From a virus (taxonomy: Duplodnaviria; Caudoviricetes): 49,979 nt of DNA. The stretch is taken from positions 1 through 49,979 of the IMG/VR virus record IMGVR_UViG_3300030376_006438. One strand, written 5' to 3'. Shown piece after piece: positions 1-49,979 of this stretch; the stretch's first letter is position 1; each line of letters opens with the position of its first letter. Under the pieces are notes generated by a model. It was not told the DNA's origin and searched no databases. It worked only from the letters and a program-made list of their open reading frames with translations. Both the position numbers and the translations under genes were made by a program.

Positions 1-45
1 TACGACGAAAACAATATTAATTGGCCTACATTGACATTGAGTTAA
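1..45 (+). CDS. partial CDS, 3' end (YDENNINWPTLTLS*); possibly tail assembly chaperone-like
   Basis: Open frame 1 from window edge to TAA at 43-45; ...WP... ending is typical of small tail-associated proteins. Confidence 0.35.
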   Translation, partial: YDENNINWPTLTLS

Positions 46-71
46 AACTAAGTAATATCTTAATTACTTAG
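31..71 (+). promoter_or_regulatory. sigma70-like promoter with overlapping inverted repeat
   Basis: TTGACA (31-36), 16 bp, TAATAT (53-58); inverted repeat CTAAGTAAT (48-56)/ATTACTTAG (63-71) just before ATG 74. Confidence 0.4.
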
Positions 72-73
72 AA

Positions 74-652
74 ATGATCGTAAACAATAATATTTTAGTC
101 AAAGAAGACTTTTTCCCTCACAGTTTTTTAAATCAAGTTGTTAAAAGAGGACTTGAATCTAATGAGATAGAAGCAACATTATCGGGTGACAAAATCGATA
201 AAAAAATGAGGGATACAAGAATAACTTGGCTCAACGATACGTGGATTTTCGATTGGATCTTACCTTATGTGCATCAACAGAATGAAGAGGCTGATTGGAA
301 TTTTTCTTTAAGTTACCCTGAAGAAATTCAATTTACGAAATACAAAGAAAATCATTTTTATAATTGGCATCAAGATCATATACATACATCAGATTCTTCA
401 ATTAATGATCAGAGAAAAATTTCTGTTGTAATTCCTTTATCTAATAGTGATGAATACGAAGGAGGTAATTTAGAGTTCTGTGATCCTACTGCATCTCCAA
501 TAAAAAAAGAAAATATTATTAATAACGATATGTTTAGACAAAAAGGAAATATTATTGTGTTTCCAAGTTTTGTTTATCATCGTGTAACTAAAGTTACGAA
601 AGGACAAAGATTATCAATGGTAATGTGGGTAAGAGGTGAAAAATGGAAGTAA
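74..652 (+). CDS. 2OG-Fe(II) oxygenase (prolyl-4-hydroxylase/PKHD-like)
   Basis: WHQD (HxD), YEGG, FPSFVYHRVTKV, RLS motifs. Confidence 0.9.
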   Translation: MIVNNNILVKEDFFPHSFLNQVVKRGLESNEIEATLSGDKIDKKMRDTRITWLNDTWIFDWILPYVHQQNEEADWNFSLSYPEEIQFTKYKENHFYNWHQDHIHTSDSSINDQRKISVVIPLSNSDEYEGGNLEFCDPTASPIKKENIINNDMFRQKGNIIVFPSFVYHRVTKVTKGQRLSMVMWVRGEKWK

Positions 653-1275
653 GTAATAAATTTAATGAATATAATTATCTTGTTATAGAGAATGCGATCT
701 CAACAGAAATGGCTGATCTTGTCAAAGATTATTTTTTAATGAAAAGAAAAGTAGTCGATCAAATGCGTTTTACAAAAGTTATGTCACCTTATGTGGACTA
801 CCTTGGTAAATGGAATGATCCTCAAGCACCTAATACTTACAGTCATTACTCTGATGTGCTCATGGAAACTCTTCTAAAAAAACTTACACCTCTAATGGAA
901 AAACATACAGGTTTGGAGTTGTATGAAAATTACTCTTATGCAAGAGCGTATAAATATGGAGACATTCTATATAGACATATAGATAGATTTTCTTGTGAGA
1001 TATCAACAACTATGAATTTAGGTGGAGATCCATGGGCCATATATTTAGATCCCACAGGAGGTCAAAACAACGAAGGTGTTGAAGTTAATTTAAGACCAGG
1101 GGATATGTTAATTTATAAAGGTAATAAATTAGAGCATTGGCGTTATGCCTTTACTGGTAATACCTGTGTACAAGCCTTTTTTCATTACAATAATAAAAAA
1201 ACAGAAGGTGCCGAAGAAAATAAGTACGATAATAGACCCTTTTTGGGATTACCTGCATGTTTCAAAAAACAATAG
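643..1275 (+). CDS. 2OG-Fe(II) oxygenase family protein
   Basis: YSYARAY, RHIDR (HxD), PGDMLIY, EHWR. Confidence 0.85.
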   Translation: MEVSNKFNEYNYLVIENAISTEMADLVKDYFLMKRKVVDQMRFTKVMSPYVDYLGKWNDPQAPNTYSHYSDVLMETLLKKLTPLMEKHTGLELYENYSYARAYKYGDILYRHIDRFSCEISTTMNLGGDPWAIYLDPTGGQNNEGVEVNLRPGDMLIYKGNKLEHWRYAFTGNTCVQAFFHYNNKKTEGAEENKYDNRPFLGLPACFKKQ

Positions 1276-1979
1276 AGTTTTCATCCCCACATCCAGATTG
1301 GCTTGTTTTACCAAAACCTGCAAAGAGATGTACACCAGAGTGGTTTAAAAAAATGAAAAATCATTTTGGTGATTTAAAAAACTATAAAAATTCCACAATT
1401 AAAAAATGTGTACCTGTTCTTGATAGTGTTACTTCTGGTTATCTAATTCTTAACCCAGCAGAAGTAGCTTTTGTTCAGGAAAAAGATCAAGTAACTTGGA
1501 GTTATAGAGAAGATGTGCATGAAGCTATATCCAACCTTAACATAGGTATAGAAACACACAAAATGGGACAAATATCAAAAGATATGATTGACTCATCTGA
1601 ATATGAAGTAGCTTTTAAATTTCTAAATCCTTGGAAAATAAAGACACCTGAAAACTATAGTTGTATATTTACAAACCCTTTTAACACTGAAGTCGATAAT
1701 ATTCGCATAATTACAGGTATAGTCGACACAGACGATTATGAACTTAATATTAATTTTCCTTTTTTCTTAAAAAAGATGCAAGTAGGAGAATCTTTTGTGT
1801 TAAAAAAAAATGTCCCTATAGCTTTAGTATTTCCCTTTCTTAGAGATAGTTGGAAAATGCAAATCAAAAAAGAAAAGGAAAAAGAAAAGAATCAATCTAA
1901 GAAGCAAGAATTTAGATTATTTTCTTTGATAGAGGATGGATATAAAAAATGTATATGGAAAAGGAAACAATATGACTAA
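1257..1979 (+). CDS. conserved phage protein of oxygenase-rich tail islands, function unknown
   Basis: 240-aa ORF, TIKKCVP, NPWKIKTP, GIVDTD, NFPF motifs; overlaps neighbours. Confidence 0.7.
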   Translation: MFQKTIEFSSPHPDWLVLPKPAKRCTPEWFKKMKNHFGDLKNYKNSTIKKCVPVLDSVTSGYLILNPAEVAFVQEKDQVTWSYREDVHEAISNLNIGIETHKMGQISKDMIDSSEYEVAFKFLNPWKIKTPENYSCIFTNPFNTEVDNIRIITGIVDTDDYELNINFPFFLKKMQVGESFVLKKNVPIALVFPFLRDSWKMQIKKEKEKEKNQSKKQEFRLFSLIEDGYKKCIWKRKQYD

Positions 1980-2409
1980 CGAATATTTATTAAAAGTTAA
2001 TGTAGAGGTTGATACAAAAGAATCTGAGGAGGTAGTATTAAAGAAAAATTTTTTACAAATCGCCGTAACTACACTACATCAGAACTTTAAATTTGATTTT
2101 AAGGGTATACAAACTTCAGACGAATGTATTACTTTTAACTATTTTTATAACGAAACCGATTGGATATTTAAGGATGAAAGAACTTTTAATTTTTTCTACC
2201 CTTTAGATGTTGATAACGCTGACTTTGTTGCAATGTATAAAAATGAACCAAAAAGAACTAATATAGAAAAAAATCACTTATACATATTTCCTTATTGGAT
2301 GACACATAAATTTATCTCTCCTACTAAAGACTTTAAGCAAGTAATCTTACAAGGTGGTTTGGATACTATAGATAGACCTATTTTAAAACAAATAAATAAA
2401 AGGTGGTAA
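1972..2409 (+). CDS. degenerate 2OG-oxygenase/cupin-like protein
   Basis: IFPYWMTH resembles the distal His motif of neighbours; start taken at ATG 1972 overlapping upstream stop. Confidence 0.55.
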   Translation: MTNEYLLKVNVEVDTKESEEVVLKKNFLQIAVTTLHQNFKFDFKGIQTSDECITFNYFYNETDWIFKDERTFNFFYPLDVDNADFVAMYKNEPKRTNIEKNHLYIFPYWMTHKFISPTKDFKQVILQGGLDTIDRPILKQINKRW

Positions 2410-2411
2410 AA

Positions 2412-3233
2412 ATGATTAAACCAGAAGAACTAAAAGAACAAAACTTTAAAATATTTTTAGGTATGCCAATGTATGGTGGCATGTTATCTGAGGCCACATT
2501 ACACGGACTTTTAGAATTACAACAGTGGTCCATGTCAAAAGAAAAAAATGTTCAGATGAGAATACAGACTATGGGAAATGAAAGTTTAATAACTAGAGCT
2601 CGTAACACGATAGTCTCTATGATGATGGATCAAACTGATTTTGTTGCAACTCATTTATTGTTTATAGATGCTGATATAGGTTTTACGTGGCAAAATATTG
2701 AACGTCTTTTATGTGCAGATAAAGACATCGCTTGTGGTATTTATCCTAGAAAACATTTGTATCTTGAAAAAATGAAAGGAATTTTAGAAGAACATCCAAA
2801 TGCAACTGAGGATCAATTAGAAGCAATGGCTTTGGGTTACAATGTAAATTTTGACGATCCTCTTAACTTAAAAGGAGAGCAAGGTTTCTTTCCTGTACAA
2901 GAAGCTGCTACAGGAATGATGCTTGTTAAAAGAGAAGTTTTTAGAACTATGTTTAAAAAATTTCCTGAAAGAAAATATGAGTCAGATCAAATAGTAAATG
3001 GAGGATCATACAAGTCAGACAATTGTTATGACTTGTTTGCAGTAGGCCCATATGAAACAAAAACTAAAGAAGGTTATCCACAAATTAGATATCTTTCTGA
3101 GGATTATTACTTTTCAAGATTATGGCAAGAATGTGGTGGAGAGATTTGGGCAGACTTAGCTATGCCATTAACACATTTTGGTAATCGAGCATTCAAAGGT
3201 CATGTTGGTACTATGGTGGCTGAAAGAAAATGA
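2412..3233 (+). CDS. GT-A fold glycosyltransferase-like protein
   Basis: SLITRARN, LLFIDADI (DxD), ATGMMLVKR, YLSEDYYF. Confidence 0.8.
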   Translation: MIKPEELKEQNFKIFLGMPMYGGMLSEATLHGLLELQQWSMSKEKNVQMRIQTMGNESLITRARNTIVSMMMDQTDFVATHLLFIDADIGFTWQNIERLLCADKDIACGIYPRKHLYLEKMKGILEEHPNATEDQLEAMALGYNVNFDDPLNLKGEQGFFPVQEAATGMMLVKREVFRTMFKKFPERKYESDQIVNGGSYKSDNCYDLFAVGPYETKTKEGYPQIRYLSEDYYFSRLWQECGGEIWADLAMPLTHFGNRAFKGHVGTMVAERK

Positions 3234-3784
3234 AACTTAGAGTAATACAAACTAATTGTTCTGCAATAAACAGTATTTACATTTATTACGACTTTCTAGA
3301 GGACATGGAATATCTTAATTTGTTAAAGGATAAAATAAAAAATCATGCAACAAAGTCAGAACAATACAACTCAACAACTTTATTAGCTAAACAAACAGAT
3401 TATCATACACTTATAGCAGATAGTGATTTTAATAAAATACATCAGTCCATTGGACACACTTTATATAATACCATTAATCTAAGAAACCCAACTCCAAATG
3501 ATAAAATACAAATAGCATTTGAGGCTTCTTGGGGTATTTGCCATGAAGAGGGTGACTCTACACAAGAACATATTCATCCTTTTATAAACTTTTCTGGAGC
3601 CTTTTATTTTGATGTTCCTACTGATACAAGAATGTGGTTTGAAGATTTTCAACAGGATGTCAAGTTAGAGACTAACATGTTAATTTTGTTTCCCTCTCTT
3701 TGTAAACATAGAGTGCACAAACATGTAGGAAAACAACCTAGAGTAACCATGGCTTTTAACATAAATTGTATTCCTTTAGATTAG
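3230..3784 (+). CDS. putative 2OG-Fe(II) oxygenase
   Basis: EHIHP, SGAFY, FPSLCKHRV, RVTMAFN. Confidence 0.8.
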   Translation: MKLRVIQTNCSAINSIYIYYDFLEDMEYLNLLKDKIKNHATKSEQYNSTTLLAKQTDYHTLIADSDFNKIHQSIGHTLYNTINLRNPTPNDKIQIAFEASWGICHEEGDSTQEHIHPFINFSGAFYFDVPTDTRMWFEDFQQDVKLETNMLILFPSLCKHRVHKHVGKQPRVTMAFNINCIPLD

Positions 3785-3823
3785 TTTTCTTTTATTTTAT
3801 TGATTTTGTAGTATATTTATATA

Positions 3824-5650
3824 ATGCCATTAGTAAATTTTAGACCAGCACCAGGTATCAATAAAGAAGTCACTGATTATACAGGTCAGGGTAAGTGGAC
3901 TGATGGTGATATGGTGCGTTTTTTTCAAGGATCTGCACAGAAAATCAAAGGTTGGCAAAAGTTCATAGCGACCACACTAGTGGGAGTAGCAAGGGACATG
4001 CACGCTTGGGTAGCTTTGGATGGAACTAGATACAATGCCATTGGCACAGATAGGAAATTATATGTATTAGAAGAGGGACTAGCTTACGATATCACGCCAA
4101 TAAGAAAAACTTCAGCTTTAACTAATCCTTTTACTACAAATGCAACAACCTCTGTAGTTGTCACAGACACAGGCCACGGTTGTGCAAAGGGAGATTTTGT
4201 TACTTTTGATTCTTTCTCAGCTATTGACGGTTTGGATATGAATAAAGAATTTGAAGTCACTAGTGTTCCTAACACTGCCGCTTATGTTGTTACACACACA
4301 TCAGCAGCTTCAGGTTCAACAGCTTCAGGTGGTGGCACAGGTAATGCGAAGTATCAAATATCAGTGGGTCCTGAATTATCAACACCAGCATTTGGTTGGG
4401 GTACTGATACTTGGGGAAGTGGTACATGGGGCACTCCTTCTACTACTTCGAACGTAACATTAGAAGCTAGACAATGGTCATTAGACAATTTTGGAGAAGA
4501 CTTAATAGCAACAGCATTAAACGGTGGAGCTTTTAAATGGGATACATCATTAGGTGTTTCAACAAGAGCAACAGCAATATCAGGAGCACCAACAGCTTCT
4601 AGATTAAGTTTGGTATCTACTCCTGATAGACATTTAGTTTTTATGGGAACAGAAAATACAATTGGAACAACTAGTTCACAAGATGATTTACTTATAAGAT
4701 TTTCTGATCAAGAAGATATAACAACGTATCAACCCACAGCAGAGAATACTGCTGGATCTTTAAGAATTGCAGACGGATCACGAATCGTGGCCGCTGAAAG
4801 ATCAAGAGGCCAAATACTTGTTTGGACAGATACTTCTTTACACGCCATGCAATTTATTGGTCCTCCTTTTACATTTGGGTTAAGACAATTGGGTCAGAAT
4901 TGTGGAGCCATTGGTAGTCATTCGGCTGTAGATATAAATGGCGTAAGCTATTGGATGTCACAGGATTCTTTCTTCCTATTCGATGGTTCGGTAAAAAAAT
5001 TACCATGTACTGTAGAACAGTTTGTATTCGACAATATTAATGTAACAGGTTCTGAAAATGCTTTTGCAGGACATAATGGAGAGTTTAACGAAATAATGTG
5101 GTTTTATCCTAGAACAGGATCAGATCAAATAAATGCAATAGTAGCTTATAATTATTTAGAGCAAACTTGGTGGACAGGAACTCTTGATAGAACCTCATGG
5201 ATTGATAGAGAAGTTTTTGATAACCCTGTTGGCACTGAGTATTTAGCAACGACAACAGCAAACAATGAGGTAATTTTGGGTTTAACTGATGGCGCAACTC
5301 AAGCTTTCTTCCATGAAACAGGAAATGATGCTGATGGTGAAGCGATAATTGCTTTTGTAAAATCTGGAGCAGTACAAATAGGAGAAGGTAATGATTTCTT
5401 GTTTGTACAAAAACTTATTCCTGACATACAAAATCAATCAGGTACACTTAATGCGAAACTTGAATTTAAGAATTATCCTAACAATAGCACAAGTGCTATT
5501 AAAACAGCTACTTTCACTGACTCCACTGAATTTGTTAGTCTACGTGGAAGAGGTAGAGAATTTACAGTTAATGTTGTTTCCAATACCACAGGTACTGCTT
5601 GGAGATTAGGAACACAACGTTTTGATATACAACCAGATGGAAGAAGATAA
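3824..5650 (+). CDS. tail/head-closure structural protein (P22 gp10-like stabilization/nozzle protein)
   Basis: 608 aa, Thr/Gly/Ser-rich beta-type sequence, WSLDNFGE, IRFSDQE, ends QPDGRR; position before ejection genes. Confidence 0.7.
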   Translation: MPLVNFRPAPGINKEVTDYTGQGKWTDGDMVRFFQGSAQKIKGWQKFIATTLVGVARDMHAWVALDGTRYNAIGTDRKLYVLEEGLAYDITPIRKTSALTNPFTTNATTSVVVTDTGHGCAKGDFVTFDSFSAIDGLDMNKEFEVTSVPNTAAYVVTHTSAASGSTASGGGTGNAKYQISVGPELSTPAFGWGTDTWGSGTWGTPSTTSNVTLEARQWSLDNFGEDLIATALNGGAFKWDTSLGVSTRATAISGAPTASRLSLVSTPDRHLVFMGTENTIGTTSSQDDLLIRFSDQEDITTYQPTAENTAGSLRIADGSRIVAAERSRGQILVWTDTSLHAMQFIGPPFTFGLRQLGQNCGAIGSHSAVDINGVSYWMSQDSFFLFDGSVKKLPCTVEQFVFDNINVTGSENAFAGHNGEFNEIMWFYPRTGSDQINAIVAYNYLEQTWWTGTLDRTSWIDREVFDNPVGTEYLATTTANNEVILGLTDGATQAFFHETGNDADGEAIIAFVKSGAVQIGEGNDFLFVQKLIPDIQNQSGTLNAKLEFKNYPNNSTSAIKTATFTDSTEFVSLRGRGREFTVNVVSNTTGTAWRLGTQRFDIQPDGRR

Positions 5651-5656
5651 AACTAC

Positions 5657-6418
5657 TTGAAACAAATTTGTTTTTGGGTTTCCTTGCCTAGATCAGGCAA
5701 TACAGTTCTAGCATCTATTTTAAATCAAAATAGAAAAATTGGATGCACACCTAATTCTATAGTATTTGAACTACTTCATAACATAAATGAAGCTAAAAAA
5801 ACCAAAGTGTTTATGAATTTTCCAGATCATGGTTCAGTGCAAAATGTATCAAAAAAAATCATACAAAATTATTATCAAGATTGGAAACAAGATATTATAA
5901 TAGATAGGAGTCCTGCCACTACTCCTAAAAATTTAGAATATTACGATTATCAAAACTATAAATATATTTTTCTTAAAAGAAGTTTAATAGAAATTGTAAA
6001 ATCTTTTATTGATTTATCTCTTAAAAATAACACTGAAAAACCTATTGAAAAAGTATATCAAGAAATAACCGATCCAAATACAATGCTACTTAGAAGTCTT
6101 TTAGCGTTAACAAATGGCTTAAAGAATATAGATAAAGAAAAATATATTTTAATAGATTACAACGACTTTGTAAAAAGTCCAAAAGACGTAATTGAAAAGA
6201 TTTACAAGTTTTTAAATATTGAATCATTTAATCATAACTTTGAGAATATTGATCAATTTTCTGTAAACGGAATGAAATATGATGATAGCATTCTTGGCTT
6301 TTACAATAATATACATAGGATAAACACTGAGTCTGTTACAAAAAGAAGCTATAACATTGAGCTACCACAGCACATAATTGATTTTTGTAGAAATTATGAA
6401 AACTTAATTATAGAATAG
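5657..6418 (+). CDS. sulfotransferase family protein
   Basis: N-terminal PAPS-binding loop LPRSGNT, IDRSP, YNDFV.SP. Confidence 0.8.
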   Translation: MKQICFWVSLPRSGNTVLASILNQNRKIGCTPNSIVFELLHNINEAKKTKVFMNFPDHGSVQNVSKKIIQNYYQDWKQDIIIDRSPATTPKNLEYYDYQNYKYIFLKRSLIEIVKSFIDLSLKNNTEKPIEKVYQEITDPNTMLLRSLLALTNGLKNIDKEKYILIDYNDFVKSPKDVIEKIYKFLNIESFNHNFENIDQFSVNGMKYDDSILGFYNNIHRINTESVTKRSYNIELPQHIIDFCRNYENLIIE

Positions 6419-6421
6419 CGT

Positions 6422-6592
6422 ATGGCAAAATTAACTATAACTAGATTTCCTGATCCAAGGGATGAGTATGATAGACAGCAACAAGCTGAATTAATAAGGC
6501 AACTTGAAGATTTAGTTTTACAACTTAATAGTTCTTACACACAAGACACTCAAGAAGAAGCAACAAGAAGAGCGTGGTTTTTAAATGGCTGA
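6422..6592 (+). CDS. small virion-region protein (56 aa, MAKLTITRFPDP...), not in ORF track
   Basis: Read by hand; ATG 6422 to TGA 6590-6592, overlaps next start, fills the gap exactly. Confidence 0.75.
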   Translation: MAKLTITRFPDPRDEYDRQQQAELIRQLEDLVLQLNSSYTQDTQEEATRRAWFLNG

Positions 6593-6941
6593 TGTATTCA
6601 AAAGATTTATTTCTAACGTAACAACTACAGATTTAACTACTGTGTTTACAGTTCCCACGGCCAATGTAGCTGCAACACCTCCTGTCCCAGTATCTACTTT
6701 TATTGTTAAAACAATTAATACTCACAATTATGATGGATCATCTGCCGTTACTGTGAATTTTGATCACAATGATGGTTCCAATGATTTACAAGTATTTCAA
6801 GTGGATGTATCTGCTTCTGACACCAATACAATAAGCACAAGTATGGTATATCAAGAGGGAGACAGTTTAAAGGTACAGGCTAATGCTGCTAGTAGAGCTA
6901 TGATAGAAGTTTCCGTTTTAGAGATAAAACAACAACAATAG
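6585..6941 (+). CDS. putative structural protein
   Basis: 118 aa beta-rich, in tail module. Confidence 0.65.
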   Translation: MADVFKRFISNVTTTDLTTVFTVPTANVAATPPVPVSTFIVKTINTHNYDGSSAVTVNFDHNDGSNDLQVFQVDVSASDTNTISTSMVYQEGDSLKVQANAASRAMIEVSVLEIKQQQ

Positions 6942-7438
6942 TGAAAGATTTTATTTTTAAAAGTAAAGTTGATAATCACGAACAAATTAAAAAGATTCTT
7001 TTACAAGAAATTAATTTAATACCAAAAAACCCAATTATGAGTGAAAATGATAATATATTGCATACAGATTGGAATTTACCTAAAGCTATGGAAAGAAAAT
7101 ACTCGGTTTTGTTTGCGCAAGTAGTTTCTCCTCATCTTGAAATGATTAGAAAAAAACTAAATGTATTCAAAATACAAATAGATAATTTTTGGTTTCAGAT
7201 TTATGGTGAAAACGGTAAACAAGAATGGCATACACATCCACATACTCACTTTAGTAATGTATACTACTTAGAGTGTCCCGAAGGGGCAGGTACTGAATTT
7301 CAACATTCAGATGTGCAGTGTGAAGAAGGAGATATATTAAGTTTTCCTGCTTTTTTACCACACAGATCTCCACCTCTTTTGTCTAATTCAACAAAAACAA
7401 TTATAGCTTTTAATTGTACCTTGGTTTTAGGGATATAA
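6941..7438 (+). CDS. putative 2OG-Fe(II) oxygenase
   Basis: WFQIY, WHTH, SNVYY, FPAFLPHRS, IIAFN. Confidence 0.8.
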   Translation: MKDFIFKSKVDNHEQIKKILLQEINLIPKNPIMSENDNILHTDWNLPKAMERKYSVLFAQVVSPHLEMIRKKLNVFKIQIDNFWFQIYGENGKQEWHTHPHTHFSNVYYLECPEGAGTEFQHSDVQCEEGDILSFPAFLPHRSPPLLSNSTKTIIAFNCTLVLGI

Positions 7439-7439
7439 A

Positions 7440-7880
7440 ATGAAGTTTTTCAACTGTGTTGATAATTACATGGATGATGAGGTTTGCGAGTCTTACATTA
7501 AAATATACGAAAACAATATTAATCAAACATATCAATACAACAACACTAACCCTCTTAAATTAGAACCTAATAAACATAGTGAACAAATACAGGTTAATTT
7601 TAACATTGCATCTAAATTAGATAACTTTGAAATTGTAAAAAGAGAAGAAGGTTCTTTTATGGATAATCATTATGATGAGGGCGATGACATAGCTTTCATC
7701 ATATATTTAAACGATAATTACATAGGAGGACACACAATTATTGAAAATGAAACTTCAATAATTCCTAAAAAAGGAAGAATATTGGTTTTTTCTAACAGTA
7801 AATTATTACATAAGGTTACAGAAATAGAACAAGGCACAAGATATGTCTTAGCTGGTTGGTTTGTGAAACAACAACAATAA
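7440..7880 (+). CDS. 2OG-Fe(II) oxygenase (P4H-like)
   Basis: HYD, IYLNDNYIGG, LLHKV, RYVLAGW. Confidence 0.85.
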   Translation: MKFFNCVDNYMDDEVCESYIKIYENNINQTYQYNNTNPLKLEPNKHSEQIQVNFNIASKLDNFEIVKREEGSFMDNHYDEGDDIAFIIYLNDNYIGGHTIIENETSIIPKKGRILVFSNSKLLHKVTEIEQGTRYVLAGWFVKQQQ

Positions 7881-7919
7881 CCTATTGATTTCCTAGTTTT
7901 TCAACTATAAAACTATAAT

Positions 7920-8171
7920 ATGGCAAAAATTATAGATGAGCCTAAGGTTTTGCGTTATGACGAAATCAATGGCGAAAAAGTTCCTGTTTACAGTGCAAAA
8001 GTAGAGACAACTGTTACTAACACTAAGACAGGTCAAGAATATACTTCACATGAGGAATGTCAGGCTGATATTGACAATCCTAATACAGACACAACCGAGG
8101 CAGATATAAGAAGAGATGTTCACGTGACAGCTCCAAATGTATTTGCAGGAGCACACACGTTACCAGAGTAA
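7920..8171 (+). CDS. conserved hypothetical protein
   Basis: 83-aa ORF directly after promoter-like TTGATT-17-TAAAAC. Confidence 0.7.
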   Translation: MAKIIDEPKVLRYDEINGEKVPVYSAKVETTVTNTKTGQEYTSHEECQADIDNPNTDTTEADIRRDVHVTAPNVFAGAHTLPE

Positions 8172-8177
8172 AAAAAA

Positions 8178-9224
8178 ATGCAAGAAAAGGAATACGCACA
8201 AGTTTATGAATTAGGTCTCGGATCGTTGGTCGGAGATTTCTTTCAAAATGTTAAGGACACTGTCACAGGTGTTGCTAAAGCCGTAGCTCCTATCGCTCCC
8301 TTTGTATTACCTTTTGTAGCTCCAGGAATTGGTAGCTTAGTGGGAGGAAAACTTGGATCTTTTTTAGCAAGTAAAGTTGGTCAAGCAGCATTAGGTGCTG
8401 GTATTCAAGGATTAGCAGGAAAAAAACCTGCTGACATAGCAAAAAATTTAGCTCTTCAAGTTGCAACTTCAGGTATTCGAGGAGTTTTAAAAGAAGATCA
8501 GGGAACTATAGGTCAAAAATTCATGAAGGGTTCTTTTGGAAAAGAAATACCACAAGTAGAAATACCTCAAGGTGGTGTAGGTGGTGGTGGAGGTGAAGGT
8601 GTAGACAAAGTTACTTTCATGGACAGATTAAAAAAACAATTTGATCCTAGATTAAGAACCGAAAATCCTAAATTTAATCAATTGAAAGCAGTAGGTATTC
8701 CTGAAGAAAAAATAATTGCTTCTGGTGTATCAAAAGAAGCTCCGTTTACCTATCAATATGGGCCATCTTTATATGCAGGTTTATCTGCCTTACCTTTAGC
8801 TGAACAATACTTAGGTCCTCAAGAAGGGGAAGTAGAACCTGAAACATCTCAAAATCTATATGCGATGAATCCATCTCAATATCAAATTGGCTCTGTTACA
8901 GGGTATAATCCTCAAGGATATTTTATGGCAGCAGAGGGTGGAGAAGTAACAGGTTTTGCAGAAGGTAGTGGCCAACGAATCGAGCACCCTGATGGTAAAG
9001 TAAAAGATCATCCTAAACGTATTGGAGAGATCGTGGGTCGTGGAACAGGGACCTCTGATGATATACCTGCAATGTTAAGTGATGGTGAATTTGTAATGAC
9101 TGCTCAAGCTGTTCGAAACGCTGGTGGTGGATCGAGAAAAGTGGGAGCAAAAAATATGTATAAAATGATGAAAAGTTTAGAAAATGGTGGTAGTTTATCA
9201 CAACAAAGCATAGGAATGGCATAA
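8178..9224 (+). CDS. internal virion/ejection protein
   Basis: Gly/Ala-rich hydrophobic N-part, MAAEGGEV, GTGTSDDIPAMLSDGEFV motif. Confidence 0.7.
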   Translation: MQEKEYAQVYELGLGSLVGDFFQNVKDTVTGVAKAVAPIAPFVLPFVAPGIGSLVGGKLGSFLASKVGQAALGAGIQGLAGKKPADIAKNLALQVATSGIRGVLKEDQGTIGQKFMKGSFGKEIPQVEIPQGGVGGGGGEGVDKVTFMDRLKKQFDPRLRTENPKFNQLKAVGIPEEKIIASGVSKEAPFTYQYGPSLYAGLSALPLAEQYLGPQEGEVEPETSQNLYAMNPSQYQIGSVTGYNPQGYFMAAEGGEVTGFAEGSGQRIEHPDGKVKDHPKRIGEIVGRGTGTSDDIPAMLSDGEFVMTAQAVRNAGGGSRKVGAKNMYKMMKSLENGGSLSQQSIGMA

Positions 9225-10282
9225 TGGCAATAACAGAACAAATAGTAAGAGAATCCCCTGAAGTAGAAGCTAGGAAACTAGGGCTATTAGATACTGCAAA
9301 AAATCTAGCTAGCACCCCTGTTGGTGGTTTTCGTTACGATGATTTAGGAAATCCTATTTTAGAAAATGTTATTGACCCTGTAACAGGTCTTCCCATACAA
9401 GATGAACAAGGAAATGTTATTCAACGTCCTGTTAGAGCAGGATTACCTCAACAACAAATAGCTGGACTTTCTCCTCAGCAACAAAGAGCGATTCAAGTAG
9501 GAGAATCAGGTGTAGGTTCTTTTGCTCCATTTTTATCTAGTGCTCTTCAATCACAGGCCGCTGGCCTCGGAACATTAGGTCAAGCAGCAAGTGCCTATAC
9601 AGATATTGGAACTGCGCCAACTATGGAACAGCTTCAACCTTTTATGAATCCTTATCAACAGTCTATACAAGATGAAATTAATCGTGCTTATAATATTGCA
9701 GAACAAGGAGCGGCCGCTCAAGCTATTGGTGCAGGAGCATTTGGTGGTAGCAGAGAAGGTGTTCAAAGAGCAGAATTAGAACGTAATCGTGCTTCAGCTT
9801 TGGCTCAAGCACAAGCACAGGCTTTTTTAAATGCACAACAACAGTTTGGAGCAAGACAACAAAGCTCAGCAGCAGGATTAGGAGCGTTAGCTCCAGAATA
9901 TGGAAGAATAGCAGGACAACAAGCAGGATTAGGTCAAATAGGTCAATCAGCAACAGGTCAAGATATTAATACATTATTAGGATTAGGTGGTTTAACACAA
10001 CAATTTGGATCAACAGATCCTCTTGGAACATTTACTCCAGGTCAAGCTCAACTAGACGCTTTGAGATCCAATCAAGTACAAAATTTATATGAGCCTTATC
10101 AACGATTAGGCTTCTTATCTGATATTTATCAGGGAGCACCAACATCACAACAAACAATTCAAACATCAACTGCACCTAGTTCTGAAGGATCTCCTTTAGC
10201 GCAAATTGCAGGCTATGGTATTGCAGGCCTTGGAGCTTTAGGTCAATATAATGCTCTTAGTGGTATGGGAGGATTATTTTAA
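9224..10282 (+). CDS. internal virion/ejection protein
   Basis: Gln/Ala/Gly-rich, FMNPYQQ, GAFGGSR; C-terminal Gly-rich hydrophobic tail. Confidence 0.75.
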   Translation: MAITEQIVRESPEVEARKLGLLDTAKNLASTPVGGFRYDDLGNPILENVIDPVTGLPIQDEQGNVIQRPVRAGLPQQQIAGLSPQQQRAIQVGESGVGSFAPFLSSALQSQAAGLGTLGQAASAYTDIGTAPTMEQLQPFMNPYQQSIQDEINRAYNIAEQGAAAQAIGAGAFGGSREGVQRAELERNRASALAQAQAQAFLNAQQQFGARQQSSAAGLGALAPEYGRIAGQQAGLGQIGQSATGQDINTLLGLGGLTQQFGSTDPLGTFTPGQAQLDALRSNQVQNLYEPYQRLGFLSDIYQGAPTSQQTIQTSTAPSSEGSPLAQIAGYGIAGLGALGQYNALSGMGGLF

Positions 10283-13281
10283 TGATGAATCAAGTTATGC
10301 AACGACCTTTGTTTAGACAACAGGGAAGCCCCATGGGTGGTGAACAAGCTTTTATGCAATATTTACAAACGAATTTGTCTCCTGAACAATTACAATCACT
10401 GATGCAAAACCCTAATAGAGATCAGATTATAGGTCAGCTATATCAAAAATTTATATCTGAACAACAAGTTCAATCTAGTCCTATAACAATGAGAAAAACA
10501 GGATCTCCTGAGATAGGTGAAAGAGTTTCTGATTTACAGTCTTTATTAACTGATATTAGAGCCAATGAAGGAATGAGAGATGTTATTGGTAATGAAGAAG
10601 CTGATAACGTGAGTAGACAGCTTGGTAATTTAATGAGAGTTCCTTTTGAGGAATTTAGTGGTATGTATGTTACAAACCCACAATCAGGTGAAATTGAACC
10701 TATGAGTGGTCCTTTAAAAGGTTCTCCTTCCATTGAAGAAGTTATATCTGATAAACCAAGAGGTAATATGGGTCAGTTTAGAATAAATTCAACAGGAGAA
10801 ACCGTTATATTAGAAATGACTCCTGAGCTTCAAGAAAGAGTCAGAAGTGGAGAGTTAGATTTTATCAAACAGCTTCCAACAAGAGCACCAATGGATGATC
10901 CTTCTACCTTAGACACTATTTTAAATTTAATAAATAGAGGAGGAGGTTCTATTGCTCCATTTATAGCTGATGTATTTACAAGCGATAGACCAAAACCCAC
11001 AAGACAACTTAATCCAAAATTTAGATATTATTTTGATAAAGATGGTAAGCCTCAAGTAGATATACGAGAACAAGCTGAAGGTGGTGAAATGAAGTCTGAT
11101 GCTGTTGGCATTGCTGATGGATTAGATCAAGAAGAACAGATGTCCGTGGACCGTGATCCGTCAAACGAGGGTATCGCTAAAGTTTCTCCTGAACAATATG
11201 TTGAATTAATGAATGAGGTTCGTGGAGACGAAGTTCCTATGGAAGGAAGAGTTCAAGAACTAGCAAGCGTTGTTGGTGAAAAAGATGCTACTGACACACC
11301 TTTATCTGTTCTAGCTTTAGTGCAACCTATTTTTGAAATGAAAGAACAGCAAGGTATTGCTCAAACTCAGCAAGGACAACAAATGATGACTCAAGGACCT
11401 ATTCCAATGGCTGCACAGGGTGGTATTGTACATTTGGCTAATGGACCTGGAGAAGACGGTGTTTATTCAGGAATGGTTGGTCCTCTTTCTTTAGATCAAA
11501 TACAAAACTTTGGTTTATATACTAAACCTGAAATGTCTGATTTAGGGGTGGCTTCTTATACAGCAGGAGCAGGAGATGTCTTAGCGTCAGGTTCACCTGA
11601 AGCAATTCTTACTCAATTATCAGGAATGGCAACAGAACCTCAAACTTTTGCTGAAATATTAGCAGATAAAAAAGCATCAATAGGTAAGCTTGGATTGTAT
11701 GACTCTCAAAAGGAGGCGCTTAAAATTCCTTTTCTTAGTGGAGTGACTAAGTTTGGTTTAGATGTTGCTAGAGGAGATAATGTTGTTGAATCAGCATTGG
11801 ATAGATTTAATGAAGCTACAAGCACTGCTCTACCAATGGCTTTAAAAATAAAATCACAAGAAAAACAATTACCTTTACAGCTAGCTTTAAGTGAATATTC
11901 ATCTCAAAAAGCTGATGCTAAAGAAATGAAAAAATTTGTTTTAGGTAAGTCTTTTGATTTAGCATTAGAAAATCAAAAAAATCAGGGTGTGGGAACCGTA
12001 GGAGTTGTAGGAACTAACAATGAAGTTATAGATAGTACTTTTGGTTCAGGTGTGTCTGAATCTCTTCCAGTCGGAACAATAGTTCAAAAAAATACTTCAG
12101 GAGTGATGTCCGTTATTAAGCCTGATAAGTTCAAAGCTGAAAATTTAATAACCGTAACAGGAACCTATGTAACCAATAAGTTAGATCAAGATGGTAGACC
12201 TATTGTAAAAGAAATAAACACTGTGATTGATCTAAGCACTGAAAGTGGAAAAGCTGAATTTGATACGTTAAAAGAGGCTTCTCAATTAAAAGCATCAAAA
12301 CTTATTTTTAAAAGTTTTTTAGATACGCAAAGTACAAATATAATACAAATGCCTGATCCCATTCTAGAGCCAAGAGCACAAGGTGGTGAAATAGTAAAAA
12401 GAGACAAGGGAACTGAGGATAATCCCATAGGTGGTGAAGTAGCAACAGATGGTGGACTTATTGATATAATGTCTGACGAAGCTTTTGCAGATTTAAATAT
12501 AGATCCTTTTGCTCCAGGACCTGGAAGAATAGATATAACTAAGTTGGATGGATCCAATAGAATATTAGGTCTTAGACACAATACAGGTTATGAAACACTT
12601 GCAGCAATAGAAGATTTAGTTGCAAGGACTTACACACAGCCTGAAACAGTGGGTGTTTTAGGTAATACATTAAGAGGATATGCTAACATATCTAATACCG
12701 TGGATGAACTTTTAACTCAATTAATTGGAAAAGGGTTACCTGAATCGTTAGTCCTCAATAATCCTGAACTTCAACAAACCTTAGAAGACATGATGAAAAT
12801 TCCTAAATTAGTAGCTGAGACAGAAGCAGGTGCTTCTAGATACAGAGCTGTTCAAAAAGACATAGATGCAATAGCTAAAGAAAGACTAGATTATGGAGCA
12901 CTAAGTTCAGCTTCTAGTATTAGAAAAAGTTTAATGGCTGTTCATAAAACTGTTTTTGATAAAATGAACACATACAGAGATAGTTTAGGTCAAGGATCGT
13001 TAGAGTATAAAAAGCCTGAAATATTTAATGAAGAATATGGAGCTACTTTAGCGCCTAAAGAGCCTATTAAGCTTCCTTCAAAAGAAGACTTTAGTGCAGA
13101 TAATTTACAAAGCACTTTATTGGATGCCCTTCCTAACATTGATTTAAAAAAATATCCTCAACTATTAACTGATCCTATTTTTACAGGAGCCATTTATTCT
13201 ATTAGTCAAGGAGCCACTGTTGAAGATATTAAACCAAAATTTTTAGAATTATTTAACGAGAAATACGGGACAGGGGAATAG
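10282..13281 (+). CDS. large internal virion/ejection protein
   Basis: 999 aa, RPLF start, repeated xxGGx[VIM] motifs. Confidence 0.7.
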   Translation: MMNQVMQRPLFRQQGSPMGGEQAFMQYLQTNLSPEQLQSLMQNPNRDQIIGQLYQKFISEQQVQSSPITMRKTGSPEIGERVSDLQSLLTDIRANEGMRDVIGNEEADNVSRQLGNLMRVPFEEFSGMYVTNPQSGEIEPMSGPLKGSPSIEEVISDKPRGNMGQFRINSTGETVILEMTPELQERVRSGELDFIKQLPTRAPMDDPSTLDTILNLINRGGGSIAPFIADVFTSDRPKPTRQLNPKFRYYFDKDGKPQVDIREQAEGGEMKSDAVGIADGLDQEEQMSVDRDPSNEGIAKVSPEQYVELMNEVRGDEVPMEGRVQELASVVGEKDATDTPLSVLALVQPIFEMKEQQGIAQTQQGQQMMTQGPIPMAAQGGIVHLANGPGEDGVYSGMVGPLSLDQIQNFGLYTKPEMSDLGVASYTAGAGDVLASGSPEAILTQLSGMATEPQTFAEILADKKASIGKLGLYDSQKEALKIPFLSGVTKFGLDVARGDNVVESALDRFNEATSTALPMALKIKSQEKQLPLQLALSEYSSQKADAKEMKKFVLGKSFDLALENQKNQGVGTVGVVGTNNEVIDSTFGSGVSESLPVGTIVQKNTSGVMSVIKPDKFKAENLITVTGTYVTNKLDQDGRPIVKEINTVIDLSTESGKAEFDTLKEASQLKASKLIFKSFLDTQSTNIIQMPDPILEPRAQGGEIVKRDKGTEDNPIGGEVATDGGLIDIMSDEAFADLNIDPFAPGPGRIDITKLDGSNRILGLRHNTGYETLAAIEDLVARTYTQPETVGVLGNTLRGYANISNTVDELLTQLIGKGLPESLVLNNPELQQTLEDMMKIPKLVAETEAGASRYRAVQKDIDAIAKERLDYGALSSASSIRKSLMAVHKTVFDKMNTYRDSLGQGSLEYKKPEIFNEEYGATLAPKEPIKLPSKEDFSADNLQSTLLDALPNIDLKKYPQLLTDPIFTGAIYSISQGATVEDIKPKFLELFNEKYGTGE

Positions 13282-13285
13282 TCTC

Positions 13286-16180
13286 ATGGTGGAAAATAAT
13301 CCCTATGAAGAGTTTATCCCTAAAAAAACAGACGAAATAGGGGATTTAGGATTAGAAAACAATCCGTATGCAGAGTTTATTCCTGTTGATGAATCTGAGT
13401 TTCAAGGAACTAGACTAATCGAGGGATCAGTTCCAGCTTTAAATTTTCCTAGTTTTACTCAACCAGTTTATTTAGATATTGAAGAAAAAGACGGTCAAAA
13501 AATAATTTATATGGGTGATTCTCCTTTTAAGGAAGATTATTCTCCAATTGAAAATGAAAATGAAAAATCTTTTTTTTTAGAAAGTTTTTTAGGATTTGAT
13601 GTAAGACAACAAGTCTCTAGTGAGAAACAAGAAGAATATAATGCTTACATTCAAGGTTTAGTGGACGAAGTAGGATTAGAGGCATACTTACCAAAAGAGG
13701 TGTCAACCATTACAGGATCAATAGCAGGTCCTTTAATTTTAAATTATTTTGCAAAAAATCCTGACAAAATTCCAAAGGGAGGGTCAGGTCAAAAAGCTTT
13801 TAAAACTGTTTTTCAAAAATTATGGGATTTTCAAAAAGCAACCATTGATAAACTTCCTGTTACTAAGAAAATGAAAACAAAAATTAAACAAAGAACCATA
13901 TTAGGTTTTCTTGCAGCAAGTACACTAGCAGGCAGTGCTGGTTTCGCTTACGATACTTACAGTAGTTATTTAGATGGAGACGAGGAAACAATAGACGAAA
14001 TTATAGCAAAGCTTCCTGAGAATTTAAAAACAGAAGGTATGAACGAATTAATTGGTCTTGGTATATTTAAGACACTTGGTATAGGTAAGAATAATATAAT
14101 TTTAGCTAATGACGCTGTTAGAAAAAAATTAAAAGATTTTTATGACGTAGGAGTAAAACCAATTTTAGCAGATGTTGCACAAGAGTCAGGTACCTTTGCA
14201 TCATCTTTTCTAAAATCTTTTGGTAGGCTACCTTTAGTTGCTGACAGAGCAGGAGCATTTGTTAAAGAACAAGGACCTATTATTAAAGATAAGGTAGACA
14301 AGATGATTGCTGCTTTTGCACCTAGATCAGGTAAAGACACTACAACTACTTTTTTAGAATCAATGCTTAAAGGTAGAGCAGAATGGAAAGCAGTAACAGG
14401 AGCTGCTTATGATAACTTTTACAGGCAAATAGATGAATTATTTGGTAAGGGGACATCTATTTTTCCTATGATAAAAACAAGATCCAATCTTGTTGCCTTT
14501 ATAAAAAAAGCAGACAGTCAAGCTTCAAAAGTTTTAAAAGATACTCCTTTTTATAAATTTGCTAAAGGATTTATAAAAGATTCTAAAGGAAAAAAACTTA
14601 CCATAGATGATTACAAATTTTATAGAGATGAATTAAATGACATTTATGACTCACTTCCTTACGAGGACAGCACCACTAGAGCTTTAATAGATGGTCTTAA
14701 AACCGATTTTATAGAGGACCTAGGTTACGTAACAGCTACTGAAGGAGGAGCCTTCACAGTAAATCAAGCAGGTCAGGTTACTTCACAAATTTTACCAAGA
14801 ATATTAGATCCAAGTAAAGTAGCCTTACTTAGAGAGGCTAAAAAGTTTGCAGATGATGTATTTAGATTTGGAGTAGAGAGAGATGGCGCTATGCCTATGG
14901 GAAAAGACTTTTTTGATAAAGGTGTTTTTGCAAAAATGACTCAACAATATAGACAAGGAACCGATACAAATGATTTTGCTAAATTAGTTGGATTTGGTGA
15001 CGAAGGATACACCGTTAAAAAAGTCATAGATCTTCCTGGAGCACCTGGGACAAAAATAACTCAGACTTATAATGTTAATCAATTATATCAAACTCCTCTC
15101 TCAAAAGAAGGAACTCAATACTATGATCAAATTTTTAAACCTTTAATGCAAAAATTAAACTCTCCTCAAGCAGTAAAACAACTTTTTAAATTAACAGGTA
15201 GTGATCCTAATGTTTTCGGTAGTTTTGTATTTAAGCTTATGGACGATAGTATGAACGGAGCTATAAAAGCTTTAAAAGCTTCAGGTGAAAATACTTCTAC
15301 TTTTTCTGCTACTAAAAACTTTTTAAACTTTGATCCTGTTAAATTCAGAAATGGTATTTTTGGAACAAATGATCAAATGAAAAAAGGAGTTATGACAGCC
15401 TTTGATCTTTTACACGCTAGGAATCCAAAAGAATTTATATCAGGACAACAATTAGAAAAACTTTTAGATGTTTTAGTTGCAAGAGGAAATACATTTATTC
15501 CTAGTGCGGCAGGTCTTTTGAATAAAAAACTTTCCATTGGTGCAGTTAATTTAACCACAGGGTTAATGGGTATTCTTTTTGGAGGGTTTGTAGGATTAAA
15601 ATCAGGGATAGGTGCACCAGCTTTCTTTTTAAGACTAAGAAGCATGGCTAATATTTTAGGAGATCCTAAAAAAGCTAGAGCTTTTTACAAAGCAATGGAT
15701 AATGCCACTAACTATAAAACAAGATATTCTAATATGGTTCGTTTAATACAGATGACTTTGGTTGATAAATTAAAAGAAGATTTTAAAGAGGGAACTGAAG
15801 CTTATGAACAACATAAAAGAGAGATAGAAGAACTGACTAAATTTGGTCAAATTGCTACAGAAACTTTAGATAATATGGCTGATGATTACGATGGAGATAT
15901 ATTTGAAGAACAAATGCTTAACGATATTGAAACTATTAACTCTACTCCTAAAGAAGAAATTCCTGTAAGTAGAGGACAAACTAATGTTCCTTTAATAGAG
16001 CCTATTAATATTCCTCAAGTTGATATAGCTTCTTTAGGAGGACAAGGTAGTGGAGCGACTAATACACAAACCATGGCTGGTTTAGAATCTGTTGGCCTAC
16101 CTCTATTTAATGCAGCAGATGGAGGTATCGTGAACCTCTATGAGTCTAAAAAATTTAAAAGACCACAGGTGGTAGCATAA
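13286..16180 (+). CDS. large internal virion/ejection protein
   Basis: 964 aa, ENNPYxEFIP twice at N-terminus, hydrophobic segments, C-terminal AADGGIV. Confidence 0.7.
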   Translation: MVENNPYEEFIPKKTDEIGDLGLENNPYAEFIPVDESEFQGTRLIEGSVPALNFPSFTQPVYLDIEEKDGQKIIYMGDSPFKEDYSPIENENEKSFFLESFLGFDVRQQVSSEKQEEYNAYIQGLVDEVGLEAYLPKEVSTITGSIAGPLILNYFAKNPDKIPKGGSGQKAFKTVFQKLWDFQKATIDKLPVTKKMKTKIKQRTILGFLAASTLAGSAGFAYDTYSSYLDGDEETIDEIIAKLPENLKTEGMNELIGLGIFKTLGIGKNNIILANDAVRKKLKDFYDVGVKPILADVAQESGTFASSFLKSFGRLPLVADRAGAFVKEQGPIIKDKVDKMIAAFAPRSGKDTTTTFLESMLKGRAEWKAVTGAAYDNFYRQIDELFGKGTSIFPMIKTRSNLVAFIKKADSQASKVLKDTPFYKFAKGFIKDSKGKKLTIDDYKFYRDELNDIYDSLPYEDSTTRALIDGLKTDFIEDLGYVTATEGGAFTVNQAGQVTSQILPRILDPSKVALLREAKKFADDVFRFGVERDGAMPMGKDFFDKGVFAKMTQQYRQGTDTNDFAKLVGFGDEGYTVKKVIDLPGAPGTKITQTYNVNQLYQTPLSKEGTQYYDQIFKPLMQKLNSPQAVKQLFKLTGSDPNVFGSFVFKLMDDSMNGAIKALKASGENTSTFSATKNFLNFDPVKFRNGIFGTNDQMKKGVMTAFDLLHARNPKEFISGQQLEKLLDVLVARGNTFIPSAAGLLNKKLSIGAVNLTTGLMGILFGGFVGLKSGIGAPAFFLRLRSMANILGDPKKARAFYKAMDNATNYKTRYSNMVRLIQMTLVDKLKEDFKEGTEAYEQHKREIEELTKFGQIATETLDNMADDYDGDIFEEQMLNDIETINSTPKEEIPVSRGQTNVPLIEPINIPQVDIASLGGQGSGATNTQTMAGLESVGLPLFNAADGGIVNLYESKKFKRPQVVA

Positions 16181-17157
16181 TGGCTCCTCCTTTTGCACAA
16201 AAACCTAGTAGAATTTCACAATTAAAAGCTGACGCTAGTAGAGCTAGAACTAGCAAAGCAGATATTGCTAGAGATTTAGATATTGCTAGAGGTCGTAGAG
16301 AATTCTTTTCCAATAGACCAGATGTATCTGATGACAGAGCATTAAGAAGAATAACACAAGCTGACGAGGGTCAACGTTTTAAAAATTTATATACAAAACC
16401 TGTTCAAGGTTCCTCAAATCTTTTACAAATGACTGCTGATGCTCCTCGTAATCTTGCCGCTGAAAGAGAAAGATTAGCTAGACAGTATGGACCTACATTA
16501 AGTGAAATAGGATCCGATGTTAGATTTGGATTAACAAACTTAGCACAAGGTTTTAAAGAAAAAGGCCCTCCCATTATTCAATTATTAAGAGGTTTATATC
16601 AAAAAGGTAAAGATTTTTTTACTGTTCCTAGTGGTATAGAAACTGTTGTTCCACAGGCTAGAGGAGATCTTTTTGAAGGAATGCCAACTGATAGTTTTGT
16701 AGGTCCTACCTTTGATAATCAACAAATAAATAATCAATCATTGGACGCACTACCGAGCACTCTTTCTAATGAAGAGTTTGATGAAATTTATGATTTTTTG
16801 CCAAAAAGAACAATGTTAGATAATCTTCCTTTTAAAGCAAAGCCCAATAATATAAATAATCAGACTAATTTTGAAAATTCCTTAGTTAATGCAAGAGCAG
16901 ACAACGTAGGAATAAATTTATTAGGTGAATTACAAAATTTACAAAACTTAGCTCAACAATATAATTTAAATAAAATACAATTTGATCCGTTTGATCCAAA
17001 TAGAATAGGGTACAAAGATCAATTTATGTTTAATAACACTCCTGTAAATTATAACGTAGGAATCGGTGATAAAGGAATAGAAGGTGGATTAAGTTTTGTA
17101 TTTAAAAACGGTGGAAGTGTAGACAAATACAATGGTTTAGGGTATAAATTAAGATAA
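16180..17157 (+). CDS. putative virion protein
   Basis: 325 aa, C-terminal FKNGGSV. Confidence 0.65.
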   Translation: MAPPFAQKPSRISQLKADASRARTSKADIARDLDIARGRREFFSNRPDVSDDRALRRITQADEGQRFKNLYTKPVQGSSNLLQMTADAPRNLAAERERLARQYGPTLSEIGSDVRFGLTNLAQGFKEKGPPIIQLLRGLYQKGKDFFTVPSGIETVVPQARGDLFEGMPTDSFVGPTFDNQQINNQSLDALPSTLSNEEFDEIYDFLPKRTMLDNLPFKAKPNNINNQTNFENSLVNARADNVGINLLGELQNLQNLAQQYNLNKIQFDPFDPNRIGYKDQFMFNNTPVNYNVGIGDKGIEGGLSFVFKNGGSVDKYNGLGYKLR

Positions 17158-17247
17158 ATGAAATTATTGAAATTTATTATAAACATTTTTAAAAGAAAGG
17201 AAGAAAAAGACCCACATGAAGAACATTGGGGTATAGGTTCAAAATGA
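17158..17247 (+). CDS. small protein (29 aa, MKLLKFIINIFKRKEEKDPHEEHWGIGSK)
   Basis: Read by hand; abuts upstream stop, ATGA overlap with lysozyme start. Confidence 0.55.
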   Translation: MKLLKFIINIFKRKEEKDPHEEHWGIGSK

Positions 17248-17693
17248 TAAAAATTACAGATGAATTAAAAGCTAGAGTCACTTCTGCGGAAGGAATAGTT
17301 GACCACGTATATTTAGATAGTTTAGGAAAAGCCACGATCGGCATAGGCCATCTTATTCAGCCTCACGAACGAGAAAGATTTCCTGAGGGAAAGAAAATTT
17401 CTAGAGAAGAAATAGATGAGCTATTTGATTTGGATTTAAATAGAGCAGCAGCAGGAGCTGACTTATTGATACAAGAATGTATTGGTCACGATTTGCCTAC
17501 TCATATAGAACATGTAATCGTGGAAATGGTTTTTCAGCTAGGAACTCAAGGTGTTCGAAACTTCTCCAAAATGTGGAAAAACATGAGAGTTAAAAAGTGG
17601 AAAGAAGCGGCCGAAGAAATGAAAGACTCTAGGTGGCATAAACAAACCACAAATAGATGTGAACATTTAGCTGAAATAGTAGCTAATACTTAG
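17244..17693 (+). CDS. lysozyme (GH24, T4-like muramidase)
   Basis: EG...YLDSLGKATIGIGHL catalytic E/D/T, MVFQLG, SRWHKQT.NR. Confidence 0.92.
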   Translation: MIKITDELKARVTSAEGIVDHVYLDSLGKATIGIGHLIQPHERERFPEGKKISREEIDELFDLDLNRAAAGADLLIQECIGHDLPTHIEHVIVEMVFQLGTQGVRNFSKMWKNMRVKKWKEAAEEMKDSRWHKQTTNRCEHLAEIVANT

Positions 17694-17857
17694 TCATTTC
17701 TTCTTGTGGAAGGAGGCAAACAACCTTCTTCTAAAAACCAAACGTAAGCTGATTCCCAATCTTTTTTATATTCTGCTCTTAAAAATTCTTTGAGAGCTTT
17801 GTCTGAGTCATGTTCAAGTGTAATAAAGTTTGTTAGTTTTTTAAGTAATTCAATCAT
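17690..17857 (-). CDS. hypothetical protein (55 aa, MIELLKKLTNF...)
   Basis: Read by hand; AGGAG SD, convergent with lysozyme. Confidence 0.65.
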   Translation of the reverse strand: MIELLKKLTNFITLEHDSDKALKEFLRAEYKKDWESAYVWFLEEGCLPPSTRRND

Positions 17858-17888
17858 AATGTTCTCCTATTAGTTAGAGAACATACAT

Positions 17889-18119
17889 TTATTTTTTACT
17901 TTTAGATTTGCTATTAACAGTTTTCTGATGTGACTCTAGTGCATCCCACACCTCAACTCTTGACCAATGAGCCAAGACACATTTAGATATGTCCTCATGT
18001 AAAACTTTCAACCAACTAATATCCATCGATATACTTCTGCCTTTGTTTTTATATATGTGCTCTGCCTCATCATGAGTCATAGACAAGTTTAATTCACCAT
18101 TATTATAAGTTATTCTCAT
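17889..18119 (-). CDS. hypothetical protein
   Basis: ORF with AAGGAG SD. Confidence 0.7.
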   Translation of the reverse strand: MRITYNNGELNLSMTHDEAEHIYKNKGRSISMDISWLKVLHEDISKCVLAHWSRVEVWDALESHQKTVNSKSKSKK

Positions 18120-18297
18120 TTTCTTCTCCTTTGATTACTTTTAAATTTACCTTTTTTTCTTGAGGAAGATAAACTTCAACGTAGCTGTCACAATTGGGAC
18201 AACTTAAATTTGTCACAATACAATATTCTTCATTATCTTCTTCGATATCATGATCACCACCCCAAATTAATTCGTAATTACAATGCCAACAATTCAT
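18103..18297 (-). CDS. small zinc-ribbon protein
   Basis: CWHC...CPNC; start at ATG 18297 overlapping polymerase stop. Confidence 0.75.
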   Translation of the reverse strand: MNCWHCNYELIWGGDHDIEEDNEEYCIVTNLSCPNCDSYVEVYLPQEKKVNLKVIKGEENENNL

Positions 18298-20174
18298 TTT
18301 GCTTCCCCCCAATTATTTCCTGTTGCTACATCTACTTTAGATGGAACACTCATTTCAATTGAATTTTCCATTACATTTACTATTTTTTCTTGCATTTCTT
18401 TATCTCCGTTAAAGCTTATGGCCAATTCATCATGAATCTGAATCATTGGTATTATGCCTTCTTTGTAAAGATTGACCATGGCTTTTTTTGTTTGATCTGC
18501 TGCTGATCCTTGTATCAATCTATTAAGAGCCTTATACGTCCCTGACCTTTTCAAAGGAGTATATTCTCCATATTCTTCCTTAGCTCTGTCTAAAGGATAA
18601 GCCCTATAAGAACCAAATGCCTTAGGCTCCCATAACTCAAAACGACATCTTCTACCTAAAAAAGTTTTAACTGCACCTTTTTTTTGAGCATGATCAGAAA
18701 CTGCATCAGCTAATTGTCTTACAAAAGGAACTCTTTCATTGTATTGTTTAATTAACGATTTACCCTCCTCAGGATCAATTCCTAATTGATCGGATAACTT
18801 ACCCACACCCATGCCATAAAATAGTCCTAAATTTATCGTTTTAGCGCTTTTACGAGGTATATTTCCTATCTCAGCCATGATTGTATGAAAGTCTGTGGTT
18901 TTATCTTCATTATAAGCTTTAACGATTTTTTCAGCCCCCTCCAATTTAACTATATTAGCATAGTGACTAACGAGACGTGGCTCTTGTTGTGAATAGTCGA
19001 AAGAACCCCATTGCTCTCCTTCTTCAGGTAAAAATAAACCTCTGATTAAAGAACCTATTTTTATATCAGAATTAGCATCATCTTTAGCAGGAATTTGTTG
19101 AAGGTTGGGATTAGAATAACTAAATCTCCCTGTCAAAGTACCACCGTTCTCGGTTCGTAACTGATTGACGTTAGCATGTATTCTACCTTTATGTTGATAT
19201 CTTTCTATCGTATGGAGGAACGTGGTCCGTGCTTTGTTAAAGTTTCTAGCTTGAACAATTGCTTTTGGAATAGGATGAGGATGAAACTCTAAAAAGTTTT
19301 TTGTAAAAGAAGGATTACCTTTATCTGTTTTAGGATAATCTATTTTACAATGATCAAAGATAGTAGCAATGGAACGAGCAGCCCATATATCACATTTTAA
19401 ATTAGTCTCACCAAAAACGTATTTTAAAAGTTCATTCTCTTTTTTTATAAAAGACTTTTCTGCTTTCTTTAATTTTTCTAAATCTACTCTTACACCTTTT
19501 TTTCTCATCTTCATCAAGATAGGAATTAAATCAGTTTCTAAATTAAATACTGTTTCCAAATCTTGTTGTGATATTTCAGGTTTTAATCTGTTCCATAATT
19601 TTAGAGACAAAACAGCGTCTTGCTCTGCGTATTCTCCTACATACTGAGAAGGTATTTTAAACATTTCACTCTTAGGATTCACACCCCATTGTGCTGCAGT
19701 TTCGTTTAATAAAAACTCACTTTTACTTTCAGCTAAATATTCTTTAGAAACTGCGTTCAGAGAATAACTAAATTTATTCTCATTAATCAAAGGAGCAACG
19801 ATCATTGTATCAATGATACGACCATTCCACTTAACTCCTTCAGCTTCTAACCAACCAAAATCATAGGTGGCATTGTGAGCTATTTTCTCTCCCTCTCCTG
19901 AGAGCATTTCATTTAGCCAATCAAACACGACCCGTGAATCGTGATTAAATCCTGTCTCATGTCTAATAGGATAATATCCCTTCCAACCATCAACAGCTAT
20001 GGCAACTCCAATTATTTCTCCATCATTGGTGGCCCAACCTGGGCCTTTCTCCATGATGTTAGGATCTTTAGTTTCTAAATCAATTGCAATTTTATCAGCG
20101 TCTTTAATGTTAGGGAAATCCATAGGTGGAACCCATTCAGATTTTGGTTTGAACATACCAATTTGTTTACTCAT
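18294..20174 (-). CDS. DNA polymerase family A with 3'-5' exonuclease domain
   Basis: DLET, HNATYD, TGRFS..PNLQQIP, DYSQQEPR (motif A), KTINLGLFYG (B), QIHDE (C). Confidence 0.95.
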   Translation of the reverse strand: MSKQIGMFKPKSEWVPPMDFPNIKDADKIAIDLETKDPNIMEKGPGWATNDGEIIGVAIAVDGWKGYYPIRHETGFNHDSRVVFDWLNEMLSGEGEKIAHNATYDFGWLEAEGVKWNGRIIDTMIVAPLINENKFSYSLNAVSKEYLAESKSEFLLNETAAQWGVNPKSEMFKIPSQYVGEYAEQDAVLSLKLWNRLKPEISQQDLETVFNLETDLIPILMKMRKKGVRVDLEKLKKAEKSFIKKENELLKYVFGETNLKCDIWAARSIATIFDHCKIDYPKTDKGNPSFTKNFLEFHPHPIPKAIVQARNFNKARTTFLHTIERYQHKGRIHANVNQLRTENGGTLTGRFSYSNPNLQQIPAKDDANSDIKIGSLIRGLFLPEEGEQWGSFDYSQQEPRLVSHYANIVKLEGAEKIVKAYNEDKTTDFHTIMAEIGNIPRKSAKTINLGLFYGMGVGKLSDQLGIDPEEGKSLIKQYNERVPFVRQLADAVSDHAQKKGAVKTFLGRRCRFELWEPKAFGSYRAYPLDRAKEEYGEYTPLKRSGTYKALNRLIQGSAADQTKKAMVNLYKEGIIPMIQIHDELAISFNGDKEMQEKIVNVMENSIEMSVPSKVDVATGNNWGEAK

Positions 20175-21775
20175 ATTCTATAAGCCTCTCTTGATTGTGG
20201 TGTTATTATAAAAAGGTTTTCTTTAGCCCTTGAAAACGCCACATAGAAAAGTCTGTGCTCACTTATAGGATTGACCCTATATTCCTCATACGCCATTTTT
20301 CCTATGTCTAAAGACACGATAACATTATCAGCTTCTCCACCTTTTTGTTGGTGTATGGTCGATAAAGTTACTCGTGGCTCTAAAGCTAAATTTTCTCCTC
20401 TAGACTCTAAATTTTCTAAGTAAGCAACAGTTTCTGTATTAATTGTTGTCATTACTTCTGTCCAAGGAGTTCCGAACTCAGCTTGTAATCCAAAATCATC
20501 TCTGAGTTCTAAAAAAGATAATTTCTTATCAGGAAAAGCTTTTCTTTGTTCAGATATTTTTTTCTTATTACCTCTCAAAACAAATTCTTTTCCTAGACAC
20601 TTGTATAAATTTTCTACTAATCTAATGGGAACCTCATTCTTCTCCTGTCTCATTAAGTCTTTCCAAGTTAGTATAGCATTTCTTTCTTGGGTTTTAACTG
20701 AATATCTGTATTTATTATCTTTTAATTTTACCCTAAAAAAAATATTTTTCTTTCTCATAACTTCTTCCATGTCATCACGAATAGTTCTTGTTCGTCCCAT
20801 AATTAACCAAGAACCCTCATCCATATTTAAATGATAAATACCCCTTATAAATTCTACTGCACCGTCTCTATTTGCTGGAGACCATTTAATATCGTCATAA
20901 CCAATGATTTGTTCTTCTACACGATTAACTACTTCCCAAACTTTTCTTGGCACTCTTTTTGATTGATCTAAAACAATTAATTCTTCAGCTTCTTCTTTTA
21001 TTTGAATCGCTTTTCCCACATCAGCATCTGCCCAAGTATATATAGCTTGATTAGGGTCCATAGCTAAATAAGACTTATCAGAGTTCCTCCAAATCTTTTC
21101 TGCCATTTTCCATTGTATAGTAGACATGTCTTGAGACTCATCAAAGAAAACAACTTTAAAAGACTTATAGAAACTACCCTCAACATAGTTTTTTATAAGG
21201 TCTGTAAAATCTATTTTTGGCCCTTGATCTTTTACGAGATATCCATTTGTACCCCCTGTAAACTTCTTATATCCGAAATTTTTGTAGTCTTTTAGACCCT
21301 TATCTATGTATTCTAGTTTATGCCAAATTATGTCCTTAGCAAACATAGCCCAACACTCCCTTAACGAAATATCTCTCCTTTTTGACTTTTCTATAAGATC
21401 AACATATTTGTCGTCATAGTTGTTGAAAAATATGTCATCATCATTATTAACGTTAATATTAATCCTAAGTTCATTTGATATGTTCCTCCAATCATTGTTA
21501 CTCATTATATGTTCTCGTGTTAAACCCATTTGCCTCAGAGCAAAAGAGTGCATTGTACTAAAATGTTCTAAATGACTCATGGGAACTTTAAACTTCTCTG
21601 AAGCTCTTTGTTTGGCCTCGTCTACTGCTTTATTTGAAAAAGAAAAGAAAGCTACCTCATCAATAGAAATTTCTTTCGATAAATATTCTTCAATTTTATT
21701 TAATATAAAAGTGGTTTTACCTGTGCCTGGTGGACCAATAACAACTGTGGGTATTTTCTTATCCAATAAATTCAT
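20171..21775 (-). CDS. UvrD/Rep-like SF1 helicase
   Basis: GPPGTGKT, DESQD, DPNQAIY, STIHQQKGGEADNV, RLFYVAFSRA. Confidence 0.92.
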   Translation of the reverse strand: MNLLDKKIPTVVIGPPGTGKTTFILNKIEEYLSKEISIDEVAFFSFSNKAVDEAKQRASEKFKVPMSHLEHFSTMHSFALRQMGLTREHIMSNNDWRNISNELRININVNNDDDIFFNNYDDKYVDLIEKSKRRDISLRECWAMFAKDIIWHKLEYIDKGLKDYKNFGYKKFTGGTNGYLVKDQGPKIDFTDLIKNYVEGSFYKSFKVVFFDESQDMSTIQWKMAEKIWRNSDKSYLAMDPNQAIYTWADADVGKAIQIKEEAEELIVLDQSKRVPRKVWEVVNRVEEQIIGYDDIKWSPANRDGAVEFIRGIYHLNMDEGSWLIMGRTRTIRDDMEEVMRKKNIFFRVKLKDNKYRYSVKTQERNAILTWKDLMRQEKNEVPIRLVENLYKCLGKEFVLRGNKKKISEQRKAFPDKKLSFLELRDDFGLQAEFGTPWTEVMTTINTETVAYLENLESRGENLALEPRVTLSTIHQQKGGEADNVIVSLDIGKMAYEEYRVNPISEHRLFYVAFSRAKENLFIITPQSREAYRI

Positions 21776-22856
21776 GTGCGTAACAAACCCTTTCCTTATG
21801 TCTTTCTCTTAATTCTTGAGAATAACCACCAAAAGTTCTTATTTTTGTTTTACCTTCTTCTAATCTTTTTAATTCTTTTTCGTAATCATCTTTTCTATTT
21901 TGTTTGTTATGTGTTGTTGGTCTCCATTTTTCAGGATGTGCCTCTCTATATTCACCAAAACGAGGATGTGCTGTTTTAGAAAAGAAACGATGACCGATCT
22001 TCGTGAATTGTTGTGCTACTGCTTCCGATAAACGAACTCCTAATCCCAATCCTTGAAAGTCAGGTAATATCACTGTCCTGTGTTCTCTCCATGCTTTTTC
22101 TTTGATTGTTCCTGAGGGGAAGAAAATGACTGAAGCAAATCCAACTGGAACTCCTTGCCATGTTCCAAGCCAACATCGTGATGCGTTACTGATGTGTCCT
22201 GTGAGATAGTGATGGTCAGCGAAGTATGGCCAAATTTTGGGTGAACAAGGAACGACTTCCAAAACGACCTTGGGTCGCCTAAGTAACCCCCTTGTCACAA
22301 CTTTGCTTGAGTTCGTATCGAAAACCCAATCAGGTTGCAACCAATCAATGATGTCATAATGACAAGAAGCAAAGACAACATTTTTAATATTTTTATTTCT
22401 TATAAATTTTTGTAAAGCATTAGAACAAGACTTAGCTACATTACGATCTACCACACTTGTAAACTCATCAATGATTGCATTTTCTTTTATGCGTCTTGAT
22501 AAGTCTGCCCTAAACTTTTCTCCTGTGCTTAAGACGTGATAAGGCTTCATCCAAGAGGGAATAGTATTGAAACCAACTGATGACAATCTTTCTTGAGCTT
22601 CTTCAGATGTTGTAAAGTGAGAACAAACTGCTTTGTTTTTATCCCAATTTATAATTTCTTCTTCTCCAAAATCTTTTAACAAGCTTGATTTACCTGTTCC
22701 TGATGCACCTACTATTAATCCTATATTAAAATCATTGTTTATATTTCTAAAATTAGGAAGCTCAAACTCAGTTTGACCATTAAATTTGTAATCGAACATT
22801 GTGCTGATCTCATCTGTGATTTGATCAGTTTGAACCTGTGAAGTTAGTTTTTTCAA
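21759..22856 (-). CDS. ABC-type ATPase fused to GNAT/Mom-like acetyltransferase
   Basis: GASGTGKS, LSTGEK, IIDE, SCH; C-terminal HHYL and RTVILPDFQGLGLG acetyl-CoA motif. Confidence 0.85.
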   Translation of the reverse strand: MKKLTSQVQTDQITDEISTMFDYKFNGQTEFELPNFRNINNDFNIGLIVGASGTGKSSLLKDFGEEEIINWDKNKAVCSHFTTSEEAQERLSSVGFNTIPSWMKPYHVLSTGEKFRADLSRRIKENAIIDEFTSVVDRNVAKSCSNALQKFIRNKNIKNVVFASCHYDIIDWLQPDWVFDTNSSKVVTRGLLRRPKVVLEVVPCSPKIWPYFADHHYLTGHISNASRCWLGTWQGVPVGFASVIFFPSGTIKEKAWREHRTVILPDFQGLGLGVRLSEAVAQQFTKIGHRFFSKTAHPRFGEYREAHPEKWRPTTHNKQNRKDDYEKELKRLEEGKTKIRTFGGYSQELRERHKERVCYAHEFIG

Positions 22857-24412
22857 AATGGTATGTCCTCCTCTATATCTTTCTGTTGTTTCATATTAGG
22901 AACCTCAAGACTAACTTCTTCTATTGTTAACTGTTTAATCTTCCATAGTCTAACCCTTGTATTTTTAACAGTTCTAATTAAATCTTCTGCATTATACTCC
23001 TCTTTTAATCTCATAGTCACCCAAGGTCTTGATTCCTTAAAATCATTTCTTTTCAAGTGGTCCATTAAATCTTTTAAAGCAAAGTAAGTAAACCCCTCCT
23101 CAGTATAAGATTTACCTAAAAATATATCAGCCATAGTTAAAGCTTCTCCTTGATGTAAACAAAACTCCTCTAACAGTTCCTTAAACTCACCTTTCTTTGT
23201 AACTTCTTCAGGAGGATGATCTATTGATATAGATTCAAATAAATCACTATATGTTTGATTCCATTCAGCAGAACTCATGTTCATAATTCCTGTATTTAAT
23301 TGTTCCAAACAAGCTTGAATAATTTTTTTATGAGTCATCAAATCCTCAGTATTTGATATTTCAATTCTTCTGTCATCAACGTTGAGAAAGTATCTTGGAG
23401 GATCAGATTTATAAACTTTTAAATCAGAATAAACAGGATGGTCTCTATCACCTTCGCTACCAATACCGAACTTTCTTTTCTTACAAAGTCTTTTATTACA
23501 TAAAGACTCGATAGGAGGCTGAGAACAACGATACATATATTTAGGAGCACCATTGTTATCACTCTGACTGACTTGTTTTATAACTATTAATACTTCATCT
23601 GACTTTAAAGGTGGTGTTATATAGTTTCTATTATACTCTTCGATTAACTCTTTATAACTATCAGGGTCTGCTTTTCGATAGTAAACGCCTACATTGAACA
23701 GAGCGTTATTCCTGGAGCCATCGGAGACACCCTGTTCAGTAAGTATTTGTAGGCATGGAGGTCCGTCTTTAATAACCTCGTTCTTGAAATCGGTTTTAAT
23801 CGACTTGAGAGCACCAACAACAAGGTTATCGTAGTAAGAAAGAAACTCTTCTAAACTTAAAGCACTACCAACACTGTTGAGGCCATAACGACTTCTTCCG
23901 TGATAAGGTAGATTAATCCAACTTCCTGTATCTCTTTTTTCTTCTCCCTCTCTTTGATAGAGTTCAATTTGTTTAGGAAATACTTCAGCTTTAGGGAAAC
24001 CCATGGTGGTTGCCATTTCGCTAAGTTTAGTTTGCATGTCTTTCGCTGAGACATAATCTTTTGTAAATAAATATAAATGTGCGCCACCACTTTTTGATAG
24101 ACACATAATTAAAGGAAACTTCTTTTGTTTTATTTTTTTTAATAATGATTTGTGATCTAAAGGATAGACATCAATATCTATTGCACCAAACTTACATTTA
24201 TCATCATCGTTAATCGGAACGATACCCATTGCAGGATATTCTCCTTTAAGATGTGATTCAAATTTTTCTAAGGACGGTGGCTCGTGGACCGTTTTCATAT
24301 GAGCCTCAACCTTTACACCTTCTTGGGGTTCATTCTTTTTTTCGAATACACCATGAGCTCTCTCTAGCCCTGTAAATATATCCTTAAATTTTTGTACTAA
24401 TTCTAGCTCCAT
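22853..24412 (-). CDS. AEP-superfamily primase with PriCT-like domain
   Basis: FGAIDID, SKSGGAHLY, WINLPY, PPCL, RNNALF; C-terminus EEDIPF. Confidence 0.85.
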   Translation of the reverse strand: MELELVQKFKDIFTGLERAHGVFEKKNEPQEGVKVEAHMKTVHEPPSLEKFESHLKGEYPAMGIVPINDDDKCKFGAIDIDVYPLDHKSLLKKIKQKKFPLIMCLSKSGGAHLYLFTKDYVSAKDMQTKLSEMATTMGFPKAEVFPKQIELYQREGEEKRDTGSWINLPYHGRSRYGLNSVGSALSLEEFLSYYDNLVVGALKSIKTDFKNEVIKDGPPCLQILTEQGVSDGSRNNALFNVGVYYRKADPDSYKELIEEYNRNYITPPLKSDEVLIVIKQVSQSDNNGAPKYMYRCSQPPIESLCNKRLCKKRKFGIGSEGDRDHPVYSDLKVYKSDPPRYFLNVDDRRIEISNTEDLMTHKKIIQACLEQLNTGIMNMSSAEWNQTYSDLFESISIDHPPEEVTKKGEFKELLEEFCLHQGEALTMADIFLGKSYTEEGFTYFALKDLMDHLKRNDFKESRPWVTMRLKEEYNAEDLIRTVKNTRVRLWKIKQLTIEEVSLEVPNMKQQKDIEEDIPF

Positions 24413-24436
24413 AATTCCTCACAATAATAGCTTTTT

Positions 24437-24516
24437 GCTGAGGCACGACCCGAAAGGAGGCCGGAAAAAATCGCACCTCAGCTTTGAAGACGAAAAAATA
24501 AAGAAAACGTCTTCAA
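24437..24516 (-). promoter_or_regulatory. two intergenic RNA hairpins, one with an anti-SD loop
   Basis: 13-bp stem with three G-U pairs on minus strand (24437-24482) enclosing CCUCCUUU; 9-bp stem 24484-24516. Confidence 0.65.
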
Positions 24517-24528
24517 TTTACGCGGCTA

Positions 24529-25356
24529 TTAGAATGGTATATCACCACTCTGCGAGGACTCCCCTTGCGGGGAACTTGTTTCATCTGACTGAGGAGCAAC
24601 TTTTAACTCCCCACTGTGAATACTTTTTTCGAATTGAGTTGCGTCAGCTAAAATGTCCTCAATTTTAACTAATCCTAATTCGTCAATCCATTTATTTTGA
24701 TTGATAGCCCAACCATGCCAACTTCCCTGATCATTTTTTTCAGGTTTACCTGACAGGTCATATGCCATTGCAAAATCCTTAGGCTGATAAATCTCATCAC
24801 CGTCTACACGTCTTTGATTTGACATGATTGAATTCCACTGCCTTGACTTTTTAAGTTGTGAACCCTTCATTTTTATTAGGGCCTTATACCAACTCTGACC
24901 ATCGATAACGATAACATAATGTTCAGCAGTGTTTTCTACATAAGAATCACCTTTACCTACAAAGCGATCTTTCTTATCATCACCACGAACAATTTTACCT
25001 TGCTTTTGAAAAGTTTGAAACTCTTCAGGAGTGAATTCATTTACAGGGGACTTATTTTTAGTTCTGTCATTATACCACTCCACGTATCGTCTTCTATAAT
25101 AAACAGGCAACACTGTTAATACATCACTACAAACCTCTGTAACTGTATTAAATATTTGTCCCTTTTTAGCTTCTTTTATATATTTTTCATTCTCCTCATC
25201 TACTTGAGGTGAACCCTTACTTAGCATATTTAAATAAGGTATTGAGTAATCATCAGCATCTCTTTTTGAAAGTGGAGCTGATCTTAATATCGCACTTACT
25301 TGTGCAACTTCTTTTTTTTCGCTTTTCGCTACTTGCTTTTTTACTGTCTCTGTCAT
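24529..25356 (-). CDS. putative single-stranded DNA-binding protein
   Basis: Replication operon, aromatic-rich, acidic tail ending GDIPF as in SSBs. Confidence 0.65.
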   Translation of the reverse strand: MTETVKKQVAKSEKKEVAQVSAILRSAPLSKRDADDYSIPYLNMLSKGSPQVDEENEKYIKEAKKGQIFNTVTEVCSDVLTVLPVYYRRRYVEWYNDRTKNKSPVNEFTPEEFQTFQKQGKIVRGDDKKDRFVGKGDSYVENTAEHYVIVIDGQSWYKALIKMKGSQLKKSRQWNSIMSNQRRVDGDEIYQPKDFAMAYDLSGKPEKNDQGSWHGWAINQNKWIDELGLVKIEDILADATQFEKSIHSGELKVAPQSDETSSPQGESSQSGDIPF

Positions 25357-25899
25357 TTATTTACCTTTCTTGATATTGACTTTGTGTCCTACAAAAACTC
25401 CAAAAGTTTCCATAGGAAGTTCTTTTCCACTCTCAATAAGTTCACGAATGAAACCTCTTAGAGTAGAAGGTTCGACTTTAACATTTCTGTCAGTATCGAG
25501 CCCTTGGTTAGCTAAGTCTGAAAAAAGTTTTTTTGCTTTATCATCTTCAGCTCTACCAAACTTTACTATGACTTGGTTTTTAATCAAGTCCTCATATCCA
25601 TTATCTCGAAGCCATGCAAAAGCTTCTACTTGTCTGTCTTTAGATATTGTTCCTGTATAAAATGGTTTTATTTCTACATTAGAACCGTCTCTCATTTTAA
25701 TTGAAGTGACACCACGCTCTTCAAATAATTGAACTAGATTTTCATTTGCTCTACGTAAAGCTTCTTTTTTAACTTTAAGTAAAGCCTCTAAGTCCTCAAC
25801 TTCTTTTTCAGCTTTCAAATAATCTTGAGAGCCTTTTGAAATAGGGTCTACTTCAGTTACTTGAAAATCTTTCTCGTCTCGTCTTAAATTAATAGCCAT
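25357..25899 (-). CDS. conserved replication-module protein
   Basis: Coiled-coil N-half, AFAWLRDNG..DLIK, VEPSTL; AAGGAG SD. Confidence 0.7.
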   Translation of the reverse strand: MAINLRRDEKDFQVTEVDPISKGSQDYLKAEKEVEDLEALLKVKKEALRRANENLVQLFEERGVTSIKMRDGSNVEIKPFYTGTISKDRQVEAFAWLRDNGYEDLIKNQVIVKFGRAEDDKAKKLFSDLANQGLDTDRNVKVEPSTLRGFIRELIESGKELPMETFGVFVGHKVNIKKGK

Positions 25900-25920
25900 A
25901 TTTATTCTCCTTTTTTATTC

Positions 25921-26268
25921 TTAGTTATAAATGTCAACTCTGATAGGAAAGTAATCTTTTTCTATCCTATCGTATTTTAACATATTATATCTACCATTAG
26001 ATATAGTACTAACAACTGAGCATGTCAACCCAATCAAGGCGGGATCTCCAACTAAAAGTAAATAATCGTTGTCTTTAAAGTCTTTTAGAAGAGATTTGAG
26101 TTTTCTAATTGTTGGTTGTGGAGACATTACAACTTGCTTGCTTCCGTCAAACAAAAATATAACTTCTCCAAATCTTTCTGCTTGACTGTAATCTAGTGAT
26201 CTTAGTGTTCCGTCAGGATATTTTCTAAGTACGTTTTGAATAACATACACTTTACTTTTTTGTATCAT
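25921..26268 (-). CDS. conserved hypothetical protein
   Basis: VYVIQ, DYLLLVGDP. Confidence 0.7.
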   Translation of the reverse strand: MIQKSKVYVIQNVLRKYPDGTLRSLDYSQAERFGEVIFLFDGSKQVVMSPQPTIRKLKSLLKDFKDNDYLLLVGDPALIGLTCSVVSTISNGRYNMLKYDRIEKDYFPIRVDIYN

Positions 26269-26304
26269 TTATTATATTCTCTTTTATAGAATAAAATATT
26301 ACAT

Positions 26305-27765
26305 ATGTTGGTAGATAAATACAAGTTTAAAACTAAGCCTATGGAACATCAATTGGTGGGCCTTGCTGGAATGATGAATTCATTTGATCAAGATAAACCT
26401 GAGTATGCTTTGTTTATGGAAATGGGTTGTGGAAAAACAAAAGTTTTAATAGACGGTGTGTCTATTTTATTTGATAACGGAAAAGTAAATAATCTTTTAG
26501 TTATTTGTCCAAATGGAATTAAATATAATTGGCAAGAAGAATTAGCAAAACATTTAGCAGAGCATATTGAATATGATGTTCATGTTTGGGAAGGAGCTAA
26601 AACAAAAAAAGAACAACAAGAAATTAGATTAAAATTATTTTCAACAGATAATAAATTAAAAGTGTTAGTTATGAACATTGATGCAATCATTACAAAAAAT
26701 GGTAGCAACGTAGCAGAAAAATTTACATATACCGATAAAACTTTAATGTGTGTTGATGAGTCTACTATAATTAAAAATGGGTCAGCTAAAAGAACTAAGA
26801 GATGTGTTAAGATAGGCTCCTATGCTCGTTATAGAGTGATTTTAACAGGGTCTCCAATAACTAAATCTCCTGAAGACTTATATTCTCAATGTGCTTTTTT
26901 AAATGAGGACCTCTTAGGTTTTAGTTCTATTTATACTTTTAAAGCTAGATATTGTGATCAAGTAAAAATGAGTTTCGGTGGTAGAAGTTTTAACAAAGTA
27001 ACAGGATACAAAAGATTAGATGAATTGACAGGGAAAATAAGAGACTTTTCTTATCGTGTAACAAAAGATGAAGCCTTAGATTTACCTGATAAAGTTTATT
27101 TAAAGAGACGTGTACCGATGACCGATAATCAATTGAAAGCATATGTTATGATGAAAAAATTAGCTTTAGCTGAGATAGACGGAGAACAACTCACTACTGC
27201 TACATTAATTGCTCAGTTAAAAAGATTACATCAAATAGCTTGTGGATACATGACAACTGATGAGGGAAAGTTAATTGATTTTTCAGAGAATAGAGTCAAA
27301 GAATTAATTGATACAGTAGAAGAAGCTGACGGAAAGATAATTATATGGTGCTCTTATAGGCATAACATTAGAACAGTTATTGAAGCTTTAGATAAAAAAT
27401 ATGGACAAGGCTCAGCAGAGGGTTTTTATGGAGAAACTCCTTCAACTGAAAGACCGAAAATTTTAGAAAGATTTAAAGACCCTAGTCATCACATGAGATT
27501 TTTAGTAGGACACCCAAGAACAGGGGGTTATGGTCTTACTTTAAATATAGCGAATACTATGATATTTTATTCTAACGATTATGATCTTGAAATACGAGAA
27601 CAAGCTGAAGCTAGAAATCATAGAATCGGAACAGAGAAGAAAGTGACTTATGTCGATCTTATCTGTGAGGGAACAGTAGATGAAAATATAATTAAAAGTT
27701 TACGTTCTAAAATTAATATCGCTACTGAAATAATGGGCGAAGAATTTAAGGAGTGGTTAATATGA
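26305..27765 (+). CDS. SNF2-family (SF2) helicase
   Basis: MEMGCGKT, VDES, LTGSP, GYGLTL, QAEARNHRIG. Confidence 0.93.
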   Translation: MLVDKYKFKTKPMEHQLVGLAGMMNSFDQDKPEYALFMEMGCGKTKVLIDGVSILFDNGKVNNLLVICPNGIKYNWQEELAKHLAEHIEYDVHVWEGAKTKKEQQEIRLKLFSTDNKLKVLVMNIDAIITKNGSNVAEKFTYTDKTLMCVDESTIIKNGSAKRTKRCVKIGSYARYRVILTGSPITKSPEDLYSQCAFLNEDLLGFSSIYTFKARYCDQVKMSFGGRSFNKVTGYKRLDELTGKIRDFSYRVTKDEALDLPDKVYLKRRVPMTDNQLKAYVMMKKLALAEIDGEQLTTATLIAQLKRLHQIACGYMTTDEGKLIDFSENRVKELIDTVEEADGKIIIWCSYRHNIRTVIEALDKKYGQGSAEGFYGETPSTERPKILERFKDPSHHMRFLVGHPRTGGYGLTLNIANTMIFYSNDYDLEIREQAEARNHRIGTEKKVTYVDLICEGTVDENIIKSLRSKINIATEIMGEEFKEWLI

Positions 27766-27947
27766 TCTTGAGTCCTAACAGAGAAAAGATAGACCATAGA
27801 AAGTTAAAAGAAGCATGCGAATGCTTTAACGAGTTAATTAAAATGCAAGAAAGTTTAGATAAATATGAAAAGTGGTCCATGGCCAATGTAGTTCATGAAA
27901 CTGCAATACAATTAGCTGAGTCAATAACGGAGAAATTAAAACAATGA
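27762..27947 (+). CDS. hypothetical protein
   Basis: Short ORF, AAGGAG upstream, overlaps flanking genes. Confidence 0.6.
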   Translation: MILSPNREKIDHRKLKEACECFNELIKMQESLDKYEKWSMANVVHETAIQLAESITEKLKQ

Positions 27948-28576
27948 AATATTATGACATACCTGGGTGGTTCAATGGTCATGAACAGTACGATAAAGCA
28001 GTGGATTTTTGTCCACAGAATGGAAAAATTTTAGAGATTGGGTGTTTTTATGGTAGGTCAACAACTTATATGTGTACCAATATTGTTAATACAAAAAGAA
28101 CAGATATAAATGTTTGGGCATTGGATACTTTTAAAGGTTCTTCAGAACACGCTACATTAAAAGATTTTGTAGGCAAAGACGGAACATTTTATGAAAAAAC
28201 AAAAGAACATTTAAAATCTTTTATTGATCAAGGATTTTTACACTTAGTTAAAAGTAGGTCTGATGACCAAAAAACATTAGATAGTTTTGATGATAAATTT
28301 TTTGATACTATCATCGTAGATGGAGCTCATGAATATGATCAAGTCTTAGATGATATAGAAAATTGGTGGCCAAAATTAAAAGATAACGGAGTCATGCTCT
28401 TTGATGATATGTACATGGAATCTGTCAGTCAAGCGACTCACAAAGGATTAGCCAATAAAGTATCTGAATTTTCCATTGTCATGGGAAAAGAAGCCTACGG
28501 AATAGCCTGTAAAAGCAACGATAAATCACAAATGGATAAATTAGCAAAAATAACACCTGAGAATTATTTTAAATAA
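27944..28576 (+). CDS. class I SAM-dependent methyltransferase (Methyltransf_24-like)
   Basis: LEIGCFYGRS, LDTF, IVDGAHEY, LFDD. Confidence 0.85.
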   Translation: MKYYDIPGWFNGHEQYDKAVDFCPQNGKILEIGCFYGRSTTYMCTNIVNTKRTDINVWALDTFKGSSEHATLKDFVGKDGTFYEKTKEHLKSFIDQGFLHLVKSRSDDQKTLDSFDDKFFDTIIVDGAHEYDQVLDDIENWWPKLKDNGVMLFDDMYMESVSQATHKGLANKVSEFSIVMGKEAYGIACKSNDKSQMDKLAKITPENYFK

Positions 28577-28590
28577 TATAAAATTAAGGC

Positions 28591-28839
28591 GTGAAAAATG
28601 CCTTAGAAAACAAAGTTGAAATAGAGTGGATTGATGCCTACGAATTGGGTAGTGGTTGGCATGAATTAGAAGATGCTTTAAAAATTACTCCACCAAAAAT
28701 TTGGAGTCTAGGGTATGTAGTAAAAGAAACTAAAGAGTACGTAATAATTTCTGCTGACAAAGGTCGTAAAGGCGATTCTGATTGTGGTAGAGTCCAACTT
28801 ATTCCCAAACCTTGGATAAATAAAATAAATTTGATTTGA
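28591..28839 (+). CDS. conserved hypothetical protein
   Basis: IEWIDA...SGW...SLGY...IP. Confidence 0.7.
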   Translation: MKNALENKVEIEWIDAYELGSGWHELEDALKITPPKIWSLGYVVKETKEYVIISADKGRKGDSDCGRVQLIPKPWINKINLI

Positions 28840-29192
28840 AAAATTTTTTAAATAAAAAACATTTAGTAGGGTCAACCTCAGAATATTCAGCTACAATAAA
28901 ATTATTAGAGCTAGGTTTTTTAGTTTTTAAAAATGTTTCTTCTCATGGAATAATTGATCTAATGGCAATATCTCCTAACAACGAAACTTTTAGAATTGAT
29001 GTTAAAACTGCTTCAAAGAGAATTAGTAGTATTAAAACTTCAAATGGTTCTTACAGAAGAAGTGGAGAAATGATATACAGGGTCCCCACTAAAGAACAAA
29101 AAATATATAATGTTGTATTGATGATCGTGAACCGTGATAAATTTAAAATTATTCCTACTCGTTCTAAACTAGCAAAATGGTTAAAGACCTAG
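28836..29192 (+). CDS. PD-(D/E)XK nuclease (Hjc-like)
   Basis: G..SE, IDLMA, IDVK. Confidence 0.7.
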   Translation: MKNFLNKKHLVGSTSEYSATIKLLELGFLVFKNVSSHGIIDLMAISPNNETFRIDVKTASKRISSIKTSNGSYRRSGEMIYRVPTKEQKIYNVVLMIVNRDKFKIIPTRSKLAKWLKT

Positions 29193-29396
29193 CATAAGGT
29201 CCTCAATTACTCCTGAACTAACACAATTTAATTGCATATTAACATCTTCAACCTTTGAGATTTCACTTAGTATAAGGCCATAGTGTTGTTGGCAACTCTC
29301 AAAAGTATCATGAATAACCTCTGATCCTACTCTAATACACTGTTCTTGGCCACTTGAACTGACACAAGCCCAACCAATTAAGAAAAATTTAAGCAT
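29181..29396 (-). CDS. small Cys-containing, possibly exported protein
   Basis: Hydrophobic N-terminus, four Cys. Confidence 0.55.
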   Translation of the reverse strand: MLKFFLIGWACVSSSGQEQCIRVGSEVIHDTFESCQQHYGLILSEISKVEDVNMQLNCVSSGVIEDLMLGL

Positions 29397-29515
29397 GGAA
29401 CGACTGTATCATAAAAGTCAAACCATTTATTTACCAAAATCAAAAATAAATGTGTGGCCTTTTATACCTCAGTTTTGATATACTGATCGTTCACGCTAAA
29501 AAAAAGGAGATTTAA

Positions 29516-29662
29516 ATGACAGAAGAACAAGAAAACAAGTTGATTATAGCTTATTTACAAGATGTAATAGCTCAACAGAGTGCTTACAAAGAGTATAAGG
29601 AAGACAGTCAAACAAAAAATTGGTGGGATAAAATTCCACATGGTCCGAGTATGGGGGATTAA
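29516..29662 (+). CDS. hypothetical protein (48 aa, MTEEQENK...)
   Basis: Read by hand; AAGGAG SD and extended -10 TGaTATACT at 29476-29484. Confidence 0.6.
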   Translation: MTEEQENKLIIAYLQDVIAQQSAYKEYKEDSQTKNWWDKIPHGPSMGD

Positions 29663-29865
29663 TTCCTCCGTCTCTCCAATATTTCTTTTCCTTTTTCAGC
29701 TATCTGTTTCCAAACACTAAAATCATATAATTTTTCTGAACCGTCTGTAAACTCTACCAATACTTTTTGAACAATATTTTCTTCTTCGTCGGGTACGTCA
29801 ACATATTCGACTCTATATACAGTCTTCTCAAAGAAGTGTGGGTGATTTTTTAAAACCTCCAACAT
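29659..29865 (-). CDS. hypothetical protein
   Basis: 68-aa ORF. Confidence 0.6.
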   Translation of the reverse strand: MLEVLKNHPHFFEKTVYRVEYVDVPDEEENIVQKVLVEFTDGSEKLYDFSVWKQIAEKGKEILERRRN

Positions 29866-29900
29866 TTCACAAATTTATCATAAATTATGAATAATTTATA

Positions 29901-30065
29901 CTAAACTTTTTGTAATTTATCGTAATATTCTTTAACAATCATGTGTAATTGAGTAGGTTTTGTTCTCATCGTGTCTTTACATATTCTTTCTAATAGAGTT
30001 TGAGTATCTCTAGACATTATCTGTGACACCCATTTTTGAGCGTCTTTTTTTGTTGTTTTAGTCAT
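29901..30065 (-). CDS. putative ribbon-helix-helix DNA-binding protein (54 aa)
   Basis: Read by hand: MTKTTKKDAQKWVSQIMSRDTQTLLERICKDTMRTKPTQLHMIVKEYYDKLQKV; strand-helix-helix pattern; AAAGGA SD. Confidence 0.55.
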   Translation of the reverse strand: MTKTTKKDAQKWVSQIMSRDTQTLLERICKDTMRTKPTQLHMIVKEYYDKLQKV

Positions 30066-30130
30066 TTCTAATTCCTTTCATGAAATAAGTTATTTATTTA
30101 TATAATATATTAATTAATTTTAAAATAGAT

Positions 30131-30158
30131 TAAATGGGGGACTTTTGCCCCCCATTAA
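30131..30158 (-). terminator. intrinsic terminator ending early operon
   Basis: AATGGGGG/CCCCCATT stem just past the stop of 30163..30357. Confidence 0.6.
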
Positions 30159-30162
30159 AGAA

Positions 30163-30357
30163 CTAAATTACATCTAATAATTTATTAATATTAGTTAGTT
30201 CCGTACGAAGTTTTGTGATCTCGTGATCAAACTTCTCGTTAAGTATATCAATTTTAGATACATTTCTCACTTTTATATATTTCTCCAAAAGAGAAATTAT
30301 TTTAATTTTTCTTTTTCCGTGAAGATATCTCCATTGATTTTCTGCCTCACAATTCAT
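30163..30357 (-). CDS. hypothetical protein
   Basis: ORF with AAGGAGG SD. Confidence 0.6.
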   Translation of the reverse strand: MNCEAENQWRYLHGKRKIKIISLLEKYIKVRNVSKIDILNEKFDHEITKLRTELTNINKLLDVI

Positions 30358-30359
30358 GG

Positions 30360-30647
30360 TTAATTTACCTCCTTACCAACAGGTGAATCGTCATTATGAA
30401 ACCAAGTGATGTTTTTTTTAGCATCATCAATAAGTTTATTCTCACGAGCTTTTTTTAACTCACGAGCACTACTGACATATTTGACATCTACCCTAGGTAT
30501 CTTTGTTGAATACAAATAATGACCGTGGTCATAAACGTTGACCTCTTCCTTATTGGTCTGAACAATATGAATGTCATAAGGTGCATCTATATAAGTTATG
30601 TTTATAGTCTTGCTAAAACCGTAATCATCTTCTGTTGCTTTTGTCAT
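30360..30647 (-). CDS. hypothetical protein
   Basis: ORF, coupled to upstream gene. Confidence 0.65.
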   Translation of the reverse strand: MTKATEDDYGFSKTINITYIDAPYDIHIVQTNKEEVNVYDHGHYLYSTKIPRVDVKYVSSARELKKARENKLIDDAKKNITWFHNDDSPVGKEVN

Positions 30648-30859
30648 TTTTTCTCCGTTTCTAGTGCTAACTTTTGCACCTCTTCTAGTCTTCTTTCTTT
30701 TTCTTTTAAAGGTAAGCTATCCCAATCATTCGGAAAACTTATTCCTTTGACTGTCTCAAAAAATCTTTTTTGATATTTTACTTTACCCTCTTTGTCGTTT
30801 GCTGACATAATACCAAACATAGCTGATACCATGCCAACCGTTTTTAATTGATCGTCCAT
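30644..30859 (-). CDS. hypothetical protein
   Basis: ORF with AAGGAG SD. Confidence 0.7.
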   Translation of the reverse strand: MDDQLKTVGMVSAMFGIMSANDKEGKVKYQKRFFETVKGISFPNDWDSLPLKEKERRLEEVQKLALETEKK

Positions 30860-31035
30860 TATTCTTTCTCCTTTTTTATTCTAGTGACGTTTACGACTGC
30901 GTGAGTTTTTTTATCTAAAATCTCCACATGTAATTTTTCGTCCTCTTTTATTTTCGCAGTTTCTTCTTTAATACCTATATTAATGGCATTAACGATGTTC
31001 TGCATTGCGTCTTTCCATGAGTATTCATCTTTCAT
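30859..31035 (-). CDS. hypothetical protein (58 aa, MKDEYSWKDAMQ...)
   Basis: Read by hand; TAATG overlaps at both ends, AAGGAG SD. Confidence 0.7.
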   Translation of the reverse strand: MKDEYSWKDAMQNIVNAINIGIKEETAKIKEDEKLHVEILDKKTHAVVNVTRIKKEKE

Positions 31036-31352
31036 TATTCTTTCTCCTTTTTTATTTCTGACTCTAAAAAGTTTTTTATCTCTAAAGTCCTGTTGTTTTG
31101 GTTAAAAATTCTTTGCATAAATCTTGGGTTTGTGTGCATAAAATTTTCAACTTTGTCTTTGCTCCAAACGAGGGGAGTCGATAAGTAATCGAAAAGTTTA
31201 TTTTTATCTTTCTTATAAACGTTGCGATGTTCTCCTGTGTAAAGAGCAATAGCTTCGTAGCTTCTTTCTTTGTGTTTTACAAAGATCAGTTTGTCAGCTA
31301 TTGGGAGACCTTGAGGGTCTCCTAAATAGCCACGGTGTATCGTCCAAGTCAT
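31035..31352 (-). CDS. hypothetical protein
   Basis: ORF with GAGG SD. Confidence 0.7.
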   Translation of the reverse strand: MTWTIHRGYLGDPQGLPIADKLIFVKHKERSYEAIALYTGEHRNVYKKDKNKLFDYLSTPLVWSKDKVENFMHTNPRFMQRIFNQNNRTLEIKNFLESEIKKEKE

Positions 31353-31366
31353 TAAGTCCTCTCTCT

Positions 31367-31540
31367 CTAGCCTTTGACCGTTAATCGTGAATTAGCTTTA
31401 AGTCTTCTTAAATAAAGCTTATTGTTGATGTTCCATTCTTTTTTATCAAGAATAGTTTTAACTTCTTTCAAACTAATATTGTGATAGTCAATAACGTTTT
31501 CTATCCAACCATTTGAAAGTGCTTTCTTTTTTGCTTCCAT
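31367..31540 (-). CDS. hypothetical protein
   Basis: Start moved to ATG 31540 after GGGAG SD. Confidence 0.6.
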   Translation of the reverse strand: MEAKKKALSNGWIENVIDYHNISLKEVKTILDKKEWNINNKLYLRRLKANSRLTVKG

Positions 31541-31541
31541 T

Positions 31542-31775
31542 TTATTCTCTCCCTTCTTTTCTATCATCTAAATAATGACGATAAAATTTTTTATCAAGAC
31601 CGTCTATTTTTACTTTAATAGTTGCCTTACCACTATACTTCGAGTGAGTAAAATCTAATAATAAATAACCATTAGTTTCTCTCATCACTTCAAGTGTTAC
31701 CTGTGGATTATTAGTTCTATAATTTATTTTTTTACCTTGAACTAATCTTCTTTTAGCTTGAACATCAGTTGCCAT
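31542..31775 (-). CDS. hypothetical protein
   Basis: Start moved to ATG 31775 (MATDVQ). Confidence 0.6.
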   Translation of the reverse strand: MATDVQAKRRLVQGKKINYRTNNPQVTLEVMRETNGYLLLDFTHSKYSGKATIKVKIDGLDKKFYRHYLDDRKEGRE

Positions 31776-32130
31776 TCTCAGCCACCAATCTATAATTATC
31801 GGAAAAGAGATCAACTAACTCTAAATTTTCTCTCAATGACTTTCCTCTTTTTTTGATAACTACTTTTGCATATTTAGTAGCACAACTTTTACCACAAAAT
31901 GGAGCGTCATAATTAATATAACTTTCTCCGTCCCACAAAAGTAAAGTCTTATTCGCTAAGTTTGATGTTTCTTTGACAACAATCATATTACCTTGATAAG
32001 TTTCGTCTAACTTTAAATAAACAGTTTTTGTTTGTTTTGGAAATTTCTTGTGACAAACATAACAACGGTTTTTTTCTTTTTGTTCCTCATGAATTTGACG
32101 AACAGTTCTTTTAATTTTATTTTTTCTCAT
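31765..32130 (-). CDS. hypothetical Zn-finger-like protein
   Basis: CYVC...FCGKSC; GAGG SD. Confidence 0.7.
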   Translation of the reverse strand: MRKNKIKRTVRQIHEEQKEKNRCYVCHKKFPKQTKTVYLKLDETYQGNMIVVKETSNLANKTLLLWDGESYINYDAPFCGKSCATKYAKVVIKKRGKSLRENLELVDLFSDNYRLVAENGN

Positions 32131-32201
32131 TTTTTCCTCTCTTTTTATTTTCTTTTCTGTCCCATGTGATCGGTAAAAATGTTAACCAACCGACCAACAT
32201 C

Positions 32202-32229
32202 ATTATAATTATATATATTATAATCTCAA
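32202..32229 (-). promoter_or_regulatory. sigma70-like promoter
   Basis: TTGAGA-16 bp-TATAAT on minus strand. Confidence 0.55.
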
Positions 32230-32239
32230 ACATTTTATT

Positions 32240-32557
32240 TTATATCTCCTTTTCTTCTAGTTTATTTTTAAAAACAAGTAATTGTTTTTTAAGTGTTGGT
32301 GTTATTTTGATACCGTCTACGTCATAAGTTTTGTTCTCAAAAGTAATGTGATTAATTAAAAAAGAAATAAACTCGTCTCCGAATTCATATCTTTCTCTTT
32401 CATCATTCCAATACTCCCAAATTTCTTTGAAAGTATAGCCACACCAATTATCAAAAGATTTGAGTAAATACTCAATCTCATCGAATAGTTTGTCCTCATC
32501 GTATGCTTTCTTAAAAAGATAATCCCATACGAGTTCGTGTATGTCTTCTCTAGTCAT
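32240..32557 (-). CDS. hypothetical protein
   Basis: ORF with AAGGAG SD. Confidence 0.7.
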   Translation of the reverse strand: MTREDIHELVWDYLFKKAYDEDKLFDEIEYLLKSFDNWCGYTFKEIWEYWNDERERYEFGDEFISFLINHITFENKTYDVDGIKITPTLKKQLLVFKNKLEEKEI

Positions 32558-32582
32558 TGTTTGCTCTCCTTTTATTTTAATG

Positions 32583-32604
32583 AAAAGTAGCCCCTAAGGG
32601 CTAC
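32583..32604 (-). terminator. intrinsic terminator overlapping mini-ORF stop
   Basis: GTAGCCC-TTAG-GGGCTAC-TTTT. Confidence 0.7.
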
Positions 32605-32630
32605 CATGGGTCAAGTACTATAACTAACAT
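32601..32630 (-). CDS. 9-aa mini-ORF MLVIVLDPW (putative leader peptide)
   Basis: Perfect AAAGGAGG SD at 32638-32645, 7-nt spacer, ATG TTA GTT ATA GTA CTT GAC CCA TGG TAG. Confidence 0.55.
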   Translation of the reverse strand: MLVIVLDPW

Positions 32631-32648
32631 TATAGAACCTCCTTTATT

Positions 32649-32874
32649 GAAACGAAGAAAGACCTATAAACGCTTGTGGGATTTGAACTTATTACCCACA
32701 ACTTTCGGTAGAACAGATAGTTTCTCATCTACTCGCACTTACTTCTTAGGCCCTCAGCCATTTGGCCATGCTTCCTAAGATCAATACCTTACGACTCTGT
32801 TTTAAAATCGTTATTCAGTCAGAGCGTCCACAAACAAATTGCAATTTGTTTGATTCTAGGTCTTTCTTTATTTC
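32649..32874 (-). ncRNA. multibranch structured RNA, manA-like
   Basis: 12-bp perfect closing stem AAGAAAGACCTA/TAGGTCTTTCTT, five internal hairpins, GACUGAA, UAAGG and UUGUGGGU...AAUCCCACAA elements; G-U pairs favour minus strand. Confidence 0.75.
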
Positions 32875-32882
32875 TTATACTT

Positions 32883-32912
32883 ACTATATCGAGACATTGT
32901 AAAAAAATTCAA
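32883..32912 (-). promoter_or_regulatory. sigma70-like promoter for the structured RNA
   Basis: TTGAAT-18 bp-TATAGT; predicted +1 near 32876, at the base of the closing stem. Confidence 0.5.
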
Positions 32913-33108
32913 GTTTTTTTATCTCTTACTATATGTATGTGTGTTTTTATTTTTTTTTCAACCAACTATTTTAAAAAGTTTTGGTCAGTGGGTTTGTGAA
33001 GATTGATAACAAAAGTTATGATGATGATACTTTGAGTTACTCATTTAACCCAACACCCTTAAAACTTAAGAAATCATTTTAGTTCACTTTAGACAACCCA
33101 CGTGCCTA

Positions 33109-33173
33109 CAATATGCAAAAAGCATCAATTACACATTGTCCAAGACCCCACATCGGAGTCTTAGAAAATGTAT
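33109..33173 (-). repeat. intergenic processing-type hairpin, copy F
   Basis: TACATT-T-TCTAAGACTCC-loop-GGGGTCTTGGA-C-AATGTG plus alternative stem CAATGTGTAA/TTGCATATTG. Confidence 0.6.
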
Positions 33174-33174
33174 A

Positions 33175-33462
33175 TTATTTTTCATATTCTCTCTTGATGT
33201 CATAAAGAGCATCGTCTTTTGCTCTTTGTTTCTCTTGAGTGATTTGCTCAATTAAGTGAGGGAGCGCTTGTTCGTGCTCCACTGCTTCGTCCCAAAGATC
33301 ACAAAAACGTTTGAGATAATCCTCTTGTTCTTTTGTTAAAGAGTTCGTATAAAGATTATTATATAAAACGTCATCTGCTGACCCTTTTTCTACGTTTTTG
33401 TTTTCTTCTTTACTTAGCCAACGAGTGTAAACCTCGGTTAGCTTGGTTATATGATCTGCCAT
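33175..33462 (-). CDS. hypothetical protein
   Basis: ORF with AAAGGA SD. Confidence 0.7.
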   Translation of the reverse strand: MADHITKLTEVYTRWLSKEENKNVEKGSADDVLYNNLYTNSLTKEQEDYLKRFCDLWDEAVEHEQALPHLIEQITQEKQRAKDDALYDIKREYEK

Positions 33463-33477
33463 TATATTTTCCTTTCT

Positions 33478-33792
33478 TTAAGCAACAATATAAATATTGT
33501 CTATTGTGTTATCATCTAAGACATGAATTTCTATTTCACAATCTTTTACTTTTAAAAATTCGTCCTTAGTTAATTTTTTATTAATGTTTGATCTATAAGA
33601 AAATATCTTTTTAACTTCGAGCTTACTTCCGTAATCTCTAGGTAATAATTTTATAGATTTATTTAAAACCATAACTTCATTATAGCTTTTTTGTGAGTAT
33701 TTTAATTTTTCAACCCAATGATGACACTTTGATATTAATTCATTGTGCCATGCTTCAAGGCTAAAATGATTTATTGGTGTATGACTAGCCAT
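33478..33792 (-). CDS. hypothetical protein
   Basis: ORF, TAATG coupled. Confidence 0.65.
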   Translation of the reverse strand: MASHTPINHFSLEAWHNELISKCHHWVEKLKYSQKSYNEVMVLNKSIKLLPRDYGSKLEVKKIFSYRSNINKKLTKDEFLKVKDCEIEIHVLDDNTIDNIYIVA

Positions 33793-34016
33793 TATAGTTT
33801 CCTTTCTTCTTCGACAATGTGTTGTTTAAATGTTTGAAGATAGTCGTTTAAATTAGAATGACTGTAATCTTCTTTTTTAATATCGTAATACTGAATAAAC
33901 CAATGCAAATCGTCCTCTGCTGTTATCCTGTATCTTGTTGGAATAGAAGATGACTCATCGTCAAATAATTCTTTAACGTTGATGTCATACCCTATAAAGT
34001 TTGTAGTGTAATTCAT
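33792..34016 (-). CDS. hypothetical protein
   Basis: True start ATG 34016 after AAAGGAG; the poly-Arg extension in the track is an off-frame reading of the (GAA)n repeat. Confidence 0.7.
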   Translation of the reverse strand: MNYTTNFIGYDINVKELFDDESSSIPTRYRITAEDDLHWFIQYYDIKKEDYSHSNLNDYLQTFKQHIVEEERKL

Positions 34017-34038
34017 TGTTTGCTCTCCTTTGTGTTGT

Positions 34039-34060
34039 AGGGGAGTCATAAAACTCCCCT
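34039..34060. terminator. GC-rich hairpin (terminator or stabiliser)
   Basis: AGGGGAGT-CATAAA-ACTCCCCT; T-run only on plus strand. Confidence 0.45.
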
Positions 34061-34075
34061 TTTGAATTAACTTAT

Positions 34076-34279
34076 TTATTCTTCTTCTTCTTCTTCTTCT
34101 TCTTCTTCTATGCAATCCGCCGTTCTATATGCATCATCTTCAAGTAATAGTTCCCCCTCAATATCTATTCCACCTTTTTCTAGTAATATTTCCCTCGCTT
34201 CTTCTTCTGTGTTCGCTTCAATCTCATAGTAGTACGCACAGGGTACAGTAAATTGATATGTTTTTTTTGTATCAGTCAT
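34076..34279 (-). CDS. very acidic small protein with poly-Glu tail
   Basis: 25 D/E vs 5 K/R in 67 aa; (GAA)10 at 34079-34108. Confidence 0.7.
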   Translation of the reverse strand: MTDTKKTYQFTVPCAYYYEIEANTEEEAREILLEKGGIDIEGELLLEDDAYRTADCIEEEEEEEEEE

Positions 34280-34476
34280 TAGTCCTCCAATCTTTCTATT
34301 GACTCGATCTTTCCGTCTTTGTTTTGAGTCACTAAGTGTTCAACGCCATTAACGTCTTTTTGTAGATACACGTTATGATCGTTTCCATTACTGACATAAT
34401 CATGACCCTCTCTTAATAGTTTAACGAATGCCCAAGTTTCTTTGGTCAAAGGGTTTTTACTTGATATTGTTCTCAT
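34279..34476 (-). CDS. hypothetical protein
   Basis: ORF with AGGAGG SD. Confidence 0.7.
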   Translation of the reverse strand: MRTISSKNPLTKETWAFVKLLREGHDYVSNGNDHNVYLQKDVNGVEHLVTQNKDGKIESIERLED

Positions 34477-34515
34477 TTTATAAGCCTCCTGTTGATATTA
34501 AGTAAACAATCCAAA

Positions 34516-34564
34516 TTGCTTTGAATGCAAGTAGACCGATAATAACTCGGTCTACTATAATTTC
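34516..34564 (-). repeat. intergenic processing-type hairpin, copy E (divergent)
   Basis: AGTAGACCGA/TCGGTCTACT 10-bp stem flanked by U-U mismatch, weak lower stem. Confidence 0.5.
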
Positions 34565-34577
34565 TGATTTCGGTTTT

Positions 34578-34844
34578 TTATAAAAATCCGAGTTCATTAT
34601 AATGCTTTCTTGTTTCATTTAAAAGTTTCTCAAACTGATCATGTGGAATTCTTGATTTTCTATCTCCACCGTCAATTTGAGTTAAGTGTTTACCTGTGGT
34701 TGTAGACCAAACGTTTTCGCTTACATAAAGCTTTCCGTCATGTGATCTAAAAGCCACAGGGGTTGCATAAGAATAATAGGTATCAATTAACCCATATTCT
34801 ACTCTTAGTGATTTAGTCGTATTTAAATAGTTTGTAGCTATCAT
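34578..34844 (-). CDS. conserved hypothetical early protein
   Basis: SYATPVA, WSTTTGKH; start ATG 34844 after AAAAGGAG. Confidence 0.75.
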   Translation of the reverse strand: MIATNYLNTTKSLRVEYGLIDTYYSYATPVAFRSHDGKLYVSENVWSTTTGKHLTQIDGGDRKSRIPHDQFEKLLNETRKHYNELGFL

Positions 34845-34870
34845 TTTTGTCTCCTTTTGTTTGTTGTTAT

Positions 34871-34924
34871 TGAATATCCGTAAATATTCATGATTACCCA
34901 ATAGCGAGTAATCAAAAATATTTA
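34871..34924 (-). repeat. intergenic processing-type hairpin, copy D
   Basis: TAAATATTT-T-TGATTACTC-GCTATT-GGGTAATCA-T-GAATATTTA then CGGATATTCA. Confidence 0.8.
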
Positions 34925-35386
34925 TTAGAATGAGGGGTCCCAATATTCGGACCGTTGACCGAGGCCAACATGAGTTCCCTCTTTCCTAAAACGATTAGTC
35001 TTAGGATTAAAGGACCTAGGCTCTAAGATAAAGCCTAGCTGACCGTCTTCGGTTTCGATATCGATAACCTCGGAGATAAACTTCCTACCCTTAGGGTTGG
35101 GAGTAAATTCATAAGTCTGACTTTCTGAAAAGCCATTCTTATCGGTACGCTTTGCGTGGTCCTGTTGAACCACCACATAGCGTTTTTTATTACGGTTGAT
35201 GATTTCAACAACCGTACAGGCATGGCGATCTGACCAAAAATAGGCTGTCGCACCGTTGCCAATGGTTAAGGCATCGTGTGGATACCATGTTTGGGAAGCA
35301 ATCCAATTGTTAACGCTTCCAAACTGTGTGCCTAGTTTATTTGGCAACAGTTTTTGTTTTTTATCGATTATTCTAATGTTTGTCAT
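34925..35386 (-). CDS. conserved hypothetical early protein
   Basis: GATAYFWSDRHACTV, GQRSEYWDPSF. Confidence 0.8.
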   Translation of the reverse strand: MTNIRIIDKKQKLLPNKLGTQFGSVNNWIASQTWYPHDALTIGNGATAYFWSDRHACTVVEIINRNKKRYVVVQQDHAKRTDKNGFSESQTYEFTPNPKGRKFISEVIDIETEDGQLGFILEPRSFNPKTNRFRKEGTHVGLGQRSEYWDPSF

Positions 35387-35408
35387 TTTTTTGCTCTCTT
35401 TCTGTATT

Positions 35409-35460
35409 TGAATATATAAATATTCATGATTACTCAGAGCGAGTAATCAAAAGTATTTAT
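35409..35460 (-). repeat. intergenic processing-type hairpin, copy C
   Basis: ATAAATACTT-T-TGATTACTC-GCTCT-GAGTAATCA-T-GAATATTTAT then ATATTCA. Confidence 0.8.
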
Positions 35461-35663
35461 AGTTTTGCTTCAAGCTTTTTCCACTCAGCTTTTTGCTCAT
35501 CATTTAAATGGTTATTAACTTCATCTAACATTTCTAAAAGAGATTTTTTAGAAATCTCTTTAGCATATTCTTGAAACCAAACAGCTAAAAGATAACCTGT
35601 ATCATCTGATACCATAGCTTTTCTGTAAGTCTTATAGGCTAAGTCTTCGTTATTGTTTGTCAT
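35457..35663 (-). CDS. hypothetical protein
   Basis: Start moved to ATG 35663 after GAGAG. Confidence 0.7.
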   Translation of the reverse strand: MTNNNEDLAYKTYRKAMVSDDTGYLLAVWFQEYAKEISKKSLLEMLDEVNNHLNDEQKAEWKKLEAKL

Positions 35664-35678
35664 TTTTTGCTCTCTTTC

Positions 35679-35731
35679 TGAATATTTGTAAATATTCAAG
35701 ATAACCCAAAACGAGTTATCTAAAATATTTA
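35679..35731 (-). repeat. intergenic processing-type hairpin, copy B
   Basis: TAAATATTT-T-AGATAACTC-GTTTT-GGGTTATCT-T-GAATATTTA then CAAATATTCA. Confidence 0.8.
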
Positions 35732-36253
35732 TGCTGACTGTTCAGCTTGTTTTTTAGAAATAAGATAAAGTCTGTCGATAAGTCTATTCTTCCACTTACT
35801 GAGTAATTTACCTTCTAAGTTAAACGCCTCGATTTCCCAAGGTCGTTGTCTGTAAGGAATGCGTCTCTTTGGGCCTAGTTCTTTACCCTCCCAACGTGTG
35901 TGGAGTTCGCCATCAGATTTCCACCAACGTTGTTGATATTGCTTTGTTGCAATTTGTTTAACGTGAACTAATTCGTGAGCCAAAGTTTCAAAAATATCAG
36001 ACTCACTATGAATAATAATTTTATGATCTTTATCAGGGTCAGAACCTTTTGCGTTGGCTAAGTGAACACCTTCACAATTTTGACCCCACTTCTTTTTGAC
36101 TGTGGTCCTTCTTACGTGGATTTTGATCTTCAAAGTGTTCTGAAGTCTTTTAGATACTAACTCACCAAGAAAAAGTTTAGTGGCCTCTGTGAGGTCATTA
36201 ACCAATTCTTGATCTCTCTCATTTCTTGGTAGAGATATTTCTAGTTTTTTCAT
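35729..36253 (-). CDS. zincin-like metallopeptidase
   Basis: TLAHELVHVKQ (HExxH), PWEIEA; start ATG 36253 after AAAAGGAG. Confidence 0.85.
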   Translation of the reverse strand: MKKLEISLPRNERDQELVNDLTEATKLFLGELVSKRLQNTLKIKIHVRRTTVKKKWGQNCEGVHLANAKGSDPDKDHKIIIHSESDIFETLAHELVHVKQIATKQYQQRWWKSDGELHTRWEGKELGPKRRIPYRQRPWEIEAFNLEGKLLSKWKNRLIDRLYLISKKQAEQSA

Positions 36254-36268
36254 CGTTTGCTCCTTTTC

Positions 36269-36324
36269 TGAATGCTTATGCATTCATAATAAGGCCAACT
36301 AAGTGACCTTATTAAAAATACATA
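36269..36324 (-). repeat. intergenic processing-type hairpin, copy A
   Basis: TATGTATTT-T-TAATAAGGTC-ACTTAGTT-GGCCTTATTA-T-GAATGCATA then AGCATTCA. Confidence 0.8.
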
Positions 36325-36329
36325 AAGAT

Positions 36330-36650
36330 TATTGTTTGACTGTTTCCTTATCGGTGTCACCGATTGAACTCATTGTTCGCAGACTACCTCTTACTTGTTG
36401 AGTTATCTGTGCACTGAGGGGCAAATATATAGGGCCCAACCTCAGCAACCCACAAGGACCTCAAGAAGAGGCTACCCCCAAATTTAATTGGTTAAGTGTT
36501 TTAGCACCTTAGATCTGATCGACTCCGAATTCTTGGGTCCGACTAGAATATCGTGGGCATTAGACCTACCCTCAAATGAGGCGCTTGGCTTATTGTCTTC
36601 TAGTGCAGTTTCTAAAGTATGGTTTGTCATTGTGTGTACCTTACACTAAT
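36330..36650 (-). ncRNA. candidate structured RNA/leader (may include a 48-aa ORF at 36484..36630)
   Basis: GC-enriched island with dense hairpins including a ~100-nt irregular rod (CCTCTT/AAGAGG, TTGAG/CTCAA, TGTG/CACA, CTGAGG/CCTCAG, GGGC/GCCC). Confidence 0.5.
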
Positions 36651-36659
36651 TTAAGATAT

Positions 36660-37210
36660 TACCTAATAAAAAATGATAAATAATGATAAATAATTAAAAA
36701 AAATGGTCATAAATTATTACAATCGAAAAGTTATCCACAGGCATTTTTTTGCGTTTTTAGAGCGTTTTAAAAAGGTCCGTGTATGATTTTATATGATAAT
36801 TTATTATATGCTCTATGGCTCTTAAAATGGATTTAAAGGGTATTTTTTTTATGAGAAGTTGTTATATTTTATTGCAAATTGCGACAGGGACCGTTGACCG
36901 TGAACAAAGTACGAACAAAATTAATCTAGTTAAGCTAGTAAAAACTAAATCGGATTAATCAGATTAATAGACACACAATCACAGTACTTAGGTTTTTTTG
37001 AAAAAATAAAAATAAAAATAAAAAATATTTTAAAAGAAGTGTGATAGTGTCCGCTTAACGGTTTTAACTTTAATTAGGTGGGTTTTACCCATCACACTTC
37101 TCATTTTTAGTAGTGTGTATAGTGTGATAGGTGGTCATTGATTTTACTGACTTTTTTGACCTCCTAGGTAATTGAACCCTTTTTCCAAATTGATTATTTT
37201 AAAAGAAGTT
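36660..37210. other. putative replication origin / terminus-proximal control region
   Basis: Non-coding, strand switch, DnaA box TTATCCACA 36731-36739, AATGATAAAT x2, A-tracts, AGTGTGAT iterons, TATTTTAAAAGAAGT x2 (37026, 37195). Confidence 0.5.
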
Positions 37211-37272
37211 ATGGAAAATTCTCTAGTACCAAATTGATTAAATATCTGTAATATGTAACGGTCTAATTTTGA

Positions 37273-37665
37273 ATGAGTGCTGAAAAGAATTTATATAAAA
37301 TGGTGAAGGAAAAGCTTAGCGACTTTAATCCAATTCGTATTGAAACTACTACAATAAACGGTTTCCCTGATTTAATTTTGTTTAACAAATTTGGACGTAG
37401 TTTGTTCGTTGAATGTAAGGCTTGTGAGCGTTCTAGATTGTTACAAAGTTTAAGGCCACACCAAAAAGCATTTCATCACAAATACAAACATATTACGAAC
37501 GGACTGTTTATCTTACAAAGGTCCCTCAAAGAGAGGGCCTTTTTTCTGTATAGATCGAAGGATATCGACTTTTTGTCAGAAAACGTTGAAAACGAACCAC
37601 TTTGCACGGTCCACGTGGGCCAACCATGGTCCTCGATCAGCGAAATTTTGAACCATGACCACTAG
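37273..37665 (+). CDS. PD-(D/E)XK nuclease (VRR-NUC/resolvase-like)
   Basis: E, RIE, GFPDL, FVECK, LRPHQ. Confidence 0.8.
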   Translation: MSAEKNLYKMVKEKLSDFNPIRIETTTINGFPDLILFNKFGRSLFVECKACERSRLLQSLRPHQKAFHHKYKHITNGLFILQRSLKERAFFLYRSKDIDFLSENVENEPLCTVHVGQPWSSISEILNHDH

Positions 37666-37877
37666 ATCTAGATCGTATAATAAAAAAAGTGCTAGAAGTG
37701 TTGAAAAATATAGCGTTTTGCGTTCCTATAATGTAGATTATGCAACAATGGGCCTAGGTACTTAGAGCAAATGACAACGTACTTTAAATTTATAGCCAAC
37801 GGACCCCCAAAATTTGTCCCCGCTATGCACAGCGGCGAACTAGGTCTAGCAACATATACACACTATGGGAGTAAAAA

Positions 37878-39347
37878 ATGCACATAGACTATTCAAAACT
37901 CGATTCTAATCAATTAAAGGCGATGGTATTGCTTAGAAAGAAGATCGAACAAGAGCATGCACGTGGTAATTTCATGCGATTTGTTAAATCTATGTGGCCT
38001 GAGTTTGTAGAAGGACCACATCACATTAAGATTGCAGAAAAATTTCAAAAGTTTTTGACAGGAAAGAATCAAAGGCTCATTGTGAACATGCCTCCACGTC
38101 ACACAAAAAGTGAGTTCGCCTCATTTTTATTCCCGGCATGGATGATAGGGCAAAATCCCCGGCTAAAAATTATTCAAGCGACTCACACAGGTGAACTTGC
38201 TATTCGATTTGGTAGAAAAGTTAGAAACTTAATGAACACTAGAGAGTATCGAGGAGTATTTCCTGATGTAACGTTAAGAACTGATAACCAAGCAGCAGGA
38301 AGATGGGAGACTAACCTCGGAGGTGAGTATTTTGCGGCAGGTGTTGGTGGTGCAATCACAGGTCGTGGTGCTGATTTATTAATTATTGATGATCCACACT
38401 CAGAACAAGATGCTTTGTCTGAAACAGCCATGGATAATGCCTATGAATGGTACACATCAGGACCTAGACAGCGTATGCAACCTGGAGGGAGCATTGTAAT
38501 TGTTATGACTCGTTGGTCTGACAAGGATCTAACAGGCCATTTGATAAAAAAAATGGGAGATCTGAAAGCAGACAAGTGGGACATCATAGAATTCCCGGCA
38601 ATTTTAGATGATGATGACGAAAAGAAGAGAAAACCTATTTGGCCACAGTATTGGAAGCTAAATGAGCTCGATAAGGTTAAAGCTTCTCTTGTTCCCACCA
38701 AGTGGAGCGCACAATGGCAACAAAATCCTACTCATGACGGTACTAGTATCATTAAACGTGAATGGTGGAACATTTGGCAAAAGGAAGATCCACCTGAATG
38801 TGCCTATACCATACAAAGTTATGATACTGCGTTTTCAAAAAAGGAGTCTGCTGACTATTCAGCTATTACAACTTGGGGAGTATTCTATCCTAATGAAGGA
38901 AATGAGACTCATTTGATACTTTTGAACGCTAAAAAAGGTCGTTGGGATTTTCCTGAGCTAAAACAAGTAGCAAAGGAACAACTTCAGGTCTATAAGCCTG
39001 ATAGTGTTATAATTGAAGCCAAAGCATCAGGGACACCCTTGATACAGGAGCTCAGGCGATTTGGAGTATACGCTCAAGCTTTCTCTCCTAACCGTGGTAT
39101 GGATAAACATGTTAGATTAAATTCTGTGTCTCCTATTTTTGAAGCAGGTCATGTTTGGAGAACGGAGCACGATTGGGCTGAAGAAGTTCAAGAAGAGTTA
39201 GCATCTTTTCCTTATGGAGAGCACGATGATCTTGTTGACGCAACCACCTTAGCACTGTTAAGATACAGGCAGGGAAGCTTTATTTCTTTGCACGATGACG
39301 AAGATGACATGGAGCCAAGGGAAAAACGAACATATGAATACTACTAA
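37878..39347 (+). CDS. terL: terminase large subunit
   Basis: MPPRHTKS (Walker A), LIIDDPH (Walker B), MTRW, SYDTA, IEAKASG, HDDLVDA. Confidence 0.95.
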   Translation: MHIDYSKLDSNQLKAMVLLRKKIEQEHARGNFMRFVKSMWPEFVEGPHHIKIAEKFQKFLTGKNQRLIVNMPPRHTKSEFASFLFPAWMIGQNPRLKIIQATHTGELAIRFGRKVRNLMNTREYRGVFPDVTLRTDNQAAGRWETNLGGEYFAAGVGGAITGRGADLLIIDDPHSEQDALSETAMDNAYEWYTSGPRQRMQPGGSIVIVMTRWSDKDLTGHLIKKMGDLKADKWDIIEFPAILDDDDEKKRKPIWPQYWKLNELDKVKASLVPTKWSAQWQQNPTHDGTSIIKREWWNIWQKEDPPECAYTIQSYDTAFSKKESADYSAITTWGVFYPNEGNETHLILLNAKKGRWDFPELKQVAKEQLQVYKPDSVIIEAKASGTPLIQELRRFGVYAQAFSPNRGMDKHVRLNSVSPIFEAGHVWRTEHDWAEEVQEELASFPYGEHDDLVDATTLALLRYRQGSFISLHDDEDDMEPREKRTYEYY

Positions 39348-39861
39348 AAAATTAATCAATCCTGATGACAGGAGACTAAAGCAAAAATTAACACCGAAGC
39401 AGATGATTTTTGTTTATGAGTACGTTCATAAAGTTCTTCTCGGAGAATGTTCCGCTGCCGAAGCAGCACGGAAAGCGGGCTATTCAATAAACCGTGCACG
39501 TCAGACTGCTACTGATCTAATGAATCCTCACTTAAATCCTTTCGTAGTGGAGGCTATTAATGAGATGAAACAAGATCTGCATCAAATGTATGGAGTGTCT
39601 ACTGCATCTCATTTGGCCTCCTTAAAACAAATCAGAGAGGAAGCAAGAGAACATAAACACTATTCGGCGGCCGTGGCTGCTGAAGTTAATAGAGGTAAGG
39701 TTGCTGGCTTTTACGATAACAAGGTTCAAAGCGACACTCCTCTAGAAAATATGAGTAAAGACGAATTAATAAAAGTTTTAGAGAACTACGATAAGCATGG
39801 CATCACCCATGATACAAAATTAATTATTGATGACGATAAAGATGTGATGACAGGCAACTAA
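39334..39861 (+). CDS. terS: terminase small subunit
   Basis: LTPKQMIFVYEY...AAEAARKAGYS HTH, AAVAAE..RGK..G.Y. Confidence 0.75.
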   Translation: MNTTKKLINPDDRRLKQKLTPKQMIFVYEYVHKVLLGECSAAEAARKAGYSINRARQTATDLMNPHLNPFVVEAINEMKQDLHQMYGVSTASHLASLKQIREEAREHKHYSAAVAAEVNRGKVAGFYDNKVQSDTPLENMSKDELIKVLENYDKHGITHDTKLIIDDDKDVMTGN

Positions 39862-39862
39862 G

Positions 39863-41296
39863 ATGATTCAGTATGTTACTAATCCCGCGATCCTCGGTCC
39901 GTTGCTCGTGGCCACTGTGGGAGCTCAACAAGCTAGTCAGATACAACGAGGCTTGGCTCTCGGTGATATAACTTTAGATGATGTATACAATATCATCGAA
40001 AATTTTGCGGCGCCAAATGCACTCAACTTTTTAAAAGATTTAGATAAGTCTAATAACTTATCACCAAAAAAAGATGACGAAGATCCAAAGACACCTGACA
40101 ATGATCCATTGGACTTGCTCAACCTTATAAATACTGATAGAAAGGAAGAAGATGAAACAAAGCCTATTACAACTAGCCAAAGCGAAGAGACAAAAGAATC
40201 AGTCTCGTCCAATCTCGAATCGCAAACCACGGACCGTGGATCAGGCATACAGCAATCTAACCAAGGAAGAGAAACAACGGTTAGTGGCGAACTACCTCTA
40301 GTCAAAGCTTCTCAAGAACAAGGCGTTACTTTCTTTTCTGATATAATAGATGGAGAGTTTCAACTTCCCAAAAGTAAATATTCACAATTAGTAGATACCT
40401 CTGACGCTTTGGAGGCAACAGAGATCTTCGATGAGAAGAGAGTAGGTAATTTTGAAAATCATATCTACACTTCCATTCCTGTTTTTAAAGAAGCTCAGAT
40501 TGCTACTGCAAACGCTATAGCCAAGACTCTTCCTAAAGGAGGAACTATTATTGATATTGGAGGAACTGAAGGTGGTTTTATTAATACAATAGCAGAGCTT
40601 AATCCTAATATAGAGGGTATCGTTTTAGATCCTAATCCTAGAGCTGAACAATCTTTTTTAAATCAGAACCTTCCTAACACAGAATTTATTCGTGAAGCGT
40701 TTACAACTAATCCTGAAGAGTTTGGTAAATACGCTATGACAGAAAGAGGAGTAGATATCAACTACTTTGATCCTAATGAGATTCCTGATAATTCTGTTGA
40801 TGCTTTTTCAGAGAAAATGGTATTTCAATTTATTGATAACGAGAGAGCTTCTAAAGTTAAATTAATTGCTGACAAACTAACAGATACTGGTTTTGCTGTC
40901 TTTGAAGAAAAATTTTTTACATCGAAACAAGATCCTGTGTGGAATGCCAATGAGGCAAAGAAGAATGAATTTAAATCTCAATACTATGATCCTGAACAAA
41001 TGACTGAAAAAGAAGAAGTTGTTTTGACAGGTATGAATGAGAGACAGGTGACTTCTGAATCTTTTGAAAAAATACTCATGAATAACTTTAATAATGTAGT
41101 TCAGTATTGGGATTCAGGAAACTTTGGAGGATACGTTGTCTCTGACAGCGCAGATACAATTACAAAATTTTTAGATAATATGGTGGATCTTAACAGTGAC
41201 TTTTCTAATGTGGAAACTCCTAGATATGTAACGCCTAAAATAGACAAAAAGAAAAGAGGAGGACCTATTTCTATTCCAAAAATAGACATGTTGTAA
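39863..41296 (+). CDS. CmoA-like SAM-binding domain with low-complexity N-terminal extension
   Basis: FDEKRVGNFENHIYTSIP, IDIGGTEG, VFQFID..R, FEEKF, GNFG align by eye with CmoA; C-terminal KKRGGPI. Confidence 0.7.
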   Translation: MIQYVTNPAILGPLLVATVGAQQASQIQRGLALGDITLDDVYNIIENFAAPNALNFLKDLDKSNNLSPKKDDEDPKTPDNDPLDLLNLINTDRKEEDETKPITTSQSEETKESVSSNLESQTTDRGSGIQQSNQGRETTVSGELPLVKASQEQGVTFFSDIIDGEFQLPKSKYSQLVDTSDALEATEIFDEKRVGNFENHIYTSIPVFKEAQIATANAIAKTLPKGGTIIDIGGTEGGFINTIAELNPNIEGIVLDPNPRAEQSFLNQNLPNTEFIREAFTTNPEEFGKYAMTERGVDINYFDPNEIPDNSVDAFSEKMVFQFIDNERASKVKLIADKLTDTGFAVFEEKFFTSKQDPVWNANEAKKNEFKSQYYDPEQMTEKEEVVLTGMNERQVTSESFEKILMNNFNNVVQYWDSGNFGGYVVSDSADTITKFLDNMVDLNSDFSNVETPRYVTPKIDKKKRGGPISIPKIDML

Positions 41297-41324
41297 AAGG
41301 CTAATTAGGTGGTATAAATAAAAA

Positions 41325-43724
41325 ATGGTAGATAATATTGATAAGGCTCTAGAATTAGGTGGTACGCCTGAACTTGAAATTTTAAAAAAAGAAACTGAAG
41401 TAGAAATTGACGGACAGCGAGTCCCTACTCCTGAAGGATTAGAAATTGAAATAGACGAAGAGGGTGGTGCAACTTTAGACTTTGATCCTATGAGCGATAT
41501 GCCTCAAGAGATAGAATTCTATTCAAACTTATCTGAATCTATGGATGAACAGGAGTTAGATAGACTTAGTGATGAATTACTTTCTGAATTAGAAAATGAT
41601 CGATCTTCTCGAAAAGATTGGGAAGAAAGTTATATCAAAGGATTAGATTTACTTGGACTAAAGTATGAGCAAAGAACTAGACCTTTCTCAGGTGCTAGTG
41701 GAGTAACTCATCCTTTGTTAGCTGAAAGTGCAACACAATTTCAAGCAACAGCGTTTAAAGAACTTTTACCCGCTAACGGTCCTGTTCGAACAGCAGTTAT
41801 GGGTGAAGAGACTCCTGATAAGTATGCTCAGTCTCAACGTGTACAAGAATTTATGAACTATCAGTTGATGAATAAAATGGAAGACTACACTCCTGAGTTT
41901 GATCAAATGTTATTTTATTTACCACTAGCAGGCTCTACGTTTAAAAAAGTTTATTTTGATGAGTTAATGGATAGAGCTGTATCAAAGTTTATTCCAGCAG
42001 AAGATTTAGTAGTTAACTACATGGCAAGCGATTTAGATTCTTGTGAAAGAATAACTCAGATCATTAACATGAGCTACAATGATTTTAGAAAAAAACAAGT
42101 TTCAGGATTTTATAAAGACATAGAGATTATGCCTTCCGAAGCAGATCCTTCAGAAGTACAAAAAAAATATGATGAAATGGAAGGTATCAAACCTTCTTAC
42201 ATCGATAAATCAATTAGACTTTATGAGTTTCATGTTTCTTTAGATTTAGAAGGATTCGAAGACAAAGGCATGGATGGTGAGCCTACAGGAATTAAAATAC
42301 CTTACATTGTTACCATAGAAGATGGTTCAGGAAAGATTGTAGGCATTAGAAGAAATTACGCAAAAGATGACGAGAAAAAGTTAAAGAAAAGATATTTTGT
42401 TCATTATAAGTTTTTACCAGGTATAGGTTTCTATGGCCTAGGTTTAATTCATTTGATTGGTTCTCTATCAAGAGCAGCAACACAAATGTTAAGACAATTA
42501 ATAGACGCAGGTACATTAGCAAATTTACCAGCAGGATTTAAGTCAAGAGGACTTAAAATTAGAGACGATGCAGAACCAATACAACCAGGAGAATTTAGAG
42601 ACATTGATGCACCTAATGGTGATTTAAGAAATGCTCTCTTACCACTACCTTACAAAGAACCCTCTCAAACTTTATTTAGTCTTCTAGGCTTTGTTGTACA
42701 ATCAGGACAGCGATTTGCTGCTATTACTGACCTACAAGTTGGTGATGCAAATCAAAACGCTCCTGTAGGAACAACAATGGCATTATTAGAGAGGGGCTCA
42801 AAGGTTATGTCAGGCATTCATAAAAGATGTCACTATTCTCAAAAGAAAGAATTTAAATTACTTTTTGATGTGTTTTCTGAGTACTTACCTGAAACATATC
42901 CTTACTCTGTAGAAGGTGCAGATAGAACAGTTAAGGCTGAGGACTTTAGTGATCGTGTTGATGTTCTTCCTGTCTCTGACCCTAATATATTCTCTACAAC
43001 TCAAAGAGTTACGTTGGCTCAAACTGAACTACAATTAGCTCAAAGTGCTCCTGATATTCACAATATCAAAGAGGCTTATCGAAGAATGTATGAAGCTTTG
43101 GGTGTTAAAGATATTGATCAAATTTTAAGAAAAGATACACCAATGGCTCCTAAAGATCCTGCCACGGAGCATGCTGATTTATTAGATGGAAACTTATTAA
43201 AGGTATATGAAGCTCAAGATCACGATGCACACATACAAAATCATTTAATATTTGGAACTAATCAGATGATTTTAGGTAATCCTCCTATGGCAATGAAACT
43301 TCAAAAACATGTTTTAGAACACGTATCCATGAAAGCAAAAGAACAAACGATGTTCTTAGTTCAACAAGGTCGAATACCTCAAGATCAAATGGACCAAACA
43401 ATAGCTAAGTTAGAAGCTCAGTTTATGGCAGAGATAAAACAATTATCAGCACAACTTAGTGGTCAAGGTAAACCTGATCCTGTTATACAATTAAAGCAAC
43501 AAGAGTTAGCTCAAGATGCTCAAAAAGATCAAGTTGATGCACAGGTAGATGCTGCTAGACTACAATTAGACGCTGAAAGATTAAAACAAAGAACAGCAAT
43601 AGACCAAGCTAGAATACAAAAAGATTATGATATAGCTGATAAAAGAGCAGAAGTTCAGTATGACAAGATGACTACTCAAACTTTAAATCAAGAGAGAAGA
43701 GATGCCTCTAACAAAAAAGGGTAG
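41325..43724 (+). CDS. portal protein
   Basis: 799 aa after terminase; SRKDWE, HPLLAE, LPLAGSTFKKVY, GFYGLG, RQLIDAGTLANLP. Confidence 0.9.
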   Translation: MVDNIDKALELGGTPELEILKKETEVEIDGQRVPTPEGLEIEIDEEGGATLDFDPMSDMPQEIEFYSNLSESMDEQELDRLSDELLSELENDRSSRKDWEESYIKGLDLLGLKYEQRTRPFSGASGVTHPLLAESATQFQATAFKELLPANGPVRTAVMGEETPDKYAQSQRVQEFMNYQLMNKMEDYTPEFDQMLFYLPLAGSTFKKVYFDELMDRAVSKFIPAEDLVVNYMASDLDSCERITQIINMSYNDFRKKQVSGFYKDIEIMPSEADPSEVQKKYDEMEGIKPSYIDKSIRLYEFHVSLDLEGFEDKGMDGEPTGIKIPYIVTIEDGSGKIVGIRRNYAKDDEKKLKKRYFVHYKFLPGIGFYGLGLIHLIGSLSRAATQMLRQLIDAGTLANLPAGFKSRGLKIRDDAEPIQPGEFRDIDAPNGDLRNALLPLPYKEPSQTLFSLLGFVVQSGQRFAAITDLQVGDANQNAPVGTTMALLERGSKVMSGIHKRCHYSQKKEFKLLFDVFSEYLPETYPYSVEGADRTVKAEDFSDRVDVLPVSDPNIFSTTQRVTLAQTELQLAQSAPDIHNIKEAYRRMYEALGVKDIDQILRKDTPMAPKDPATEHADLLDGNLLKVYEAQDHDAHIQNHLIFGTNQMILGNPPMAMKLQKHVLEHVSMKAKEQTMFLVQQGRIPQDQMDQTIAKLEAQFMAEIKQLSAQLSGQGKPDPVIQLKQQELAQDAQKDQVDAQVDAARLQLDAERLKQRTAIDQARIQKDYDIADKRAEVQYDKMTTQTLNQERRDASNKKG

Positions 43725-43845
43725 CAAAATAAAAAAATCCATGGAGAAGACATATGGAAAGAAAAAAGGTAAACAGGTTTTTTATGCTTCAGCTAACAAA
43801 GGAGTTATTAAAAATGTTGAAAAAAAATCTAGGAACACCAAGTAA
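43702..43845 (+). CDS. small basic protein (47 aa, MPLTKKGSKIKKSMEKTYG...)
   Basis: Read by hand; YGKKKGKQVFYAS motif; overlaps portal end. Confidence 0.7.
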   Translation: MPLTKKGSKIKKSMEKTYGKKKGKQVFYASANKGVIKNVEKKSRNTK

Positions 43846-43864
43846 TAAGTATTATACTTTTACC

Positions 43865-44092
43865 ATGGACAAAAAAACTGAAAAAAGAGTTCAAACTATA
43901 ATCAATGAGACTAGAAAATTTGTTCAAGGTCAAGTTGATCAAGGCTCTAATTTAGTCGAACTTGCTCAAGTAATGTTAGCTATGAGTAGAGAAGCTATTG
44001 TTGATGCTTATGGAGAAGCCTTAGCAGATAGCTATATTTCTAATCAAATTTCTGAATTGCAAAAGAGTGAAAATAGTATAACTTTACATTAA
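43865..44092 (+). CDS. hypothetical protein
   Basis: Start moved to ATG 43865 to avoid overlap with the 47-aa gene. Confidence 0.65.
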   Translation: MDKKTEKRVQTIINETRKFVQGQVDQGSNLVELAQVMLAMSREAIVDAYGEALADSYISNQISELQKSENSITLH

Positions 44093-44262
44093 TGACCAAG
44101 CGATTAACTAAAACTATTCCTCCTAAAAAAGGACCTAAATCACAGGGTATGAATATTCCTTATGGTAAAATTGTACCTGTAGGACCTGTACCTGAGGATA
44201 AGAAGCGTAAACGTGGATATGGAATAGCATCAAAAGGACTCAAATTCGAAGGAGTATTTTAA
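44092..44262 (+). CDS. small basic protein (56 aa, MTKRLTKTIPPKKGPKSQG...FEGVF)
   Basis: Read by hand; TAATG coupling at both ends. Confidence 0.75.
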   Translation: MTKRLTKTIPPKKGPKSQGMNIPYGKIVPVGPVPEDKKRKRGYGIASKGLKFEGVF

Positions 44263-44357
44263 TGGATATAATCAAAAAACTTTGGAACGATCATCCCAAA
44301 AAAAAATGGCTAGTAGTTGGCGTAGTAGTTGGCTGGGTAGCTGCTCAATTTATCTAA
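44262..44357 (+). CDS. small membrane protein (31 aa)
   Basis: MDIIKKLWNDHPKKKWLVVGVVVGWVAAQFI; AAGGAG SD. Confidence 0.65.
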   Translation: MDIIKKLWNDHPKKKWLVVGVVVGWVAAQFI

Positions 44358-44360
44358 TAA

Positions 44361-44774
44361 ATGTTATCTAAATTATTAGGCGGATCTCTTGTGGATACTG
44401 TCGGAAAAGTTATCGATAGCGTCCACACGAGTGAAGAAGAAAAATTAAACGCAAGAAATAAACTCAAAGAATTAGAAAACGAAATAAACTCTAAGCAAAT
44501 GGATATCAACTTAGCTGATGCTAAGTCTACAGCCACTGGTTTTGGTGGTATGATGCAGAGATCGTGGAGGCCTCTAATCGGGATGTCTTGTGCGTTAGCG
44601 ATTTTGTGGGAATTTGTGTTAAAACAATTTATCGTTTTTATTCTTGCTGCTTTTAGCATTCAACATAATCCTCTTCCAGAGCTTGACATGTCGACTTTAT
44701 TCCCGCTCGTCACAGCTTTACTCGGAATGTCAGGGCTTCGCTCCTGGGAAAAAAGTAAGAAAATTACACAGTAG
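44361..44774 (+). CDS. holin (3TM/GTA-holin-like)
   Basis: SWRPLIG, hydrophobic helices, LLGMSGLRSWEK. Confidence 0.8.
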   Translation: MLSKLLGGSLVDTVGKVIDSVHTSEEEKLNARNKLKELENEINSKQMDINLADAKSTATGFGGMMQRSWRPLIGMSCALAILWEFVLKQFIVFILAAFSIQHNPLPELDMSTLFPLVTALLGMSGLRSWEKSKKITQ

Positions 44775-44959
44775 TGGATCGTTTCGATTATAAAGTAAAA
44801 AAACTTATTCAACAAAAAATTGAAGAACAAAAAGAAAACTTGTTGAGTAGATCTCTAAGTTCTTATGAACAATATCAATATGAACTTGGAAAATTACATG
44901 CTTTAGAGCATTTATTAATAGATTACCAAGAACTAAAAGAAAAGGTGATAGAAGAATGA
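44774..44959 (+). CDS. conserved hypothetical protein
   Basis: YEQYQYELG; coupled to neighbours. Confidence 0.7.
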   Translation: MDRFDYKVKKLIQQKIEEQKENLLSRSLSSYEQYQYELGKLHALEHLLIDYQELKEKVIEE

Positions 44960-45378
44960 GTAAACTAATAGTGCCTAGTTACTTAAAAGGTAATGTAAAA
45001 AAGGCAAAAGAAAAAAAGAAAGAAGAAGACAAAGGACCTGCTTTGGAAAGAGTTCCTCAAGCAATAGGTTGGAGAATGGTGGTTCTACCCTATAAAGGAG
45101 TAGAAAAAACAAAAGGTGGCTTGTTACTTACTGACAAAGCCATTGAGGAACAACAGCTCACTACTAATGTGGGTTTAATTTTAAGTATGGGATCTGACGC
45201 TTACGCAGATAAGAATAAATTTCCTAACGGACCTTGGTGTGAAAAAGGAGATTGGATAGTTTTTGCTAGATATGCTGGCTCTAGAGTCAGAATTGAAGGT
45301 GGAGAAGTTCGTATTCTTAATGACGATGAAGTGTTAGCTAAGTTGAAAGATCCAAAAGATGTATTAAATATCTATTAA
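44956..45378 (+). CDS. groES: co-chaperonin GroES-like protein
   Basis: KTKGGLLL mobile loop, GDWIVFARYAG, RILNDDEVLA. Confidence 0.9.
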   Translation: MSKLIVPSYLKGNVKKAKEKKKEEDKGPALERVPQAIGWRMVVLPYKGVEKTKGGLLLTDKAIEEQQLTTNVGLILSMGSDAYADKNKFPNGPWCEKGDWIVFARYAGSRVRIEGGEVRILNDDEVLAKLKDPKDVLNIY

Positions 45379-45388
45379 GGAGATAAAA

Positions 45389-46309
45389 ATGACTGAAGAA
45401 AAAATGGTAGACCTTGACACCACAGGAGAGGGTCAAGAGGTTGAACTTCAAGAAGAAGATAAATCTACCGAAGACAAAACTGTTTCTGATGAGGTAGAAA
45501 CTAAAAAGGAAGAAACAGAAAAAGTAGAAGAGTCTTCAGAAGAAGAGTCTAAAGACGATGGATTAGACAAATACTCCAAAAACGTTCAAAGAAGAATTAA
45601 AAAACTTTTAGATAAAGTTGAAAAAGCAGAGCAAAGAGAAGCTGAAGCTTTAAAGTTTGCTGAAGTTGCTAAAAAGAAAGCAGATGAAGCTCAAACTAAA
45701 ATGAACTCTTTGGACGAAAATTATATTTCAGAGTACGAAACAAGAGTTAAATCTCAAATTGAACAAGCTAAAAAGGCTTTGACTGATGCAAGGTTTAATA
45801 ATGATGTAAACGCTGAAGTAGAGGCTCAAAGAGCTTTGACAAGACTTGCGATTGAAGAAGAAAGAGCGATTGTTTCTAAAGAACAAAGAGCAAAGTTATT
45901 GAAACAACAAGAAGGTTTAATGGCTGAAAAACAAACTGAAACTCAAACTTCACAAGCTCCTAGACAGCCTGATCCTAGAGCTGAAAAATGGGCAAAAGAT
46001 AATGAGTGGTTTGGTCAAGATGAAGCAATGACCTTTACTGCCTTAGCGCATCATAAAAATCTTTTAAAAGAAGGATATGATCCTAAAAGTGATGAATACT
46101 ATGAAGAAATAAACTCTTACATAAAGAATCAATTTCCTCATAAGTTTGAAGAAGTAGCAGAAGTTAAAGAAAAAGCTCCTCAAACAGTAGCAGGAGCGTC
46201 TAGAGCTTCTAGAACAAGTGGTTCCAAAAAAGTAAAGCTAACTCCTAGTCAAGTTGCTATAGCAAAAAAATTGGGCCTTACACTTGAACAATACGCAAAA
46301 TATGTATAG
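45389..46309 (+). CDS. putative capsid scaffolding protein
   Basis: Acidic N-terminus, long coiled coil, W..DNEWFG, VKLTPSQVAIAKKLG; upstream of capsid. Confidence 0.75.
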   Translation: MTEEKMVDLDTTGEGQEVELQEEDKSTEDKTVSDEVETKKEETEKVEESSEEESKDDGLDKYSKNVQRRIKKLLDKVEKAEQREAEALKFAEVAKKKADEAQTKMNSLDENYISEYETRVKSQIEQAKKALTDARFNNDVNAEVEAQRALTRLAIEEERAIVSKEQRAKLLKQQEGLMAEKQTETQTSQAPRQPDPRAEKWAKDNEWFGQDEAMTFTALAHHKNLLKEGYDPKSDEYYEEINSYIKNQFPHKFEEVAEVKEKAPQTVAGASRASRTSGSKKVKLTPSQVAIAKKLGLTLEQYAKYV

Positions 46310-46321
46310 ATTGGAGACAAT

Positions 46322-46777
46322 ATGGTAAATAAAACGTCAAGATCTAATGAGACTAGGGAAAAGACAGCTCGTAAAACAGGTTGGACTAGACCTTCTTCAT
46401 TAGACGCACCCCCAGCACCTGAGGGTTTTAAACACCGATGGATAAGGGAATCAGTCAGAGGATTTGATGACACTAAAAATGTTATGGGAAAATTACGAGA
46501 AGGATGGGAATTAGTCCGATCTGACGAGTATCCTGATTGGCAACTTCCTACCATTGAAGATGGAAAACACGCTGGTGTGATAGGGGTAGGTGGGTTACTG
46601 TTAGCTCGTATGCCAATAGAAACTGTTGAAGAGAGAAACTCTTATTACAAAAACTTAACCGAGAGCCAAAAAGAGGCTGTCGACAGTGATCTATTGAGAA
46701 TTGAGGATCCTAGGATGCCGATCAGTAAACCCCAAAGACAAACCAAAGTAACTTTTGGTTCAGGAAACAAGTCGTAA
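46322..46777 (+). CDS. conserved head-module protein
   Basis: PSSLDAPPAP.GF.HRWIR, REGWE. Confidence 0.75.
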   Translation: MVNKTSRSNETREKTARKTGWTRPSSLDAPPAPEGFKHRWIRESVRGFDDTKNVMGKLREGWELVRSDEYPDWQLPTIEDGKHAGVIGVGGLLLARMPIETVEERNSYYKNLTESQKEAVDSDLLRIEDPRMPISKPQRQTKVTFGSGNKS

Positions 46778-46833
46778 TCGGCACGGTTTGTTAAACGACC
46801 AATACTAACAACGTATTACAAAGGAGTAATATT

Positions 46834-47412
46834 ATGGCAAATCAACAAGGCAACTTTGGATTTCGTCCAGTGCTAATGATGGGTTCTGCATATCAGGGCC
46901 AAGGTCAACAACAGATGACTATCGCTAGTAACGAAACGAATTCCATTTTTATGGGAGATCCTGTCGTGCTAAACGCAAACGGATCAATCTCTCGTGGTTC
47001 CTCTGCTGGTGCTGAGCTTGTTGGTGTTTTCAATGGTTGTTTCTATACAGACCCAACTTCACAAAAACCAACTTTTTCAAATCACTATCCAGGGGCAATT
47101 GTAGCTGATGACATCGTAGCAAACGTAATCAGTGACCCAGATGTCATTTTTGAAGTCAAAGTAGACGACACAAATGGTGGACGAGCACAAGTCGGTTCAA
47201 CTGCTAACATCGCAACTTACGCTGCAGGATCTACCAAATCAGGTATTTCAGGCGTATCATTAGATGGTAGTACATTTGCAACTAGCAACGCTTCCAACTT
47301 CGCTGTTTATGATCTTTCAACAGATCCTGACAACAGTGACTATACTGCTGCTAACGCTAACATTCTTGTTAGAATTAACAAACATCAGTATAGAGATACT
47401 ACAGGAATCTAA
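46834..47412 (+). CDS. putative capsid decoration/minor capsid protein
   Basis: MAN..GFRP, IFMGDPV, GVFNGCFYTDP; directly upstream of MCP. Confidence 0.7.
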   Translation: MANQQGNFGFRPVLMMGSAYQGQGQQQMTIASNETNSIFMGDPVVLNANGSISRGSSAGAELVGVFNGCFYTDPTSQKPTFSNHYPGAIVADDIVANVISDPDVIFEVKVDDTNGGRAQVGSTANIATYAAGSTKSGISGVSLDGSTFATSNASNFAVYDLSTDPDNSDYTAANANILVRINKHQYRDTTGI

Positions 47413-47415
47413 ACT

Positions 47416-48339
47416 ATGGCTATTTCAAGAAGTCAACTCGTTAAAGAGTTAGAACCAGGTCTAAACGCACTGTTTGGCTTGGAGTATTCAAGATATGAAA
47501 ACGAACACGCAGAAATCTTTGACAACGAATCTTCAGACAGAGCGTTTGAAGAGGAAGTAATGTTATCAGGTTTCGGTTCTGCACCATCAAAAGCTGAAGG
47601 TGCTGGCATATCTTATGACACAGCAGTTGAAGCATACACTTCACGCTACACACACGAAACAATTGCATTAGGTTTTGCAATAACAGAAGAAGCAATCGAA
47701 GATAATCTTTATGATCAGCTTTCTTCTCGTTACACAAAAGCTCTTGCAAGATCAATGGCAAACACAAAGCAAGTAAAAGCTGCTGATGTTTTAAACACAG
47801 CTTTTGCTGGTGCAGGTGCTGCAGGAACTAATCCTGGTGGTGATGGTGTATCACTTATCAATACACAACACCCATTAGCACAAGGTGGTATCTTATCAAA
47901 CAGATTAGCAACTGATGCTGATTTGAATGAGACATCACTTGAGCAATCTTTGATTGACATTTCTGCATTCGTGGATGAGCGTGGTCTTAAAATTGCAACA
48001 CAAGGTAGAAAACTGATTATTCCAAAAGAATTACAGTTTACTGCTGACAGATTACTGTCATCTGCATTAAGACCAGGTACTGCCGACAATGATGTCAATG
48101 CAATCAGAAACATGGGAATGATTCCTGAAGGTTATGTAGTAAACCACTTCTTAACCGACGTGAACGCATTCTACATTAAAACTGATGCACCTAATGGTCT
48201 AAAGCATTTCACAAGAACTGCTCTTTCCACAAATATGGAAGGTGACTTTGACACAGGTAACGTAAGATACAAAGCTAGAGAGAGATACTCATTTGGTTTC
48301 TCAGATCCTAGAGGTATTTTCGGTACTTCAGGCGCATAA
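47416..48339 (+). CDS. major capsid protein
   Basis: MAISRSQLVKELEPGLNALFGLEY, SDRAFEE, DFDTGNVRYKARERYSFG; biased codon use. Confidence 0.93.
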   Translation: MAISRSQLVKELEPGLNALFGLEYSRYENEHAEIFDNESSDRAFEEEVMLSGFGSAPSKAEGAGISYDTAVEAYTSRYTHETIALGFAITEEAIEDNLYDQLSSRYTKALARSMANTKQVKAADVLNTAFAGAGAAGTNPGGDGVSLINTQHPLAQGGILSNRLATDADLNETSLEQSLIDISAFVDERGLKIATQGRKLIIPKELQFTADRLLSSALRPGTADNDVNAIRNMGMIPEGYVVNHFLTDVNAFYIKTDAPNGLKHFTRTALSTNMEGDFDTGNVRYKARERYSFGFSDPRGIFGTSGA

Positions 48340-48355
48340 TAAATAATTAATATCT

Positions 48356-48390
48356 AAAGGGGCGTATGTCTTTGACTGCGCCCTTTTTTT
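48356..48390 (+). terminator. intrinsic terminator after capsid gene
   Basis: GGGCGTA-TGTC-TTT-GAC-TGCGCCC followed by T7. Confidence 0.85.
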
Positions 48391-48452
48391 ATGTCAAAAT
48401 ATAATTTCATTAACAACATGACCTCTTCGGAGGACTTACAAAGGAGTAAGAC

Positions 48453-48974
48453 ATGGCAAATAGAACAACATTCACCGGGATCGTAAGATCTAACGGTGGA
48501 GACAACAAAAGAGAAACTTACGCTGGTTCTATGGTGATGGCGGCACAATTTTATTTTTTGCCAACAGCAGCACAAGGAACTGACGTTCAAGTTTCAGCAA
48601 CAGATACAAGAAAAGTAGTTCTTCCAAAGAACTGCGTAGTTACAGGTATCGCATACAATCCTGATGCAACAGGTGGAACAAATCCAACTATTGATATGGG
48701 TTTCACTGACTTTGATGGTGGAACAAACTTTGTAGACGTAGATGGTCTCTTAAATGAGTCCGATGCAGATACAGGTGATGTAGCAACTATTTGGGGTGGT
48801 GACTCCACTGCGGGTGCAGCTCTTGGTGATTTAGGAACACCTTCAACTGAAAAAATTAAAATTGTTGGTGGTCAAGGTTCATCTGCTGCAACAGGTGGTA
48901 CTATTACAGGTATCATTTATTACTATGTAGTAGATCAAGGTCAACCGGGTGAAGGCTTACCTAAATTAAGTTAG
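48453..48974 (+). CDS. putative structural protein
   Basis: AAGGAG SD, TTFTGIVRS, Gly/Thr-rich. Confidence 0.7.
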   Translation: MANRTTFTGIVRSNGGDNKRETYAGSMVMAAQFYFLPTAAQGTDVQVSATDTRKVVLPKNCVVTGIAYNPDATGGTNPTIDMGFTDFDGGTNFVDVDGLLNESDADTGDVATIWGGDSTAGAALGDLGTPSTEKIKIVGGQGSSAATGGTITGIIYYYVVDQGQPGEGLPKLS

Positions 48975-48983
48975 GAGTAAGTT

Positions 48984-49256
48984 ATGATTAACTATAGATC
49001 GGCTAAAGTAACCGCTACAGGAAACGTAGGAACAGGTCCCGCAAGACTGATAGCTATTCATGCTGTCTGTGGTGGAACTGCTGGTAGTATCGTTTTAAAA
49101 GATGGTAGTGGAGGAGCAACTAGACTTGATATAGATACTCCTGCATCAGCAACAGCAGTTATTGAAACTTACATAGGTGATACAGGTATGAGATTCCAAG
49201 ACAGAATACATGCTACATTAACTAATGTGACTTCACTGACCTGTATATTTGCGTAA
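48984..49256 (+). CDS. putative structural protein
   Basis: AGGAG SD, small beta-rich protein. Confidence 0.7.
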   Translation: MINYRSAKVTATGNVGTGPARLIAIHAVCGGTAGSIVLKDGSGGATRLDIDTPASATAVIETYIGDTGMRFQDRIHATLTNVTSLTCIFA

Positions 49257-49531
49257 TGGCAGACAAACAGCCACCAAAAACTAAAAAATATTTTCGCTCC
49301 ACTAAAAGTGGAGCGGGAATGACTAAAGCAGGCGTTGCAAAATATAGAAGAGACAATCCTGGTTCTAAATTAAAAACTGCTGTAACAGGTAAAGTAAAAC
49401 CTGGTAGTAAATCAGCAAAAAGAAGAAAATCGTTTTGTGCTAGAAGTGCAGGACAAATGAAAAAGTTTCCTAAAGCAGCAAAAGATCCAAACTCAAGATT
49501 AAGACAGGCTCGTAAACGTTGGAGATGTTGA
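49256..49531 (+). CDS. conserved basic phage protein
   Basis: NPGSKLKTAVTG, RRKSFCARS, RWRC. Confidence 0.8.
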   Translation: MADKQPPKTKKYFRSTKSGAGMTKAGVAKYRRDNPGSKLKTAVTGKVKPGSKSAKRRKSFCARSAGQMKKFPKAAKDPNSRLRQARKRWRC

Positions 49532-49534
49532 ATA

Positions 49535-49979
49535 GTGAGAGATTTTAAATTTTTATTTTTTGTATACATAACTGTGCTTTGCATAGGATTAACATCCTCT
49601 CAAAAAAATTTATACGCTGAGACCAATACCGTGTCCAGCACAGTAGTAAACAATACGCCACCAACAGCGAATGCTCCTGTAATTCCAAACTCAAATTCAG
49701 ATATATGTAAGGTCGGTGTTGGGGGAAGTGTTCAAAATAATGTGTTAGGTTTAGCTACAGGAGTGCTTATAGATGACGAGCTGTGTCAGCTTTTAAAATT
49801 AAGTAAGACTCAATTCGCTTTCGGCATGAAAGTGTCAGCAGTATCTATTCTTTGTCAAGACCCACGAGTTTGGGACAGCATGACTGATGCCGGAACCCCG
49901 TGCCCTGTACGAGGTTTCATCGGGGCGGAGGCAGCTCAATATTGGAGTGACAATCCATCAGAGATTCCAGACGGCAGTA
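49535..49979 (+). CDS. partial CDS, signal-peptide-bearing Cys-containing protein
   Basis: GTG start after GGAG, open to window end; PPTANAP, GMKVSAVSILCQD, AGTPCP. Confidence 0.7.
   Translation, partial: MRDFKFLFFVYITVLCIGLTSSQKNLYAETNTVSSTVVNNTPPTANAPVIPNSNSDICKVGVGGSVQNNVLGLATGVLIDDELCQLLKLSKTQFAFGMKVSAVSILCQDPRVWDSMTDAGTPCPVRGFIGAEAAQYWSDNPSEIPDGS

Follow-up and report, generated by a model that had tools for sequence, protein, structure and literature searches.

The window, that is the whole stretch of 49,979 nucleotides that was analysed, is a marine phage of the HTVC023P type, as judged from its core gene set and from the best hits of its polA, helicases, terminase and GroES. Its identity to HTVC023P, HTVC027P, psg01 and DSL-LC04 is 57-61% for TerL, 48-51% for polA and 70-75% for the capsid protein. 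The genome has 34.4% GC and a CpG observed/expected ratio of 0.58. The genes and regions of importance for this study are the following.

18294..26268, minus strand: replication operon with gp32-34-like genes, AEP primase, UvrD-like helicase and polA; the motif polarity tracks its strand
29901..30065, minus strand: gene for a 54-aa predicted ribbon-helix-helix (RHH) protein, candidate reader of the motif
36284..37272, no strand: non-coding region with AT-rich tracts and short direct repeats, a putative origin or promoter region
37273..37665, plus strand: resolvase-like gene, hosting the counter-oriented array
37878..39347, plus strand: terminase large subunit (terL)
39295..39861, plus strand: terminase small subunit (terS) with an SF6/SPP1-type HTH, rival reader

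No solved relative of the primase was found, and the TerS monomer was modelled with a pLDDT of 52. A conserved protein of 82 aa is encoded at 28591.

An earlier note on this DNA had described a dispersed, polarised motif with a period of 7 bp, and all 14 strings that it quoted were found in place. The consensus of the heptad is NNYCGTK, present in 2-4 tandem copies. In the window, CGT..CGT pairs occurred 13 times at lag 7, compared to 1.0 at phase-matched lags. When the sequence was subjected to 300 synonymous-codon shuffles, CGTNNNNCGT was observed 13 times on the plus strand (null 1.87 +/- 1.25, max 7) and 3 times on the minus strand (null 2.33). The tandem heptads (NNYCGTK x2-4; YCGTKNNYCGTK) were found 8 times on the plus strand (null 0.15, max 2) and once on the minus strand (null 0.17). 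Since these search patterns were picked after viewing the examples of the note, the relatives served as an independent test. Five genomes, each from a different clade, together had 25 pairs at lag 7 (null 3.4, max 6, 40 shuffles) and a slight excess at lag 14 (9 vs 3.6, max 8), and none of the remaining lags from 5 to 22 exceeded the null maximum. We conclude that the tandem heptad motif is real and no artefact. Tandem Repeats Finder did not detect it, and the sites were spaced no more regularly than random (P = 0.23). The strand bias of single k-mers was rejected as a signal because it mirrors the coding strand. Likewise, GAGAT at lag 7 in the siphophages Barton, Kokobel2 and PSA28 is unrelated and corresponds to the RBS plus ATG at gene starts. 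Literature searches and the family papers outside subscription journals (supplements: PMC12753301 only) gave no description of these repeats.

The individual sites in the window are listed here, with "polar" denoting the prevailing orientation.

4772..4785, minus strand: counter-oriented dimer in the tail stabiliser gene, partly explained by the peptide DGSRIVA
8214..8234, plus strand: quoted site, poorly conserved
9029..9042, plus strand: quoted dimer, retained in 2 of 30 aligned loci, partly peptide-driven
11142..11162, plus strand: polar trimer on the coding strand of a 999-aa gene that belongs to the ejection block, well conserved
18973..18986, plus strand: weaker polar dimer in polA, where the conserved QQEPR segment is encoded; partly protein-driven
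19218..19231, plus strand: polar dimer in polA (template strand); codons 316-318 invariant in 41/41 orthologues
19930..19943, plus strand: polar dimer in polA (template strand); codons 78, 82 and 83 invariant in 41/41
24273..24293, plus strand: polar trimer in the AEP primase gene, well conserved
29123..29136, plus strand: polar dimer on the coding strand of a PD-(D/E)XK-like gene, at its 3' end, well conserved
31376..31389, plus strand: polar dimer in a small minus-strand gene, well conserved among the few covering loci (5)
34950..34963, plus strand: quoted site, weak and poorly conserved
36889..36902, plus strand: polar dimer in the long non-coding region, well conserved (33 loci, 20 distinct versions)
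37591..37618, minus strand: counter-oriented array of four heptads at the 3' end of the resolvase gene, 260 bp upstream of terL, well conserved
39890..39910, plus strand: polar array right after terS in the first codons of a 477-aa gene, well conserved (37 loci, 15 distinct versions)
40211..40245, plus strand: quoted degenerate array, conserved in part

Of the sites quoted by the earlier note, those at 11142, 19218, 19930, 24273, 29123, 31376, 36889, 37591 and 39890 were well conserved. The ones at 8214, 9029, 34950, 40211 and 4773 were poorly conserved or partly protein-driven, and the dimer at 4772..4785 is possibly a relic. The site at 11142 was retained in relatives with a protein identity of merely 31-37%. 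In 41 polA orthologues, 6 of 73 G/C-ending codon columns were frozen and all 6 lie in or beside two heptad sites; at 19930 variation was limited to positions where the motif tolerates it. The same synonymous test with polA of the HTVC023P clade (21 sequences, 34 columns) showed 5 frozen columns, none of them in a heptad site. Conservation at synonymous positions was therefore seen in polA of the window clade and not in that of the HTVC023P clade. These results support that the heptad signal is under purifying selection.

The orientation of the sites was independent of the gene strand. In the window lineage, 18/22 site clusters were on the plus strand and 4/22 on the minus strand, and the 18 were distributed over plus-strand genes (8), minus-strand genes (7) and non-coding DNA (3). 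The same motif core was seen in the HTVC023P-like and the freshwater clades, where it is located opposite to the strand of the replication operon, irrespective of the strand of the head genes. Distinct CGTG contexts at lag 7 were found on the template and coding strand of polA in a ratio of 27:0 in the window clade (53 loci), 72:6 in the HTVC023P clade (64 loci) and 10:3 in a distant group (16 loci), and YCGTK pairs in a ratio of 88:17 in 80 freshwater loci. The signal was weak in three subclades, namely a sister clade of 72-79% identity, psg01 and HTVC027P. The window lineage has its replication block inverted with respect to terL, and the polarity, including that of the array before terL, has turned with it. 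Codon accessibility gave no explanation of the polarity (20 coding and 25 template in the window, 31 and 32 in DSL-LC04); in HTVC023P the accessibility itself is skewed (13 coding, 32 template). We conclude that the polarity follows the replication block rather than the head genes.

In SAR11 DNA the motif was at background, with 15 matches in ~5.0 Mb of five single-cell assemblies compared to 8 for the lag-10 control; 5 of the 15 were on contigs numbered as phage-bearing nodes, and the host of the window may differ. A first scan of prokaryote genomes found nothing. The analogy to host Chi or KOPS sites drawn in the earlier note is weakened by this background level. MinM2 and CRP-901, which have the same head module, showed no signal. 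The outgroups ct3Et533, Kokobel2 and Barton, with related primase, helicase and polA, showed no comparable signal, and at most a marginal one was seen in R5C (5/5) and PSA28 (CGTG 6 vs 2.8). The proposal of a polarised, phage-specific signal at the DNA level was thus upheld by the excess over codon shuffles, the frozen polA codons, the polarity across clades and the SAR11 background. It amounts to a DNA-level constraint overprinted on coding sequence, with an apparent re-polarisation following inversion.

The signal had been called genome-wide, which did not hold, since ~40% of the genome (the portal-to-tail segment with the head and tail-fibre genes) was avoided: 8/83 sites were found in this half, where 31.8 were expected. 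The counter-oriented signal that bidirectional replication would require inside the gap was absent. The temporal class as a cause of the gap was rejected because late genes flank it on both sides. Counter-oriented sites were clustered, with 25/39 in the 4.5 kb that precede terL (3.0 expected). In 9/13 near-complete genomes the best counter-oriented array was before terL, in 5 of them 240-550 bp upstream. The proximity to the terminase genes known from pac sites was accordingly seen for the counter-oriented array only. Four-fold-site skew showed no clear fork direction. In the HTVC027P-like clade, long arrays flank a small oppositely oriented gene and are on its template strand.

The earlier note had named the RHH protein as a possible reader, and it is the best candidate by the presence of its gene across most of the family, its association with the motif, its RHH look-alikes and its dimer model. 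From sequence and models, we regard the chances that it reads the heptads as evenly balanced. The gene was present in 13/14 marine family genomes, the 14th being without that region, and in 3/5 freshwater genomes. Freshwater clusters with the gene had a median of 1.83 dimers per 10 kb (16 clusters) compared to 0.69 for those without it (12 clusters), a contrast that is essentially one clade split. In the RHH-less freshwater clade a polar signal was still present but weaker (16 template, 1 coding). No RHH was detected in the densest locus, L402. The three weak-signal subclades still carry the gene, and the motif-free MinM2 has one RHH match. Look-alikes in the atlas were RHH/Arc/CopG clusters (0.92-0.93). 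The homodimer model scored 0.53 (best control 0.01), passing a mark that was reached by 20/30 solved pairs and 1/23 single chains. Its runs agreed in at least 96% of the contacts with a pLDDT of at least 74, and residues 13-17 pair antiparallel like an RHH ribbon. As RHH dimers are textbook knowledge, this pass shows likeness. The monomer model gave no fold match. In Pfam, RHH_1 was below the cut-off for the psg01 homologue, and the window protein had no match. The homologues in HTVC023P and HTVC027P are gp13 and gp21. The strand sequence differs among clades sharing CGTG (KWVSQI, KWKSVA, PWVTLT). In none of 6 genomes did the 180 bp before the RHH gene contain a heptad pair, so Omega-like arrays at its own promoter are absent there. 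According to passages on Omega, this protein binds direct and inverted heptads alike; an RHH reader alone would therefore leave the polarity unexplained.

Our best explanation is that the heptads are a conserved, phage-specific, polarised signal that is probably bound in a cooperative manner by the predicted RHH protein and most likely directs replication; as a whole we put it forward tentatively. One RHH dimer would bind per 7 bp, with cooperativity on the arrays, and the arrays would give direction to DNA replication. If a protein is the reader, the counter-oriented array could well be, at somewhat less than even chances, a site of loading beside an AT-rich stretch, and the scattered dimers same-sense points of reloading or priming. 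By means of these dimers the fork may be made to move in the direction of early and middle transcription. In HTVC027P the RHH homologue gp21 is a middle gene with its peak at 9 h, and polA peaks afterwards at 12 h (Table S3 of PMC12753301). The gap might arise because bound protein would be costly in the operon with the very highly expressed capsid gene, for which Table S3 of PMC12753301 gives a TPM of 74,585 compared to 2,225-4,151 for terL, portal, tail stabiliser and gp83. Against replication, lagging-strand sites would be expected genome-wide, yet ~40% of the genome is avoided. It is conceivable, if somewhat doubtful, that a reader of the plasmid-centromere type has here become part of a KOPS-like guidance system encoded by a phage.

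The clustering before terL and the background level in host DNA would also fit a packaging mark, where the counter-oriented array is a pac-like start read by TerS, or by RHH acting as an adaptor for specificity, with the dispersed sites as self marks or secondary starts. TerS homologues in the phage collection were confined to four family members. However, in the window lineage the polarity is reversed with respect to terL, portal and capsid, the orientation of TerS varies independently of the motif, and MinM2 and CRP-901 share the head module without the signal. TerS, a second reader suggested by the earlier note, has also become less attractive, since the SF6-type HTH is described in passages of PMC4737164 as nearly without sequence preference, with a site of 3-6 bp and a ring spacing of about one turn, not 7 bp; an adaptor would help here. 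We consider packaging rather unlikely. Transcription control appears unlikely as well. It would have the RHH protein on arrays as operators and on orientation-dependent, stoperator-like roadblocks, halting early and middle transcription and read-through. RHH proteins mostly act as repressors, several sites fall between genes or at the start of a gene (including 36891, 36317 and 39859), the gap spans the most expressed operon, and the long HTVC027P-like arrays bracket the small opposite gene on its template strand. The HTVC027P homologue gp21 reaches its peak while early genes fall (PMC12753301). But the template-strand rule fails, as the polar sites of the window lineage are 13 coding and 11 template. 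In addition, the arrays of HTVC023P, G011, DSL-LC04, G019 and G022 are in the sense of the neighbouring annotated or long genes, and the late tail stabiliser, gp83 and terL regions bear sites across the family.

Direct reading by an enzyme without RHH, either as priming sites of the AEP primase or as a Chi-like stop or load signal for the UvrD-like helicase, SNF2 or the resolvase, for example in circularisation, is quite unlikely in our view. A strand-tracking enzyme naturally needs polarity, the polarity tracks the replication block, and the weak signal persists where RHH was undetected. The one-strand placement that primase recognition sites would need was seen, but not the coverage of the whole genome. 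Outgroups with related primase, helicase and polA lack a comparable signal, and the strict 7-bp repeat with up to 12 copies would better suit a cooperative double-strand binder. Very improbable is a neutral origin of the heptads, either as microsatellites that arose from polymerase slippage or as a by-product of the encoded proteins. Passages of PMC4692102 and PMC4679880 report heptameric repeats as over-abundant in bacteria, the copy number of the long NNGCTTG arrays differs within the HTVC027P clade, and the sites at 4773, 9029 and 18973 are partly peptide-driven. The frozen rare codons within polA, the excess over codon shuffles, the degenerate spacer bases around a fixed core and the polarity fixed across clades at ~50% polA identity all argue against this, so that a neutral origin of the intragenic dimers is unlikely.

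Taken together, the cultured HTVC023P and HTVC027P offer a conserved and well-defined cis signal, a candidate for its reader that can be named, and a locus before terL that may serve in control. The start of replication or packaging and the discrimination of self from host DNA thereby become directly testable in pelagiphages.

Chi, KOPS and Ter/RTP are host-encoded polar motifs that switch polarity at the origin and terminus. Like these, the heptads are dispersed and strand-polarised and would orient a DNA-tracking enzyme, but they are at background in SAR11, tandem, restricted to part of the genome and have one local counter-oriented cluster. The stoperators of mycobacteriophage L5, a temperate phage, are single asymmetric 13-mers oriented with transcription, for which the phage encodes a single reader. 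Both systems have numerous asymmetric sites spread over a phage genome and one phage reader, proposed in the case of the heptads, whereas here tandem heptads are oriented by genome block in lytic phages. The T7 terminal heptamer arrays are direct repeats at the genome ends, a single locus. Bacterial heptameric simple repeats (Xanthomonas, Nostoc, Beggiatoa) share the period of 7, and the long gene-bracketing arrays of the HTVC027P clade are similar to them; they are mainly intergenic, whereas here most sites are intragenic dimers with a codon-level constraint in one gene. Direct repeats beside terminase genes are also a feature of the SPP1/SF6 pac boxes, but these are single-locus, and SF6 TerS shows no box preference in passages of PMC4737164. 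Omega, the ParB of pSM19035, binds contiguous non-palindromic 7-bp repeats as an RHH dimer, one repeat weakly and two strongly (passages of PMC9499535). The window motif likewise consists of contiguous 7-bp repeats in at least two copies, with an RHH dimer as the predicted reader. No ParA Walker ATPase was found in a Pfam search of 68 ORFs of the window, which is without ~8 kb present in relatives. The parS arrays have 7-10 repeats of mixed orientation that overlap promoters, whereas the heptads here have a different core and form mainly intragenic dimers over ~30 kb with a single polarity.

The heptad strings quoted in the earlier note were all found in the window. YCGTKNNYCGTK occurred 8 times on the plus strand and once on the minus strand, whereas 300 synonymous shuffles gave 0.15 and 0.17, so the proposed enrichment over a codon-shuffled control and the strand bias were borne out. 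CGTNNNNCGT occurred 13 and 3 times, compared to 1.87 and 2.33 in as many shuffles. In five genomes from separate clades, core copies 7 bp apart were prominent (25 against a null of 3.4), lag 14 was marginal (9 against 3.6, maximum 8) and none of the remaining lags from 5 to 22 exceeded the null maximum. The unit is approximately (G/A)N(C/T)CGTG in 2-4 copies, frequently with a degenerate third copy. Pairs of YCGTK/MACGR facing head to head at lag 13 numbered 11 against a null of 4.0, maximum 8 (15 shuffles, five clade representatives), an excess that may be chance among 22 cells.

In the window lineage (95 loci and genomes), 22 site clusters were counted, 18 on the plus strand and 4 on the minus strand. 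The 18 were located in plus genes (8), minus genes (7) and non-coding DNA (3), in line with an orientation independent of gene strand. The per-site alignment told well-kept sites apart from weak ones: 8214, 9029, 34950, 40211 and 4773 were poorly conserved or partly peptide-driven.

Selection on codons was analysed in polA. From 79 loci, 72 were full-length and ungapped, 60 distinct; the analysis used the 41 that were at least 90% identical, the window among them. The columns considered were the 73 that are two- or four-fold degenerate, have an unvarying residue and in most sequences a codon ending in G or C. They change 3.25 times on the tree on average, and only codons 78, 82, 83, 316, 317 and 318 showed no change. 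All 6 lie in or beside the two heptad sites, and some of them are rare (CGG, for instance, makes up 5.5% of Arg codons). When the same test was applied to 21 polA genes of the clade of the relative HTVC023P, 5 of 34 columns were frozen, 0 of them in a heptad site. The expected synonymous-site conservation was thus found in polA of the window clade and did not recur in polA of the HTVC023P clade, so that codon-level constraint is demonstrated in one gene and one clade. At codons 270-277 of HTVC023P polA (L001:5795-5818), four G/C-ending codons are frozen in 21/21 sequences of that clade and there is no heptad site; this would be a separate cis element.

The window is a single virus record of 49,979 bp. 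Its nearest relatives by TerL, polA and capsid are HTVC023P, HTVC027P, 023Pt_psg01 and DSL-LC04, and since related genomes have 57-61 kb, about 8 kb is absent from it. It is arranged as follows:

2OG oxygenases, tail stabiliser, ejection block and lysozyme, plus strand
17700-37300, SNF2-polA block, inverted in the window lineage relative to HTVC023P
polA, UvrD-like helicase, AEP primase and Pam3 gp32-34-like genes, minus strand
21759-22856, ATPase and GNAT fusion gene between primase and helicase
SNF2, plus strand, then small genes, minus strand
34079-34109, perfect (TTC)10 repeat within a small minus-strand gene
36990-37130, AT-rich tract with short direct repeats behind it, TAGTGTGA-like
Non-coding stretch, followed on the plus strand by resolvase, terL, terS, portal and capsid
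39863-41296, between terS and portal, gene encoding 477 aa that include a methyltransferase-like domain (phrog_4752); its first codons hold the best-kept coding-strand heptad site

An AT-rich tract followed by short CTAGGAAA-like direct repeats is also found in HTVC023P (L001:11640-11790), and in both genomes the repeats are possible origin iterons. Compared to HTVC023P, the early genes of the window lineage are reversed and terS now lies behind terL.

HTVC023P has the same core on the minus strand (CACG at lag 7, 7 against 0). Polarity was counted as distinct CGTG pairs on the polA template versus coding strand, giving 27:0 in the window clade (53 loci), 72:6 in the HTVC023P clade (64 loci) and 10:3 in a distant group (16 loci). 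For the 72-79% sister clade (26 loci) the count was only 1:0, and for the HTVC027P clade (80 loci) 0:1. In the HTVC027P clade their place is taken by long NNGCTTG arrays, which lie on the coding-sense strand and flank an oppositely oriented gp33-like gene of about 200 aa like cassette arms (L083:16500-17740; HTVC027P-like loci L483-L543). The signal was weak in 023Pt_psg01. In the freshwater clade, YCGTK pairs were 88:17 (80 loci; controls 9-28 and 3-22). Nine outgroup phages with only the replication or only the packaging/head module showed no clear signal, R5C and PSA28 being marginal. In about 5.0 Mb of sequence from five SAR11 single-cell assemblies there were 15 dimers, 5 of them on contigs numbered like phage-bearing nodes, compared to 8 in the lag-10 control and 9 in the 50 kb of the window. 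Family capsid genes occur on 20-62 kb contigs of five Pelagibacteraceae single-cell genomes (L565, L580, L584, L585, L598), which supports SAR11 hosts for the marine members.

The layout was mapped in 19 genomes with a matrix whose training set was the template-strand dimers from loci of the family and which is hence not independent for polarity. In 13 near-complete genomes, whose relatedness makes nominal P values too strong, the stretch from portal to tail stabiliser held 8 of 83 polar sites where 31.8 were expected by length, which contradicts a genome-wide spread. The last 4.5 kb before terL held 25 of 39 counter-oriented sites (3.0 expected) and, in 9 of the 13, the best counter-oriented array. 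Segment counts against 25 shuffles agreed across three lineage groups, with a counter-oriented excess that was slight in freshwater phages (8, null maximum 7), and gave no counter-oriented excess in the portal-to-tail gap. CpG scarcity was not found there. Taken together, our results show that the heptad arrays are a real, selected and polarised cis signal that much of the family shares and whose layout is reproducible.

The earlier note proposed TerS or the RHH protein as reader. The window TerS matches the SF6 small terminase, whose HTH has nearly no sequence preference, covers 3-6 bp and is spaced about one turn on the ring (PMC4737164). A 7-bp period fits this poorly, and TerS is weakened as a candidate. 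The 54-aa ORF at 29901-30065 (minus strand) resembles RHH proteins and was predicted to form a dimer whose ribbon is antiparallel (score 0.53 against 0.01 for the best control; the mark was reached by 20/30 solved pairs and 1/23 single chains). Homologues were found in 13 of 14 marine genomes and in the freshwater genomes DSL-LC04, G019 and G022 and not detected in the two weak-motif freshwater genomes (G020, G021). From 80 freshwater loci, 54 were usable and formed 28 clusters. Clusters carrying the gene were richer in sites (median 1.83 versus 0.69 per 10 kb), but the contrast is roughly a single split between clades, and there is one clear exception to it. The predicted RHH protein is a plausible reader. 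Against it count the divergent RHH strands, the gene's presence in weak-signal clades, one match in MinM2, the lack of a heptad site at its own promoter, and that symmetric RHH dimers do not demand polarity.

The user of the heptads, whichever it is, must be sensitive to their direction. In the window lineage the replication block has been inverted with respect to terL, portal and capsid, and heptad polarity moves with it. The counter-oriented array before terL suggests a pac-type packaging mark and fork loading equally, but polarity flips with respect to terL and the head genes, which makes packaging rather unlikely. Transcriptional roadblocks would account for the portal-to-tail gap and the HTVC027P cassettes, but the template-strand test failed and we consider them unlikely. 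Direct recognition by an enzyme is about as unlikely, and a neutral origin is highly improbable. Skew and spacing tests gave no help in choosing.

Since heptad polarity tracks the early and replication genes, we tentatively favour RHH-guided replication, itself still doubtful. Loading of the fork would take place at the counter-oriented array, which lies close to the AT-rich stretch, and the fork would be held co-directional with these genes. No model accounts for the half-genome extent except, possibly, through a cost that bound protein would impose on the capsid operon, whose expression is given as TPM in PMC12753301 (Table S3).

No account of this heptad motif was found in the openly available literature searched, which included PMC9599517, bioRxiv 2019.12.14.876532, PMC10611076, PMC12753301, PMC4692102, PMC4679880, PMC4737164 and PMC9499535; of four papers on this phage family, three do not contain 'repeat' and the fourth uses it for curli only. 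An unrelated stereotyped element, a doubled GAGAT with the start codon at its end, occurs at about 8-10 gene starts per genome in Barton (L379-L381), Kokobel2 (L376-L378) and PSA28 (L382-L384), which suggests a shared translation signal. For the heptads, the comparison systems are stoperators, Chi, KOPS, RTP/Ter and T7 arrays. The precedent is Omega of pSM19035, described in PMC9499535 as an RHH protein acting on contiguous heptads: the heptads are contiguous there and here, and the protein is RHH there and predicted RHH here.

Follow-up and report, generated by a model that had tools for sequence, protein, structure and literature searches.

Which products does a phage obtain from a stretch of DNA in which a large structured RNA is followed directly by an open reading frame (ORF) of nine codons and by a terminator that overlaps its stop codon? 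The stretch lies on the minus strand of the record IMGVR_UViG_3300030376_006438, whose full length of 49,979 bases (completeness estimate 85%) is the window analysed here. An earlier note on this DNA had compared the RNA with the manA motif of marine phages and offered two readings of the unit, either an attenuator in which translation of the peptide controls read-through into downstream early genes, or a dual-function RNA that makes a micropeptide. The closing stem, the inner helices, the Shine-Dalgarno (SD) sequence, the ORF and the terminator were all found on the minus strand where it had placed them, and the second of its readings appears, from the sequences, to be the better supported. 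Our own best reading, which we hold to be probable, is a self-contained transcript with two outputs, a self-assembling RNA body and a throttled hydrophobic micropeptide.

Study phage and collection of homologues

Comparison of 64 proteins of the study phage with PHROGs reveals DNA polymerase A, primase, helicases, terminase, portal, capsid and 2OG-Fe(II) oxygenases. The polymerase is 48–51% identical to those of HTVC023P, HTVC027P, 023Pt_psg01 and DSL-LC04, and by gene content and polymerase identity we place the phage near the HTVC023P-type podophages, which the abstract of a survey of 80 such genomes describes as being among the most abundant pelagiphages (PMC9599517); the words noncoding, riboswitch, tRNA and Rfam do not occur in the main text of that survey. 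The host would be deduced from the polymerase relatives, of which two infect Pelagibacter, one has a gammaproteobacterium listed as its host and the fourth is without a host on record. The cassette sits amid a minus-strand series of small unknown genes, and a tRNA/tmRNA search of the study-phage DNA found none.

Homologues were collected by pattern scans of viral and metagenome contigs; full flanks were taken for 80 loci only in each of three scans, and the homologue counts given below are lower bounds. The alignment used for covariation contains 37 distinct copies, the RNA-anchored set used for the ORF and terminator counts 48. Each of five records contains a single match to the RNA, as does the study phage. 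Among cultured phages, blastn with the study-phage unit and two homologues gave no real match, and the manA-like RNA is absent from cultured HTVC023P and HTVC027P. Two scans of 185,579 prokaryote genomes yielded 0 matches each with exact patterns, which miss variants. The literature on manA RNA and on dual-function phage RNAs, searched mostly outside subscription journals, contained neither a manA-linked peptide nor a manA RNA in pelagiphages, and the accessible portions of PMC9964418, PMC7779021 and 10.1101/2020.02.04.933952 hold nothing further on manA function.

Fold of the RNA body and relationship to manA

A stretch of 341 nt folds at −99 kcal/mol (z = −5.17, 0 of 100 shuffles). The RNA body (32649..32874, minus strand) is bounded by a long closing stem that pairs 32874–32857 with 32666–32649, and in which two-sided changes affect 11 of 17 pairs while 98% of the cells in the 37 copies are paired. 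The whole structure of 68 pairs, drawn from the study phage, is paired in 95.7% of cells in the 37 homologues, and the covariation that had been proposed as a check on the fold is present, 31 of the 68 pairs carrying two-sided compensatory changes. None of 500 shuffles matches this and slid controls pair at 33–47%; the shuffle counts overstate independence and are no true probabilities, because the homologues are related and mosaic. RNAalifold, applied to the alignment, gives two-sided changes in 29 of 61 pairs.

Inside the closing stem (all positions on the minus strand), the P1 hairpin (32831..32852) presents the loop UUGCAA at 32844–32839, with compensatory changes in four of its eight stem pairs. 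The P2 stem (32829–32823 with 32674–32668; 4/8 pairs compensatory) closes the multiloop of the manA core and corresponds to the GGGAG/CUCCC helix of the Rfam manA model. It encloses the manA signature GACUGAAUAA-hairpin-UAAGG (32787..32820), identified by Rfam alignment and covariation, the CUUAGG/CCUAAG helix with an inner GGCC-AAAU-GGCU hairpin (32745..32779; 3/6 and 2/4 pairs compensatory, respectively), and the 3′ hairpin UGUGGG/CCCACA (32675..32700), which is paired in 100% of cells and has a variable loop. The published manA alignment (PMC2864571) has a single row with a sub-domain like the CUUAGG/CCUAAG one. Two details of the fold drawn earlier fared less well: the GUAGA/UCUAC helix persists in part, as three base pairs with no two-sided change, and the T-loop-like GUUCAAA, present in only 20 of 37 homologues, was dropped as a conserved feature.

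The comparison with manA itself proved justified. At the gathering score (55.2 bits) Rfam returns no match in the whole study-phage record; below it, manA (RF01745) aligns over the whole model at 32666–32844 with 27.7 bits and an E value of 3.7e-5. The same family is the top Rfam match in 19 of 20 related loci (23.0–52.4 bits), L359 giving none, and no subfamily member scored reaches the threshold. A model built from the subfamily only recovers, in the reverse direction, loci above the manA cut-off (L012, L009, L021 and L016, with E values of 8e-8 to 6e-4), with the exception of L003, the strongest canonical manA locus. P1, P2 and the inner helices covary, and P1, the P2-closed multiloop, the GACUGAAUAA-hairpin-UAAGG core and the 3′ UGUGGGU...UCCCAC hairpin follow one another in the order of the manA motif of marine phages (RF01745; PMC2864571). 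Unlike that motif, the RNA has a sub-threshold score, an extra closing stem of 17 bp, its own promoter, and a mini-ORF and terminator at its 3′ side instead of a metabolic or photosynthesis gene whose 5′ UTR it would occupy; no metabolic gene lies downstream of the cassette. The carriers named in PMC2864571 are T4-like cyanophages together with two gamma-proteobacterial copies, whereas the present one is an HTVC023P-like podophage. Because the Rfam scores are sub-threshold and the reciprocal model misses L003, we file the RNA as a manA-like subfamily and not as a formal member.

That manA was listed among the riboswitch candidates of 5′ UTRs (PMC2864571) raises the question whether the domain binds a ligand and thereby switches translation of the peptide or termination. 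Conservation of unpaired core letters would agree with this, as would the finding, made with a loose pattern, that an SD and AUG follow stem-lacking related RNAs at 9 of 17 loci. However, the body is sealed by the covarying 17-bp stem, its pairing with the SD region exceeds 0.2 in a single unit out of 31 and that with the terminator arm is close to 0, and the RNA is also found between tRNA genes and before non-coding DNA; we regard a riboswitch as very unlikely.

Further manA-like RNAs were encountered in these searches. A second subfamily (L042, L046, L064, L073, L083 and relatives) is without the long stem and falls below the Rfam cut-off; it often has AAAGTTTC before the RNA, in surroundings that are variable and partly non-coding, and in L046 and L064 another AAAGTTTC is close by. 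Remoter manA-like RNAs with the altered core UGAAGAUAAU occur in L163, L182, L213, L218 and L220, two of them in tRNA-bearing regions.

Promoter

A sigma70-type promoter, TTGAAT-18-TATAGT (32883..32912, minus strand), precedes the RNA body, with TTGAAT at 32912–32907, a spacer of 18 nt and TATAGT at 32888–32883; it agrees with the consensus in 9 of 12 letters, follows an A-tract and predicts a start site near 32876. Sites of equal quality (9/12) number 30 in 6 kb against 23.4 expected, and taken alone the promoter is unremarkable. Its presence, pointed out earlier, gains weight from the homologous units, in which the spacer is fixed at 18 nt while its middle letters vary (30 of 31 units, and also the 31st, L359). 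The promoter is present in 30 of the 33 terminator-bearing copies, the remaining three being cut upstream. Scanning with the promoter only gave 80 loci, 21 of them bearing the RNA (L359 among them) and the remainder apparently chance. The lone RNA run with a match (0.07 share of words) holds contigs that span the cassette promoter; since they extend through it, they may be DNA and are uninformative on expression.

The mini-ORF and its masking hairpin

Directly behind the closing stem follow, on the minus strand, the Shine-Dalgarno sequence AAAGGAGG (32645–32638) and the mini-ORF MLVIVLDPW* (32601..32630). As anticipated, SD, mini-ORF and terminator are conserved together: in 33 of 33 terminator-bearing copies (of 48 distinct), the UAG lies in the reading frame of the first AUG downstream of the SD. 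Comparison of the peptides, among them MLVIVLDPW, MFIVLDPW, MIVIVIDDW, MLIIVFDDW, MIIIIDLDYW and MLIIVLDYW, leads to the family pattern M-(hydrophobic)4-6-[D/E]-[P/D/Y]-[W/I]-UAG, with 8–11 residues. Among 22 distinct ORFs, T is the middle letter of 108 of 110 inner codons and the third-last residue is invariably Asp (GAC 17, GAT 5). Trp ends all 22 as well, a count that is partly built in because the terminators were located by GGTAGCC. The divergent locus L573, which retains the promoter, the SD, the stop within the terminator and the masking hairpin described below, encodes MIIIILEPI*, with Glu in place of Asp; because it ends in Ile, the Trp is dispensable.

The SD/AUG region also forms a hairpin (32640–32613, minus strand), not described in the earlier note, which covers the 3′ half of the SD and the A of the start codon, covaries, and coevolves with the ORF. 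Over 23 distinct sequences its native mean energy is −7.1 kcal/mol, against −4.7 ± 0.4 when the halves are swapped (0 of 5000 permutations). A large part of the ORF is thus paired, either here or in the terminator, whose stem also fixes TGG TAG, and the ORF could be seen as an untranslated by-product of two hairpins. We give this reading hardly any credence: the SD and the AUG are kept, and the ORF lengths of 24, 27, 30 and 33 nt differ by multiples of three only, whereas the SD-AUG spacers measure 4, 5 and 7 nt. Moreover, NTN codons persist even in the loop of the hairpin, and in the Asp/Glu codon, which neither hairpin includes, all changes are synonymous or conservative. The comparison of homologous sequences shows that the mini-ORF is under coding constraint, and we take it to encode a peptide.

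The ORF accompanies the RNA closely. A relaxed search of 648 loci, most of which came via RNA patterns while two scans used the ORF or the terminator alone, gave 35 distinct ORF modules; the RNA core lies upstream of 34 of them, and the remaining one is truncated by the end of its contig. Among the matches listed in the ORF-only and terminator-only scans (13 loci in the latter), no RNA-free ORF module was found. Five records of module-free phages, each only 8–21% complete, likewise showed no ORF module at another place.

The peptide may be compared with the leaderless communication peptides (LCP/SIP, RopB), which are likewise hydrophobic, of 8–10 residues, and made from an ultrasmall ORF with an SD (PMC10518010), as is the case here. 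According to the same source these belong to Firmicutes and lie beside a RopB-type receptor, whereas the cassette peptide has an acidic residue near its C-terminus. A RopB/RRNPP receptor was not found: 14 neighbouring proteins gave no Pfam family at the cut-off, and none was present among the 64 proteins scanned with PHROGs. Mimicry of the C-terminus of a phage protein was also considered and rejected, as there was no match among study-phage proteins of at least 100 aa or in 82 other loci. The primase and a 275-aa protein of the study phage (22853–24412 and 24529–25356, minus strand) have an acidic tail ending in DIPF, only loosely like DPW; such tails resemble the C-terminus of bacterial single-strand binding proteins.

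The terminator and the question of attenuation

The unit ends with an intrinsic terminator, GGUAGCCC-UUAG-GGGCUACU (32579..32605, minus strand), with its stem at 32605–32586, a weak U4 tail and the UAG in its 5′ arm. In all 31 full transcripts its probability of forming is 0.92 or higher, and the stop codon lies inside the 5′ arm in 33 of 33 units and in L573. Because of this location in every unit seen, masking of the terminator by a ribosome is physically possible, and the attenuator proposed in the earlier note would operate in this manner: a ribosome at the UAG would cover the 5′ arm and allow read-through into early genes, as in MsrDL and pyrBI, which likewise have a very short hydrophobic ORF and a terminator whose 5′ arm would be covered by the ribosome that occupies the stop codon. 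The 6-residue hydrophobic leader of MsrDL is described as acting so (10.1101/2021.11.29.470318), and E. coli ribosomes are reported to repress terminators close to a stop (PMC4824070). Further points in favour are the U-tract, of five or fewer in 21 of 33 units, and the pairing of the 5′ arm with the SD region, which in transcripts truncated before the 3′ arm is above 0.5 for 15 of the 31 units, the study phage having 0.27. In the study phage, a gene with an SD starts 28 nt past the weak U4 terminator, so that masking may be relevant there and leaky read-through may feed the downstream genes.

The surroundings of the homologous units argue against such a function. No constant same-strand gene needing read-through was found among them; the downstream genes are small unknowns that differ between phages among the matches listed, or are convergent. 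In L050, L561 and L573 the next gene is encoded by the opposite strand, so that read-through cannot be the conserved purpose there. A new −10 box is located downstream of the terminator in 12 of 33 units, and the cassette-free relative L462 reaches the same downstream gene. Sensing of branched-chain amino acids or Trp, also proposed earlier, would be expected to leave a codon run of the trpL type; there is none, the ORF having a single Trp codon, replaced by Ile in L573, while I, L, V and F interchange. In addition, terminators that lie no more than 100 bp into a coding region are reported to be unrepressed unless a pause couples the ribosome (PMC4824070), and the SD/AUG hairpin would further delay ribosome loading. 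Unlike MsrDL and pyrBI, the cassette has no constant same-strand target, its initiation region is masked and a large structured RNA is attached to it. Control of downstream early genes by attenuation thus finds little support, and we consider it unlikely.

Alternatively, the tail could handle the ribosome itself, the hydrophobic nascent chain slowing termination at the UAG and either parking the ribosome or melting the 3′ hairpin, which would time trimming or decay. The length and hydrophobicity of the peptide are like those of MsrDL, which stalls at the stop codon (10.1101/2021.11.29.470318). The stop is fixed in a hairpin, the acidic residue stands at a constant distance from it, and the ORF is never found apart from the RNA among the matches listed; a parked ribosome would tether ribosomes to the RNA assembly. 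Free peptides of about nine residues are, besides, usually unstable. On the other hand, the last two residues vary (P/D/Y and W/I), while ribosome arrest motifs are typically tight, and initiation is masked, not favoured. We judge this reading to be rather improbable and retain the transcript with two outputs.

Autonomy and mobility of the cassette

An 8-bp direct repeat, TTAAAATA, marks both boundaries of the cassette on the minus strand, with an upstream copy at 32967..32974 and a downstream copy at 32573..32580. In L462, whose terminase is 91% identical, the flanks are fused at TTAAAATA and the whole cassette is absent. Conversely, the RNA occurs apart from the module, promoter, ORF and terminator being absent in 13 of 48 distinct RNA copies; six of seven such loci inspected have the RNA upstream of terL, and most follow another consensus promoter. 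At least 80 terminase relatives were found, of which 19 have at least 5.9 kb upstream; 11 of these 19 carry the RNA, all 11 being records from the earlier scans. In L031, L035 and L040, tRNA genes abut a canonical manA copy on both sides. Taken together, the sequences make the unit look like an accessory, self-contained cassette of approximately 390 bp that passes from one marine phage to another, and not like a switch acting on its neighbours. It is a recurring cassette that the Rfam cut-off and gene callers both miss.

Other structured elements were noticed around these loci. In the module-free L118, L126, L242, L272, L273 and L286, one finds upstream of the RNA a promoter of the form TTGACA-17-CATA(A/G)T together with a structured element that is small and GC-rich; between the RNA and the terminase gene, most of them have GGGCCCACCCACCC repeats. 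At 200–527, L035 carries a permuted tmRNA whose neighbours are tRNA genes and a copy of canonical manA. Just upstream of the cassette in the study phage are two further structured stretches (33101–32988 and 33174–33130, minus strand; z = −4.25 for 32950–33175), with no Rfam match at the cut-off. A GUGGG...CCCAC element among them recurs in L049, L053, L462 and L468, with a compensatory closing stem and a variable inner arm, the long upstream hairpin recurs in several relatives, and both stretches shuffle independently of the cassette.

Candidate contact loops and possible self-assembly

Two features of the RNA body that the earlier note had overlooked bear on its function as a product. The palindrome UUGCAA of the P1 loop is invariant in 37 of 37 copies, while the stem that carries it covaries, which makes the loop a candidate two-fold kissing contact between RNA copies. 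Over the family (68 manA-like loci), 38 of 48 distinct P1 loops are either palindromic (28) or GACG (10), whereas the share is 25.5% among 3000 random hairpin loops, and among P3 loops it is 10 of 40; GACG was scored as a match only after having been seen, and palindromes alone make up 28 of 48. The published manA alignment (PMC2864571, supplementary file 5), counted by eye over 26 rows, shows GACG in 14 and a palindrome in 9, and GACG tetraloops are described as forming kissing contacts in the RNA of murine leukemia virus (PMC5874298).

The second feature is the loop-loop pair AACA/UGUU (32801–32798 with 32715–32712, minus strand), which is kept in all 37 copies, with 100% of cells paired and two-sided changes in three of its four pairs. 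The covariation in this alignment amounts largely to one 20:17 split and one independent change (L216). Among 38 distinct manA-like RNAs the cognate loops score 12.1, against 10.1 ± 0.3 for permuted ones (0 of 2000 permutations), in a test in which 41 of 53 loci were parsed and a few mis-parsed ones are included. RNAalifold proposes a rival local partner for the same UGUU letters that covaries equally, and the conserved complementarity fits intramolecular as well as intermolecular pairing. A weakly supported pseudoknot in manA was already marked in 2010 (PMC2864571).

It is in this context that a recent cryo-EM preprint becomes relevant, according to which five manA RNAs form closed, pentamer-based 8-, 10- and 60-mers via kissing loops (bioRxiv 10.64898/2026.07.01.735769). 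The assemblies share the fold family of the present RNA; their kissing loops are L5-L7′, L8-L9′ and L3-L8′, and loop-loop complementarity is kept here. The RNAs of the preprint were trimmed and assembled in vitro, whereas the present case consists of sequences, and any mapping of our loops onto the preprint numbering is a guess. The cassette would nevertheless work most like these self-assembling RNAs. The two-fold axes of a decamer or 60-mer would call for one self-complementary loop on each subunit; the main text of the preprint mentions no palindrome, self-complement, two-fold or inter-pentamer contact and no peptide, although its supplement may describe a two-fold contact.

Another phage RNA, ROOL (RF03087), has the same GUGACUGAAUAA-hairpin-GUAAGG module at its 3′ end (L004, L006 and L013). 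It is a noncoding RNA found near tRNA genes and forms cages as well (10.64898/2026.07.01.735769), but measures approximately 600 nt, the remainder outside the 3′ module being unrelated by Rfam. Judged from this likeness, GUGACUGAAUAA-hairpin-GUAAGG is possibly a module shared by two cage-forming RNAs, manA and ROOL. Beyond that preprint we found no literature linking the two.

Proposed function

Based on these observations, the transcript with two outputs can be pictured as follows. The sigma70 polymerase of the host would make a single RNA of approximately 298 nt, starting near 32876. Its first 230 nt or so would fold into the manA-like domain sealed by the long stem, a fold to which the covariation testifies, and this domain would act as a noncoding RNA in its own right, most likely by assembling into closed oligomers as other manA RNAs do. 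The conserved UUGCAA palindrome could join two copies head to head, and the equally conserved AACA/UGUU pair could join neighbouring copies. The last 65 nt or so would serve as a mini-mRNA for the hydrophobic peptide of 8–11 residues with its acidic residue third from the end. The SD/AUG hairpin is expected to keep initiation low and late, so that the terminator normally forms.

The peptide would then most likely be a low-dose product acting with the manA-like RNA, since the ORF was never seen without the RNA among the matches listed; it would be dispensable for the role of the RNA, which persists without the module in 13 homologues. The overlap of stop and terminator in every unit is unexplained by a model of products alone beyond compactness. 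A more elaborate version, to which we attach only a small likelihood, would have the RNA build a protein-free cage during infection, through UUGCAA two-fold contacts and loop-loop ring contacts, with the peptide or a held ribosome of each tail as cargo or cofactor.

Since 2010 no function has become known for the manA RNA, whose annotation continues to be cis-regulatory, and the 2026 preprint, in its main text, leaves unsaid what a cage of 60 subunits is for. The manA-like variant with a conserved micropeptide tail is real and apparently undescribed. The cassette offers a natural transcript of a manA-like RNA, bounded from promoter to terminator, and indicates that neither the transfer nor the production of this RNA depends on the genes next to it. 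The self-complementary P1 loops predict a specific two-fold contact throughout the family, and the co-inherited peptide of nine residues is a first candidate partner for a manA-like RNA.

Finally, three copies of an element of about 55 nt stand before early genes of the study phage (34871–34925, 35408–35460 and 35660–35732), and at least seven are present in L448; they are possibly phage early promoters or operators.
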